This document shows positions 1 to 64,000 of a stretch of 64,000 bases of DNA, piece by piece. Below the pieces are notes generated by a model, which had not been told where the DNA came from, ran no database searches, and saw nothing but the letters and a program-made list of their open reading frames with translations. The stretch comes from Zygnema circumcarinatum SAG 698-1b (lineage: Eukaryota > Plantae > Zygnematophyceae): the NCBI GenBank assembly GCA_037447605.1, contig CM074811.1:2356001-2420000 (forward strand), given 5' to 3'. Positions within the stretch are counted from its first letter, which is position 1; each line of letters opens with the position of its first letter. The position numbers were made by a program, and so were the translations under genes.

Positions 1-66
1 GTTCCAATGGCTCGGCAGCGTGAATTAGAAGCTGGAGAAGTACACAAAGGAAGGGCGCGCTCTTAC

Positions 67-157
67 CTGCTTCAGGCGCTAGGGCCACCGCGCAGGCGGG
101 GGCTGAGAGGAGGGCGACGACGAGGCATGCGCGGAGGATGGGAGCGAGGGCGGCCAT
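67..157 (-). CDS. First coding exon (signal peptide) of a secreted-protein gene that runs off the left edge
   Basis: Minus strand reads GCAGCC-ATG then MAALAPILRACLVVALLSAPACAVALAPEA-G, followed by a strong donor CAG|GTAAGA (phase 1). It has a hydrophobic core and AxA-type cleavage sites. Not in the ORF track. Confidence 0.7.
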
Positions 158-1482
158 GGCTGCCGCGGGGGGATGAGAGGAGGGGAGGGAGAGAGAGGGG
201 GGAGAGGGAAGAGAGGGAGGAGAGGGCGAGAGGGAGGGGAGAGAAGTAGGGGAGGGGAGGGAGGAGAGGGATGAGAGGGTGAGAGGGAGGATCGGGAGAG
301 AGGGGGGGAAGAAGGAAGAGAGGGAGGAGAGGGAGGGGCGGGCGGGCGGGCGGGTGAGAGCGCGAGAGAGGGATGTGAGGGAGTGGGAGTGGGAGCTGAC
401 AAGTGCCAGTTCCGTAGAGAGTGCCTCTTAACCTTGGAAAGTGGAAACGCAAACACATGAGCAGGCCGTACGACACCGACGAAATCTTGTACGTACGAGA
501 AGGCGAAATTCGTGACGGCGAAATTTGACCACAAAATGACAGATTGGAATCTTTTGGCGGTTGAAAATTGCCGGAGGGTCATCGGCCGACAAACAAGCAA
601 ACGACGAACAAAGCTTTCAAGATTCGGATCTTGACCTTCGCAACCGGTCCCTAATTGTACCGCCAGAGGACAAAGTGTTGTACGGACGATGTCGGCGTCT
701 TGTCCGCGTCAACGCCATTCAAAGCGTCAGTCTGTGGCGTGCAATGGTGACGCGTGGCCAGCATTTTGGACCGTGCGTTAGGCTTTTTGGCTTTCCCTAA
801 AATCGACTAGAGTAGCGGACGTCGATTAAACCTCCCCCGAAATTTCGACATGAAAGGTACTCTTTCAGGAGCACTCTCCCATTCTTTGGGCGTCCGCTAA
901 GCGGCAGTCCGGCCTCGGGGGGATGCGGCGTTGGTCCCAAGGCGCCGATGGCCATGAGAGCGCAGGGCCTTGTAGGAGAATTCCAATTGAAATTTCTAAA
1001 AATGGTCAGGCCGTCTTATAGAAACACTTTTAGAATGGCCGGACAATTGTACGCATGTACGGACATAAGGCGTAACTGTACGACCAGTGCGAGCGCAAAT
1101 CAAGTTGAAATTCATTGGTCGTACGGTCATGTGAAAAGTGTTCTATAACTCTGAAACTTTTAGGCATTAGAACGTTCTAATTCTGAAATCTAAAACTTTG
1201 AAAGCAGCTTGTACGGAAAAATGTAAGTTGTTAGTCCGTACACGTCCTTGGCCTGTACCGCACCAACCAGTGCTGCGCATCGATTATGTCCGCACACGCC
1301 AAACTTGTCGTGCAGGCTTCGTAAAGACATGCATATGTGTCGATTTACAAGGCCCAGGTAGTGTTCGTACCGTTCCGTACGCTTCTTTTCTTTGCTTTTC
1401 TTGTCCTTTCGTGAACAGCAAGGAAATGTACAAAACCATACTGCAAAGTACGGACAAGCTTTGATCGGCGGCGGCTCGATCC

Positions 1483-1488
1483 TATAAA
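1483..1488 (+). promoter_or_regulatory. TATA box of the trypsin-like gene
   Basis: CCTATAAAG about 120 nt upstream of ATG 1607, followed by a CT-rich leader. Confidence 0.6.
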
Positions 1489-1606
1489 GTGAGCGTCGTG
1501 TCGAGGTCCAAGCAACGCGCTCCGCTTCCCATCCTCCTCCCTCTCGCTCTATCTTTCTATCTCGCTCTCGCTCTCTGTCTCTCTCTCGCGTCTCTCCGCA
1601 GCAGCC

Positions 1607-2575
1607 ATGGCCGTCCTCCTCACCCTCCTGCCCCTCCTCCTTGCGGCCCTGCTTCCTGCGGCAGCGGCGGGCTCTCTTCCAACCGTCACAGTGGCCGCCT
1701 CGAAGGACGTTTCTCTTTCTGCCAAAGCTATAGGTCAATTGTCCCTCTCGGGCAACATGTCCCTCCCCCTCGCCGTCAGCAAGGGCGGCGTGGCTCCCAA
1801 GGGCTTCCTCACCTGCAACACGGGCTCCCCTCCATGGCCGGCCTCCCTCGTCGTGCCGGGCTTCGAGGAGACCGGCCTCGCCTCCGGCGTGGTTCTGCTC
1901 TACTTCACATTCGCCTCCACCGGCCGCACATTCCGCGCCTGCTCGGGGACTCTTATTGCGCCTACTCTCGTGGCTACCGCCGCTTCGTGCGTCTATGACA
2001 CGGACGTGAACGTGTGGCAGATCAACTCAACCGTCACCGTGACCGCATTCACAAGGAGGAACGGAGTGAGCGATGCCTCCTACTCCACCGCCTTCGTCTC
2101 CACCGCTTCGATCTTCAATGGCTTCGTCAACGCGGCCTCGTTTGTGAAAACACTCCTTGACGGCAGCGACATCGCCGTTGTGAAGCTGAGTTCGCCCCTC
2201 ATCGGACAAGCCTTCCAGTGGACCAGCGCCGTGCCAGCCCCATTTCCGCGCGCTGCTTTTGGGTATCCCGCCCAGACAGTCGACGGCAAGAGCATCGTCT
2301 ACGACGTGACGGTGCTGGCCCTCTCGCGCGGCTGCCAGGGCTACTCCGCGAACGTTCTGTGCGAGGACTTGTCGGTGGAGGGCGGGATGGGAGGCGGCCC
2401 TCTCGTCACTCTGACCCCCAGTCTGCTCGCTGTGGGGCTGCTGTCCGCCGCTGCCACGTCCAGCTGTCCGGCGTACTTCACTGCTCTTGTGGGGACCTAC
2501 TCGTTGGAGGTGCTCGCTCGCAGTGTGGGGTGCAATGTGTTCAACAACAACGGCATCTTCTCCGCTTTGTGCTGA
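1607..2575 (+). CDS. Secreted trypsin-like (S1/PA clan) serine protease homologue, catalytically inactive, intronless
   Basis: 322 aa with signal peptide MAVLLTLLPLLLAALLPAAAA. Motifs: CSGTLIAPTLVATAASC (TAAHC with H>S), DIAVVKL (Asp kept), GYPA, GMGGGPL (GDSGGPL with S>G). Confidence 0.85.
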   Translation: MAVLLTLLPLLLAALLPAAAAGSLPTVTVAASKDVSLSAKAIGQLSLSGNMSLPLAVSKGGVAPKGFLTCNTGSPPWPASLVVPGFEETGLASGVVLLYFTFASTGRTFRACSGTLIAPTLVATAASCVYDTDVNVWQINSTVTVTAFTRRNGVSDASYSTAFVSTASIFNGFVNAASFVKTLLDGSDIAVVKLSSPLIGQAFQWTSAVPAPFPRAAFGYPAQTVDGKSIVYDVTVLALSRGCQGYSANVLCEDLSVEGGMGGGPLVTLTPSLLAVGLLSAAATSSCPAYFTALVGTYSLEVLARSVGCNVFNNNGIFSALC

Positions 2576-3345
2576 GCGTCGGGCGATGTGTGGACAGCAC
2601 GCGTGCAACGTTTTTGCGCCCTTGGTCTCGAGTGTTTTGAACTCTTAAGAGGCTAAGAGTGGAAGTTATGCGGTGTGCTGTTTCTCGGAGTGGGTGGACT
2701 TGCAAATACGATTTGTCGACTTTCTATCAAAGATAGAAAGCCGGGACTAGTGGGTAATATTAGGTACTTGCAGGGGAACTTGGTGATTAGGAAATAGGCA
2801 ATGCTGGTATCTCGGCAATAAATTTGTATGTGTATTTGGGTTTAGGAGAGACTTTTGGGCATTACTTGTCGGATCTCTTCTCTGATGAAAAGAAAAGTCA
2901 GTTTACCCTGTGACATTTGGAATGCGAGCTGCTGGAGGGTTTCCATTGATGCTATTTTGGAATCAAGTCACTTCGTTTACCTGTTAATCCGATTCAACGA
3001 TGGGTGACCGTGACACATGCATGTGCATTCACTTATTTTCATCCAATGGGAGTGTCAGCAATCTTGAGAGCAGCGCTTCTCAGCCTCTCTCAATGTCACG
3101 GGCGTCGGAGCTCAAATGCGCGGCTCAAGCGAGGCCGCCGAGCGATGCAGCGCTTGCCAAAATGGCCCAGAATCTCTAATCGCAAGAATCGGACGGCCCA
3201 GATTGGTCGGGCGGCGTCGCCATGCAGCGCATGTCCGTGTGACCGTGAAACTGTCGTCGCAGTGCCAATTCACGCGCCTCCGTTTCCCTGAACTCGCGGA
3301 CATTCCGTACAGCCCCTCCTGTTCGTACAATCCTACCCGTAGGGC

Positions 3346-3383
3346 CGTGGCCCGTAGCCCGTAGCCCGTAGCCCGTAGCCCGT
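3346..3383 (+). repeat. Short tandem repeat (CCCGTAG)n
   Basis: About five consecutive 7-mers. Confidence 0.8.
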
Positions 3384-3899
3384 CCTCCATCGCAAAGAAT
3401 CGTAAACCCGAAATTGGAAATGCCCTTAATCCTAACTTTAATCCCGACCATGGCGGCGGAGCGAAGGCGAAGGCGGCAGGTCCTCCCATGGATGCGCTCT
3501 TCGCAGGTCCTGTGCCGCGCATCCATGGCTGCCAGCGCCGCCTGCAGAAGCACCCTCGTCCAAAGCGTCCGCCGCGCAGTAGCGAGCCATGGCGGCGCGG
3601 AGGAGGGCGGCGGAGCTCGCAGGGTTCAGCAAATTAGGGTTCGGGCTGCCCGGGGAGGGGCTGGGCGCCACGTGGCCGGCCGCCCTGAACCGCCACCTGT
3701 GGTGTGAGGAGGGGCCATTCCGCGATCATGATGATGGGCATGGCTGTGGGGGGGAAGCCATGGGTGCAGAACGGGAGAAGGAAGGACTAGCGGGAGGAGG
3801 AGGAGGAGAAAACATATGGAACCGCTGTGTTTAATGGAAAGTTGATCCTGGAGGCTTTGAAGGGAGCAGTGAAAAATCACGGAGGGAAATTTCTCGAAG

Positions 3900-5405
3900 A
3901 TGTTCCTCGAACTTTGTCGGGAGGTGGGGAGAGAGACGGAGGAGAGAGGAGAGAGAGGAGAGAGAGGGGAAAGACAAAGAGAGGGGGAGAAGGATGAGGG
4001 GGTGATCCAAGATGGAGAAGGGCCATCATATCGGAAAAACTTGGTTGTTGTTCCTCCTGGTCAGGTTGGCAACTTCTCGCCCTCCCTGCCTCTCTTTTTC
4101 TCTCTCGCTTTGCCTCTGTTCTCTCTCTCAAAAAATTGCTTCTAAGGCCTTAATTGATGTGACGAATTTAAGACATGCAGCGGGAGATGGGTATAGAAGC
4201 AAGGAGGCTGTGAATAGGGAGGTAGAGGAGAGACTGAATGCAGGGTGTGAGAGGAGAGTCGAGTCAGGACAATGTTTCCCTGCGAATTTGAATTGGGAGG
4301 CTGCGGGAAGAAGAAATGTGAGAGGAGATTTCAAGCTTAGGAAGCTATCGGAGTTGTGTTTGGAGAGAGAGGAGGCAGAGGAACGAGGGGAGGGAGAGGG
4401 GAGTGAAGGGGGAGAGGAGCGAGAAAGAAACGAGGAGGGAGAGGGGAGAAATGAGAACGAGGAGCGAGAGAAGAGACGGGAGGGAAAGTGGAGACATGAA
4501 ATAGAGGAGCGAAAGAGACGGGCGGAGGGAGCGGGGAGTGATGAGAGGGAGGAGAGAGAAGAAGAAAAGTGCAGATGGAAAGGAGATATGGAGCTCAGAA
4601 AGAATGATTATGTGGAGGGTGATGAAATAAATGGAGAGAAGTGGGAAGAGTATGTAGGTTTGCAGAATTTTGAAGAAGAGAATGAAGGAGCAAGGGAGGT
4701 GGGAGACTCGGAAGAGGGAGAGAAAAATGAATGTGAGGAGCTGAGTTTTGAAGTTAACGGAGGTCAGTCTGCATGGAACACGGCGGGCCGCACAACGGAT
4801 TTCCGTTGGGAGGAGGATGGAGAAGTAAAGCAACATAGAAGTACAGTGAGCGGAGCGACAGCTAGAGTGGCAGATATTTTACGGCAATTAGATGAAAACA
4901 TGAGAGAGAGAACAGAGGAGAGAGGGAGAGAGGGAGAGAGGGAGGCGGATGATGACTTTGAAGTGAGAGGAAGTGAAAGGCTTTCTTGGGACGGGAGATT
5001 GAGTGAAAGGGAGGAGAAAGGAAGGAGAGAATGTTCAGTTCCGTAATAGGCAACAACATGCAACGGAGGAGAAAGCGGCTGACGAGAAGGAGAGAGAGAG
5101 ACGGTTGGGAGAAGGGAATGAAAGAGACGGAACTGAGGGCATAGTACAGGGGAATGTAAATAATTCGACAATTTTGGAAAATGGGGAAGATGATATTGTA
5201 GAGCTTCATGAAAGTAGTTTTGTTTGTATTAGTATGGGAAGGGAGCAATTGGGGTATAAAGGGAGTATTTCAAAAAGGCAGCAATAAAAATGGAACGCCA
5301 AAATCTCGTCGATTAATTACAGATTTTTTCCGTTTTCCGCTGGGCGAATGCAGGCAATCAATCGCAGGGAAAGGGGGGAGGAGGAAGGGAGCGTGTAAAC
5401 CCTAA
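3900..5405 (+). pseudogene. Possible decayed acidic low-complexity coding region
   Basis: Overlapping E/R/G-rich ORFs in shifting frames (3900, 4012, 5003, 5208) with some non-repetitive patches. No recognisable domain. Confidence 0.25.
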
Positions 5406-6639
5406 GAGTGGGAGATGGAGAGGGACAAGGAGAGGAGATGTTGGAGACGGGGAGGCCACTGGAGAAGAGAGGGGAGCGGTAGAGGAGGAAAATAGAGATA
5501 GAGCTCGAGGTGGGAGTGTGAAGTGGAGAAGGAGAGGGAGAGGGAGTGGGAGAGGGAGAGGGAGGGCGAGAGCTGCTAGAGGGGGCCAGTCGAGGGATGG
5601 AGCGAATCTTTGGGAAATTAGTCCCGGAACCAAGTTTCGAGTGGTAAACCCAAAAACCAGCGAATCGAAAACCTTCAAATGACCAGTTTTTCAGATTCTA
5701 AGAATAAAATCCAATTTCATATATACCTCTATATCTCAATATATCTCATTTTTTATCTTTTGGGGAGACATGCTCGAGTGGGAGTGTGATCTGCGTCTTG
5801 AGATGTCAGCTTTTGTTTCTGATCTGTTGCTTTTTGTGAACACACTGATTCTAGACTTGGATGGTTGTTTCTCCCTCGTTTGCCTGTTCCCTCTCTCTCG
5901 TCCTCTCCCTCGCGGTCCCCCTCCCTCCCTCCATCTCTCTGGCGCTCCCCTTTCTCTCCCGCTCCCGCTCTCGTCGCCCTCGCCCTGCCCATTATCTCTC
6001 CCCATTTCCCCATCTCCCTCCACACCTTTCCTCTCCCTCTCTTTCTCCTTCTCCCTCGTCCTCGTCCACGTTTGCTCAATCTCCCTCCATTCCTCCCCCT
6101 TTCGCCCGTCTCCCTCTCTTTTCCCCTCCTCTCCCTCTGTATCCCCATTTCCCTCCCTACGGATCTGCTATACATCCCATCCCATCCCATCCCATCCATC
6201 CCATCAGCGTCCGCCATGCCGTCCGGGGGAATCAGGGGTTTTGTCAGACAGCAAAAAGTTCCGAAAAGCATTACGAAAAAGAAAGTTACGAAAGTACTCC
6301 ATTGCACCCGTATCGCGATGTCACCAGGGTGCTTGTTTTGGTGTAAACTCACACAAAAAAACATCCTGCCGATTTTCAAGTTCGAGATCCCCGGATGGGA
6401 ACTGCTGGCTGTCGAAATTTTCTTCTACCTCGATGCTCGGTTGGAAGTCTTCCTTCGCCAGTGCGCCCACCGCTCCTTTGAGATGCACGGCCCCGGAAGC
6501 CCTCTCCTGGCGATCCTTGCAACTTTTTATGGAGAGCGCATGTCTGTCGCTTTGCAGCGCTGCCTTGCTTCCACCATTCTTTGGCGTGCAGCGGTTGTTG
6601 GTGCCCGTCCCCGCGGTCTCCCACCCCTTCCCCCCCTTG

Positions 6640-6845
6640 CTGCGCCGCACATCGGCGACCTTCGCGGCTGCTTCTAGTGCCTTGTTGTTGAGCCTAGAAG
6701 TAGATTTCCATTTCGAGGCTTTTCTCTTTGTCCTTAGGTCCTCTGTCCCCGCTTCCTCTGGTTCCCTATGTCGATTTTATCCATGTACATTTGATGGCCT
6801 TGCCATCGTGAGTTCAAGCAACCATCTTTTTCCCTTTTTATCCCT
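6640..6845 (+). repeat. Dispersed repeat family R1 (core TCCATGTACATTTGATGGCC...CGTGAG)
   Basis: Similar sequence at about 20390-20580 (opposite orientation), 29586-29710, 52135-52296 and 61396-61550, plus the gap-duplicated copies. Confidence 0.8.
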
Positions 6846-7615
6846 GATGCAAACAAAATTGAAAATCCTTCTGTCCTGTGCGCGGCTGCGATTGGCCTAT
6901 TTTCCGGGGGCGATACGCGGCATCTCCTTATAGGTGCACCGTGTCGGTGATGGGTGCGCCCTCCATCGCGCATCCGTACACAGTTCACGCAGCGGGTCGG
7001 CCACTTCACGACAACACACCTGCACCGCATATTACCTGCCCATGTCCTGTCCACATCCGACTAGTCACGCGAGCAAATTTCTTGTCGTCTTAGGAGCAGC
7101 ATATTCGTCGAAGGCTGGTCAAAACTATACGGCACCGACCACAGCCGCTCATGTCCGACGTCAACAGTCGGTCCTCCCGTCCGGGCTCGAATATTCCGCC
7201 GCCTCTCCCAAGATCCTCGCTGCCACGTAGCCCTCGCACGCGTCAAATTCCTACAGCATGCGCCACGTCACCTCACCTACATTCCACCGACCTACCCTGC
7301 AGCGGCCGTTCCCCTCTCCTCGCGCCACGTAGCAGCTTGGATTCGCCAGCGGATGCCCTTCCCCCGCTCGCTCGACCGAGCGTACGGCGGGCGGCATCCC
7401 CTCATCGCGGCTCCGGGCGGGCGGGCGGCCGGGCGGGCGGGCAGCGAGCGGCAGGCGTAGCTGAGGGAGGGCGGGAGGGCGGCGGCGAGAGGAGAGGAGA
7501 GGAGAGGAGAGGACCTGCTCTCAGAGCGAGCAAGTCGGAGGTATCAGGGGTCTTTCATCTGCAACCTCTGCTCTGTTGTGTAGCAGCATGTATCTCTTAC
7601 AGAAGAGAGGCCTTT

Positions 7616-7712
7616 GTATGCATGTATGTATGTATGTATGCATGTATGTATGTATGTATGTATGTATGTATGTATGTATGTATGTATGTATGTATGTATG
7701 TATGTATGGTAT
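7616..7712 (+). repeat. (GTAT)n microsatellite
   Basis: More than 20 TATG units. Confidence 0.95.
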
Positions 7713-8099
7713 GCATGCACTCTTCGCGTAGAGCGTACGGCGTGCTGTGGGAGACACTGGCTCGGGGAACCGTTCTAAAATCGCTAGTAATTTTTGAGAT
7801 CCGCAAGGTTACGTGTGCTGGATGTGTGAACATGCAAAGCAAATGCTGAGAGGACGTGCCTTAATTCATGCTGCAACGGATTTCTTATTCTGGGGATGAC
7901 CCTCAAGTAGCAACGAGCTACCCAGCAACCTGTAAATGCACTAAGCTGAATGCTTGTTATAAGAGATATCCTGTTAAACCACACATATTGTTAAAACTAA
8001 AACACCCTCCCACTGGGCGGAACATTTGAACGTGCAGTTTTTGACTTGTTCCATTGAAAAATAACTCAGTTGCACGTGTATATTAAGAAGCTAACCGAA

Positions 8100-8249
8100 G
8101 CTTTTTCCAGTAGATCCCCTCTGAGAGGGTAGATACCCCCCTTCTTCCAGCATAAAATACATAAGATAAAATAAGATAAAGTTTAGTTTTCAAAATGTCA
8201 AGGGGAGCTAAGCCCCACTAACTCGTATATACATGTAGGTCCGCCCCTG
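8100..8249 (-). mobile_element. hAT-like MITE relic related to the 33611 element
   Basis: Reverse complement begins CAGGGGCGGACCTACA...GGGGCTTAG, like CAGTGGCGGACCTACA...GGGGCTTAG at 33611. The other end is unclear. Confidence 0.5.
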
Positions 8250-9966
8250 CGCCCAGTGAGCGTGAGCTCAGGGACGTTGCTTCAAGTAAGGGCGCTGTGA
8301 GCTGCCCCTCGTGCGGAGTGCCGCCATCGGCTGGCTCAGAGAGGTTCAGGGTTCAGCTGGGCTCTGTCTGTCTCGCCCCGCCCTCCTTCACTCAGAGGGG
8401 CACCGGGCGCACCGCACCGCACTGCACTGCACTGCGGGGGGGAGATGCTTCCTTCCTTCCTTCCTTCCTTCCTTCTGGCCTGCCAGTGGCACGAGAATGC
8501 TATGCTGTGCTATGCTATGCTATGCTTCGAGTAAGATGATTCTTCCAAAACAAAGAAGAGAACAAGTACTGTGATTGAGGTCATCTAAGGATTGCTTCGC
8601 AAAAAAACGGCGGTCCATTCTGCACGAGCGCTCAGCGCACTCTATGGAGTGGAGGGAGTGCGCAGGGCGGAGGGACCGTGGGCGGGATAGGCAACCATTG
8701 AACAACCATTGGATGGCAATGGTTGAACTTCCAATGGTTGGCAATCCTTGGCAATGGTTGGCTAGGTCGCGAATCAAATGGTTCGCAACCATTCCAACGG
8801 TTGGTCCAATGCTCCGACCTAGAGTGCCATCTATGCATCTAACACACGTGTCGAATTCCAATTAGATTACGAATCTCCCGGCGCCTGTAACGGCTGCCAC
8901 GTGGCAGACCGGGGGGGGGCTCCAGCTGGCAGGGCCTGAATAGTGTTCACACCAGGAACTGTCGCAGTCCTGGGTTTGTCCGTATGGTACGAATATGTAC
9001 GGTCCTGCAGTCGCTGTCGAGCAAATGTGTACGGACCCTGCACGGCCCGCAGCAAGGGCCCGGCGGGGCTCTGGGCAGCAACCGGCCGACCGGTCCAAGA
9101 GGGGGGGCGGGGGCGCTCGCTGCAAGGGCGCCTCGGGTCTGCTCGCCTCTCGCCGCGGCATTGGAGAGAGGGAGGATGCATGCGCCGCGGCGGAATGGAG
9201 CTACAGGATTAGTCTGTATGGCATGCTATAGGAATTATAGGAGCCTGTCGTTGTCCATATTGACAGGAGAAATGACAGCTTACCCTTGCAAGAAGGTTGG
9301 GATCGATGATCAGAGTATGGCAAGACGGTGTAAAAGAAGACGCCTTGTATTCAAATAGCTGGAAAATCTCCATGTTTTATGTATAGCTTGCAATAAATAT
9401 GCGTCAATAAGGCATGCTGAAGAAGTGACGCTGTTCAGCTTGCTGTATGTCAACCTGAATAGTTCCTCCTTGATATGTAGAGATTTCGGTGAATTTCATA
9501 TTATACTGTCTGCTTTGTGCGCTTGTACCTGTACATTCGGCCGCAGCAGTGATTATATAATCAAACGCATCCGGTTCAGCACGCAAATCACTTACGGTAT
9601 GATGAAGGTGATCAAGCAGTTACGGATAATCCGAACATGCGAGGCCTGTGAAATTCCCCAAATATGGGAACGGTCTGGCGTGGTCAACGGGCTGTATGCA
9701 CATTATCAGGCCTTAATCTGGTGAAGCAATGCTAGACAAGTCAAGTCTGTTCTAGCAGAGCATCAAGGTCTTATGCAAGCTTGAGCGGATATCTTTTATT
9801 TTTCCCTAAACTGTCTTTCGCAAGCTCTTTGGTGGCTGGAATTAAGCCACTAGATGATGAATCTGAATATAATTTTTAGGAATCCTAATCATCGGAAAAT
9901 TCAGGAAAATTCATCACCTGCAAAGGTATTCTTTCTGTGGTTGTGATTGTATGCAGAGTTTTGAGG

Positions 9967-12900
9967 ATGGAGCTAACTTATCTCCGCCAGCTGGTGGCGG
10001 CCATTTCCATTTTTGTACTCCTGTTCCTTCCGACGGTCTTGGCAGGTCAAATTTCTCGTGGCCTTAAGAATGCTAATAATGCCCTTTGAAGATTAGCTCG
10101 CTTGTAATGGCTCCATACTGTTATCGACATATGCAGGCGGTTTGTACTTATTTGGTGTGCCCTTGAAAAGGACCTTTGGACAGGGACTGACATGCTTCAT
10201 TTGGCAAATGTTTCTGGAGATTTTATTATCTTAATTAATGGCGATACCTAGTCCGTCGGTGGTGAGCTTTGTGTCTCAGCTTGTCCAATCGAAGTTCCAT
10301 TTTTTGGGCCCGAAATGCGCTAACAATGTTTGCAGGCGTGTTTTCTGGGGATGGACAGTTGACTGTGGTGCGGACCTGCCAGGCTACTTGTACTATGAAA
10401 ATACGGACTATCCCGGCGCCTACACATCAAAAACAGGTTCAAGAACATCTTTAAAGTCGTGCGCAAGATTATGTGCAAACAGCCGGATCTGTCAAGCCTT
10501 TATTTTTTCCCCGAATGCTTCCAATCCTAGTGTAGGAAGATGTTTCTTCAAAAAGACATTGGGGACACCGGTCGCTAAAATGAACACGGCTACATACGTC
10601 GCATGTACTCCGTCTTTGTCATCTCGTAAGTATTTTCTTCCTTTGTACCCTAATTTTCGTCTGGTTTCCAATTTGTATTCGAGTGCAGATCCGCGAGAAA
10701 CAGGCAGCTTGTTGATGTAGCTGAATGGTCGCGCAAAATGTTTACTTTTGGTCTTGTTGAAAGCAGCTGCACGTGCTTTTCAACCCGGCTTGTCTGTCCG
10801 TTTCTACTTACTGATGAAGCTCTTAGCATGCTGTGATTTTTGCATCATTTGCTGGTTCCAACTTCAGCTTTAAATTCCTTTAGTGTTGAGTAAGTTGACA
10901 CTCGGAACTGTGGCAGCCATCTGCAGTGCGACCGAGGAAAAGTTTCAGCTGTATGCGAATCGATTGTTCAAGGGCGCTGATTACAGGAGTCAGAAAGGAA
11001 CTGCTACCGCTTGCACTCTAAGTTGCAGACGAGATTCGAAGTGTCGAGCAGTCTCCCATGATCTCATCTCAGGTGTCTGTTCCTTCAAAAGGGCCATTCC
11101 TACGGAGCAGAAACCGTACGTGGACCTAAATACGTATGTGAAATGCGATCCGGGTGAGTGAATATGAATCTCTGACGTCAGGTTTACCAGCCTCTTTCGC
11201 TCAAGCTTTGTGCACAGTATGCTTGACAATTAGTAGCGTCTGATAAGCGAAACAGCTGAACGGCGTGGTCTGATAGTTACTGTTATCGTGTTTTTTTATC
11301 CCGGGCCATACTCCTATTTCTTACCTTTTAGTGAAGAACTTCACTGCCGAACCTCGGGTTCTGCTATTTACGAAAAAAAATAGAACCGGGAATAATTTTG
11401 CTGAAAATTATGTCGAAACTGAGTGAGTGACTCAAATAGTATAACTTGTAAGTTATCTTAATGAAAAACCTTCCTGACTTCGGCAGGAGACCCTGATCAC
11501 CTTTCAACTGTATGTCACTGATTTGAGAAAAAATGAAGGATTTTTAATGTCTGCGAATTTTACGTTTGTGTAGCACACATTCACCATAAAATTTGGGTTG
11601 AAGATCCACAAATGGAAACATATATTTTGTCCCTGGAGTTGTATAATTTCTCAGCCTACCTTCAATCCTCGTCTGTCATTCATCCCGCATCCCTGTATCT
11701 GTAAACTCGGCAAGTATAGTCTGTCGCCCTTCGACTTTTTGGCAGGGACTAAAACCAAACGGGCATGCTTTGCAGGTCCCTCGACCTTCAATATTCTTCA
11801 TTTTAATGACATACACTCGCGGATAGAGCCAGCTGATAACAATGGCGTGCTTACCTGTACTTCTAATGCAGGTCAGGCCTAATAAAGGTTGCTCTTTCCC
11901 GTTATGCATACACAGAGAGAGAGAGAGCGAGCGAGAGAAAGAGTGAGATACGGCGATAGCGAGCGAGAGACAGGTCGAGATAGATAGAGAGAGTGCGAGC
12001 GAGAGAGGGAGTGCCCCACCTCGAGCCCTTGCGGATAGTCTTTTTCCCATAATTACTTGAGCTTTCGTCCATTTTCCTAATTTCGGTTCTGTTGCTAACT
12101 GAAGGAGGGATGAGGGATTTTCTTCGGAGCTAGCAGACTGGAGCTGTAACTGAGCGCTGAAGCTGTGATTTTGACTAGAATAAAAATACATTGTTCTCTT
12201 GGGTTACAATGAAGCGCCTTTGGACCTGCGGTTAACACGGGCGTACTGGTTCGCAGACCTATGCTATGGTGGCTTTGCTCGATTATCCACTCTGGTAGAT
12301 GCAACTCGAGCGGAGGGGCCAACACTTGTCCTTGATGCGGGTGATGAGTTTGTTGGCACTCTTTACAGCTACCTTTATCGTGGCCTTGAGGCCTACACTT
12401 TCCAAAACTACCTCAACATCGATGCCATGGTGGGTGCAAGAGTCCGCTTTAATTTCTTTTGCCTATAACAACCCAAGCAATTGAAAATTTCGACCTTTTT
12501 GGCATGTCAAGGTAAGGAGGCACCTTCCTTAATCCCTTATGATTAGAGCTGGTGGATAGAAGTTCGAGCTCAGTAATGTAAATTTTGAGATACGACTACG
12601 TACTAAGTACAGTACCGCAGACATTCAGATCAACATCTGCAACACCAGTTCTATGATCTGAACATCGTATCCCTCAAGCATTTTAAGTCATAGGTCCAAT
12701 AAAAATCACCAGAACCTTGCACTTCTTTCCTTTTGGAATTAACTCGTGGTTTCATATTTTGTGTTTTTCTCTTCATTTCTTCATTCCTCCCCGAAAAAAA
12801 TCACAAATGTGTTTGTCACTAACTCGAGCACATGGTGCTCTCCACATTCCCAGACGCTCGGGAACCACGAATTTGACTATGGGCCGGCAACTCTCGCTTC

Positions 12901-15900
12901 ATACGTCAAGAACCTCACGTTCCCTGTGACCACGTGCAATGTCGTCCCCAAGCAGAACAGCGAACTGTATGGACTCGTGAAGCCGGGCCCGCTGATTGTC
13001 ACACTTAAGATGAAGAGCGGCAGCTTGGTGAGGGTCGGCATTGTGGGATGGACCATCCCCACCACTCCGAGCCTATCCAGCCCCGGACCCAACATAGACT
13101 TTTTGCCCCTCGTGTCCTCTGTCCAAGCGTGCGTGGACCAGTTGGAGAGTCAGGGGGTGGAAATCATCATCGGACTTGGGCATGCGGGTCTGCAAGATGA
13201 TGGAGACGTTCTGGTCGCCAAAAATGTGAGAGGTGCGTACTTGCTGCTCGCCTCAATTTCATGCATGCTCTTTCGTCCACTTTACAACTGTGTTTTAAAG
13301 AATGCCACATCCAGGTGATTCAACGCAAAGGTGGACTAAAGCCTAAGCCTCCCATTTCTTTTCTGCTGCTTTTGCTTTGAGGAATTCTCACTCTAGTTTG
13401 GTCGACGACATGCGAGGATCCCGATAACTATGTCGCCATTGGTAGTCTTATAATGCTGTGGTAGCTTCGTCATGCATCTCATCCGTTTTTATCTCTCTTC
13501 TCTTGCTTAGTTCCAGAGGAAAGCCAACTGCAACTGGTCAATCTGAAATTTCTCACTATTTCTTCAATAGAGTGGCCGAGTTTGTGTAGAGAGAGTTGAG
13601 TTGAGTGAGAGGTATTCTGCACAGGGGTTTATTGTCCTTTTGTATGCCTTTGGTTTTACTGTTTCTGTGACTACCGAGATGTCTTCGATGCCGCTACATT
13701 CCCAGCATCCTCCTGTTAGCCTTCGTTCTTCCTCCATAGACTTTTTGATCCCAATTCTAAGGGAAACAAGTCTTTTAATCTATCGCATCATTTTTGGACT
13801 CCGGAAGAGGCCTTTGGATGAATTTCAAGGCTGAGTGGGAGCTTTGAGTGTGCCAAAACCAACCAACTGTCCCCCCCTGGAATGGTCAGAGGACGTTCGA
13901 TTCGGGTTTCTCTTGAAGTCCTTCATGCGTAAATTTTTGAGAGGATGGCAGGTCTGGACCTTGTGATCGGCGGGCACAGCCACACCTTCCTCTACAACGG
14001 GACGGGGCCAGTCCTCAACCTCAACAACCTCGCCACGCGCGACACTCCTTTGCTGCCAGACTTCACCTACCCATACCCTGTTGTAGCGGACTATGACTCG
14101 TCAGTGGTGGTGCCCTACTACCAGGCCTACTACGCGAGCAAGTAAGCGATGCAGTTACTTTTCTTTACCGATATGCCTGTCTCCTTGCATCGACAGCAAA
14201 ATTTTATGGTATAGGAAGATGTCGAAGTGTTCGTCAAATAATATTTTTCTTCTGGTGCATCCTCAGAGAGGCATGCGTTGCTTTGCTGAAATGCGCAATG
14301 AATTGAAGACATCAGTGTGATGGCTTTATTAACACAGTGTTTATGGATTTTCGTGGGTGCAATTGCTCTTGCATTCAGTGGTCGTATTCAATCAGCTGAA
14401 GAATCCATTGGTTTTGAATTGAAATTACGTGGAAACTTCTATCCTGCAGGTATATAGGTATCATCTCTGTTACATTCGACAGCTCCGGGAACTTTGTCAG
14501 CAAGTCTGGCTATCCCATTCTGCTTGGGGGCAAGAACAGCTCCAACAATGTGGAACAGGATCCAAACGTTACAGCACTGGTGGACACATTGGCTGGTCCA
14601 TTGGCTGCTTTCCGTAGCACCGTTGTTGGGTCGTCAAGTGTGTTTTTGAATGGCGTCAGAGAGGTAGTGCGGACTATGGAGAGCAACATGGGAAATCTTA
14701 TCACTGTAAGCACCAATACTACATTCCCGTGGGTGCCGAATAGGCCGAATAGGCAAACCCTTCAAAACTACCTGACTGCCCGAGGCTCCTTGCTGCTTCT
14801 TTCAGTGCACCATAGCATCATGCATCGTTTTCAAAGTGGTTGCATATACGCATATGAAACTGAACAATACTCAGACGACCTTCCGTTAATGAATATGTAT
14901 CCATCGCATTTACCAATTTTCTACATTTCGCCTCTGCAGGATGCACTTCTATGGGAAATAAAGCGGAATCCTAGCTTTGAAGCCAACTATGGTCCCATCG
15001 ACATTGCGATTACCAATGGCGGTGGTATTCGCAGTCCTATCAGTGCCGGAGACATCTCTGTCGGAGCCGTCATCACGGTGCTGCCATTTGGCAATGTGCT
15101 GGCGATCAAGAAGGTGACAGGGGCCCAGCTGAGAAGCATACTCAGTGCGTCAGCTGACAAGTGGAGCACCGCGAGTCCTAATGGCGGTTTCTTGCAGGCA
15201 AGCAACCGTGCTCTGATTTGAACTTGCTTGATCAAGCACTCAACCGTGGGCTGTTTTTGGCACTCAACTCACTCTGTTTCAAGGAAACTAGGATAACCGA
15301 GGGCGTAGATGTGCAATTGGTCTAACAGGCTCCGACCTACTTGACTAACTGCATTTATTTTTCCTTATTGGATTCGCACACACACGGCAGGATTATAAAA
15401 CTCGTTTCATAGTATGCAATGTTGTTTCTCCTCCAGGTGTCTGGCGTTTATTACGCATTTGATACCAACCAGGCGGCAGGGGCTCGCCTCCTTGAAGCCA
15501 AATTGTTGAATTCGGTGACCAAATGCCTGTCACCTATTGTGGACTCCACTTTATACAATGTCGTAACAAACGACTTCACTGGCAATGGTGGTGATAACTA
15601 TCCTGATTTGAAAGCAGCACCCACAGTCTTCGCCTCAGGCCGTGTGCTCAGTGACATTGTTGGTGACTATATTGGAGCTTTCTCTCCTGTCAGCCCGACT
15701 GTGGAGGGACGCATTCGTGTAATCAGTGGGACACCATACACATCTACACCAACGTGCTACTCATCAGAAACGTGCCAGTTAACACCGAGCTCCTACCTTT
15801 GCACTGCTGGTGAGGGTCTTGGACTTTTTCAGTCTCTTGATGTGAGACACAATGGAGCTGTTTATCGAGAGGGGACCACTTCGATCTACCGAACGCACGA

Positions 15901-18900
15901 CTTGATGCTGAAGTTCAATGAAAATGCGTCTCAACAATTGTTTCATGTTATACCTTTCCAAATCTAAAAGAGCTGTCCCAGATACTTGACATGGAAATGC
16001 GGCGTTGCCCTTTTACAGTCGGGGTACTGGCAAGAATTGCTTATATTTGTTCCATCGTCTGCTGGCTGGCAGGTCCCGACACAGTCCAAACATTCACCAT
16101 CGTTCACTATAATGACATCCACTCTCGCGTTGAGCCGGCTGACAACTCAGGAGCGTTGACCTGCGCGTCTAATGCAGGTTTGCCGATAAATGCTTTCGGA
16201 ACCTCACTACCACATGTTTTCCCACTCTGTTTCGTTCTCCCATGACACTTGTTTTTGTCGGCTGTCTAGGTTATGGATTACAGAGGATGATTCTCAAATC
16301 GGTTTCCTTCCCCGCCCCTCCCTCCCCCAACCCCCCTTCCTTTACCCCTTATTCATTGCTTCAGGTGCCTGGTTTGTAGACTTCTAAATATCCAGTTACA
16401 CCAATATATTCTGATGGCCTTCGCAATCGATACTGACGCGCCCCGGTGCTCCTATTCCACCACTGCAGTTTGCTTGACTGTTTGCCACTGAGTAGATTAC
16501 AGACTTCTTGTAGTGCTGATTTTTAACGAACTAGATGCATTTATCGATTCACAGAATCTCAGTTTATGAGTCAGTTGCGACCTAGAAAATGGTCTCCCTA
16601 CTTCGAGAAGTGGAACTTGCAAGCGTTTCTGTTCATCGTGTACTAAAGGTTTACTTGACCGCTCAATGCATGGCTCGCCAGATCTCTGCTATGGAGGGTT
16701 TGCGCGACTTTCAACGGTTGTCAGTGAAGCTCGGGCAGAGGGCCCGACCTTGTTGTTGGATGCGGGAGACCAGTTTGTGGGCACTCTGTACAGTTATCTG
16801 TATCGTGGAGCAGAGGCCTACCCCTTCCAGAACTACATGAAGACTGATGTTATGGTGAGTGGACTGAGGCAATTTCACATCCATGTGCTCCTGATGTTGA
16901 TTATGGCACATTGGCTTTCTCAATTGGCGACCCAATGGACGCCTGCTCCATGCCAGTATAGTCATGTTGTCACAGTGCTTCCATAGGTTCTGGCTCTCCT
17001 TGCTGTCGCCTGCAAAGCTGTCTTCGTTTTTTTTTATTTCTTCTTTGGTTTGGCCTATTCCAGACTCTCGGCAATCACGAGTTCGACTACGGGCCGGAGG
17101 GGTTGGCTGCGTACCTCAGAAACCTCACCTTCCCTGTGGCCACCTGCAACGTCGTCCCCAAGGCGAGCAGTGTCCTGTACGGCCTTGTGAAGCCGGGCCC
17201 TGTCGTGCTCACCCTCGCCATGCCGGACGGGTCCGCGCTGAAGGTCGGCATCGCCGGGTGGACCATCCCCACCACTCCGAGCCTGTCCAGCCCCGGACCG
17301 GACATCGACTTTCTGCCGCTCGTGGCCTCCGTCCAAGCGTGCGTGGACGACCTCAAGAGGCAGGGGGTGGACATTGTCATCGGATTGGGCCATGCGGGTC
17401 TGCAAGATGACGGAGACATCCTGGTCGCCAAGAATGTACCGGGTGAGTCTGCACGTCTTTGTATTTTGCTGGGCCACCCGCAAGATAAGACGCAATGTCG
17501 AGAACTCAACCGGTACAGTTGACCAACCTCAGGAGGTATTCTTCGTCGGTGTGGCCGCTTCACTAGCACTTTGTATTTGATTTCTTATAACCATAGGAGC
17601 AGAGCAAGGGTCACGAATCTGGAGGAAGGAAAGTTACATAGAATAGCCCGAGGTATGCATTAGCCGAGGTTATGTTACTGAGTGGAAAGTACAGCCATCG
17701 CAAATCCTTGGCACTCTATCTTCTACTTGAGGGCAACTGTGTCCTACGCGGCCATGAAACCCTCTTGCGAACTTTATAGCCTGCCCTTGAGTAGGGCATG
17801 ACAGGTCCTGGGAGGAGGTGGCAGGTTTGGACCTTGTGATCGGTGGGCACAGCCACACCTTCCTCTACAACGGGACGGGGCCAGTCCTCAACGTCAACAA
17901 CCTCGCCACGCGCGACACTCCTTTGTCGCCAGACTTCACCTACCCGTACCCTGTGGTGGCGGACTATGACTCCTCAGTGGTGGTGCCCTACTACCAGGTC
18001 TACTATGCAAGCAAGTGAGATAACTTCTGCTGCTCCTCATTTGCCATTATGATTATACGCACTGACAAGCGGCAAACGAAGGAATACCTTCATTCTGATG
18101 CTCAGCTCTGTACACGAGAATGAGTTTGTGAGGTTAAGGCTGACATATGATTCTTCGTCGGCAGGTACGCAGGCAAAATTTCTGTCACTTTTGACATCTC
18201 TGGCAATATTGTGAGCAAGTCCGGTTATCCTATCCTTCTTGGTGGCCAGAACAGCTCCAACAATGTCGCATCAGACCCTGTTGCTGTTGCCAAAGTGGCG
18301 GAGCTCTCTGGGGCCCTCGCGGCTTTCCGCAGCAAAGTAATTGGCTCCTCTGCAGTGTATCTGAATGGCGAAAGGAGCACGGTGCGGAGATTTGAAAGCA
18401 ATCTCGGCAACCTTATCACGGTAAGTCTCAGGTGCATTTTGGAAAGGATCAATTTCCTCTTGTCGGGGAATTCTTGTATTGTTGTCCCTTACTTTCCTTG
18501 AGCCTTCTGCGAGGATTCCTTTGACCTTCAGTTTTGTAGGTCAGGTTTCTTGGCCCTCCAGCTGACGAATCAAATGTGACGGCCGTCGACCCAGTCCACC
18601 AATAAAGTGGATGGAGATTGGTGTTTTATGCCACTAGCATTTTGTTTGAGAGAGGAGGCAGAAGTGGTGTATTATGCTGGGAAAAGTCCAGATCAGCTAG
18701 TTCGTTCAAGCTTTGGTTAGCCTGAAGAGTTGTTTGATCATGTTTTGGTGAAGGCCGCTGGAGGAAAAAGTAAATGACACTGTTTTCTTTATCTTCTTTC
18801 TTTGTTATTTTCTACTTACCACCATCAGGATGCCATGATTTGGGAGGTGAAGAGAAACCCCAACTTTGAGTTGAATTATGGGCCTATCGATATTAGCGTG

Positions 18901-19822
18901 ATGAATGGAGGTGGCATCCGATCCCCCATTGCAGCAGGCAGCATCACTGTTGGTGACGTCATCACTGTGCTGCCCTTCGGCAATGTGCTCACGATCAAGA
19001 AACTGACAGGGACTCAGTTGAGGGGCGTTCTTACTTACTCTGCCGACAAGTGGAACGCCTTTTCTCCTAGTGGAGGCTTTCTCCAGGCAAGTATTGTGCC
19101 CTTGAGAATTTTCTTCTGGCAAGTCTCCATGCGTCAGCGGAGATGGCTGTGGTTCAATGGTCAATGTGAAAGCACAGATGCGCAGGACTGCAGTGAAAGG
19201 AATGGCAGATCTCAATTGTAGCGCTGACTGAGTGGAGCAGGCAATGCGCTGCCGGGCATGGTGCAGGTCTCAGGCGTGTACTACGCGTTTGACAACAGCC
19301 TGCCAGTTGGCTCGCGCTTTCTTGAAGCGAAGCTGCTGAACCCCGTCACGAAGTGCCTCTCTCCCATTGTGGACTCCGCGTTCTATAACGTCGTCACCAA
19401 CGACTTCACAGGTGCCGGCGGAGACAACTTCCCTGACTTCGCGGCAGCGCCCACAGTCTTCCCCTCGGGACGCGTTCTCAGCGACATCGTCAACGACTAC
19501 ATCGGCACCTACTCCCCCGTCAGCCCTACGCTGGAGGGCCGCATCCGCGTGGTCAACGGAGCCACGGAGTCCTACACTCTCACGCCGACCTGCACATCCT
19601 CGCAGACGTGCTCCCTCACGCCAACCGCCTACGCCTGCGTCGGCTGTAAGTGTCTTCCTGCCCGGATCTCTCTTTCGGGAGGAGACCCTTCCTAGTGAAG
19701 ATAAAGCGGAAAGTCAGCTTTTTTGTAGGGAATTTTCTTCAAGCAATTTTCTTCTTCTGCTGAGCCTGTCAAGGCAATTCTCCAACCTCCAAACGCCGGG
19801 CCCTGCTGGTTTATGTGCAGAA
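9967..19822 (+). CDS. Gene A: secreted PAN/Apple x2 + tandem 5'-nucleotidase (CD73/UshA family) x2, about 1349 aa
   Basis: Exons 9967-10045 (SP MELTYLRQLVAAISIFVLLFLPTVLA), 10359-10625 and 10917-11153 (PAN, CxxxC..C..C pattern). Module 1: 11776-11871, 12257-12429, 12854-13232, 13952-14141, 14450-14705, 14940-15197, 15437-15809. Module 2: 16073-16177, 16682-16854, 17064-17442, 17825-18014, 18165-18420, 18829-19086, 19267-19645. Stop completed at 19821-19822. Total 4050 nt, in frame. Motifs NDIH, DAGD, GNHEFD, GHAG, GGHSH, NGGGIR, LPFGN, GGFLQVSG and GGD occur in both modules. Confidence 0.9.
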
Positions 19823-20389
19823 CACGTGATCGTCGTCAGCAGGAATAAATGGGCGAGGGGCGAAGGTACGGTTGGATCAAGGTTGGCTTCGTCCTGCGCT
19901 TGTAGAATGATGATAAAGAGGTTAGGTTATCTAAAATGCCCGCAGTGGCTTACAACGGGCGGAGGAGGGGGGGGGGTGGGTGGGTATAAAGCGTGGAGTT
20001 TTTGGGGTGGTAATGGTTTTGATACTTCATTGCCTACTTCCATTTTCTGCGACTATGTAATTATTTTTTGAAGATAGCGCTTTGTTCTAAAATCGAGGTC
20101 ACTGGCATATGTTGGTTGGCATATCATCTATCGAAATGTTGACTGGGCCGCAACTGCTCGCCCTTGTAAGGTTGGCTTGTGTTAGAGGAATACAGATTTT
20201 GGATACGAGTGTGGTTTGTAACCGTGGAGTTCATACGACGTTGTTAGTCACAAAGCTATTTTTGGGATGCCTCGCCTTCTGCAAACAGTCAAAATAAGCG
20301 TCTCAACGCGTGCCTACCTGAAATCTAGCTCGCTTTCCATATTAGAGGCACAAACGTACTGACACATCGATGCCGAGTTCATCGAGAAA

Positions 20390-20580
20390 GGGGAAAATGA
20401 CATTGACCTCACGATGGCGAGGCCATCAAATGTACATAGACAAACGCAGCAGTAGGAACCACGAGGGACTGGTCGCAAGGGACCTAAGCACAAACGAAAA
20501 AAGCAAGGAGCGGAAAACTACGCCTAGGCGCAACAACGCAGCCCTCCCTAGAAGCAGCTGCGAAGGTCACCGATGTGCGG
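20390..20580 (-). repeat. Dispersed repeat family R1 copy
   Basis: Reverse complement matches the copies at 6640-6845, 52135-52296 and 61396-61550. Confidence 0.75.
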
Positions 20581-21289
20581 CACATCGCACGGAGGGAGCG
20601 GCGGAAGACCACCGCCACGGTCACCAACAGTCGAGTTCATCGAGATGTTCGTTGGCGTGCCCATGCCCTTGAGCCCTGTCACGCACTCGGAGTGCCACTC
20701 TACGACTTGTACTATACCGTCGATGCCTTTGCAAGGCCGTCTGAGGGACAGGGTGAGAAATGGGCGAGACTTCAGGGGACTGGACCGGCTTGTAGGAGAT
20801 TGTGGGGCCAGTGGACTAGTAGTTAATCACGAGTAGTTAGTAACCTGGAAAGCTGTTATAAAGTAATTCCTGTTCGCGGTAGTCAGGGACTGAAACAAGA
20901 CTAAGGGACGGACTCGACGATCAATTTGAATAAGATGAGACGAACAAGAAAAAAAAAAAAAAAAATGAACGAACGAGTGGTTTTTAGGGTTTCCAGGTTC
21001 TTGAGGGTCACTTGAGACCACAACAAGGGGAGGGAAGCTCCGGACAAAACCGGGCACCTAAGCAGCTTCATATAAGTACTCGTTTCGAGTCGATGCCGTC
21101 TATCCGCGGAGTACTTGTTCCGGTATCGGCACCTCGCGAGTCGCGACAGCGCGACCGACCCAAAGAAAAGATTCGCAGATTTATGCTCCTCGACGGCAGC
21201 CTTTGTCCTATTGGCACGTTAAGATCTGTACGGTCGGAACATCAGAAGAAAGTACACTAGAGTGATAATACGACAAACTTCGTATTGGT

Positions 21290-22090
21290 GCCAGACAAAG
21301 GAATCAAACGGCCCGCAGGGCATCACGAGGGCATCTTTTGGCGCGACGTGTGACATGTATATGTTTCTGCCCAATCGACGGCCGCCACGTGCCTATCAGC
21401 CACCCTGCCAGCAATTGGATGACACGTGGCAATGCTCGCCGTAGGTTTTGTACGAAGTGGATGTGACGTGGACAGCGTCCCCAGCGACAGCGTGGGTGCT
21501 TTGCGCCACGTGGCGAGTTGCGTCTACGTGGCAGTGACCCACCGACATATCCGGTTCCCACTCGTCGGAAGTTCGCCCGAATTGTGCACGGACGGGCGCC
21601 GCGGCATATGCCGCGTGGCATTGTGAGACCTTGCGGCATCTGCGCGGGGGAGGGAGAGAGAGAGAGGGAGAGGGAGGGAGAGAGAGTGAGGGAAAGGAAG
21701 AGAGTGAGGGAGAGAGAGAGAGAGAGGGAAAGGAAGTGGGAGAGAGGGAGAGGGAGAGGAGGGAGAGGAGGGAGGGAGAGAATACTAGTTGGCAGGCGGC
21801 GAGCAGCGAGAGAAGAGCACGTGGCAGGTCGGCCCTCCCTCCCTCCCTCCCTGCCCCTCCTCTCCCCGTTTTCTCATCTCCACCACCCTCTCTGGCAGCT
21901 GGCCAGCTTTTCCTTTTCCAACTTCTCGCAACGGGGTCACTGTATGTTTTATTTCGACTGCGTTCGATTTTTTTTCACATCCCAACCTCCAACCTCACTC
22001 TTCTTGCATCCGCCCTCTGCATCGCCCGAGTGGTCACGAGTCCTCCTATCTCTTCTGCTTCCTGCCCTTTGGAGTTCTCCTTCTTCCCAT
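21290..22090 (+). repeat. Dispersed repeat family R2 (TE-like, with AG and CT tracts)
   Basis: Shares GGCATCTTTTGGCG, GGCAGGCGG...AGAGAAGAGCAC.TGGCAGGTC.GCCCTCCC and CGCAACGGGGTCACTGTATGTTTT with about 31930-33030. Confidence 0.65.
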
Positions 22091-22530
22091 TAGAGAGGTC
22101 CCGCGCTTGAAGTTTAGCGGTTTAGCGCATTCGGCCGCAGCATTGAGTAGATAATCAAAAGCATCCGGTTCATCTGCAAGTCACTTACAATTATCACGCA
22201 GTAATAATCCGAGCATGCAAGGCTTGCGAAATTCCCCCAATATGGAAACGGGCTGTATGCACATTATCAGGCCTTAATCTGGTGAAGCAATGCTGGACAA
22301 GTCAAGTCTGTTCCAGCAGAGCATCAAGGGCTTATGCAAGCTTGAGCAAATATCTTTTACTTTTTCCCTAAACTATCTTTTTCGCATGCTCTTTGGTGGC
22401 TGGAAGTACGTCACTGGATGATGAATCTGAATATATTTTTAAGGAATCCTAATTATCGGAAAAATCAAGAAAATTCATCACCTGCTAAGGCATTCTTTCT
22501 GTGGTTGTGCTTGTATGCAGAGTTTTGAGG

Positions 22531-25500
22531 ATGGAGCTAACTTATCTCCGCCAGCTTGTGGCGGCCATTTCCATTTTTGTCCTCGTGTTCCTTCCGACGG
22601 TCTTGGCAGGTCAACTTTCTCGTGGCCTTAAGAATGCTAATAATGCCCTTTGAAGATTAGCTCGCTTGTAATGGCTCCATACTGTTATCGACATATGCAG
22701 GCGGTTTGTACTTATTTGGTGTGCCTTGCAAAGGACCTTTGGACAGGGCCTGACATGCTTCATTTTGGCAAATGTTTCTGGAAATTTTATTATCTTGATT
22801 AATGGCGATACCTAGTCCGTTAGTGTGTCTCAGCTTGTCCAATCAAAGTTCCATTTTTTTTTTTTTTTTTTTTTCCATTTTTTGGGCCCGAAATGTTCTA
22901 ACAATGTTTACAGGCGTGCTTTCTTGGGATGGACAGTTGACTGTGGTGCGGACCTGCCAGGCTACTTGTACTATGAAAATACGGACTATCCCGGCGCCTA
23001 CTCATCAAAAACAGGTTCAAGAACATCTTTAAAGTCGTGCGCAAGATTATGCGCAAACAGCCGGATCTGTAAAGCCTTTATTTTTTCCCCGAATGCTTCC
23101 AATCCTAGTGTAGGAAGATGTTTCTTCAAAACGACATTGGGGACACCGGTCACTAAAATGAACACGGCTACATACGTCGCATGTGCTCCGTCTTTGTCAT
23201 CTCGTAAGTATTTTCTTCCTTTGTACCCTGATTTTCGTCTGGTTTCCAATTTGTATTCTGTCCGTTTCTACTTACTGATGAAGCTGTCAGCTTGCTGTAA
23301 TGTTTGCATCATTTGGTGGTCCCAACTTCAGCTTTGAGTTTCTTTAGTGCTGAGCAAGTTGACACTCGGAACTGTGGCAGCCATCTGCAGTGCGACGGAG
23401 GAAAAGTTTCAGCTGTATGCGAATCGATTGTTCAAGGGCGCTGATTACAGGAGTCAGAAAGGAACTGCTACCACTTGCACTCTAAGTTGCAGACGAGATT
23501 CGAAGTGTCAAGCAGTCTCCCATGATCTCATCACAGGCGTTTGTTCCTTCAAAAGGGCCATTCCTACGGAGCAGAAACCGTATGTGGACCTAAATACGTA
23601 TGTGAAATGCGATCCGGGTGAGTGAATATGAATCTCTGATCGTCAGGTTTACCAACCTCTTTCGCTCAAGCTTTGTGCACAGTATGCTTGACAATAAGTA
23701 GCTTCTGATAAGCGAAACAGCTTAACGGAGGGGTCTAATAGTGGAGGGTCCAACTTCCACCTGCCAGATGCTCTGTTTGTATCTGAACTCGGTGTCTCAC
23801 TAGTTGCTTTGTGTTACGCCTCTGCATTCTCGAATGAGCTGTTAAAAGATAATCGACATGGGAATACGATGTTGTCCCTTCAAGGTCGGGTGCTGGCAAG
23901 AACTGCTTTCATTGGATGTTTCAACTGGTTGGCAGGTCCGCGGACGTTTACCATCATGCACTACAATGACATCCACGCTCGCATTGAACCCGCAACAAAC
24001 TTTGGATCGTTGAACTGCGCGACTAATGCAGGTCTGCCATTTAATGTTTTTGGAACCTCGACAAGTTTCTCCACTGGGTTTCATTCTTTCATGAGATCTG
24101 TTACTGACGTCGGTTGAAGTTATAGCAGAGTTTCAATCTGATTTCAGTTTCCCCCACCGCCCCTCCTTTGCCCCTAATTTGTTGCTTATGGACTCCACTT
24201 TGCTGTTGTCTGCTTGACTGTTTGCCACTGAGTAGATTGCATGCTCGTTGTAGTGCTTAAGCTCATAGATTCAGCGAATTAGATGCATTTATTCGATTCA
24301 GTCTATTTATGAGTCAGTTGAGACCTAGAAAATTGTCTCCCTACTTCAAGAAGTGGATCTTGCAAGCGTTTCTGTTCATCGTGTACTAAAGGTTTGCTTG
24401 CCCATTCAATGCATGACTCACCAGATCTCTGCTATGGAGGGTTTGCGCGACTTACAACGGTGGTGAATGAAGCTCGGGCAGAGGGCCCGACCTTGTTCTT
24501 GGATGCGGGAGACCAGTTTGTGGGCACTCTGTACAGTTATCTATATCGTGGAGCAGAGGCCTACCCCTTCCAGAACTACATGAAGACTGATGTTATGGTG
24601 AGTGGACTGAGACACTTTCACATCCATGTGCTCCTGATGTTGAATATGGCACATTGGCTTTCTCAATTGGAGACCTAGTGGACACCCTGCTCCATGCCAG
24701 TATAGTCATTCTGTCACATTGCTTCCATAAGCACTGATTCTCCTTGTTGTCCCCTGCAATGATGCTGTCCTCTTTTTTTTATTTTTTCTTTGGTTTGGCC
24801 TATTCCAGACTCTCGGCAATCACGAGTTCGACTACGGGCCGGAGGGGTTGGCTGCGTACCTCAGAAACCTCACCTTCCCTGTGGCCACCTGCAACGTCGT
24901 CCCCAAGGCGAGCAGTGTCCTGTACGGCCTTGTGAAGCCGGGCCCTGTCGTGCTCACCCTCGCCATGCCGGACGGGTCCGCGCTGAAGGTCGGCATCGCC
25001 GGGTGGACCATCCCCACCACTCCGAGCCTGTCCAGCCCCGGACCGGACATCGACTTTCTGCCGCTCGTGGCCTCCGTCCAAGCGTGCGTGGACGACCTCA
25101 AGAGGCAGGGGGTGGACATTGTCATCGGATTGGGCCATGCGGGTCTGCTTGACGATGGAGACATTTTGGTCGCCAAGAATGTACCGGGTGAGTCTGTTCG
25201 CCATTGCCTCTTGAAAACTGTAACCGCAGGGTCCGTATATTGGCTTTTTGAGGGTGTTTGCTTTCTACGCAGCCATGGAGGTGGGGAGGTTGATGGTTAG
25301 CTGGCTGCTCTTGAGTAGGGCTTGACGGGTCCTGGGAGGAGGGGGGCAGGTCTCGACCTTGTGATCGGCGGGCACAGCCACACCTTCCTCTACAACGGGA
25401 CGGGGCCAGTCCTCAACATTAACAACAACGTCACACGTGACATTCCTTTGCTGCCAGAATACACCTACCCATACCCTGTTGTAGCAGACTATGACTCATC

Positions 25501-27470
25501 AGTGGTGGTGCCCTACTACCAGGTCTACTACGCGAGCAAGTGAGATGCTATCTGGTGCTCTATATTCGCATCATTATAAATGACATGTTGGAGCAAGAAG
25601 CTAACCAAGGAATGCGTTTCATCCCGAGAATGCTGACCTCTGTACGTAAGCATGGGTTTGTGAGGTTGAGACTAAGATATGGCTGTCCGTCTGCAGGTAT
25701 GCCGGCAAAATTTCTGTCACCTTTGACAGCTCTGGCAACATTGTGAGCAAGTCCGGCTATCCTATCCTTCTTGGTGGGCAGAACAGCTCCAACAATGTCG
25801 CATCAGACCCTGTTGCTGTGGCGAAAGTGGCGGAACTCTCTGGGCCCCTCCAGGCTTTCCGCAATAAAGTCGTTGGCTCGGCTGCAGTGTTATTGGATAC
25901 CCAAAGGAACACGGTGGCGAAAACTGAGAGCAATCTCGGCAACCTTATCACTGTAAGTCCATTGGAAAATCTGCTGTCTGGAAGCAAATGGCTTGTTGAC
26001 ATTCGTGAGTCTGAACTTGCACTGCACGATTGACCTAAATCAGGAATATGGGTCCTGAATGAAAAGTGGCAGGGAACAAGCAGATGTAGGGTCAGCAGGA
26101 TACAATGGAGTTGTTATTGATGGTTTCTATGCTGGAATAGCAATGAAGGTAGAAATGAGCAAAGTATCCTTATTCAGGCTCTTGACCTCAAGGTTGTCCT
26201 GAATCTCCTATCTGAGTATTTGAGCCTCAGTCTACAAATCTGAACACTCGTGGAGAATAATGATGGAAGAAGATGAGGACTTTCTTGTGCAGTTCATGTC
26301 TGAGCTGTGTTAGCACCACTTTACCAACCGTTCTATCATCTTCTGGTTTCTGTTGCAGCCTTTCCAAGTGTGCCATAGTTCTAAAATTGTCACCGGGTAT
26401 GTCACAGGCCAGGAATTGACAAGTTCTACTCCTTTTCCCTCGTTTCTTCTGCTGTGCTTGCAACCATCAGGATGCCATGATTTGGGAGGTGAAGAGAAAC
26501 CCCAACTTTGAGTTGAGTTATGGGCCTATCGACATTAGCGTGATGAATAGTGGCGGCATCCGATCCCCCATTGCAGCAGGCAGCATCACTGTTGGGGACG
26601 TCATCACTGTGCTGCCCTTCGGCAATGTGCTCACGATCAAGAAGCTGACAGGAGCTTCGTTGAAGAGCCTTCTCACTTACTCTGCCGACAAGTGGACCGC
26701 TCTTGCTACCAATGGAGGCTTTCTTCAGGCAAGTACTGCGACCTTAAGAATAGCTGAGTAATAACTTCAGATACATATCATTCTGGTTCCATTGGCAAAT
26801 GTCCATGCGTCAGCAAAGGACTAAGCACAGATGCGCAGCAATGATGTGGATAGACTGCAATGAAAGGAATGGAAGCTCTCACCTGTAGCACTGACTGAGT
26901 GGAGCAGGCAATGCGCTGCCGGGCATGGTGCAGGTCTCAGGCGTGTACTACGCGTTTGACAACAGCCTGCCAGTTGGCTCGCGCTTTCTTGAAGCGAAGC
27001 TGCTGAACCCCGTCACGAAGTGCCTCTCTCCCATTGTGGACTCCGCGTTCTATAACGTCGTCACCAACGACTTCACGGCGGCCGGAGGAGACAACTTCCC
27101 TGATTTCAAGGCAGCCGCTATGGTCTTCTCCTCGGGACGGGTCCTCAGCGACATTGTCAACGATTACATCGGCGCCTACTCCCCCGTCAGCCCTACGATA
27201 GAGGGCCGCATCCGCGCCGTCAACGGAGCCACGGAGTCCTACACTCTCACGCCGACCTGCACATCCTCGCAGACGTGCTCCCTCACGCTGACTTCCTACG
27301 CTTGCATCGGCTGTAAGTGTCGTCCTGCCTGGACTACTCTCTTGCAGAAGGCGATCGATAAAGCGGAAACTTAGCCCTCCTTAGGGCTTTTCTTAGAGCA
27401 GGAAAAGTTGAGTTCGTCGAGGCAACTCCCTAACCTCCAAGCGCCGGGCCCTGCTGATCTGTGTGCAGAA
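22531..27470 (+). CDS. Gene B: secreted PAN/Apple x2 + single 5'-nucleotidase module, about 771 aa
   Basis: Exons 22531-22609, 22937-23203, 23381-23617, 23936-24031, 24425-24597, 24809-25187, 25350-25539, 25697-25952, 26471-26728, 26934-27312, 27469-27470. Total 2316 nt, in frame. Exon sizes match the paralogues and the metal-ligand motifs are intact. Confidence 0.9.
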
Positions 27471-28037
27471 AACAAACTATCTACGTTTGCGTGAATTCAC
27501 GGGCGAGGAGTGAAGGGGCGGTTGGATTATTGTGGCTTCTTCCTGCGCGTAGAGCGAGATAGAGAGAGGCTAGCTGGTGGTCTGAAGTGTGCCCGCAGTG
27601 GGTCTTCCGGGGGCGGGGAAGTAAGGCGCGAGGTCTCCTCTCCTCTGGTTCTTAGGGTTTGCAGTCCGCCATGGCCTGCTTCACTCCCTCGGTTTGTTTG
27701 TTTTTAGGGCTTTTTTGCGACCATGTACGGCATGTGCCGTACAACTTTTTGAGGTGGATAATAATAACGGAGGGGGTCCGTCGGCATTTCATTTTTTTGA
27801 CAGTTTCTTAACCACTCGCACGTGCGGACGGTTGACGTTGTCATGATTCCCTGTACGGCATGCCAACCGCCGTCGGCCGCCGGCGGTTGTTCGTACAAAT
27901 TTGGTTTTGTCGTATTACCGCGGCACAAATGGTTTCTCGCCAAACGTTGGTGAAAGTCCCCACGATTCAACCAAAACTGCCGTGTTCCATTTTCAAACAA
28001 AAAAGAAATGCCGAGGCGTAGCGTTAGCTTTTTTCTT

Positions 28038-29222
28038 GGAGAACTATATACCGCCCCCCTTTTTTGGTTATCCCGCCACCGTTTTTTTGAAATCCGACCC
28101 TCCCATTTCGGCTATTCTGCCCCCCTCCCCCATTTTGGATATTTCGGGAGGAGATCGCCCCCCTGTTTTGAATATTTCTTTCCCGCCCCTCCCGTCCTCT
28201 CCCCTCCCCTCCCCTCCCCTCCCCTGCCCTCCCCTCCCCTTCCCTGCCCTCCCCTCCCGTCCTCTCCCTCCCCTCCCCTTCCCTGCCCTCCCCTCCCGTC
28301 CTCTCCCTCCCGTCCACTCCCCTCCCCTGCCCTGCCCTCCCCCGTCCTCTCCCCTCCCCTCCCCTGCCCTCCCCCTCCCCTCCCCTTCCCCTTCCCTGCC
28401 CTCCCCTCCCGTCCTCTCCCCTCCCCTCCCCTGCCCTCCCCCTCCCCTCCCCCTCCCCTTCCCTGCCCTCCCCTCCCGTCCTCTCCCCTCCCCTGCCCTC
28501 CCCCTCCCCTCCCCCTCCCCTTCCCTTCCCTTCCCTGCCCTCCCCTCCCGTCCTCTCCCTCCCCTCCCCTACCCTCCCCCTCCCTCCCCCTCCTTCCTGC
28601 CCTCCCCTCCCGTCCTCTCCCCTCCCCTCCCCTTCCCTCCCCTGCCCACCCCTCCCACCCCTCCCTTCCCTTCTTCCTCTCGGTTTGCAATTTCCACACA
28701 AATGACTGAGTATAAGACTCGCGATGAGCTTGTACAAGAAGAAGACACAAGACGAATCCTTCCTTCTTGCACTACAAGAAGGAAGGATTTCACATCAAGA
28801 TCGGCAAGCATAGCGATAGCCGCCGACTCTACTTGCAATGCTTTAGCCGGGGGACCTACGAGGACAGAGGTCTGGAAGAGAGTAGTAAGAAGAGGAATAT
28901 CTCTCCTCTGCTCTTTCTCCTCTAGTCTTTCTCTCCTCTACTCTTTCTCCTCTGCTCATTCTCTCTCTCTCCTTTGCTCTCTTCTATGCTCTCTCCTCTA
29001 GTCTCTCTCCCCTTTGCTCTCACTCCTCTACTCACACTCTCTCTCTCCTCTGCTCATTCTCTCGCTCCTTTGCTCTCCCCTCTAGTCTCTCTCTCCTCTA
29101 CTCTCACTTTGCTCTTTCTCTCTCCTCTATACTCTCTCTCCTCGGCTCTCGCTCCTTTGCTCTCTCTCTCTCTTCTCTCTCCTTTGCTCTCTCCTGTAGT
29201 CTCTCTCCTCTACTCTCACTCT

Positions 29223-29274
<52 letters not shown>

Positions 29275-29585
29275 CTCTGCTCTCTCTCCTCTAGTCTTTC
29301 TCTCCTTTGCTCTCTCCTGTGCTCTCTACTCTAGTCTCTCTCTCCTTTGCTCTCACTCCTGTGCTCACTCTCTTTCTCTCCGTTGCTCTCTCTCTTTCTC
29401 TCCGTTGCTCTCTCTCTCGAATGTTGCGCTGATGTGTGAGAAGGAGAAAACGGGGGGGGGGGAATATCCAAAATGGGGGGGCGGGATATTTCAAAATAGG
29501 GGGCAGAATAGCCGAAATGGGAGGGTCGGATTTCAAAAAAACGGTGGCGGGATAACCAAAAAAGGGGGGCGGTATATAGTTCTCC
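28038..29585. mobile_element. Non-autonomous MULE-like element with long TIRs
   Basis: Near-perfect inverted repeats of more than 80 bp (GGAGAACTATATACCGCCCC... / ...GGGGCGGTATATAGTTCTCC) and an 8-bp direct flank TTTTTCTT. Interior is C- and CT-rich. Inserted in an R1 copy. Confidence 0.75.
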
Positions 29586-30512
29586 TTTTTCTTTTGTGCT
29601 TAGGTCCTTCGCGACCAGTTAGTTCCTCGTGGTTCCCCATGATGCTGATGTTGTCCATGTACATGTGATGGCATCATCGCCATCGTGATATCAATGCCAC
29701 ATCCCTTTCTTCTTAAAAGAAAATAAGAAGGGAAATCGGGGAAGTGGCATTGATCTCACGATGGCGAGGAGGCCATTAAAGAAGAAGAAAGAATATAAAA
29801 GAGAGGGTTTCATTTTGCCTCCTTTTGGTCACCCTCCGGCTTCCCAGCCAATTACAAACTGGAGCCGCACCTGCGGGGGTCCCGCAAAAAAAAAATGAAT
29901 GAAAGAAACCTGAATCGCGGCGGGTTTGACAACTGATCTGCGGACGGAACTGAAACCGAATGTTTGCATGGAACGGCTCTCGTCTCCGGCACCGGCGCCG
30001 CCAGACTCGCTGTCGGCGCTCTAGTGGACAACGGAGTCCGGGGCCGCACCGCCGGATTCCAACGGCATCTTTTTGGCGTGACCCCCGCCGCCGTTCCAAC
30101 CCGACAGGCATCTCGTGTCGCTTCCACAACCGACAGCATCGGCTGACGCATCGCATTGCGGAATATTCCACGTTGACAACAGGATCTGACGTGGCCCCCG
30201 CGCTGTGGCGCCTCTCAAACCAAGAAGCAGCTTCAATTGAGCCACGTGGCACTGGTGTCCGACGTGGCAGCAGTGCTACCGACAATTCCCCATTTCTGCG
30301 CGGCACTGTGCAGCAGGGGATCGGCCGCCGGGCGGCGGCAGCATGTACGACCGCGGGAGGCGGCTGGCGGCTGCCAGTCCGCGGCGGAGGGGGCAAAGGG
30401 AGAGGGAGAGGGAGAGGGAGAGGGAGAAGGAGAGAGGGGAAGGAAAGGAGGGAGAGAGGGAGGGAGAGAGGGAAGGAGTGAGGACTAGCTGGCAGGCGGA
30501 GANNNNNNNNNN

Positions 30513-31099
30513 CCCTTCCCTTCTTCCTCTCGGTTTGCAATTTCCACACAAATGACTGAGTATAAGACTCGCGATGAGCTTGTACAAGAAGAAGACACAA
30601 GACGAATCCTTCCTTCTTGCACTACAAGAAGGAAGGATTTCACATCAAGATCGGCAAGCATAGCGATAGCCGCCGACTCTACTTGCAATGCTTTAGCCGG
30701 GGGACCTACGAGGACAGAGGTCTGGAAGAGAGTAGTAAGAAGAGGAATATCTCTCCTCTGCTCTTTCTCCTCTAGTCTTTCTCTCCTCTACTCTTTCTCC
30801 TCTGCTCATTCTCTCTCTCTCCTTTGCTCTCTTCTATGCTCTCTCCTCTAGTCTCTCTCCCCTTTGCTCTCACTCCTCTACTCACACTCTCTCTCTCCTC
30901 TGCTCATTCTCTCGCTCCTTTGCTCTCCCCTCTAGTCTCTCTCTCCTCTACTCTCACTTTGCTCTTTCTCTCTCCTCTATACTCTCTCTCCTCGGCTCTC
31001 GCTCCTTTGCTCTCTCTCTCTCTTCTCTCTCCTTTGCTCTCTCTCTCTCTTCTCTCTCCTTTGCTCTCTCCTGTAGTCTCTCTCCTCTACTCTCACTCT

Positions 31100-31151
<52 letters not shown>

Positions 31152-32377
31152 CTCTGCTCTCTCTCCTCTAGTCTTTCTCTCCTTTGCTCTCTCCTGTGCT
31201 CTCTACTCTAGTCTCTCTCTCCTTTGCTCTCACTCCTGTGCTCACTCTCTTTCTCTCCGTTGCTCTCTCTCTTTCTCTCCGTTGCTCTCTCTCTCGAATG
31301 TTGCGCTGATGTGTGAGAAGGAGAAAACGGGGGGGGGGGAATATCCAAAATGGGGGCGGGATATTTCAAAATAGGGGGCAGAATAGCCGAAATGGGAGGG
31401 TCGGATTTCAAAAAAACGGTGGCGGGATAACCAAAAAAGGGGGGCGGTATATAGTTCTCCTTTTTCTTTTGTGCTTAGGTCCTTCGCGACCAGTTAGTTC
31501 CTCGTGGTTCCCCATGATGCTGATGTTGTCCATGTACATGTGATGGCATCATCGCCATCGTGATATCAATGCCACATCCCTTTCTTCTTAAAAGAAAATA
31601 AGAAGGGAAATCGGGGAAGTGGCATTGATCTCACGATGGCGAGGAGGCCATTAAAGAAGAAGAAAGAATATAAAAGAGAGGGTTTCATTTTGCCTCCTTT
31701 TGGTCACCCTCCGGCTTCCCAGCCAATTACAAACTGGAGCCGCACCTGCGGGGGTCCCGCAAAAAAAAAATGAATGAAAGAAACCTGAATCGCGGCGGGT
31801 TTGACAACTGATCTGCGGACGGAACTGAAACCGAATGTTTGCATGGAACGGCTCTCGTCTCCGGCACCGGCGCCGCCAGACTCGCTGTCGGCGCTCTAGT
31901 GGACAACGGAGTCCGGGGCCGCACCGCCGGATTCCAACGGCATCTTTTTGGCGTGACCCCCGCCGCCGTTCCAACCCGACAGGCATCTCGTGTCGCTTCC
32001 ACAACCGACAGCATCGGCTGACGCATCGCATTGCGGAATATTCCACGTTGACAACAGGATCTGACGTGGCCCCCGCGCTGTGGCGCCTCTCAAACCAAGA
32101 AGCAGCTTCAATTGAGCCACGTGGCACTGGTGTCCGACGTGGCAGCAGTGCTACCGACAATTCCCCATTTCTGCGCGGCACTGTGCAGCAGGGGATCGGC
32201 CGCCGGGCGGCGGCAGCATGTACGACCGCGGGAGGCGGCTGGCGGCTGCCAGTCCGCGGCGGAGGGGGCAAAGGGAGAGGGAGAGGGAGAGGGAGAGGGA
32301 GAAGGAGAGAGGGGAAGGAAAGGAGGGAGAGAGGGAGGGAGAGAGGGAAGGAGTGAGGACTAGCTGGCAGGCGGAGA
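30513..32377 (+). repeat. Near-identical copy of 28663-30502 across an N gap (probable assembly artefact)
   Basis: Starts immediately after the 10 N at 30503-30512. Differs only in microsatellite and homopolymer length. Confidence 0.85.
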
Positions 32378-32407
32378 GAAGCAAGAGAAGAGCACTTGGC
32401 AGGTCAG

Positions 32408-32848
32408 CCCTCCCTCCCTCCCTCCCTCCCCTCCCTCCCTCCCCTCCCTCCCTCCCCTCCCTCCCTCCTCCTCCTCCCTCCCTCCTCCCTCCCTCCCTCC
32501 TCCTCCCTCCCTCCCCTCCCTCCCTCCCACTCCCTCCCTCCCTCCTCCTCCCTCCTCCTCCCTCCCTCCCTCCCTCCTCCTCCCTCCTCCTCCTCCCTCC
32601 CTCCCTCCTCCCTCCTCCTCCCTCCCTCCTCCTCCCTCCTCCCTCCTCCCTCCTCCTCCTCCTCCTCCTCCTCCCTCCTCCCTCCTCCCTCCTCCTCCTC
32701 CTCCCTCCTCCTCCCTCCTCCTCCCTCCTCCTCCCTCCCTCCTCCCTCCTCCCTCCTCCTCCTCCTCCTCCTCCTCCTCCTCCTCCTCCCTCCCTCCTCC
32801 CTCCTCCTCCTCCTCCTCCCTCCCTCCCTCCCTCTCCTCTCCCCCTCT
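32408..32848 (+). repeat. (CCT/CCCT)n low-complexity tract
   Basis: About 440 bp of C/T-only sequence. Confidence 0.95.
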
Positions 32849-33610
32849 TCTCATCCGCACCATCCTCTTTGCCAGCTTGCCAGCAGTTTCTTTCCCTATC
32901 TTCCCGCAACGGGGTCACTGTATGTTTTTTTTTTCTGCGTCCCATTTTCCTTCATATCCCAAAAACCTTACTCTTATCGCACCCGCACTCCTCATCGTCA
33001 TGAGGATTCCTCCATGGTTCCTTCTCTCTCTCTTTGGCGAGCTTCCTCGTCACAAATAACGGTCGAGTTGGCATTGGCCGCGCGCTTGCCTGTCACTTCA
33101 TATCCCGATATATCGTTGTAGTGGTCGATACCGGCTGCGGCTCTCTTCCTTTAATCGCCGCCTCGGACCTCGCTGACGTCAGCGTGCCGCTCGCTTACTT
33201 ACAACGATACTTACTTGTGAGAGTAGTAAAAGTTCGCATTCGGTAAATGCAAGCATGCGATGATGTCCTTCCGGTAGCGAACATCGCCTGGATAATTTTC
33301 AAAGTATCGTTCTGGTAGAGCGTGAGGTTGTTGAAGCAGAGCTTCCATTGTGGAAGTAGAAGAAGAGTAAAGGATGCCTGCGTTGCCAGTCCAGATGAGC
33401 ACAGAATGGCGGCAGGGGAGGGAGATGGAGATGGAGAAGGGGAGGGCAGAGGGGGTCCTGGCTGAGCGACCCGCCTTCGGAGGCTCTTTTCGAGTTCTGC
33501 GGCTCGCTGGGCCGCAAACAAAGGGATCGCCAAGAGCAGTAGTTGAACTGTGCTCAGTCCCGGGAAGTTTTCGGGACTCAGGCCTTCCTTTTTCGAGGTA
33601 GAAATTTTGT

Positions 33611-33747
33611 CAGTGGCGGACCTACACGTACAAGTTGGGGGGGCTTAGCCCCCCTTCAGATTCTGAAAATTCAGCCTTTTTCATAATTTTATTTTATTTT
33701 ATTTTCTGCTGAGCCCCCCCTCAGCAGAAATCCTGCATACGTTTCTG
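33611..33747 (+). mobile_element. hAT-like MITE upstream of gene C
   Basis: Left end CAGTGGCGGA, degenerate right end ...TACGTTTCTG, 8-bp flanks AATTTTGT and AATTTTGC. Confidence 0.65.
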
Positions 33748-34063
33748 AATTTTGCGGTTTTGAAAACTCGCTTTCCGAAAGTGCAGTGGGATTGATTCGA
33801 CCTCTTCGAAAAGCACGCTTGATTTAAGCCCCGAAATGGCGTTCAAATAGCCAACCCCGGGAATAAAGACGCTGCTTAAAAAAAAAAAATAATAATAATT
33901 AAACCTCTGTATCTGACACTTTGGCAGTCCTGAGTTTTCGATGTGTACTGGTGCTTCTCTGTCTGTTTAAGGTATTTGTTTCAGTGATTGGCCCCTCCTC
34001 CTCCTTGTGGTTTGCCCTAACGTTTCTCCCTACATTGTGCAGGTGCCCGCGCGCTCGCCAAAG

Positions 34064-37000
34064 ATGGCCACTTCTTCAGCGGCGCGTGCCACGTGGATTG
34101 TCGGCCTCGTTCTCGCTCTGGCTCTTCTCCCGGCGGCCCTTGCAGGTGCATTGCACATCCCGCTTTCAACATGGGCTGCTTCTATGCAAGTGCTCATTTG
34201 CGCCGAATCCAACGAAACTGTTTCCTTAGTTTCAATTTTCTGCATGTTCCTTGTTCTGGTCGGGTCATTCAAATACCCCCCTTCTAAAAACCGTGCGCAT
34301 TATTTCCTGTGAATGTACAGAGGATTGCAGTGCGAGCCTCCCCGGGTACCGCTCGTACCCGAGCACCGAGTACACGGGCCCCTTCTACGCGCACGACACT
34401 TTCCGGACCCCTCTGCGGCTATGCGCACGCGCGTGTGCCTTCAACCCCTCCTGCAAAGTGTTCCTCTTCTGGCCGAGCCCCAACGCGCCGGGCACCGGCC
34501 GGTGCTACTACAAGAGCGCGCTGGGGACGCAGCGCGCCAACGCCTCCGTCACTGCGTACGTTCCATGCAACAACGCTGCGGTCGAACGTGAGCTTCGCCA
34601 CCCGCGTCTTCTGTCTGCCTTGTGTGGGGACATTCACCAATGATTCGCTTTCTTTCAAGTCGTTGCAAGGCTTTCGACCATGCTTGAAATGTTTCAATAG
34701 TTACAAGGCTCACCTGCGGCTCGCATGCTTCATGTGTGCAGCCGTGTGCGGCGCCGCGGAGCCGGGCATGAAGCTGTACTTGGACCGGCAGTTCGGCGGC
34801 CCCGGCACGTACTCGACCGCGGCGGCGGCGAGCGGCGCGCAGTGCGCGGCCGCGTGCCGCCTCGACGCGAACTGCGCGGCGGCCGCGCACGACGCCGTCA
34901 AGCGCGTCTGCGCGCTCAAGCGCGCTGTGGCGCCCAAGTCGGCGCAGAAGCCCTTTGCGGACATCAACACCTACGTCAAGTGCGACCCGGGTCAGTCAGT
35001 CAGCGCTGCCATACAGAGAGACAGAGAGAGAGAGAGGGGAGAGAGGGGAGAGAGAGAGAGGAGAGAGATGGGAGATAGAGAGAGAGAGCTGCCTGCCTCA
35101 CGGGACACGTGTGCACCCCTCGCGTTGCTATTCATATGCTGGGACTAACTCCAAACAGTTTGGTTCTGCAGGCCCTTCGACTTTCACCATTGTCCATTTC
35201 AATGACATACACTCTCGCGTTGAACCGGCTGACAACAGCGGCGTGCTCAGCTGTACTTCAAACGCAGGTGAGGACCAGATAGCGGATATTCTCTCTTTCC
35301 TCTCCAAAGGAATCACGTTCCTCATGTTTCCTCGAAGGGCCGGAGTTTGTGCTACTACATTCTGAACTGCTTTTGTCGCCATGGTTCTAACGTGTCCATA
35401 CTGTTTTCCAGACCTATGCTATGGTGGCTTTGCCCGCCTGTCCACTGTGGTAGATGCGGCCCGAGCGCAAGGCCCCACTCTGCTTCTTGATGCGGGTGAC
35501 GAGTTTGTCGGCACTCTGTACAGCTACTACTATCGTGGCAAGGAGGCCTACGTTCCTCAGAACTACCTCAAGATTGACGCCATGGTGAGTGGACTTTACC
35601 ATCCGTCCAAGTACTTTTTTCTCATGTCCAAGCCTGGATGTGGAAGTTTTGTGTTTCTGGTTCGGCAGGTACAACACAGCAATATTGTGTAGGTGATTCG
35701 GACATTACCGGGACATGCCGGTAATTTGCATATGCATTTTTTCCCCTCATGTGGTTGCAATGCATATCTTGCTTCACATCAGAGCGTTAATGTCAGTAGT
35801 TCCTATTACCTGGTGTCCTGCATTATATACTGTGCAACTGCTTCTACAATCTGCACGCTATATAGCCCTCAGCCACAGTCTAAGTGGCGGTAAACCGCCG
35901 CTGGCCCACGCTGGAGGGTCGGCCTTGGCTGTCAATCGGCTTACGAATCCTCATGCATTGGAGTACTTCTAGCAGGCATGCCTCCCTCCTTCCCTCATGG
36001 AGCTTCAAGTGTCCCTTTCTCACTAACTCGAGCACATGGTGCTCCCCACATTCCCAGACGCTCGGGAACCACGAATTCGACTATGGGCCCGCAACTCTCG
36101 CTTCATACGTCAAGAACCTCACGTTCCCTGTGACCACGTGCAATGTCGCCCCCAAGCAGAACAGCGAACTGTACGGACTCGTGAAGCCGGGCCCGCTGAT
36201 TGTGACTCTTAGGATGAAGAGCGGCAGCTTGGTGAGGGTCGGCATTGTGGGATGGACCATCCCCACCACTCCGATCCTGTCCAGCCCCGGACCCAACATC
36301 GAATTTTTGCCCCTCGTGTCCTCTGTCCAAGCGTGCGTGGACGAGCTCAAGAGTCAGGGAGTAGGTATCATCATCGGGCTTGGGCATGCGGGTCTGCAAG
36401 ATGATGGAGACGTTCTGGTCGCAAAGAATGTCCGAGGTGCGTACTTGCTGCTCGCCTCTCGTACACCTCTTGATTCTTCTTCAAAGGCCTACTTTTGCGA
36501 TTCAGATTTCCCCGTTTATTTTAGGACCGTTTTTCAACTTAACTTGGTTAAGTAAAGTGTGAGGAATGGCAGTGCAAGTTTTGGATTACTTCACGACGCA
36601 CTGCTTTTTGAGAGGATGGCAGGTCTCGACCTTGTGATCGGCGGGCACAGCCACACCTTCCTCTACAACGGGACGGGCCCAGTCCTTAATCTCAATAACC
36701 TCGCCACACGTGACACTCCTTTGTCGCCAGATTTCACCTACCCATACCCTGTTGTAGCGGACTATGACTCGTCAGTGGTGGTGCCCTACTACCAGGCTTA
36801 CTACGCGAGCAAGTAAGCGATGCAGCTAGTTTGCCTTCACTCGCGTCCCCCCTCGTCTTTGACTCCATGATTATGATGCATGGAGTAAAGTTGTTTTGAT
36901 GTTTCCTTTCTCGTGGAGCTTATCAAAGCATAACGAATAGCTACTGCTGCTTTTCAAATTGTCTGGACTCCTCATGGGTGTTGGTTTCATCAGTGCTTCA

Positions 37001-40000
37001 AGTCAATTTTCTGTTCATGCTTACCTGTGGCAATTGCACCGTGTATTAACTGCGACATTCAGTCACATGGCCAAGCTCTAAACAGTTCTATCCGTGGTGG
37101 TGCTGAATTGGTCGATCGTGCAGGTACCTTGGTAACATCTCTGTCACCTTCAGCAGCTCAGGGGACCTTCTTAGCAAGTCTGGGTATCCCATTCTGCTCG
37201 GGGGCAGGAACAGCTCCAACAATGTGGAACAGAATCCCAATGTTACAGCTCTGGTGACCACATTGGCTGGCCCATTGGCCGGATTCCGCAACACCATTGT
37301 TGGGTCGGCAAGTGTGTATTTGAACGGCGTGAGGGACTTTGTGCGGACTCAGGAGACGAACTTGGGCAACCTCATCACTGTAAGGCCCCTCTCTTGCTTT
37401 TACGACCAGGATTCCGAGTATGCGAACATTGAACAACGGTCTTTGAATGCCTTCTTAGCTCACTCCACTCTAGGACACAGGAACGCGGGAGAAAACTAGT
37501 CGAGAAAATCAAGAATATTTTGGTGATGTGTTTGCATGCATCGAAGTCGCTAATGTTTTCGATGCGGCTCTGCAGGATGCACTTATTTGGGAAATTAAGC
37601 GGAACCCTAGCTTTGAATCCACTTACGGCTCCATCAGCATTGCAGTCACCAACGGCGGCGGCATTCGCAGTCCAATCAACGCTGGTGACGTCAGCGTGGG
37701 AGCCATCATCACGGTGCTGCCTTTTGGCAATGTGCTCGCAATCAAAAAGGTGACGGGAGCCCAGCTCGTAAGCATACTCAGTGCGTCGGCGGACAAGTGG
37801 AACAACACCAGCCCTAACGGGGGGTTCCTACAGGCAAGAAAGCCATCTCTGTGATCGATACTGTTGCTCTTTTTGATATCATCGTGATGGTCAAGAAAGT
37901 ATATAAGCGCGCGCAGTGTCTGAAGAGGTTTGGACCAATGAGACGGACCTCTCTTTCCTGGCGAATGCAAGTGCAAGTTGGTGTAAGGGCATCCTACTTT
38001 CACCTCCCACCTTTAGCAGGGCGGCGGACCTTCACCTAGAGCTAATAATGGCGTTTCACGGTGCAGGTGTCCGGCCTGTACTATGCATTTGACACCACCA
38101 AGGCGGTAGGAAGCCGCCTCCTTGAAGCCAAGCTGTTGAATCCCGTCACCAAATGCCTATCACCTATCGTGAGCACCGCCTTTTATTATGTCGTCACGAA
38201 TGACTTCACCGGTGCCGGTGGCGACAACTTTGCCGACTTGAAAGCAGCCCCCACGGTGTTCGCCTCGGGCCGTGTGCTCAGTGACATTGTCGGCGATTAC
38301 ATCAGAACCTTCTCCCCCGTTAGCCCGGTCGTGGAGGGACGCATTCGATCGGTCAGTGGGACAACGTACACACCGACACCATCATGCGGCGCACTCCAAA
38401 CGTGCCAGTTGACATCGAGCTCCTATTCTTGCAATGGCGGTGAGGGTCCGGAACACCTTAAATCTCTCAACTAGCATGTGCAGAACACAGGCTAGCGGTT
38501 ATATGGAGGGGCCAACTTCCACCTGCTGGATGCTTTGTTTGTTTCTGAACTCGTGTCTCACTAGTTGCTTGGTGTTACGCCTCTGCACTCTTGAATGAGC
38601 TGTTAAAATATAGTCGACATGGAAATGCGACGTTGTCCTTTCAAGGTCGGGGAGCTGGCAAGAAGTGCTTTAATTGGATGTTTCATCAGTGGCGGTTGGC
38701 AGGTCCCCAGACGTTCACTATCATTCATTACAATGACATCCACTCTCGAGTTGAGCCGGCTGACAACTCAGGAGCGTTGAACTGCGCGTCTAATGCAGGT
38801 TTGCCTTTTAATGCTTTAACCTCACCAAGTTTCTCCACTGGGTTGCATTCTTTCATGAACCTGTTCTTGTCGTCAGTTGAAGTTACGGATAACAGAATAT
38901 GAATTTGAACTCGGTTTCCTCCTATTCCTCCATCCTTGCCACTTTTGTTTTTCAGGAGCCCACTTGGCTGTTTTCTGCTTAATTGTTTGTCACCGAATAG
39001 ATTGCGTGTTCATTGCAGGGCGTAAGCTCATAGATTCAGCGAATTGGATGCATTTATTCGATTCATTCAATTCATGAGTGAATTGCGACCTAGAAAATGG
39101 TCTCCCTACTTCGAGAAGTGGATCTTGCAAGCGTTTCTGTTCAGCGTGTACTAAAGGTTTGCTTGACCGCTCAATGCGTGGCTCGCCAGATCTCTGCTAT
39201 GGAGGGTTTGCGCGACTTTCAACGGTGGTCAATGCAGCTCGGGCAGCGGGCCCGACCTTGTTGTTGGATGCGGGAGACCAGTTTGTGGGCACTCTGTACA
39301 GTTATCTGTATCGTGGAGCAGAGGCCTACCCCTTCCAGAACTACATGAAGACTGATGTTATGGTGAGTGGACTGAGACACTTTCACATTCATGTGCGCTT
39401 CTAATGTTGAATATGAGCGTCAATTTGGAGAATTCACATTCAAATATCAAGGTTGTTTGTTTGTTGGTCGACTGCTGGAAATTTCATGTCGTGGATTTGT
39501 AATAGCCTTGTAACGTTAGTGCTAAAAATGCGATTTCAGGTTGTGCAAATTGATTCGTTTATTCTTCATGTTCATCTTGATGAAGAGATGGGTGCAATGT
39601 CACGCCTTAATGCATTTTGTCTGTCAGTAGTCTACGCAATGCACATTGGCTTTCCCAGTTGGCGACCCAAAGGACACCCTGCTCCATGCCAGTATAGTCA
39701 TTCTGTCACAGTGCTTCCATAGGTTCTGGCTCTCCTTGCTGTCGCCTGCAAAGCTGTCTTCGTTTTTTTTTATTTCTTCTTTGGTTTGTCCTATTCCAGA
39801 CTCTCGGCAATCACGAGTTCGACTACGGGCCGGAGGGGTTGGCTGCGTACCTCAGAAACCTCACCTTCCCTGTGGCCACCTGCAACGTCGTCCCCAAGGC
39901 GAGCAGTGTCCTGTACGGCCTTGTGAAGCCGGGCCCTGTCGTGCTCACCCTCGCCATGCCGGACGGGTCCGCGCTGAAGGTCGGCATCGCCGGGTGGACC

Positions 40001-42735
40001 ATCCCCACCACTCCGAGCCTGTCCAGCCCCGGACCGGACATCGACTTTCTGCCGCTCGTGGCCTCCGTCCAAGCGTGCGTGGACGACCTCAAGAGGCAGG
40101 GGGTGGCCGTCATCATCGGATTGGGCCATGCGGGCCTGCAAGAGGACGGCGACATTTTGGTCGCCAAAAGCGTGACGGGTCAGTCTCCAAGCGCGTCTCT
40201 GTCGTTGCTGAAAACTGATGGTAACGTGAATCTGAGAACTATGAAACTGGAACTGAGAACTGCAAGTCCCGTTCGTCGTGTTTGAACATAGAAAATCCGT
40301 ACGTTCGCCGTGGGCCGTACGCCTGTGACATACCGTACGTCACCCGAAAGTACTGTACTGTACTGACGGCGTTTTCGTACAGTACTTTAGTGTACGAAAA
40401 TCCAAGAAATGCGCATGTGAGATGGCCAGATGGGCGATGAGGAATTGGCCACAGATGCCCTTAGAACGTGGAAAGAGCAGCCGTGCTCGCTTCCAGGCTC
40501 GAGGGATTCATGGGCCGAGCTCATATGCAGTGATAGAAAGTTGGGGCTTTGGCAAATGTTGGGCCATCTCTCTTACCTTTTATCTGAGGGCGTCTGCGTT
40601 CTACGCAGCCATGTCCCAACTGAATCCGTTCAACTGAAAGCATATACCCTCATATGTATGCCGCTGGGGAGGTTGATGGTTAGCTGGCTGCTTTCGGGTA
40701 GGGCTTGACGGGTCCTGGGAGGAGGGGGCAGGTCTGGACCTTGTGATCGGCGGGCACAGCCACACCTTCCTCTACAACGGGACGGGCCCAGTCCTTAATC
40801 TCAATAACCTCGCCACGCGCGACACTCCTTTGTCGCCAGACTTCACCTACCCGTACCCTGTGGTGGCGGACTATGACTCGTCAGTGGTGGTGCCCTACTA
40901 CCAGGTCTACTACGCGAGCAAGTGAGATACTATCTGGTGCTCTTTATTCGCATCAATTTGAAGGATAAGTTGGAGCAAGAACCGAATCGGGGAATGCTTT
41001 TCATTCTGATGCTTACCTCTGTACGTGAGCATGGGTTTTTGAAGTTGAGACTAAGATATGGCTGTTGGTCTGCAGGTATGCGGGCAACATTTCTGTCACC
41101 TTTGACATCTATGGCGACATTGCGAGTAAATCCGGCTATCCTATCCTTCTTGGTGGGCAGAACAGCTCCAACAATGTCGCATCAGACCCTGTTGCTGTGG
41201 CGAAAGTGGCGGAACTCTCTGGGGCCCTCGCGGCTTTCCGCAGCAAAGTCATTGGCTCGGCTGCAGTGTATCTGGATGGCCAAAGGAACACGGTGCGGAG
41301 ATATGAGAGCAATTTCGGCAACCTTATCACTGTAAGTCTGCGTCTTGTCTAGGAAATACTGTATTGTTGCCCCTTACGTGCACGGACCGTTCTGCGTGGA
41401 TTCCTCTAATATTCACTTTTCTAGGTCAGGTTTCTGGGCACTCCAGCCGTCGAACCAAATGTTACAGCCGAGGAGTCAGTCCACCAATAAAATGGATACA
41501 GATGGGTGTTTAATGTCACTTGCATTTTGTTTGAGAGAGGAGGCAGAAAGTGGTCTATAATGCTGGGAAAAGTCCAGATCAGCTAGTTCGTTCAAGTTTT
41601 GGTTAGCCTGAAGAGTAGTTTGATCATAGTATGTTTTCGGTGAAGGCCGTTCTACATTGACTTCCGTTTTGGAGGGTCAATCAGTGTTTGTGCCCAGGAA
41701 TTGACAAGTTTTTATTTTTCCTTCTTATGTTGTTTTCTACTTGCCACCATCAGGATGCCATGGTTTGGGAGGTGAAGAGAAACCCCAACTTTGAGTTGAA
41801 TTATGGGCCAATCGACATCAGCATGATGAATGGAGGTGGCATCCGATCCCCCCTTGTAGCAGGCAACATCACTGTTGGAGACGTCATCACTGTGCTGCCC
41901 TTTGGCAATGTGCTCACGATCAAGAAACTGACAGGGACTCAGTTGAGAGGCGTTCTCACTTACTCTGCCAACAAATGGAACGCCCTTTCTCCCAATGGAG
42001 GCTTTCTCCAGGCACGTACTTGTCCTTTGAAAATTTCCTCATTGCAAGCCTCCATGCGTCAGCGGAGGTGGCTGTGGTTCAATGGTCAATGTGAAAGCAC
42101 AGATGCGCAGGACTGCAGTGAAAGGAATGGCAGATCTCAATTGTAGCGCTGACTGAGTGGAGCAGGCAATGCGCTGCCGGGCATGGTGCAGGTCTCAGGC
42201 GTGTACTACGCGTTTGACAACAGCCTGCCAGTTGGCTCGCGCTTTCTTGAAGCGAAGCTGCTGAACCCCGTCACGAAGTGCCTCTCTCCCATTGTGGACT
42301 CCGCGTTCTATAACGTCGTCACCAACGACTTCACAGGTGCCGGCGGAGACAACTTCCCTGACTTCGCGGCAGCGCCCACAGTCTTCCCCTCGGGACGCGT
42401 TCTCAGCGACATCGTCAACGACTACATTGGCACCTACTCCCCCGTCAGCCCTACGCTGGAGGGCCGCATCCGCGTGGTCAACGGAGTTACGGAGACCTAC
42501 ACTCTCACGCCGACCTGCACATCCTCGCAGACGTGCTCCCTCACGCCAACTGCTTATACATGTGTCTGTAAGTGCGCTTTTGCCCGTTTTCTCCCTCAAA
42601 ATGTGAGCCTGTCCTCGTGGAGACAAGGTGGAGGATTCACCGCTTTCAAGTCTGTCTGTGCTTGCAGGCAGTGCTGGGCATGCGAATGCAGTTTCCTCAC
42701 TCTGATTGCTGTGTTTTCGCGATCTGTGTGCAGAA
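34064..42735 (+). CDS. Gene C: secreted PAN/Apple x2 + tandem 5'-nucleotidase x2, about 1350 aa
   Basis: Exons 34064-34145 (SP MATSSAARATWIVGLVLALALLPAALA), 34321-34587, 34742-34990. Module 1: 35172-35267, 35412-35584, 36058-36436, 36623-36812, 37124-37379, 37576-37833, 38067-38439. Module 2: 38703-38798, 39190-39362, 39800-40178, 40732-40921, 41076-41331, 41754-42011, 42192-42567. Stop completed at 42734-42735. Total 4053 nt, in frame, with all catalytic motifs present. Confidence 0.9.
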
Positions 42736-44212
42736 ACTTGATCCTCCTCGGTATGAATCTGTTGCGGAGGAATGAAGGGGCTGTGGGTGTCGCCATTCCT
42801 GTTTGTGTCGTAGAGGGATGAGCCAGGGAGGCCGCTGAAAAGGTCATTGTTTTTAGGAGAGCTGGGTCGTAGGATGGGTTGTGGGCAAACAAGATCAGCT
42901 CCTTAGACGGAGAAGTGTGCTGCATAGTGCCATCCCCTTTTTGCTGCGTCTGTCTGGGCGTGGCCTTGTAACTGGCTAACGCTCACCTTATGATTGCTCT
43001 TCGATTGAATAAAATTGAATGAGTGAGTGAATGAGTGTTGGTAGGAGAGGTAGGGACTCACGATTATATCCATAGTGCGTTCATGATGTATTATCGTATC
43101 AGAGAGCATTGTTGCAGGCCGGTAGTTATATTGTTATTTGACTGGAACCTGTGAAAGGTATCATTCGTTTCGGTAATTTCATGCCTTTTGAGGACCTTCC
43201 ATACCCTTTCATGGCCTGAAAGAGCAATCACGACAGGAACTCGCCTTTTCAAGATTTGGGGGGTGATCTCAGTGGAGAAGAAGGATCTTTTTGATGCTAT
43301 TGACGAAGATGTCGTTAGTCTGTTGCGATTTCCTTCATTCAGCTTTCATCGTTTAAGTATTTGTTCGGCTGTCCCTTCACAATTTGTGTCAATTGCTTTC
43401 TTATTTAGTTAAAAACGTCGTGACTTCTATCTTAAAAAGAACTTCTCCCAAAAGTGCCTTCTTTCAATTTTCTCTGCATCGTGTGTTCATGCCTTTATAT
43501 GCATCGCTAGCCGAACCGTTCCCACCGCCTAGGGATGGTTCTTTAAGGGTAGGAGATGCCAAAAACAATACAATTTGCAGTTACCACGGTTTGTGCCTAG
43601 GGTTTCTCCTCATCGTGGATTGCTCGTGGAGCGTAGATGCTTTGACGTTGAGCTAAAATCCGTTGGGATGGGGAGAGAAAAGTGAGAGCGGTGGAGAGGG
43701 AGAAACGACTGTTAAGTGGGAGAGAAACAAGGGAAAGGCGAGGGGGGGGTTGAAAGGGAGAATAGAGAGGATGGGAGGGATCGCGGAAGGGAGTGGGAGA
43801 GAGAGGGAGGATAGGGGAGAGAAGGAGAGCGAAGCGAGGAAGAGGAGACAGATAGAGAAGGGGGAGAGGTAGAGAGAGGGGAGGAGCGATGGGGAGAAAG
43901 GAGTAGGGAAAGGGAACATTTAGACGTGATAGAAAATTGGATGTCGAGTCCAGTCCGCTCGTCTATAAAGGTGACTTTTTTCAGTTTATAACTGAAATCT
44001 CTATCCCGTTTGGGAATATAAAATTATCCATATCCAGTTTTTGCTTAGAAACTATGCGTAGATAGTTAATAACCATGGTCATGGCCATTAGAGACTGGCC
44101 ATGGCGACCATGACCATTGGCATCATGACCCAAGTCTTAATCGGCGGTTTGGTTCTATGAAGCTCTTCCCCTTTATTTTTTTCGTCATGTTTCACACGCC
44201 TTGGATGGGGCG

Positions 44213-44476
44213 GGCCCAACTGGGTTTTGGGTTTGTGGGGATTCTCAAACTCAAACTACAACTCTACCCGCCATAATGAAGTTTACGGTATTGCAAATTC
44301 CAAACCTTGCAGCGAATTGGCTGTTGACCTTTGCGTCAGACTCATATTTTAGGAATTTTTAGCGTATGGAGTGCTGCCCGGAAAATCTCTCACGGAGGCA
44401 GCCGCCTGCATGCATTCCCCTGCTTCCGACCTTAGGCCTTAGGGTTTGCCTTCCATAATCTGCGCCGTGTTGGGCT
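44213..44476 (+). promoter_or_regulatory. Site II elements and telo-box upstream of the COX5C-like ORF
   Basis: GGCCCA at about 44214, TTAGGGTTT at 44439-44447, TGGGCT at 44471. This combination is known from plant respiratory-gene promoters, but the motifs are short. Confidence 0.35.
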
Positions 44477-44530
44477 CGCAGGTAGTCACTCTCTGACCTC
44501 TGAAGGGCCTCTTTTCAAGGTCGGAATGCT

Positions 44531-44842
44531 ATGGCGGACCGGGCAGAGCGCCTCGTCGACCCCGACATGGTGCAGCGGATGCTCGCTGCTCACAGAGCGA
44601 CCGTGAGCTTGCTGAAGGAGATGCGTCGCGGAGCGCTGCTTGGGCTGGGCGTGGCAGCTCTTTTCAAAATATGGCATTCAGACCTCCACAGGAGGACGGA
44701 GGAGTTTTATGACAGTATGAGGCACCGTGTCTTGTCTCTTGTTGGGACTTCTGTGGAGTCTGCATGGAACGGCCTTACTGGAATTGCTGGAGTGCAGTTC
44801 GTTTCTGTTTTGCAGTTTTTTTGTATTCCTGAATGGGCTTAA
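44531..44842 (+). CDS. Cytochrome c oxidase subunit 5C-like small membrane protein (3' end uncertain)
   Basis: SLLKEMRRGALLGLGVAALFKIWHSDLHRRTEEFYD aligns without gaps to the plant COX5C pattern as I recall it (S..KE...G..LGL....L.K..H....R.T..FYD). The tail after about 44720 may be intronic. Confidence 0.6.
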   Translation: MADRAERLVDPDMVQRMLAAHRATVSLLKEMRRGALLGLGVAALFKIWHSDLHRRTEEFYDSMRHRVLSLVGTSVESAWNGLTGIAGVQFVSVLQFFCIPEWA

Positions 44843-46450
44843 TTAATAGTAATAAATAATTGAAGGCATTCCTTGCTTTCTTGTACAGAGGACTAAAGGG
44901 CTTCCAAGAAGGTCAGGATCTTTATCAAGCTGCCCACTGTCGAGTCCCTCCATTTCCTAAGTTGATAGAGAAGAGTGTCACCACTGGTTTTTAACATATT
45001 TATAACAAACAGGACGTCAGGTGTGTGAGTGCTCCTGCAACGGACATAAAAAGTAGCTGGGTTGCAGTCTGGATGAATTGCAAAAGAGTGCTGCGTGCTC
45101 TTTGACTTGAGCTGCAACAGGGCGTAGTTGCACCTTTCTCGCTGGACAACTCTCATAAAAAAAAGCCTGTGCTTCCGCTCTTTTTGACATGTTCTCTTGG
45201 AACTGATTTCCGTTTGAGTCCAGAGTTGGCTAAAGGAGAGGTGACAGTCATAGCGCTGGATGGAGTTCAGGAGGTGTACCCAAATGCGATCGAAAAAGTC
45301 ACTTAGCAGGACCTGAGTACTTCAATAGGGAGTGATTTCGTAGATGTTTTCAAAGCAGACACCCCTCATATATGGTCTCGGCACGAACCCAGCCCAGAAG
45401 GCAAGGTCACTGAATCTGTGAAGCTGCGGATGAGGATGCTTTCCGATAATATGTCGGTTTTCCTGCCCTAGTTTCGTTCCCAGTAATTGCTGTTGACAGC
45501 GCAGGAAGTGGATGCAAAGAGCGATTGACAAAGCTCTCACACATTGCTGACGTGACAAGATAAAAACTGACGTAAATGGTGGCAGGAATGTGAACTGCGG
45601 CACACAATGGTACAAGTTTGAGAGTTTTCGGTTTCGAAGGTTTGGTTCACCTTGCTGGCTTGATTGAAAAGCATACTTAAAAACGTATGAAACCCAAAAT
45701 GCAACTATGGTCTGTAAACTTAGCAGTGCCTTTCTGCAATTTTCTTTCGTAAAGTTAAGTGGTTGATATGATTTATCGTTCTTGATGGCCATCTTCTTTC
45801 CCCCTCTTGTTTTGATTCTAATGTTTCTAGCTCCTGGACGACATGCCCATTCGCGTTTCTTGCGTTAACGACACTCATACGGCCTTGTCAGTGTTCGTGG
45901 GATTAATCTTAGCTCAGAACGTAGGAAACAGAAAATTGGGATTAAGCACAAGTTCGGGGTTCGACATGATTCCGTAATGGACAACTGCACTTTTGAGGGC
46001 TTGAAATTCCAAGACAAGAGGGTAAAGTTGAAACATTGAACGTGAATACTCGGGATTTTGCAAAATTGCCTTAAGTCACTGAAGGCAGACAACGAATGCC
46101 TGGACATGCCTTTAAATAGACACTCGCTCTCTCCTGTACAACCCTCAAATGATGAAGACATTCAACTCCTGTCGGCTTCTGAAATAAAACAGATTCTGCT
46201 AGCAGCTACATTTGTTGTAGCACATGAATGGAGCGACAATGCACCCTGATCCAAGCTCAAAAAGAATTGCCCTACCATTTTTCGCCGTTGCTTGTACAGC
46301 CCAACAACAACTAATCTATGGTTTTTGACCTGTAATTGAATGTAAAAATTGGCGAGTTCAAGCGTGCATGGTTCTCCACTCCCGCTGGCTCTCGGACCTT
46401 CTTGAAAGCTTCCCTAAAAATGAATCAGTCCTCCCTTTGGACGTTACAGT

Positions 46451-49400
46451 TCATTGCAGTTCGCCAAGCACCTCATCGATCAGCACAGGGCGCCCCTCTT
46501 CAATGGACTTGTGCCCTGCCACTCCCACCGCCACGGAGAGCAGTCCTTCCAATAATCCAACAGCAGGAGGCAGCTCTCCGTGAGATCTGACGGCCTTCAA
46601 GAAGCCGAGATGCTCAAGGTAGCTGGACCCGTGGTGCAGTCCCTCATATCTGTCATCACCATGAAGCGTTGCACATGTTCACATGAAGGGCTATGCCATT
46701 CGATAACTGACGTGTGCAACAGAACAGGGGCCCCTACACGGCCTATTGTCTAAAAAGACCCACCGTACACTACTAGAAGGGTTCGTACAAAGGGTCAAGA
46801 GGAAGAACGCTTTCAACGAGACTGAAGCTAGAAGGTAGCTGGCAGCGTTAATCCAAAGAATTTAGGGGCGAAGCATGCACATCATAGATAAAACGTTCAC
46901 TTACTTGATCCTATCATCGTGGACCTCAATTGTCCGCACGCCCTCCCGCCCGTTTTCCCGCCTTCCGATACGCACAATATTTTCAGGAACAAAGGCCTCA
47001 ATCTGCAGCCATGCCACCCCAAATTGTGTTTCTACATCTTGAGATTTACTTAATGCCTCTTTCTTGGAGGTTCTAATTTCTTATTGAATAGGCTTTCTCT
47101 ATCTACGTTCAACAAGTCATGACTGCGCTCTGAATGAATCAGGTTTCAAAAGGACACTACCCTGCCTAAAACTCCCACATCTTCAACAGCCCAGATTCTG
47201 TTGTTCTGCACTCGCACCGGTGACAAGAAATTAGTTTCAATACCTAGAAGGCGTTTCTTCGATCCATAGCAAGTCACCAATCATCCTTAAGTCACAGTAC
47301 AGCTTCTTACCTTTCCTCTGTCCCCACCAACCGAGATTTCCTGCTCATTTCGGCTGCCCTCTGCAAACATGCAGAGGTCCAACAGACCCCTTGCTCCGCC
47401 CTCATATTCTACAATCACATAAGCATTGTCGAGAATATCAGGCACCTGCATTCCAACACTTTCATTTGAAGTTAGTTCCCCGAGGAACAACAAATTCACC
47501 TTCCTAAGAGCAGACACTGATGATGCAGACCAAAACCTGGTTCTATGGGCATTTGATTGGACTGACAAGGGGACAACTGACATACTGATTAGTACTGTCG
47601 ATACGTCTGCAGGTACTTTTTTTTCTGGATGTTTCTGCTGTAGTTTACAGCTTTCTACCGCAGCGTTGGATCTCCTTAAGTGCACAAGTGTGTAGAATCT
47701 AAAAAGTAAGCGCTAATCCGGGGTGAACGTAGGGGAAAATGGGGGCCACCATATAAGGATAACTGTATCGTTTTGTAAACTACAGCATCGAGTCAATTGC
47801 TCAAGGATGTCTCCAAATCCAATATTCGAAGGACCCCAAATACGCCATCTAAACCGGGAGACCGGTGCATAGCGAGCTGCGCTCATCTTACCTGCCCCTC
47901 GTATTTCTCATCGAGGTGGTTAACAGCCTGCGAACCGGAGGCCATCACTCTGACGGGTCTTTGCCCGACAATGAGGTTCATGAGGTCAAAGAAATGGCAG
48001 CATTTCTCCACAAGGGTACCGCCTGTATTCCGGGAAAAGCGATTCCAGTTGTTTACCTGCAGATCCACCAAATGCACCTCATGAACACTGATCCACCCAA
48101 TTCAACATCAGCAATCTCAGATAAACATGCTGCATACAGGCAAGAGCTCTTTTTCTCAACTCCACCACCAACATGGACAATATATAGACAACATATGGAG
48201 CAAGCGGCAATGCTGATCGGTTGTCAAGGAAATGATGGAATTCCCCGCCAAATTCACCTTAACAAGAAAGGGATAGCGGTGCTCGCGAATGGCCACCATG
48301 CGGACTCGTCCGATTGCCCCACTGCGCACTTCCGCAATAAGGCGAGCGACCGGCGGCATGTAGCGGTATTCCAGGCCAACTTGGATGAGGAGGTCAGGGC
48401 GAGCCTCTGCTGCCGTCAGAACCTGCAACGCGGCACATATTCAGCAGTACAAAATCAGCTCCACATTCGTGATGCGTCTCGTAAAGTAGGCTACATTTCA
48501 AGTTCCATGAGGAGAAATATATCTACCATAACTTATAACATTGGGTGAGAATTCATGTTTGAGAGAGTGAAGCATGCATTGCCAGTACACATTGACATGT
48601 ACGTTGGACGTACATTGTCAATGTGTGCTTGCTTGATGCTTCCCGCCAAGGGTATGGTGCAGGCGAAAAGATGGAAGGGAGGGGTTCTTCATCGTAGATG
48701 GCCTACGTGGTTAATATATTTTTTGAAAACTTCCTGATGCTACTGAGCAGTGACCTCGGTATACGCCCATCCTTCATTGACATTTCCGTGTGGCACAGTT
48801 CATGGCATTAATCAAATTATTATTATATTTTTTCCTTTCTCTCTTCCACCTGCTCTTCCCCCTGCACTAAACCAAGCTTGATAAGTAGTAGACATCTGTT
48901 GGAACCGGCCTGACCTTCCATTGGCCGTCGATCGAATATGCACCAAACTTGACAGAGAACGTTGACCTCACAACCTCAGCTCAATCCGGTGACAGAAACC
49001 GTCGTCTGTTGAGCTACGAATTGATTCATAAATTCCCGCCGTCTAAGCGCACGCACGTTAGGTCCCATGTACAGCCCAAAATGTAGCACGGACGAAAACA
49101 CAAAGAACAAGCTATTCCATTGCTCGCTGTTCCATGCCGTAACAGGCTCACCACGTGTACGTTCGTCCATGGAACACGTGTGACGCGTACGGAATGAGAC
49201 GCTACAGTACTGTACTGTAGCGCGAACCAGCACCACCCTGAAGGTGTCACGTCACGCACGCGTACGAACTACGAACGGGTACGTCCCGTTCGCGCATCGA
49301 ACTTCCAGCGGGCCTTCGGGCACCGCATAAGGACGAGTTTTAGACTTGGGAGAGAGGAAGCACCGAGTGTGGCAAGGAAGGACGGGAGATGGAAGGGGGT

Positions 49401-50947
49401 GCCATGGGTGAAGGGCTTGAGAGCGGCATAGTGAAAGGAGGCGCAGAGGGCTTGGGGACAACTAGGGAAAGAATACCGGGAAGGAGAGGGTGGGGAGGTG
49501 GGATTGTACGACGAACCTCCTTGCAGTCTTCGACGGTGGTGCAGAGCGGCTTTTCCACCAGCACATGGTGGCGCCCTGCGTGCCGCAGCACGTCCAGCAG
49601 AATCTCCGCGTGGGTCATGTTGGGGGTGGCCACTACCACCACATCGCACAGACCGCTGTCCAGCAAGGACCGGTGCTCCGAGAATATCTGCGATAGCAGG
49701 AAGAGATGTTGGATGAAGGAGGATTAGAACACGCCTTTGGCAGTAGAAATTCCTAACTGCATCGCAACCCGGCGGAAAGACATGATGGGCGATTGTCTGA
49801 ACAGGCGCATGTCAATGGAGAAGTTTATAAGATCAGACGTTGAGGGCAAGGAGTTTCAGTTGGTTTGAATTCGACATAGTTACCAGTAAGAGTTTTCCTC
49901 TATTCTGGTTAACATTAAATTTCCCTGTAAAGTACGGAAAAAGGCAAGCTAAAATTGCCGGAGATAACAGTTGGATCCCATGGTCGCCGGCTTTAGCCGT
50001 GTACCGAAGCAATTCTGTTCATCTAATAACTCCTAGAATGAAAGTATCTACAAAGGTAGTCCTCTCTATTTATAAAAGCAGTCCTCTCAAAGACGGACAC
50101 GCAAAAGTTATTAATCTAGTCCACTTCATAGCAACTAATAGCCTTCAGGGTCCTGCTCACTTTCGAAAGTTATCTGGCATCCCACAGCCGCGGAACAATC
50201 TACTTTTGTTACTCCTGCCAACTAGTAATGGCAAAAGCATCTATTGAGAGTTTGTAGCTAATTTGAGCATGCAATGGATGGAGGCGTCTCCCTATGCTGA
50301 TCCAGTACATATCATCAACATTAAGCAAACTATTCCTGCGCAAGCCACTGCTGCAAAAATAAGGGATCGACGACGACACAAACATACATTACGCACCGAA
50401 TGCGAAAGAGGCAGATAGGAGCAGAACCTCGACCCAGCTATCTGCCAACGCTCAGCGCCGCCTCCAGCTACATTTAGCCAGAATGAAAGCAGAATCTCAC
50501 CTTTAAGTTACCGCCATTGAGTGCCTTCACAGCAGCCTGTCTGGACGGTCCGTGCGGGTCAGCTATCGCTGTAACCCTCGCTCCTTCAATGTTCGCTAAA
50601 TTCAAAACATGCTCGATCCCCATCATTCCAGTCCCAATGATGCCATACCGCATCTCCTTCTCCAGCACCTCCGCTTCAGCTGCATCTGAAGGTTTGCTTA
50701 ATTCAAACGACTTGCCTTCCGTAGAACCTAGGGTTTGGCTAAAAGTGCAGTTGTCTGACTCATGTCCTGCCGTAGAGGGAATGGAAGGGGGAAGGCTTGC
50801 TGCAGGCGGCTGCCGAATGCTGTTTGCAAGCGCTGCTGAGCCTGCAACGCTACAAAGAGCGTCTGAGAGGAGCTGGCAGGCCTGCCCCCTCACTGGCCGG
50901 CATGCAAGACTGTCTGCATCGACATTTGGAACTCTGACTGACGCCAT
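46451..50947 (-). CDS. Gfo/Idh/MocA family NAD(P)-dependent oxidoreductase (inositol 2-dehydrogenase-like, plant type), about 459 aa
   Basis: Exons 50947-50501, 49687-49517, 48422-48258, 48056-47892, 47445-47311, 47002-46905, 46649-46451. Total 1380 nt, all GT-AG. Motifs [47 protein letters not shown]. The start codon is the least certain part. Confidence 0.92.
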
Positions 50948-52299
50948 AATGCTGCCAGATAACTTGATAGGATTCCTGAAAGCACTTGACCCAAATTTAT
51001 ACAAGTTTTTGATGAACAATCGCACAACGACCGCGGGCTGATTTACAAACGAAGCCGAATTTCAATTGACTGAAATGCAAAATCCTTCAATGGAGACCCT
51101 TCAATGTTGCACTGATTGCAGTGTTCCCGGATTCTCCCAAACAGTCGAATTCAACCTCCAACATAACTTGCAGCCTTCCCCTTCCCTGCTATCTGGAATT
51201 CCTCCCCGCAATTCAAATCAAAACTCCAGTATCCTCCATTCCCGAAGCTGCAAAAAAGCAGAGATCAGTCGAGAGATCCGTCTCGGACATAGTCACCATC
51301 CAGCCCCGTCTAAGTCCCCATCCACCTCTGCCATAGCCAGCACCTCCTTTCTCCTCTCTCTCCCCTCTCTCTCCCTCTCCCTTCTCTCCCTCTGGCTGAG
51401 GAAGCCCCTCTTTGGAGTGGTTGCCCTTAACCGTCCTCCCCAGGGATGCCACTGGCAAAGCTCCAAACATTTTGCAAAACTGTACCTTCTAAAAAAATAG
51501 ATTCAGCGAATAATGTCGCTCCACCACACTTGCAAGATTCCATTCCTTACAACCCGGAAATCTCGGGCAGCATTTCGTTCGCTGCCCGCAGGCCCAAATC
51601 CAACAACCGCGTTCTTCCCCGAAAATGTGGTTTTCTGCCCGAACCCGCGGGCAGCGTCCCGCTCTGTACTTTCCGCCCACGCCTGCCAGAGAATCTTCCA
51701 CACCGACAGGTGAGCTGCTCGACGACAAAAAGACACTGACACGGATCAGGAGACCAGGTGCAACCCACTATTTTGTTCAATGAACCTGGACCAAAAGCGC
51801 TAGGTGCAGTCCTCCGGGGCGATGAGCGCGGTTATCCACAACGTCACAGCTCGAAACGCCACGTTGTCCCGGTCAGGCCTCCACGTCAGCAATACAAAGG
51901 CGTCTCCAGATCGCGCCACGTGGCCCTTGGCGCAAACAAGTGGAGTTCCATGACAGGCACAGTTTCAAAAATTATTTTTCCGACTGCTGGGAGCGTTTGG
52001 GTGCCACAAGGAGCGCCCTCCTCTGCCCTCTCCTTTCCGACGCGGAGCTCGCTTGGAAAAATTTCAAAAAGAGGGCGCGGTACGGTCACCATGTTGGGAT
52101 GGTACATGCATGGTAAGGGATGCATGGTGCGCCTAGGCGTAGTTTTTCCGCTCCTAGCTTTTTTCCTTTGTGGTTAGATCCTTTGCGCCTAGGTCCTTTG
52201 CGCCCAGTTCCTCGTGGTTCCCCATGCTGCTTTTGTCCATGTACATTTGATGGCCTCGCCATCGTGACTTCGTGAGTTCAATGCCATTTTCATCTCATT

Positions 52300-52512
52300 T
52301 GGTGGAGTCAGACATTGACCATGGCCAAATCAATTTCGTAAGCCTGTCGGGCGAATTAAGCATTGGCTAAGTAAGCATTTTTCGGTACGGCTGTGTGCGA
52401 CGGAGCCCCGGATCCCGATCCGGAATTCGTACAAGAAACTTTGACTTTTAGTACTGTACTGTACTAAAATTCGGGAATTTAGTACGGCCAAGGCCAATGT
52501 CTGACTCCCCCT
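52300..52512. mobile_element. MITE with AGGGGGAGTCAGAC-type TIRs and ATT target duplication
   Basis: ATT|TGGTGGAGTCAGACATTG ... CAATGTCTGACTCCCCCT|ATT. Confidence 0.7.
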
Positions 52513-52533
52513 ATTGGATGCATGGCGCATACA

Positions 52534-55005
52534 TGTTATCGGTAGATGCGGAGCCTCCAGACCTGCTAGAGGATGCCTCTGAGGAGGACATCTCTCTACG
52601 CCTAGGACTAGAAGACGCCACCTTCGCGGAAGCACAAGACTTCACTCACAAAGCATATCATAGCCCCCAGGTAAAGAATGAAAGACAAAACAGAAAGATA
52701 AGGAAGGTAAGAGCGAGCACCACGGCCTAAAACTCTTAACTTCCAAACTGAAGTACAAGCATGCAGCAAGAGCCACTCCCCTGCATCTCTACTCCGCTAC
52801 AAGACTACCCACCTTCATGCTGTGAAGGTCCACCACATTCCGGCAAGCTTCACCTACCGCTTCTCGCAGTCTACATCCAGGGTTAAATCTCAATGTTCTC
52901 CCTCCCAATTCATACATCGCCCATAGCAACAACCATGGGCGGCAACCAACCCCGTTAGCAAACACTAAGCGCTGGTCTCGCCACGCGTCTACGCCTGCGC
53001 GCCTGTCACGTCACGCGTTGTTGGCTGCGCGCCATTCCGAACTCCGTCTCCACACAGCCGGCGGCCGTTCAGAGCCGTTGCGGACCCTTGCTCCAACGGC
53101 CTCCCGTGACTCGCGCTCACGTGTCTCCCGCACACCTGTGGACTCCGGCCAGATCCTAGCTCGACCCTAGCTCTGCCGTCTAGCCCTCCTAGACTCCTAA
53201 ACAAACACATGCTCCCATAAAATATGTACCACTAACTAATATACACTAACATTCCCCTCTTGGTAAGTTCCTTTGAGGCCCCAATCCTAAGAGCAGGCTG
53301 TTTTTCCACAACGTCTCTCCATTGACCCCTTTAGTAAGCATGTCTGCTGCCTGGTCTTTTGTACTGTTGATGTATAGGTACATCAAGGTATTGGTACTTA
53401 GTTCCTAGCATGAATGTTGTCCAGGATGTCAAATGTATTGGTATAGGGACAATGTCCATGTAAGGATGGTCATGTTTGGGTGTAGGACCGAACATGAGCG
53501 GTGCCCGTATCGTTAGGGTACGGTACGGCAGTGGTCTACTGTAGGGTGTCAGGTTTGCGGCTTAGGCTTGGGCCGTACCAAAGGTGGTGCGCGGAATGCG
53601 CCTGGACGGATTGGAGCGCGGCCGTACGGACGGGGCGTGATTGTACGGACAACGCGGAAGTGTAGGGAGTCTAGGGACGCAGAGATTTGGGCGCGCGAAA
53701 GTCGGATTTGCGTGAAGCGACATGATTGGTCGCGACAAAGCGGAAATCGCGGCGCATCCGAACGTGACGTGACGCACGGTTCGGCAATATTGGTGAAGAA
53801 TGTGGGAGATGTTGGAGCGCGCTGATTGGTCGCGGCGGGAGCGTAGAGCGCGGGGCGCACGATACATGGCGCGATAGTAGGACTTCTGAGGCGGTGCGCT
53901 AAGCGGCGAAGGGAAGCGTCAGTGGAGCCCCTTCAAAATGTCGACAATGAATCAGGCCGCGCCACGTGGACGACTCGCGTAGTGGGTCGGCGAGTACGGC
54001 AGAAAGGTCGGCGGCCGGAAAAGTGTGAAGGGACCAAAAGTGGACCCGCCGCGCGGGATTCTGTACGGCTGGGCATAGCGTAGGTCGGTACCGCCGTAGG
54101 TTTACGGGACCACTATTGTAGGTCGCTACTTGGTCGCGCCGCCTTGCCGAATGCAAGAGCGGCCATGACGTGACAACTAGTGTCACGTCACATCACCATG
54201 TTTGTTTAATAGGGAGCAAGCTTGGCTCTCTTACTCACACTCTCTGAATTTTATGCTGCTCGACCTTTGTTTTTTAGGAAGAGTATGTGGAGGCTGAGGC
54301 CTAGAGGAGTCCGGCCTTGTGTATGAAGGTCGTGAAGGAACTAGCTCTCACCATGCTAAGCTTTAGTGAAGAAGTTAGGTGGTGTGTCCCTCAGGTGTTG
54401 AGGTAGAGGAGATCTCGGAGGCATGAAGTGCTTGGATATTGTAGTTGGAGTGTAAGATAATTATCAGAGGGTAGGATAGTGCCCATGTGAGGAGGAGAAT
54501 CTAGCATAAGGGATTTATGTAGATTTCTCAAGGAGCTTGTATTACACTAATGTAGTTTGAGTTTTAGGCCCGGGGTTTTCTCCTTATTATTGTGTCATTT
54601 GTCATGTGAGTCCTTTTGTTGGATTGGCGTGGTGAATGAGTGGAGGCAACCATTGTATGGGCGGTATGTCGCTCCACATGAGGAGACCGTTGGAGCAGCG
54701 TGGAGTGAAGGAGCCGAGACCATGGAAGAGATGAAGAAGTGTTCTTGTAGGTGGCGTATCCACTGCCCGCACCTAGCGAGGGGTGGATGAGAAGGCATAT
54801 CGTAGTGGAAGCGGTATGTGGCCCAAGTGAGTGGAGGAAAGTTATGAGTTTCATCCGGGCATGTGTTTATCATTCCTAGAGTCCCCTTTGCACCCACAAC
54901 ATGTAACAACAAAAGCTACGGCTATCCTTCAACCACAAGCTCATGGAAAAAATGATACTGAATCCTGATATGCTTAGACCTTTTTGTGAAAGACTGGATC
55001 AAAAT
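52534..55005 (-). mobile_element. Ty1/copia remnant (RNase H end, PPT, 3' LTR 53251-52534) interrupted by a solo LTR
   Basis: Minus strand encodes PVFH..SKHIRIQYH (about 54995-54950) and TKDQAADMLTKGVNGETL (53363-53310). Then PPT AAGAGGGGAA and an LTR TGTTAG...ATAACA, which starts like the LTR at 55651. Confidence 0.8.
53365..54901. mobile_element. Solo LTR, about 1.54 kb
   Basis: TGTTG...CAACA ends and 5-bp flanks TGTAC and TGTAA. Removing it rejoins the RNase H frame (FVGTKDQ) of the host element. Confidence 0.75.
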
Positions 55006-55134
55006 CAAAATCATCAAATCATCAAAATCAACATCATCAAAATCATTGACTGGTTAACTGTCAACAGCTGCAGATCTCGACCCAGAATTCGTACACAAAA
55101 CTTTGACTTTTAGTACAGTAAGACACTCTAATAT

Positions 55135-55499
55135 TTTTGCCATGGTTCCGACCAATATTGGACAAAAGTCTTGGAATCGGAAAGTAGAAGGAAGTCCGTG
55201 TTAACAATAGGCTGGCGGTCGTGGTCTATCGAGACCGGCCTGCGGCCGTACTGCCTCCCTCTGTACGGAGGCGCATGGCCGCCAGGCGGGCCCTGTCGCA
55301 AGCTCCTTCAGTACCCCCCCTAACATTTTCGCCATGGTTTTGGCAAATAATGGGCGAAAATCTTGGAATTTGCAAATATAAGGAAGTCCGTGTTAACAAT
55401 AGGTGGGCGGTATTATGTTATAGAGTCCGGCCTGCGGCCATACTGTTTCTCTCTGTACGGAGGCGCATGGCCGCCCGGCGGGCCCTCTTGAGAGCTCCT
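55135..55499 (+). repeat. Two diverged tandem copies of an approximately 190-bp unit
   Basis: AAGGAAGTCCGTGTTAACAATAGG and CTGTACGGAGGCGCATGGCCGCC each occur twice, about 191 bp apart. Confidence 0.8.
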
Positions 55500-55650
55500 A
55501 TTGGTGCCGTACATTTAACTACACGATCTCCTATTGGTGCCGTGCATATACTATACGGTTTAGAGATTTTGTTGATACTTATCGTACAGCGGAATAGCGT
55601 GACCCATGCTCAAAATCCGTTTCGATTAACAGATTTTGTATTGAAAATAG

Positions 55651-58600
55651 TGTTAGTGTACATAGTTAGTTCAGATTAGCATGTTTGTGTTGGCGCTTAG
55701 TTCCTAGGGGTGTGCTTCTAGGTGTGACATGTATGGGGACGGACTTACTTCAGCGTGCGCGCGGCGGCGAGACCGACCGCGCAACCGTACGGATAGTATG
55801 GACCGTACAGACCGTACGGTCGGTACGGACAGTACGGNNNNNNNNNNTTATTTAGGTTGTTTGAATAAGGTTGTTGCATGCATGGTCCCGGCGCGTGTGA
55901 CGTGACATGGTCACGTCACAGCCCCATACTATATAGTGAGAGTGGGTGTGTAAGTTAGCAACCTTCTTGATATGCATTGCAAGGCTATGGCAGTTTGAAG
56001 GCATGGCTTTGGCAACAGGAGGTGGACCTTTGTGAGGAGTCTCCGTGTGTGGAGAGCTGCCTCACGTGAAGGTGAAGTGATCATGTGGTGAAAGCTTGAC
56101 TAGGCTTATGGGGGCTTGAGTTGGAAAGCTTGTCATCATAAAGGAGTTTTAGGCTGGGAGCTTTCTCCTACGTTTTTCTATTCCGCCTCTTGTGTGTTGT
56201 GTATGGACGTGAGTGAAAAATGAGTGAGAGTGCTTCGGGCACCAGGAGGGAAGTTTCCATGGACAGTGAAGAGGGAGAAAGGGTGGAAGGTGAATTTGCT
56301 TCTCATCCCTCTGCCCCTCTCACAAGTGGTATCAGAGCTCATGGTGAAGAGGAAACCGGGGCTAGTGTGAAGTTTAATGTCCCTGCATTTGATGGGACAG
56401 ACTACAAGGGATGGAAGTGGCGGCTGACTCCCATACTTGAAGGGAAGGGACTTCTTGGTCATGTGACTGGGAAGGTGAAGGCGCCGCCGGCTACATCCGT
56501 GGAGGAGCTTGCAAAGTGGAAGGCCCGTGACAACAAGGCCATCACTCAGATTGCAATGAGTGTGAAGGGGACGCCTTCACACATGCTCTACGACCTCAGC
56601 ACGTCACACGAGATGTGGAAGTGTTTGGAGGACATGTACGATGCGAAGGACAGCGTCACAGTGGTGCACCTGTACACGGAGCTCGGGAAGATGAAGATGA
56701 GCTTGGATGAGAAGCTGACTGACTACATGGGGCGCTTTGACAGTCTCATGCAGCGCTTCGTGGTGATGGGCAAGGGTCTTGAGTCAGATCATAAGATCAG
56801 CCAGTTCTTGGTTGGTTTGCCCAGTCGCTTTGACGGCACATGCAGCGCCCTTCGAACAGTTCTTACCACTTCTTCTTTGACCTTTGAGCAGGTGAAGAAG
56901 CGGATTCGTGAAGAGGACGCTCTTCATGACGCATCCGATGCGAGTGAGAGCGTGTTGGCGATGAAGGGGAAGCCTTTTGGGAAAGGCAAGGCGAAAGGAG
57001 GAGGTGGCGGAGATCGTCCCAAGGGGACATGCGTCACTTGTGGGAAGCCAGGTCACTACTCCAACGAGTGCCGTTCCGGCAAGGCGGCCCAAGTGAAGGG
57101 AGGAGACGCCAAAACGAAGTCGAGCAAGAAGGAGTTCACAGGCGCTTGCTTCAAGTGCAAGAAGAAGGGTCACAAGAGCATTGATTGCAGAAGTGCTGCT
57201 ACTGATACAAACTTGATGTTTGCTGAGAAGGAGCATGTGGAGTTTGTGGGGAGAATGTGTGAAGGACCCGAGAAGCCATGGCTCATTGATTCAGGGGCGT
57301 CGACGCACATGTGTGCAGACTGGGGGTTGTTCTACGAGATGAGATTGCTCCAGGCCCCTTGTTCAGTTCAGTCAACGACTGGTGAGGAAGTGAAGGTGAC
57401 CAGCGGAGGCGACGTGAGGATCGTCTTAGGAGGAGAGAGTGAAGGGGCAGCTACCATGATTGGTAACGTGCTTTATACCCCTGGGTTGCAGCACAACTTT
57501 GTGTCTGTGGGACAAGTGTGCGACAGGGGTTACTCAGTCACCTTTGATAAGCAGAATTGCGTGGCTAGACATAAGAAAACTGGGAATGTCTTATTTCAGG
57601 GGCACCGGAGAGAGGGTCTGAACGTCTAACAGTGGAGTAAGCCGGAAGAAGAAGGGGGGTCGGTTTGGCTTATGACCCAAGATGAGGTGCGAAGTGGCAT
57701 AGGAGGCTTGGGCATGTGAGTTTTCGAGCCATGCGAGAGTTAGCTCAGAAGGGGTTGGTCCGAGGCTTGGACTTGGAGGGTGCGGTTGATCCACAGAGGA
57801 TTTGCGAAGACTGCATTAAAGGGAAGATCCATCGTGGGCCATTCGTGCGAAGAGGAGATGGAGAGGGGCGCGCCAAGGAGCCGTTGGCGCTTGTGCACAC
57901 AGACTTGTGTGGCCCCATCACCCCAGCGAGCTTGGGAGGAAGTCGATATTTCATCACTTTCCTTGATGACTACTCACGAAAGATTTGGGTGGTGCTCTTG
58001 ACACAGAAGTCTGACGCTTATCCAGCCTTCAGAGCTTGGAAGATGCGTGCAGAGCGGGAGAGCGGCCATCTACTCAAGAACCTCCGTTCAGACAATGGAG
58101 GAGAATTCAAGAACAAGGTGTTCAGTGAGTATTTGAGAGGCTTGGGAATCAAGCAGGAGTTGTCTGCTCCATACTCACCGCAGAGTAATGGAGCTGCAAA
58201 GAGAGTGAACAGGACTCTTGGAGACATGGCAAGGACGATGTTGCATGACTCACCATTTCTGTATTTTAGAAGGAAGCATTGATATTTGCCGCTTATGTGA
58301 GGAGCGGTGTAAGTCGCCGGTCTTGGAGGATCGAGTGCACGATGAGGTGTGGAGTGGGGCCGAAGCCCAGCAGTAGGACACTTGAAGCATTTGGATCAAA
58401 GTGTTGGTATGCGATACCGAAGGTCGCGCGTGGAGGGAAGTTTTTCCCAAGGGGCAAGGAGGGCTTCTTTCTTGGATACGCCAGTGATTGCAGGGCTTAC
58501 AGGGTGTATAGCCTTGAGACCAAGAAGGTGGAGATCAGCAGGGACGTGAGGGTGGATGAGGATGCTGCACACGTCCCCTTTACCCACTCATGGAGGCGTG

Positions 58601-61390
58601 CTGATGAGTCGTGTCCACTCGGATTCACCTATGAAGGTGAAGTGATTGTGAGTCACCCTGAGCAGGAGAAGGTGCCAGTGGCCACTCAAGCTCAGACGGA
58701 GGAGAGTGCCACGCCCATTCATTCACGACGGCACTGTAGAGTCAGAGAGTGATGATGAGACAAAACCGGTGACCTTTACTCCCTTGGGTTCTCCACATTG
58801 GGGAGACATGCAGGAGTCCGTGGGACCATCGAAGGAGGCATCAGCTACGAAGTCTCAGGAGGAGACCTCCAGTTCACGAGAGGAGGCAGCCAGCATGCCG
58901 CATAAGTTGGTGGCTTCAGAACCACGTGCAGCGGCGAATGAAGAGTTGCTGGAGGAGATGGCTGATGAGCCAGAGGAGGAAGTGTCAGCAACTATGCGAG
59001 CTGATGAGCAGCCTAAAGAGCAGCCCTCTGTGATGGAGAAGACAAGTGGGAGGACCAGGCGGCCTCCAAATCGTTTCAGTCCGGCTGTGCCTACGAAGCG
59101 CATGCGGAAGAAAGCACGAAAGAATGCCCAGGATCATTCTGCATCATTCTCAGGTGACATGGACATGATTGCCCATTGTTACATGGCCCATGCTGTTGAG
59201 CCTCAGACTTACGGGGAAGGCGGTGAGGGGCGGATGGTCAAGTGGCGAGGAGGCCATTGATGAGTGAGTGGAGCGATCGATTGAGAATCCCGGACTTGGC
59301 TAGGCTCACACGGGGCGTGCCATCGGTACAAATGGATCTTCAAGGTTAAGAGGAAAGTGGACTGACGCTTATCCCGATAGGTGCAAAGCGCGACTTGTGG
59401 CCAAGAACTCTGATCGAAGGAGGATTGACTGAGAGACCTTTGCTCTGTGGTGAAGTTCAACTCCCTCCGCTCCCTCATTTCTATTGCAGCCGCAGAGGGG
59501 ATGCATGTCCACCAGTTGGACATCAAGACTGCTTTCTTGTATGGAGATCTTGATGAAGAGATATACATGGAGCAGCCAGAGGGGAAACGCGAGAAGGGAA
59601 AGGAGAACCTTGTGTGCAGACTCGTGAAGAGTTTGTATGGGCTGAAGCAGGCCCCTCGCGTGTGGTATGAGAAGATCGATGAACTCTTACAGGGCTATGG
59701 GTTTGATCGTTTTGAGACTGATACTTGTGTGTACTCAGTTGGCGAAGATGATGATAAGTTGTTTGTTGGGGTCTATGTGGATGACCTGATCATGATCAGC
59801 AAGTCTCTTCGCAGCATTGCAGAGTTGAAGGAGCTCTTGCAGGAGAATTTCCAGATGACTGACCTTGGAGAGGCCCAATATCTCTTGGGGATCAAGCGAG
59901 AAGAGGGGGCGGATGGTTCGTATTCCTTTGTCCCGAGGTATCACGAGGAAGATGTGTTCGCGGAAGTTCAACATGTGGGAGTGCGAGGCCATGCACAAGT
60001 CCCATGGAGGCTGGAGTTCGCTTCACGAAGGTGATGTCCCCGTCTAAAGAGGAGGAGGCAACTGCAATGGCTGGAGTGCCATTTCGATCTTCGATTGGGA
60101 GCCTCATGTATTTGATGACAGACACGAGGCCTGACCTTGCGAAAGCCGTGAGCACGGCAAGCAGATTCATGGAGAACCCCGGCGAGGAGCATTGGGAAGG
60201 AGTCAAGCGTATATTTCGGTTTCTGAAGGGAACTGTGGATTATGGCCTCAAGTTTGAGAGGGGGACTCGCAGCCGAGTCTATGGCTATACAGACGCTGAC
60301 TGGGGAGGGATTTGGATTCATCCCGCTCCACATCTGGATACGTTTTCTTGAATGCAGGTGGGGCCATCACATGGAATTCCACCTTGCAGTCTTCAGTGGC
60401 TCTCTCCAGCACTGAAGCAGAGTATATGGCAGCTTGCCATGCAGCCAGGGAGTGTGTGTGGCTGCGGAACTTCTTTGGGGAGTGTGAGCGGCCTCAGCTC
60501 CCCTTACCACTCTTCACGGACAATCAGTCCTCTATTGCTCTAATGGGGAATCCGGTGTTCCACAAGCGGAGCAAGCATTTCCGGATCCAATACCATTACG
60601 TGAGACAGGAGGTGAGAGAGGGACTTGTCAGTATCAAGTTCATTGGAACCAGGGAGCAGGCAGCCGATATGCTGACGAAGGCAGTCAGTGGTGAGACCTT
60701 GAGGATTAATTCGGATCTCATTGGGCTGGGGCCCTCTCAGGAACTAAAGTGCCAAAGAGGGGGAATGTTAGTGTACATAGTTAGTTCAGATTAGCATGTT
60801 TGTGTTGGCGCTTAGTTCCTAGGGGTGTGCTTCTAGGTGTGAGATGTATGGGGGCGGACTTACTTCATGGTTGACTCAAGAGCGTGCGNNNNNNNNNNAA
60901 GACACGAAGTAGTTTATTTAGGTTGTTTGAATAAGGTTGTTGCATGCATGGTCCCGGCGCGTGTGATGTGACATGGTCACGTCACAGCCCCATACTATAT
61001 AGTGAGAGTGGGTGTGTAAGTTAGTAACCTTCTTGATATGCATTGCAAGGCTATGGCAGTTTGAAGGCATGGCTTTGGCAACAGGAGGTGGACCTTTGTG
61101 AGGAGTCTCCGTGTGTGGAGAGCTGCCTCACGTGAAGGTGAAGTGATCATGTGGTGAAAGCTTGACTAGGCTTATGGGGGCTTGAGTTGGAAAGCTTGTC
61201 ATCATAAAGGAGTTTTAGGCTGGGAGCTTTCTCCTACGTTTTTCTATTCCGCCTCTCGTGTGTTGTGTATGCACGTGAGTGAAAAATGAGTGAGAGTGCT
61301 GCGGGCACCAGGAGGGAAGTTTCCATGGACAGTGAAGAGGGAGAAAGGGTGGAAGGTGAATTTGCTTCTCATCCCTCTGCCCCTCTCACA
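55651..61390 (+). mobile_element. Full-length Ty1/copia LTR retrotransposon
   Basis: LTRs 55651-56324 and 60766-61390 (TG...CA, each with an N gap). TSD AATAG on both sides. PBS TGGTATCAGAGC at 56327-56338 (tRNA-iMet). PPT AAAGAGGGGGAA at 60754-60765. Confidence 0.97.
56341..60794 (+). pseudogene. Copia gag-pol, frameshifted in this assembly
   Basis: Gag with two CCHC knuckles, protease WLIDSGAS, integrase VHTDLCGP / LRSDNGGEF / NGAAKRVNR, RT YVDD, RNase H YTDADW...AADMLTK, in copia order. Many frameshifts. Confidence 0.9.
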
Positions 61391-61552
61391 AATAGGTCAG
61401 GGCTGCGTTGTTGTGCGTAGGCGTAGTTTTTCTCTCTTAGCTTCGTTTTATTGTGTTTAGGTCCTTTGCGACCAGTCCCCTCGTGGTTCCACATTTTGCT
61501 TTTGTCCATGTACATTTGATGGCCTTCGTGAGTTTAATGAAATTTTCCTTCT

Positions 61553-62018
61553 CCTTGACCATCGCCAAATCACTTTCGTAAGCCTGTCGGGCGAATTAAG
61601 CATTAGGGGGAGTCAGACCTTGACCATCGCCCGCGGAATTGAAAGATTCCGCCGGCGGAAAGGTATTGATTTCGATTGCAGAATTCGGGAAACCGCGGCT
61701 CCCCCCGAACCTGTCTGTCCCGTCCGTACTTCGAAATAGGTTACAAACATGAGATACAGGCTCGGGCGCCGAGCCTGTCGAACGTCCACTTTTGGCGAAA
61801 AAGGCCTGCCGTACAACGCGGAATTGGCCCGACGGGCTCGCGGAATTGGTTTGGCGCTGGTCAAGGTCTGACTCCCCCTATTGGCTAGGTGCGCATTTCG
61901 GTACGGATGTGTACGGCGGAGCCGCGGATCCCGAACCGAATTCGTACACGAAAGAAGTGACTTTTAGTGTAAGGAATTCGGGAATTTCCTAAGGGATGGT
62001 CAAGGTCTGACTCCCCCT
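61553..62018. mobile_element. Second copy of the 52300 MITE (left TIR truncated), hosting a nested relative
   Basis: Shares TTTCGTAAGCCTGTCGGGCGAATTAAGCATT and the interior with 52300-52512. Right end GTCTGACTCCCCCT|AAT. Confidence 0.7.
61605..61879. mobile_element. Nested 275-bp MITE with ATT TSD
   Basis: ATT|AGGGGGAGTCAGACCTTGACCA ... TGGTCAAGGTCTGACTCCCCCT|ATT. The empty site AAGCATTGGCTA is at 52358-52369. Confidence 0.85.
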
Positions 62019-62928
62019 AATCCGGGGGAATTTCTTGGGTAACGAAAAGTCCTCGGGTGGAAAATATTAGGGTATCTTAGTTTATACTAAATTCGGGAAT
62101 TTACAACGGCCATGGTCAATGTCTGACTCCCCCTTGGCGGGGAAGAAGACAAAAGAATTCCGCGCAATTAGTTAGGTACTGAATTCACATACGGTTAATA
62201 GCAGGAATTTCCGGGAAATGAGGTCTCGCCACGTCACCATCATTAAAACCCAGGAACCTGCCGCCCACAATAAATAATAATGTGATATCCGACGTGGCGC
62301 GCTGTCGACTGTCCGATGGACCCGACCGCAACTACTGGCCGTCCGATGCGTGAACGGCCGCGAGAGATATGCGGCGCCTCCAGGACGACCGAACGATTGG
62401 TCCGCGGCCGGCCGGGGCTTTTGTGACGTCATACATTCCAGTTGCGCCATTATGGCCATCTGACCGCAGCCAACCAGTGAGCTTGGTTGACTTTTGACGT
62501 GTCATGCATCACATTGACTGCGCATATTCCGCGTGTCTGCCAGCTGGCATTTCGGGCCGGCGGCCTTGTCCTGACTAGGGATGGATTAATTACGACTATA
62601 TAATATGGGTAGTGATATTTCCACCCCTTTTTTGGATCCAAACACCCCTTCCCGGCCGGGCAGATTTCAAAAGGGATTAAAAACAGAAAATGCTTTTTTC
62701 ATACCTTTTTGAAATCGATACCCACCTTCTTCCGTCGGCTGATTTTATTTTTGCTAACCAAGGAAAATGATACCCCGTCGCATTTTACCGTCAATACTGT
62801 ATCCCGCCTCCCTGAATTTATTTTTTGAGGGAAAGAAATATCTGCCTGCCCGAATCCACTCGGAGTGGAAGATCCGTCCGCCACGAGATCGTTCGCGGGT
62901 GTCCGTCCTTCACACGTGTGTGTCAATC

Positions 62929-63332
62929 GCAGCTGTCGATTCCCTCGCAGATCACACCACTGCAGATCACCGTTCGATCTGCAGGCGGCCTCGATCTTAG
63001 CGAATGGAAAGCGCCCACGAGTCCCGTCAATGCCAAATCGCACCTGCGAGTGCGCGCGTCCTTCGGCCCGAGATCTCGTCAATTGTTAGCTCCCAGCCAA
63101 TAAACATATGTCACGTGTTACATTTTTGACGTGGAAAATTTTGATTGGTCTACGATCTCAATGTACAAAATTTTGGGTTCCTCAAGTTGCGACCGTACGA
63201 CATTTGTACGGACAAACTTTTGAGAGGACTTTGGCGGGATACGTGGGCACGTGCCATGCGCTGTGACCGAGCCCGGCTGCAGATCAAATAGTGATCTGCC
63301 GTGTTGCGATCTGCGAGGGAATCGACGGCTGC
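62929..63332. repeat. Imperfect inverted repeat (foldback) cut off by an N gap
   Basis: GCAGCTGTCGATTCCCTCGCAGATC... pairs with ...GATCTGCGAGGGAATCGACGGCTGC. Confidence 0.65.
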
Positions 63333-63342
63333 NNNNNNNNNN

Positions 63343-64000
63343 AAATGAGTGAGAGTGCTGCGGGCACCAGGAGGGAAGTTTCCATGGACAGTGAAGAGGG
63401 AGAAAGGGTGGAAGGTGAATTTGCTTCTCATCCCTCTGCCCCTCTCACAAATAGGTCAGGGCTGCGTTGTTGTGCGTAGGCGTAGTTTTTCTCTCTTAGC
63501 TTCGTTTTATTGTGTTTAGGTCCTTTGCGACCAGTCCCCTCGTGGTTCCACATTTTGCTTTTGTCCATGTACATTTGATGGCCTTCGTGAGTTTAATGAA
63601 ATTTTCCTTCTCCTTGACCATCGCCAAATCACTTTCGTAAGCCTGTCGGGCGAATTAAGCATTAGGGGGAGTCAGACCTTGACCATCGCCCGCGGAATTG
63701 AAAGATTCCGCCGGCGGAAAGGTATTGATTTCGATTGCAGAATTCGGGAAACCGCGGCTCCCCCCGAACCTGTCTGTCCCGTCCGTACTTCGAAATAGGT
63801 TACAAACATGAGATACAGGCTCGGGCGCCGAGCCTGTCGAACGTCCACTTTTGGCGAAAAAGGCCTGCCGTACAACGCGGAATTGGCCCGACGGGCTCGC
63901 GGAATTGGTTTGGCGCTGGTCAAGGTCTGACTCCCCCTATTGGCTAGGTGCGCATTTCGGTACGGATGTGTACGGCGGAGCCGCGGATCCCGAACCGAAT
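63343..64000 (+). repeat. Copy of 61284-61941 across an N gap (probable assembly artefact)
   Basis: Same LTR end, same TSD and same flank, starting right after the 10 N. Confidence 0.85.

What the first reader, a model, noticed from the sequence alone, without database searches (positions are those of the whole stretch)
9967..42735. Tandem family of secreted PAN/Apple-PAN/Apple-5'-nucleotidase (x1 or x2) proteins
Seen in sequence: three intact spliced genes with signal peptide, two PAN-like exons and five complete nucleotidase modules in total. Every module keeps the dimetal ligands (DxH, GD, GNH, GH, GHSH), the C..CYGG cysteine pair seen in CD73, and a Cys/Thr-rich tail. There is no C-terminal hydrophobic GPI or TM signal. 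Established: CD73/UshA/insect-apyrase enzymes normally have one metallophosphoesterase plus one C-terminal domain, and PAN/Apple domains mediate glycan or protein binding. I do not recognise this fused architecture from any characterised protein. Inference: an ecto-nucleotidase tethered to the wall or mucilage, for scavenging organic phosphate or removing extracellular ATP/AMP/NAD signals. The double module could act as a covalent pseudo-dimer (CD73 works as a dimer) or a two-step relay.
Basis: partly seen in the sequence, partly recalled or inferred. Interest (0 to 1): 0.9.

Follow-up and report, generated by a model that had tools for sequence, protein, structure and literature searches.

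The report
Algal PAN-tagged secreted nucleotidase genes
Three neighbouring genes of a green alga close to land plants encode a secreted nucleotide-splitting enzyme of a well-known family that has gained two small binding modules, probably to hold it at the cell surface; I found this combination nowhere else, but the doubled enzyme unit is common and the job is only inferred.

Summary
Observation confirmed. Three intact + strand genes (1349, 771, 1350 aa) encode signal peptide, PAN, PAN and then two, one or two UshA/CD73-family 5'-nucleotidase modules. All introns are canonical and no frame has a stop. The assembly gap is intergenic. All six PAN exons pass the Pfam PAN_1 cut-off. Spliced contigs, presumably RNA, join signal to PAN1 (gene 3), PAN2 to enzyme (gene 2) and module A to B (gene 3). 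All five modules keep the metal and catalytic residues; gene 2 lost one phosphate-binding Arg. The enzyme belongs to an old green-algal lineage (Mesotaenium, Klebsormidium, Chlorokybus) whose fetched members lack PAN. No PAN occurred in the listed hits of three searches. Tandem modules are common in bacteria, algae and animals, so they are not new. The CD73 dimer cysteines are missing and modules A and B have the same active-site residues, so pseudo-dimer and relay are unsupported. Best reading (0.55): a surface-held, broad-range nucleotidase for scavenging phosphate; the tether and the purpose are inferred. The scan did not return this fusion on other DNA, but its unchecked notes list other PAN-tagged secreted enzymes in this genome. 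New variant of a known kind; interest 0.45.

The parts
9967..19822 (+). Gene 1: signal peptide-PAN-PAN-module A-module B, 1349 aa, 17 coding exons plus a last exon that completes the stop
   Evidence: own RNA support is only one exon-sized contig at depth 2
9967..10045 (+). Gene 1 signal-peptide exon (26 aa, hydrophobic core, A-x-A-type cleavage site)
   Evidence: judged by hydropathy, no SignalP available
10359..10625 (+). Gene 1 PAN1 exon (phase 1-1, six Cys)
   Evidence: Pfam PAN_1 26.1 bits; fold; Atlas
10917..11153 (+). Gene 1 PAN2 exon (phase 1-1, six Cys)
   Evidence: Pfam PAN_1 23.0 bits
11776..15809 (+). Gene 1 nucleotidase module A (exons 4-10)
16073..19645 (+). Gene 1 nucleotidase module B (exons 11-17)
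22531..27470 (+). Gene 2: signal peptide-PAN-PAN-module B, 771 aa; Arg354 (CD73 numbering) replaced by Ala, Gly391 by Ser
   Evidence: PAN2-to-enzyme splice in run X8
22937..23203 (+). Gene 2 PAN1 exon
   Evidence: Pfam PAN_1 26.6 bits
23381..23617 (+). Gene 2 PAN2 exon
   Evidence: Pfam PAN_1 21.5 bits against a cut-off of 21.4
23618..23935 (+). Chimeric intron: 5' part like gene 1 intron 3, 3' part like gene 3 intron 10, switch near 23742; records the loss of module A
   Evidence: junction letters also in runs X8 and X18
23936..27312 (+). Gene 2 nucleotidase module (B type)
28663..32377 (.). Intergenic 1.84-kb direct duplicate on both sides of the gap 30503-30512; probably an assembly overlap
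34064..42735 (+). Gene 3: signal peptide-PAN-PAN-module A-module B, 1350 aa
   Evidence: splices
34064..34145 (+). Gene 3 signal-peptide exon
   Evidence: spliced to PAN1 in run X9, 13 letters beyond the joint
34321..34587 (+). Gene 3 PAN1 exon (40% identical to gene 1 PAN1)
   Evidence: Pfam PAN_1 23.3 bits
34742..34990 (+). Gene 3 PAN2 exon
   Evidence: Pfam PAN_1 25.8 bits
35172..38439 (+). Gene 3 nucleotidase module A (exons 4-10)
   Evidence: three of its introns seen spliced
38703..42567 (+). Gene 3 nucleotidase module B (exons 11-17)
   Evidence: A-to-B joint in run X7, depth 11, 41 letters on the short side

Best explanation
Secreted, soluble enzymes of the UshA/CD73 family. Shown: signal peptide, two PAN domains, complete dimetal enzyme modules under purifying selection, and spliced joins between the parts. 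From family knowledge: each module clamps the base between two Phe in its C-terminal domain, swings it onto the two-metal site and releases phosphate plus nucleoside. Inferred: without the CD73 dimer cysteines, and with the extra Arg also seen in the Thermus enzyme, the modules work singly and take a broad range of substrates (AMP, ADP, ATP, perhaps NAD or UDP-sugars). Inferred: with no GPI or TM anchor, the basic PAN pair (pI about 9; enzyme modules pI 4.8-5.9) binds acidic wall or mucilage polymer and keeps the enzyme near the cell, so that phosphate freed from dissolved nucleotides is taken up. The second module raises activity per anchor rather than adding a step. History: an inherited algal enzyme was duplicated into A and B, acquired a signal-PAN-PAN cassette through phase-1 introns, and was copied in tandem; gene 2 lost module A by recombination inside an intron.
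For: Gene models and split stop. PAN identity. Active-site table. dN/dS 0.15-0.20 between A and B modules. Spliced joins. Charge contrast. Fetched bacterial relatives carry LysM or SLH wall-binding domains on the same enzyme. Diatom 5'-nucleotidases are listed among organic-phosphorus hydrolases under P limitation (PMC8301168). Vibrio UshA frees phosphate from nucleotides and extracellular DNA (PMC4714964). Bacterial and fungal enzymes without the dimer loop are monomeric or predicted so, and broad in substrate (PMC6362346).
Against: No binding, localisation, activity or induction data exist. No P1BS motif in the 1.5 kb upstream of genes 1 and 3, and one in gene 2. Contig depth is low (2-16) and retained introns are common. 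In fungal copper radical oxidases the extra PAN or similar module is not needed for catalysis and its role is open (PMC11611005). Gene 2, the best-supported transcript, has lost a phosphate-binding Arg.
Confidence: 0.55

Rival explanations
1. Signal-clearing enzyme: it removes extracellular ATP, ADP or NAD released on damage, microbial attack or conjugation, as the fungal E5'NT does in the root apoplast; nutrition is secondary.
For: Same family and probably the same broad range as Serendipita E5'NT (PMC6362346). No P1BS enrichment. Low depth in the runs laid.
Against: I did not test for a nucleotide receptor in this alga. An old family with repeated multiplication of modules suits bulk hydrolysis as well.
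Confidence: 0.2
2. The PAN pair is a passenger: a signal-PAN-PAN exon cassette, mobile in this genome, replaced the old signal exon, and the protein acts as an ordinary soluble nucleotidase.
For: Phase-1 exon borders make shuffling easy. The full-length relative P0003 and the Chlorokybus and Neomeris proteins have a signal peptide directly before the enzyme. PAN exons of genes 1 and 3 are only about 40% alike against 85% for module A. Unchecked scan notes list many PAN fusions in this genome.
Against: All six Cys and the fold are kept in all six copies, and the synonymous distance between gene 1 and gene 3 PAN1 was too large to estimate. Gene 2 lost a whole enzyme module but kept both PAN exons.
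Confidence: 0.13
3. Nucleotide-sugar or NAD hydrolase of the secretory path or wall, trimming UDP-sugars or their by-products during mucilage secretion; the PAN pair binds a glycoprotein partner.
For: UshA-type enzymes split UDP-sugars and NAD (family knowledge; names; weak NadN_nucleosid_C hit). Gene 2 has an altered phosphate pocket.
Against: No retention signal or anchor for the ER or Golgi; four of five modules have a standard nucleotide pocket.
Confidence: 0.1

Closest known systems
Green-algal members of the UshA/CD73 family (Mesotaenium ME000468S07823, Klebsormidium KFL_005470010, Chlorokybus Chrsp22S03523, Neomeris, Tetrabaena; none characterised that I found)
   Same: 59% identity to Mesotaenium, 40-44% to the others; one group in both trees; the Cys-rich tail is shared with Mesotaenium.
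   Different: None has PAN. Mesotaenium ends in an EGF-like piece, Chlorokybus in a long Cys-rich tail, and two algal contigs carry Pro-rich rods between modules. The Mesotaenium and Klebsormidium models lack their N-termini, so PAN there is not excluded.
Bacterial 5'-nucleotidases: E. coli and Vibrio UshA, Thermus 2Z1A, LysM- and SLH-bearing forms
   Same: Two-domain module, all catalytic residues, the extra Arg seen in Thermus, no dimer loop, wall-binding add-ons, tandem modules.
   Different: Introns, eukaryotic signal peptide, disulfide-rich PAN pair in place of LysM or SLH; the algal modules form their own group.
Human CD73 (NT5E)
   Same: Metal ligands, H118/D121, C51-C57, N390, R395, F417, F500, D506 in all five modules; R354 in four.
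   Different: No GPI signal, no C353-C358, no CxxC of the dimer loop, His at N245, extra Arg at S350, PAN pair.
Serendipita indica E5'NT
   Same: Secreted enzyme of this family without the dimer loop; hydrolyses ATP, ADP and AMP (PMC6362346).
   Different: GPI-anchored, single module, no PAN, a fungal protein acting in the host apoplast.
PAN_1-bearing fungal copper radical oxidases (AA5_2; PDB 6RYV-6RYX, 6STX)
   Same: Secreted enzyme with an N-terminal PAN domain; ranks 2-5 in the fold search of PAN1 (PMC11611005).
   Different: Unrelated catalytic part.

Membership tests
UshA/CD73 5'-nucleotidase family | Calcineurin-like metallophosphoesterase domain followed by 5_nucleotid_C | tested here: met
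   Exon-wise Pfam and PDB hits; the 58-59% identical relatives carry both domains
UshA/CD73 5'-nucleotidase family | Dimetal ligands and catalytic His-Asp | tested here: met
   D36, H38, D85, N117, H118, D121, H220, H243 in all five modules (numbering bridged through)
UshA/CD73 5'-nucleotidase family | Substrate clamp R354, N390, R395, F417, F500, D506 | tested here: met
   All six in four modules; gene 2 has Ala at R354
UshA/CD73 5'-nucleotidase family | Hydrolysis of 5'-nucleotides | not testable with these tools
   Needs an enzyme assay
CD73 proper (animal ecto-5'-nucleotidase) | C-terminal GPI signal | tested here: not met
   Polar ends and a split stop; last splice not covered by reads
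CD73 proper (animal ecto-5'-nucleotidase) | Dimer loop from Cys476 and the C353-C358 disulfide | tested here: not met
   One Cys in the loop region, Val and Ser/Thr at 353 and 358 (PMC6362346)
CD73 proper (animal ecto-5'-nucleotidase) | Grouping with animal enzymes | tested here: not met
   Groups with streptophyte algae, apart from animals (quick trees)
PAN/Apple domain | Profile match above the curated cut-off | tested here: met
   PAN_1 21.5-26.6 bits against 21.4 for all six exons
PAN/Apple domain | Six Cys in the C-CxxxC-C-C-C pattern and hairpin-helix-sheet fold | tested here: met
   (no single Foldseek hit reached E 0.001, but all 50 listed were PAN/apple-fold proteins)
PAN/Apple domain | Glycan or protein binding | not testable with these tools
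   Only the basic charge is known
Tandem multi-module 5'-nucleotidases with division of labour (YfkN-like, from memory) | Modules differ in active site | tested here: not met
   A and B are identical at all 21 scored sites in genes 1 and 3, 75-77% identical overall

The most novel reading that the evidence does not exclude
The PAN pair is a reusable surface tag with which this alga assembles an extracellular route from nucleic acids to phosphate: a PAN-tagged DNase (scan note s1-350930, unchecked), these PAN-tagged nucleotidases, and secreted PstS-like phosphate binders (notes s1-319544, s1-365646, unchecked). It would be a plant-lineage counterpart of the Vibrio nuclease-UshA route, using an enzyme for which Arabidopsis has no secreted form.
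Probability: 0.2. Interest if true: 0.7.

Novelty: new variant of a known kind. Interest (0 to 1): 0.45.

Why it matters
Arabidopsis has no predicted secreted enzyme of this family (PMC6362346), yet streptophyte algae keep it, and this species has amplified and re-fitted it. That gives a handle on how the algal relatives of land plants use organic phosphorus and clear extracellular ATP. The three genes also form a natural series (one or two modules, two diverged PAN pairs, one altered pocket) in which the unknown ligand of algal PAN domains can be tested with an easy phosphate-release assay. The chemistry itself is expected to be ordinary.

Tried and rejected
Gap artefact: rejected, the gap is intergenic. 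PAN and enzyme exons in separate transcripts: rejected for gene 2; the same joint was not seen for genes 1 and 3. Gene 2 as a mis-assembly: rejected, its chimeric intron junction occurs in two other runs. Hidden GPI exon: unlikely, a conserved acceptor gives a stop in all three genes. Recent bacterial import: rejected, best bacterial matches are about 40% or less and intron positions are shared with another algal contig. Pseudogenes: rejected (dN/dS). Homologue search with the PAN1 exon found nothing, which is uninformative given the length limit. Two metagenome scans gave no close locus. Paper searches found no PAN-nucleotidase and no held text on the UshA arginines, so the role of the extra Arg rests on my own knowledge. 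Supplements of two plant genome papers gave nothing. The species could not be identified; it is not Mesotaenium (59% identity). The careful tree did not finish; support labels are displaced by re-rooting and were not used.
Full report
Observation. I rebuilt the genes from the window by coordinates (one search used a wrong exon 2 acceptor and is superseded). Gene 1 (9967-19645) has 17 coding exons and 1349 aa, gene 2 (22531-27312) 10 exons and 771 aa, gene 3 (34064-42567) 17 exons and 1350 aa. All introns are GT-AG except one GC-AG intron at the same position in each of the five modules, and no frame has a stop. Each gene opens with a signal-peptide exon and two phase 1-1 exons with six Cys each. 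All six of these exons pass the Pfam PAN_1 cut-off. The Atlas returns PAN clusters at 0.95, and a model of PAN1 (pLDDT 86) matches only PAN/apple-fold proteins among the 50 rows listed, none at E 0.001 or better. The enzyme exons match 5_nucleotid_C and solved CD73, venom, Thermus and UshA chains.

The C-terminus. Each last coding exon ends on a T before a GTAAGT donor, at the position where module A splices to module B. A conserved acceptor 157-175 bases on supplies AA, so the stop codon is split by an intron in all three genes. The last 30 residues have mean hydropathy near zero. No GPI or TM anchor is predicted. This splice lay outside the stretch on which I laid reads.

The gap. The N run at 30503-30512 is intergenic. 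The 1.84 kb before it is repeated after it with no mismatches and two indels, which looks like two overlapping contig ends. No exon or frame depends on it; only the spacing of genes 2 and 3 is uncertain.

Expression. No run is on record as RNA, but four small-share runs laid on 34000-39999 give contigs that skip the predicted introns exactly, so they are very probably RNA. Seen: gene 3 signal exon to PAN1 (X9, 13 letters past the joint); three introns of gene 3 module A; gene 3 module A to B (X7, depth 11, 41 letters on the short side); and the gene 1/2 PAN2 exon joined to an enzyme exon whose six variant letters all match gene 2 (X8, depth 14). Gene 1 has only one exon-sized contig at depth 2. 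Limits: these are de Bruijn contigs that can switch between paralogues (the X7 contig goes on with gene 2 letters), retained introns are common, and depth does not rank genes.

Active site. Bridging through P0003 to CD73 numbering, all five modules keep D36, H38, D85, N117, H118, D121, H220, H243, the C51-C57 pair, N390, R395, F417, F500 and D506. R354 is present in four; gene 2 has Ala followed by Lys, and Ser at G391. All have an extra Arg at CD73 S350, as Thermus 2Z1A does; from my own knowledge this is the R375 position of E. coli UshA. C353-C358 and the CxxC of the CD73 dimer loop are absent. PMC6362346 links that loop to dimer formation and narrow specificity, and its absence to monomeric, broad-range enzymes. 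Modules A and B are 75-77% identical and the same at every scored site, so I find no support for a pseudo-dimer or a relay. dN/dS is 0.15-0.20 between A and B and 0.20-0.45 among the B copies.

Relatives. The nearest proteins are Mesotaenium ME000468S07823 (59%) and a full-length transcript, P0003 (58%), then Klebsormidium, Neomeris and Chlorokybus. In a quick tree the five modules form one group (SH-aLRT 97) with A and B subgroups (99 each), join Mesotaenium and P0003 (99), and lie with Klebsormidium and Chlorokybus (86-90) in a mainly algal group (100) apart from bacteria and animals. A second tree agrees in shape. A metagenome contig with a related multi-module gene shares intron positions. 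The enzyme is therefore inherited within green algae, and the A/B duplication is younger than the split from Mesotaenium. No PAN family appears among the 120 listed hits of each of two full-length searches, and a local PAN profile found nothing in the first 266 proteins fetched or in four related loci. These searches used surrogate queries and list only the best hits, and two algal models lack their N-termini, so uniqueness is probable, not shown. Tandem modules are common: bacterial doubles, Tetrabaena, Cymbomonas, Owenia, Plodia and two algal contigs with at least three; some database cases may be fused gene models. The same enzyme carries LysM, SLH, PhoD_N, Ig-like or carbonic anhydrase domains elsewhere, and PAN sits on fungal copper radical oxidases. 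Adding a binding module to this enzyme is thus a known theme.

History of the array. Gene 2 matches gene 1 from the promoter to about 23742 and gene 3 intron 10 from there on: module A was lost by recombination inside an intron, which the shared phase 1 tolerates. The exon with the GHSH motif is 94-95% identical between A and B, while its neighbours are 64-78%, which points to gene conversion. The PAN pair of gene 3 is about 40% identical to that of gene 1 and much richer in G+C (0.67-0.74 against 0.46-0.50), so the binding part diverges faster than the enzyme.

Mechanism. Most likely a secreted broad-range nucleotidase held at the wall or mucilage by a basic PAN pair (pI 8.8-9.1 against 4.8-5.9 for the modules), releasing phosphate for uptake (0.55). 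Parallels are diatom 5'-nucleotidases under P limitation (PMC8301168), the two-stage nuclease-nucleotidase route (PMC11528361) and Vibrio UshA (PMC4714964). Against it, the upstream regions show no P1BS enrichment and nothing has been assayed. Rivals: clearing of ATP or NAD signals (0.2), PAN as passenger (0.13), nucleotide-sugar or NAD turnover (0.1). Unchecked scan notes of a PAN-tagged DNase, a PAN-tagged SOD and secreted PstS genes in this genome suggested the novel case; they are leads, not support.

Method notes. All database searches and the fold prediction used single exons by reference or proteins returned by tools. The joined spliced proteins were not sent to any search or folding tool, so the whole-protein search and fold were left out. 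Joined models were built only inside scripts from the window file, for frame checks, local alignments, local BLAST against proteins already fetched, and trees. 

Verdict. Real, expressed at least in part, and an apparently undescribed domain combination in a known enzyme family: new variant of a known kind, interest 0.45.

Noticed in passing
window:40179-41331: In all four runs the deepest contig (47-108 against 2-16 elsewhere) carries gene 3 exon 14 letters; in three runs it begins 199-520 bases inside intron 13, and in X18 it is spliced on to exon 15. Internal start, retention or a truncated copy elsewhere; it could encode at most the last 209 aa, without a signal peptide. Unexplained.
   Followed up: partly
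window:1607-2575: Intronless gene for a secreted trypsin-like protein (Pfam Trypsin, E 4e-10) in which the catalytic His and Ser appear replaced.
   Followed up: partly
window:47300-49800: Minus-strand spliced gene that reads like a Gfo/Idh/MocA-type oxidoreductase (translation; not searched).
   Followed up: no
window:44500-47000: Plus-strand spliced gene of unknown kind starting near 44528.
   Followed up: no
window:24598-24808: Gene 2 intron 5 is retained in contigs of three runs and spliced in two (the spliced form cannot be assigned firmly to one paralogue).
   Followed up: partly
window:55838-64000: Three more 10-N gaps (55838, 60889, 63333), also flanked by near-identical duplicates such as 55848-56325 = 60914-61391 and 61284-61941 = 63343-64000; the same kind of assembly overlap or a collapsed repeat.
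   Followed up: no
window:6596-6817, 20385-20629, 29586-29776, 52112-52513, 61395-62019: A short dispersed repeat family in both orientations, 71-82% alike, with an inverted repeat at 29668-29776; possibly a small non-autonomous transposon.
   Followed up: no
L082:860-6700 and L084:500-11600: Algal-looking contigs with genes of three or more modules of this family, joined in frame or by Ser/Pro rods; some modules have lost catalytic or substrate residues.
   Followed up: partly
P0011, P0178: Other fusions of this enzyme: PhoD_N before two modules (P0011) and a carbonic anhydrase after one module in a bacterium (P0178).
   Followed up: no
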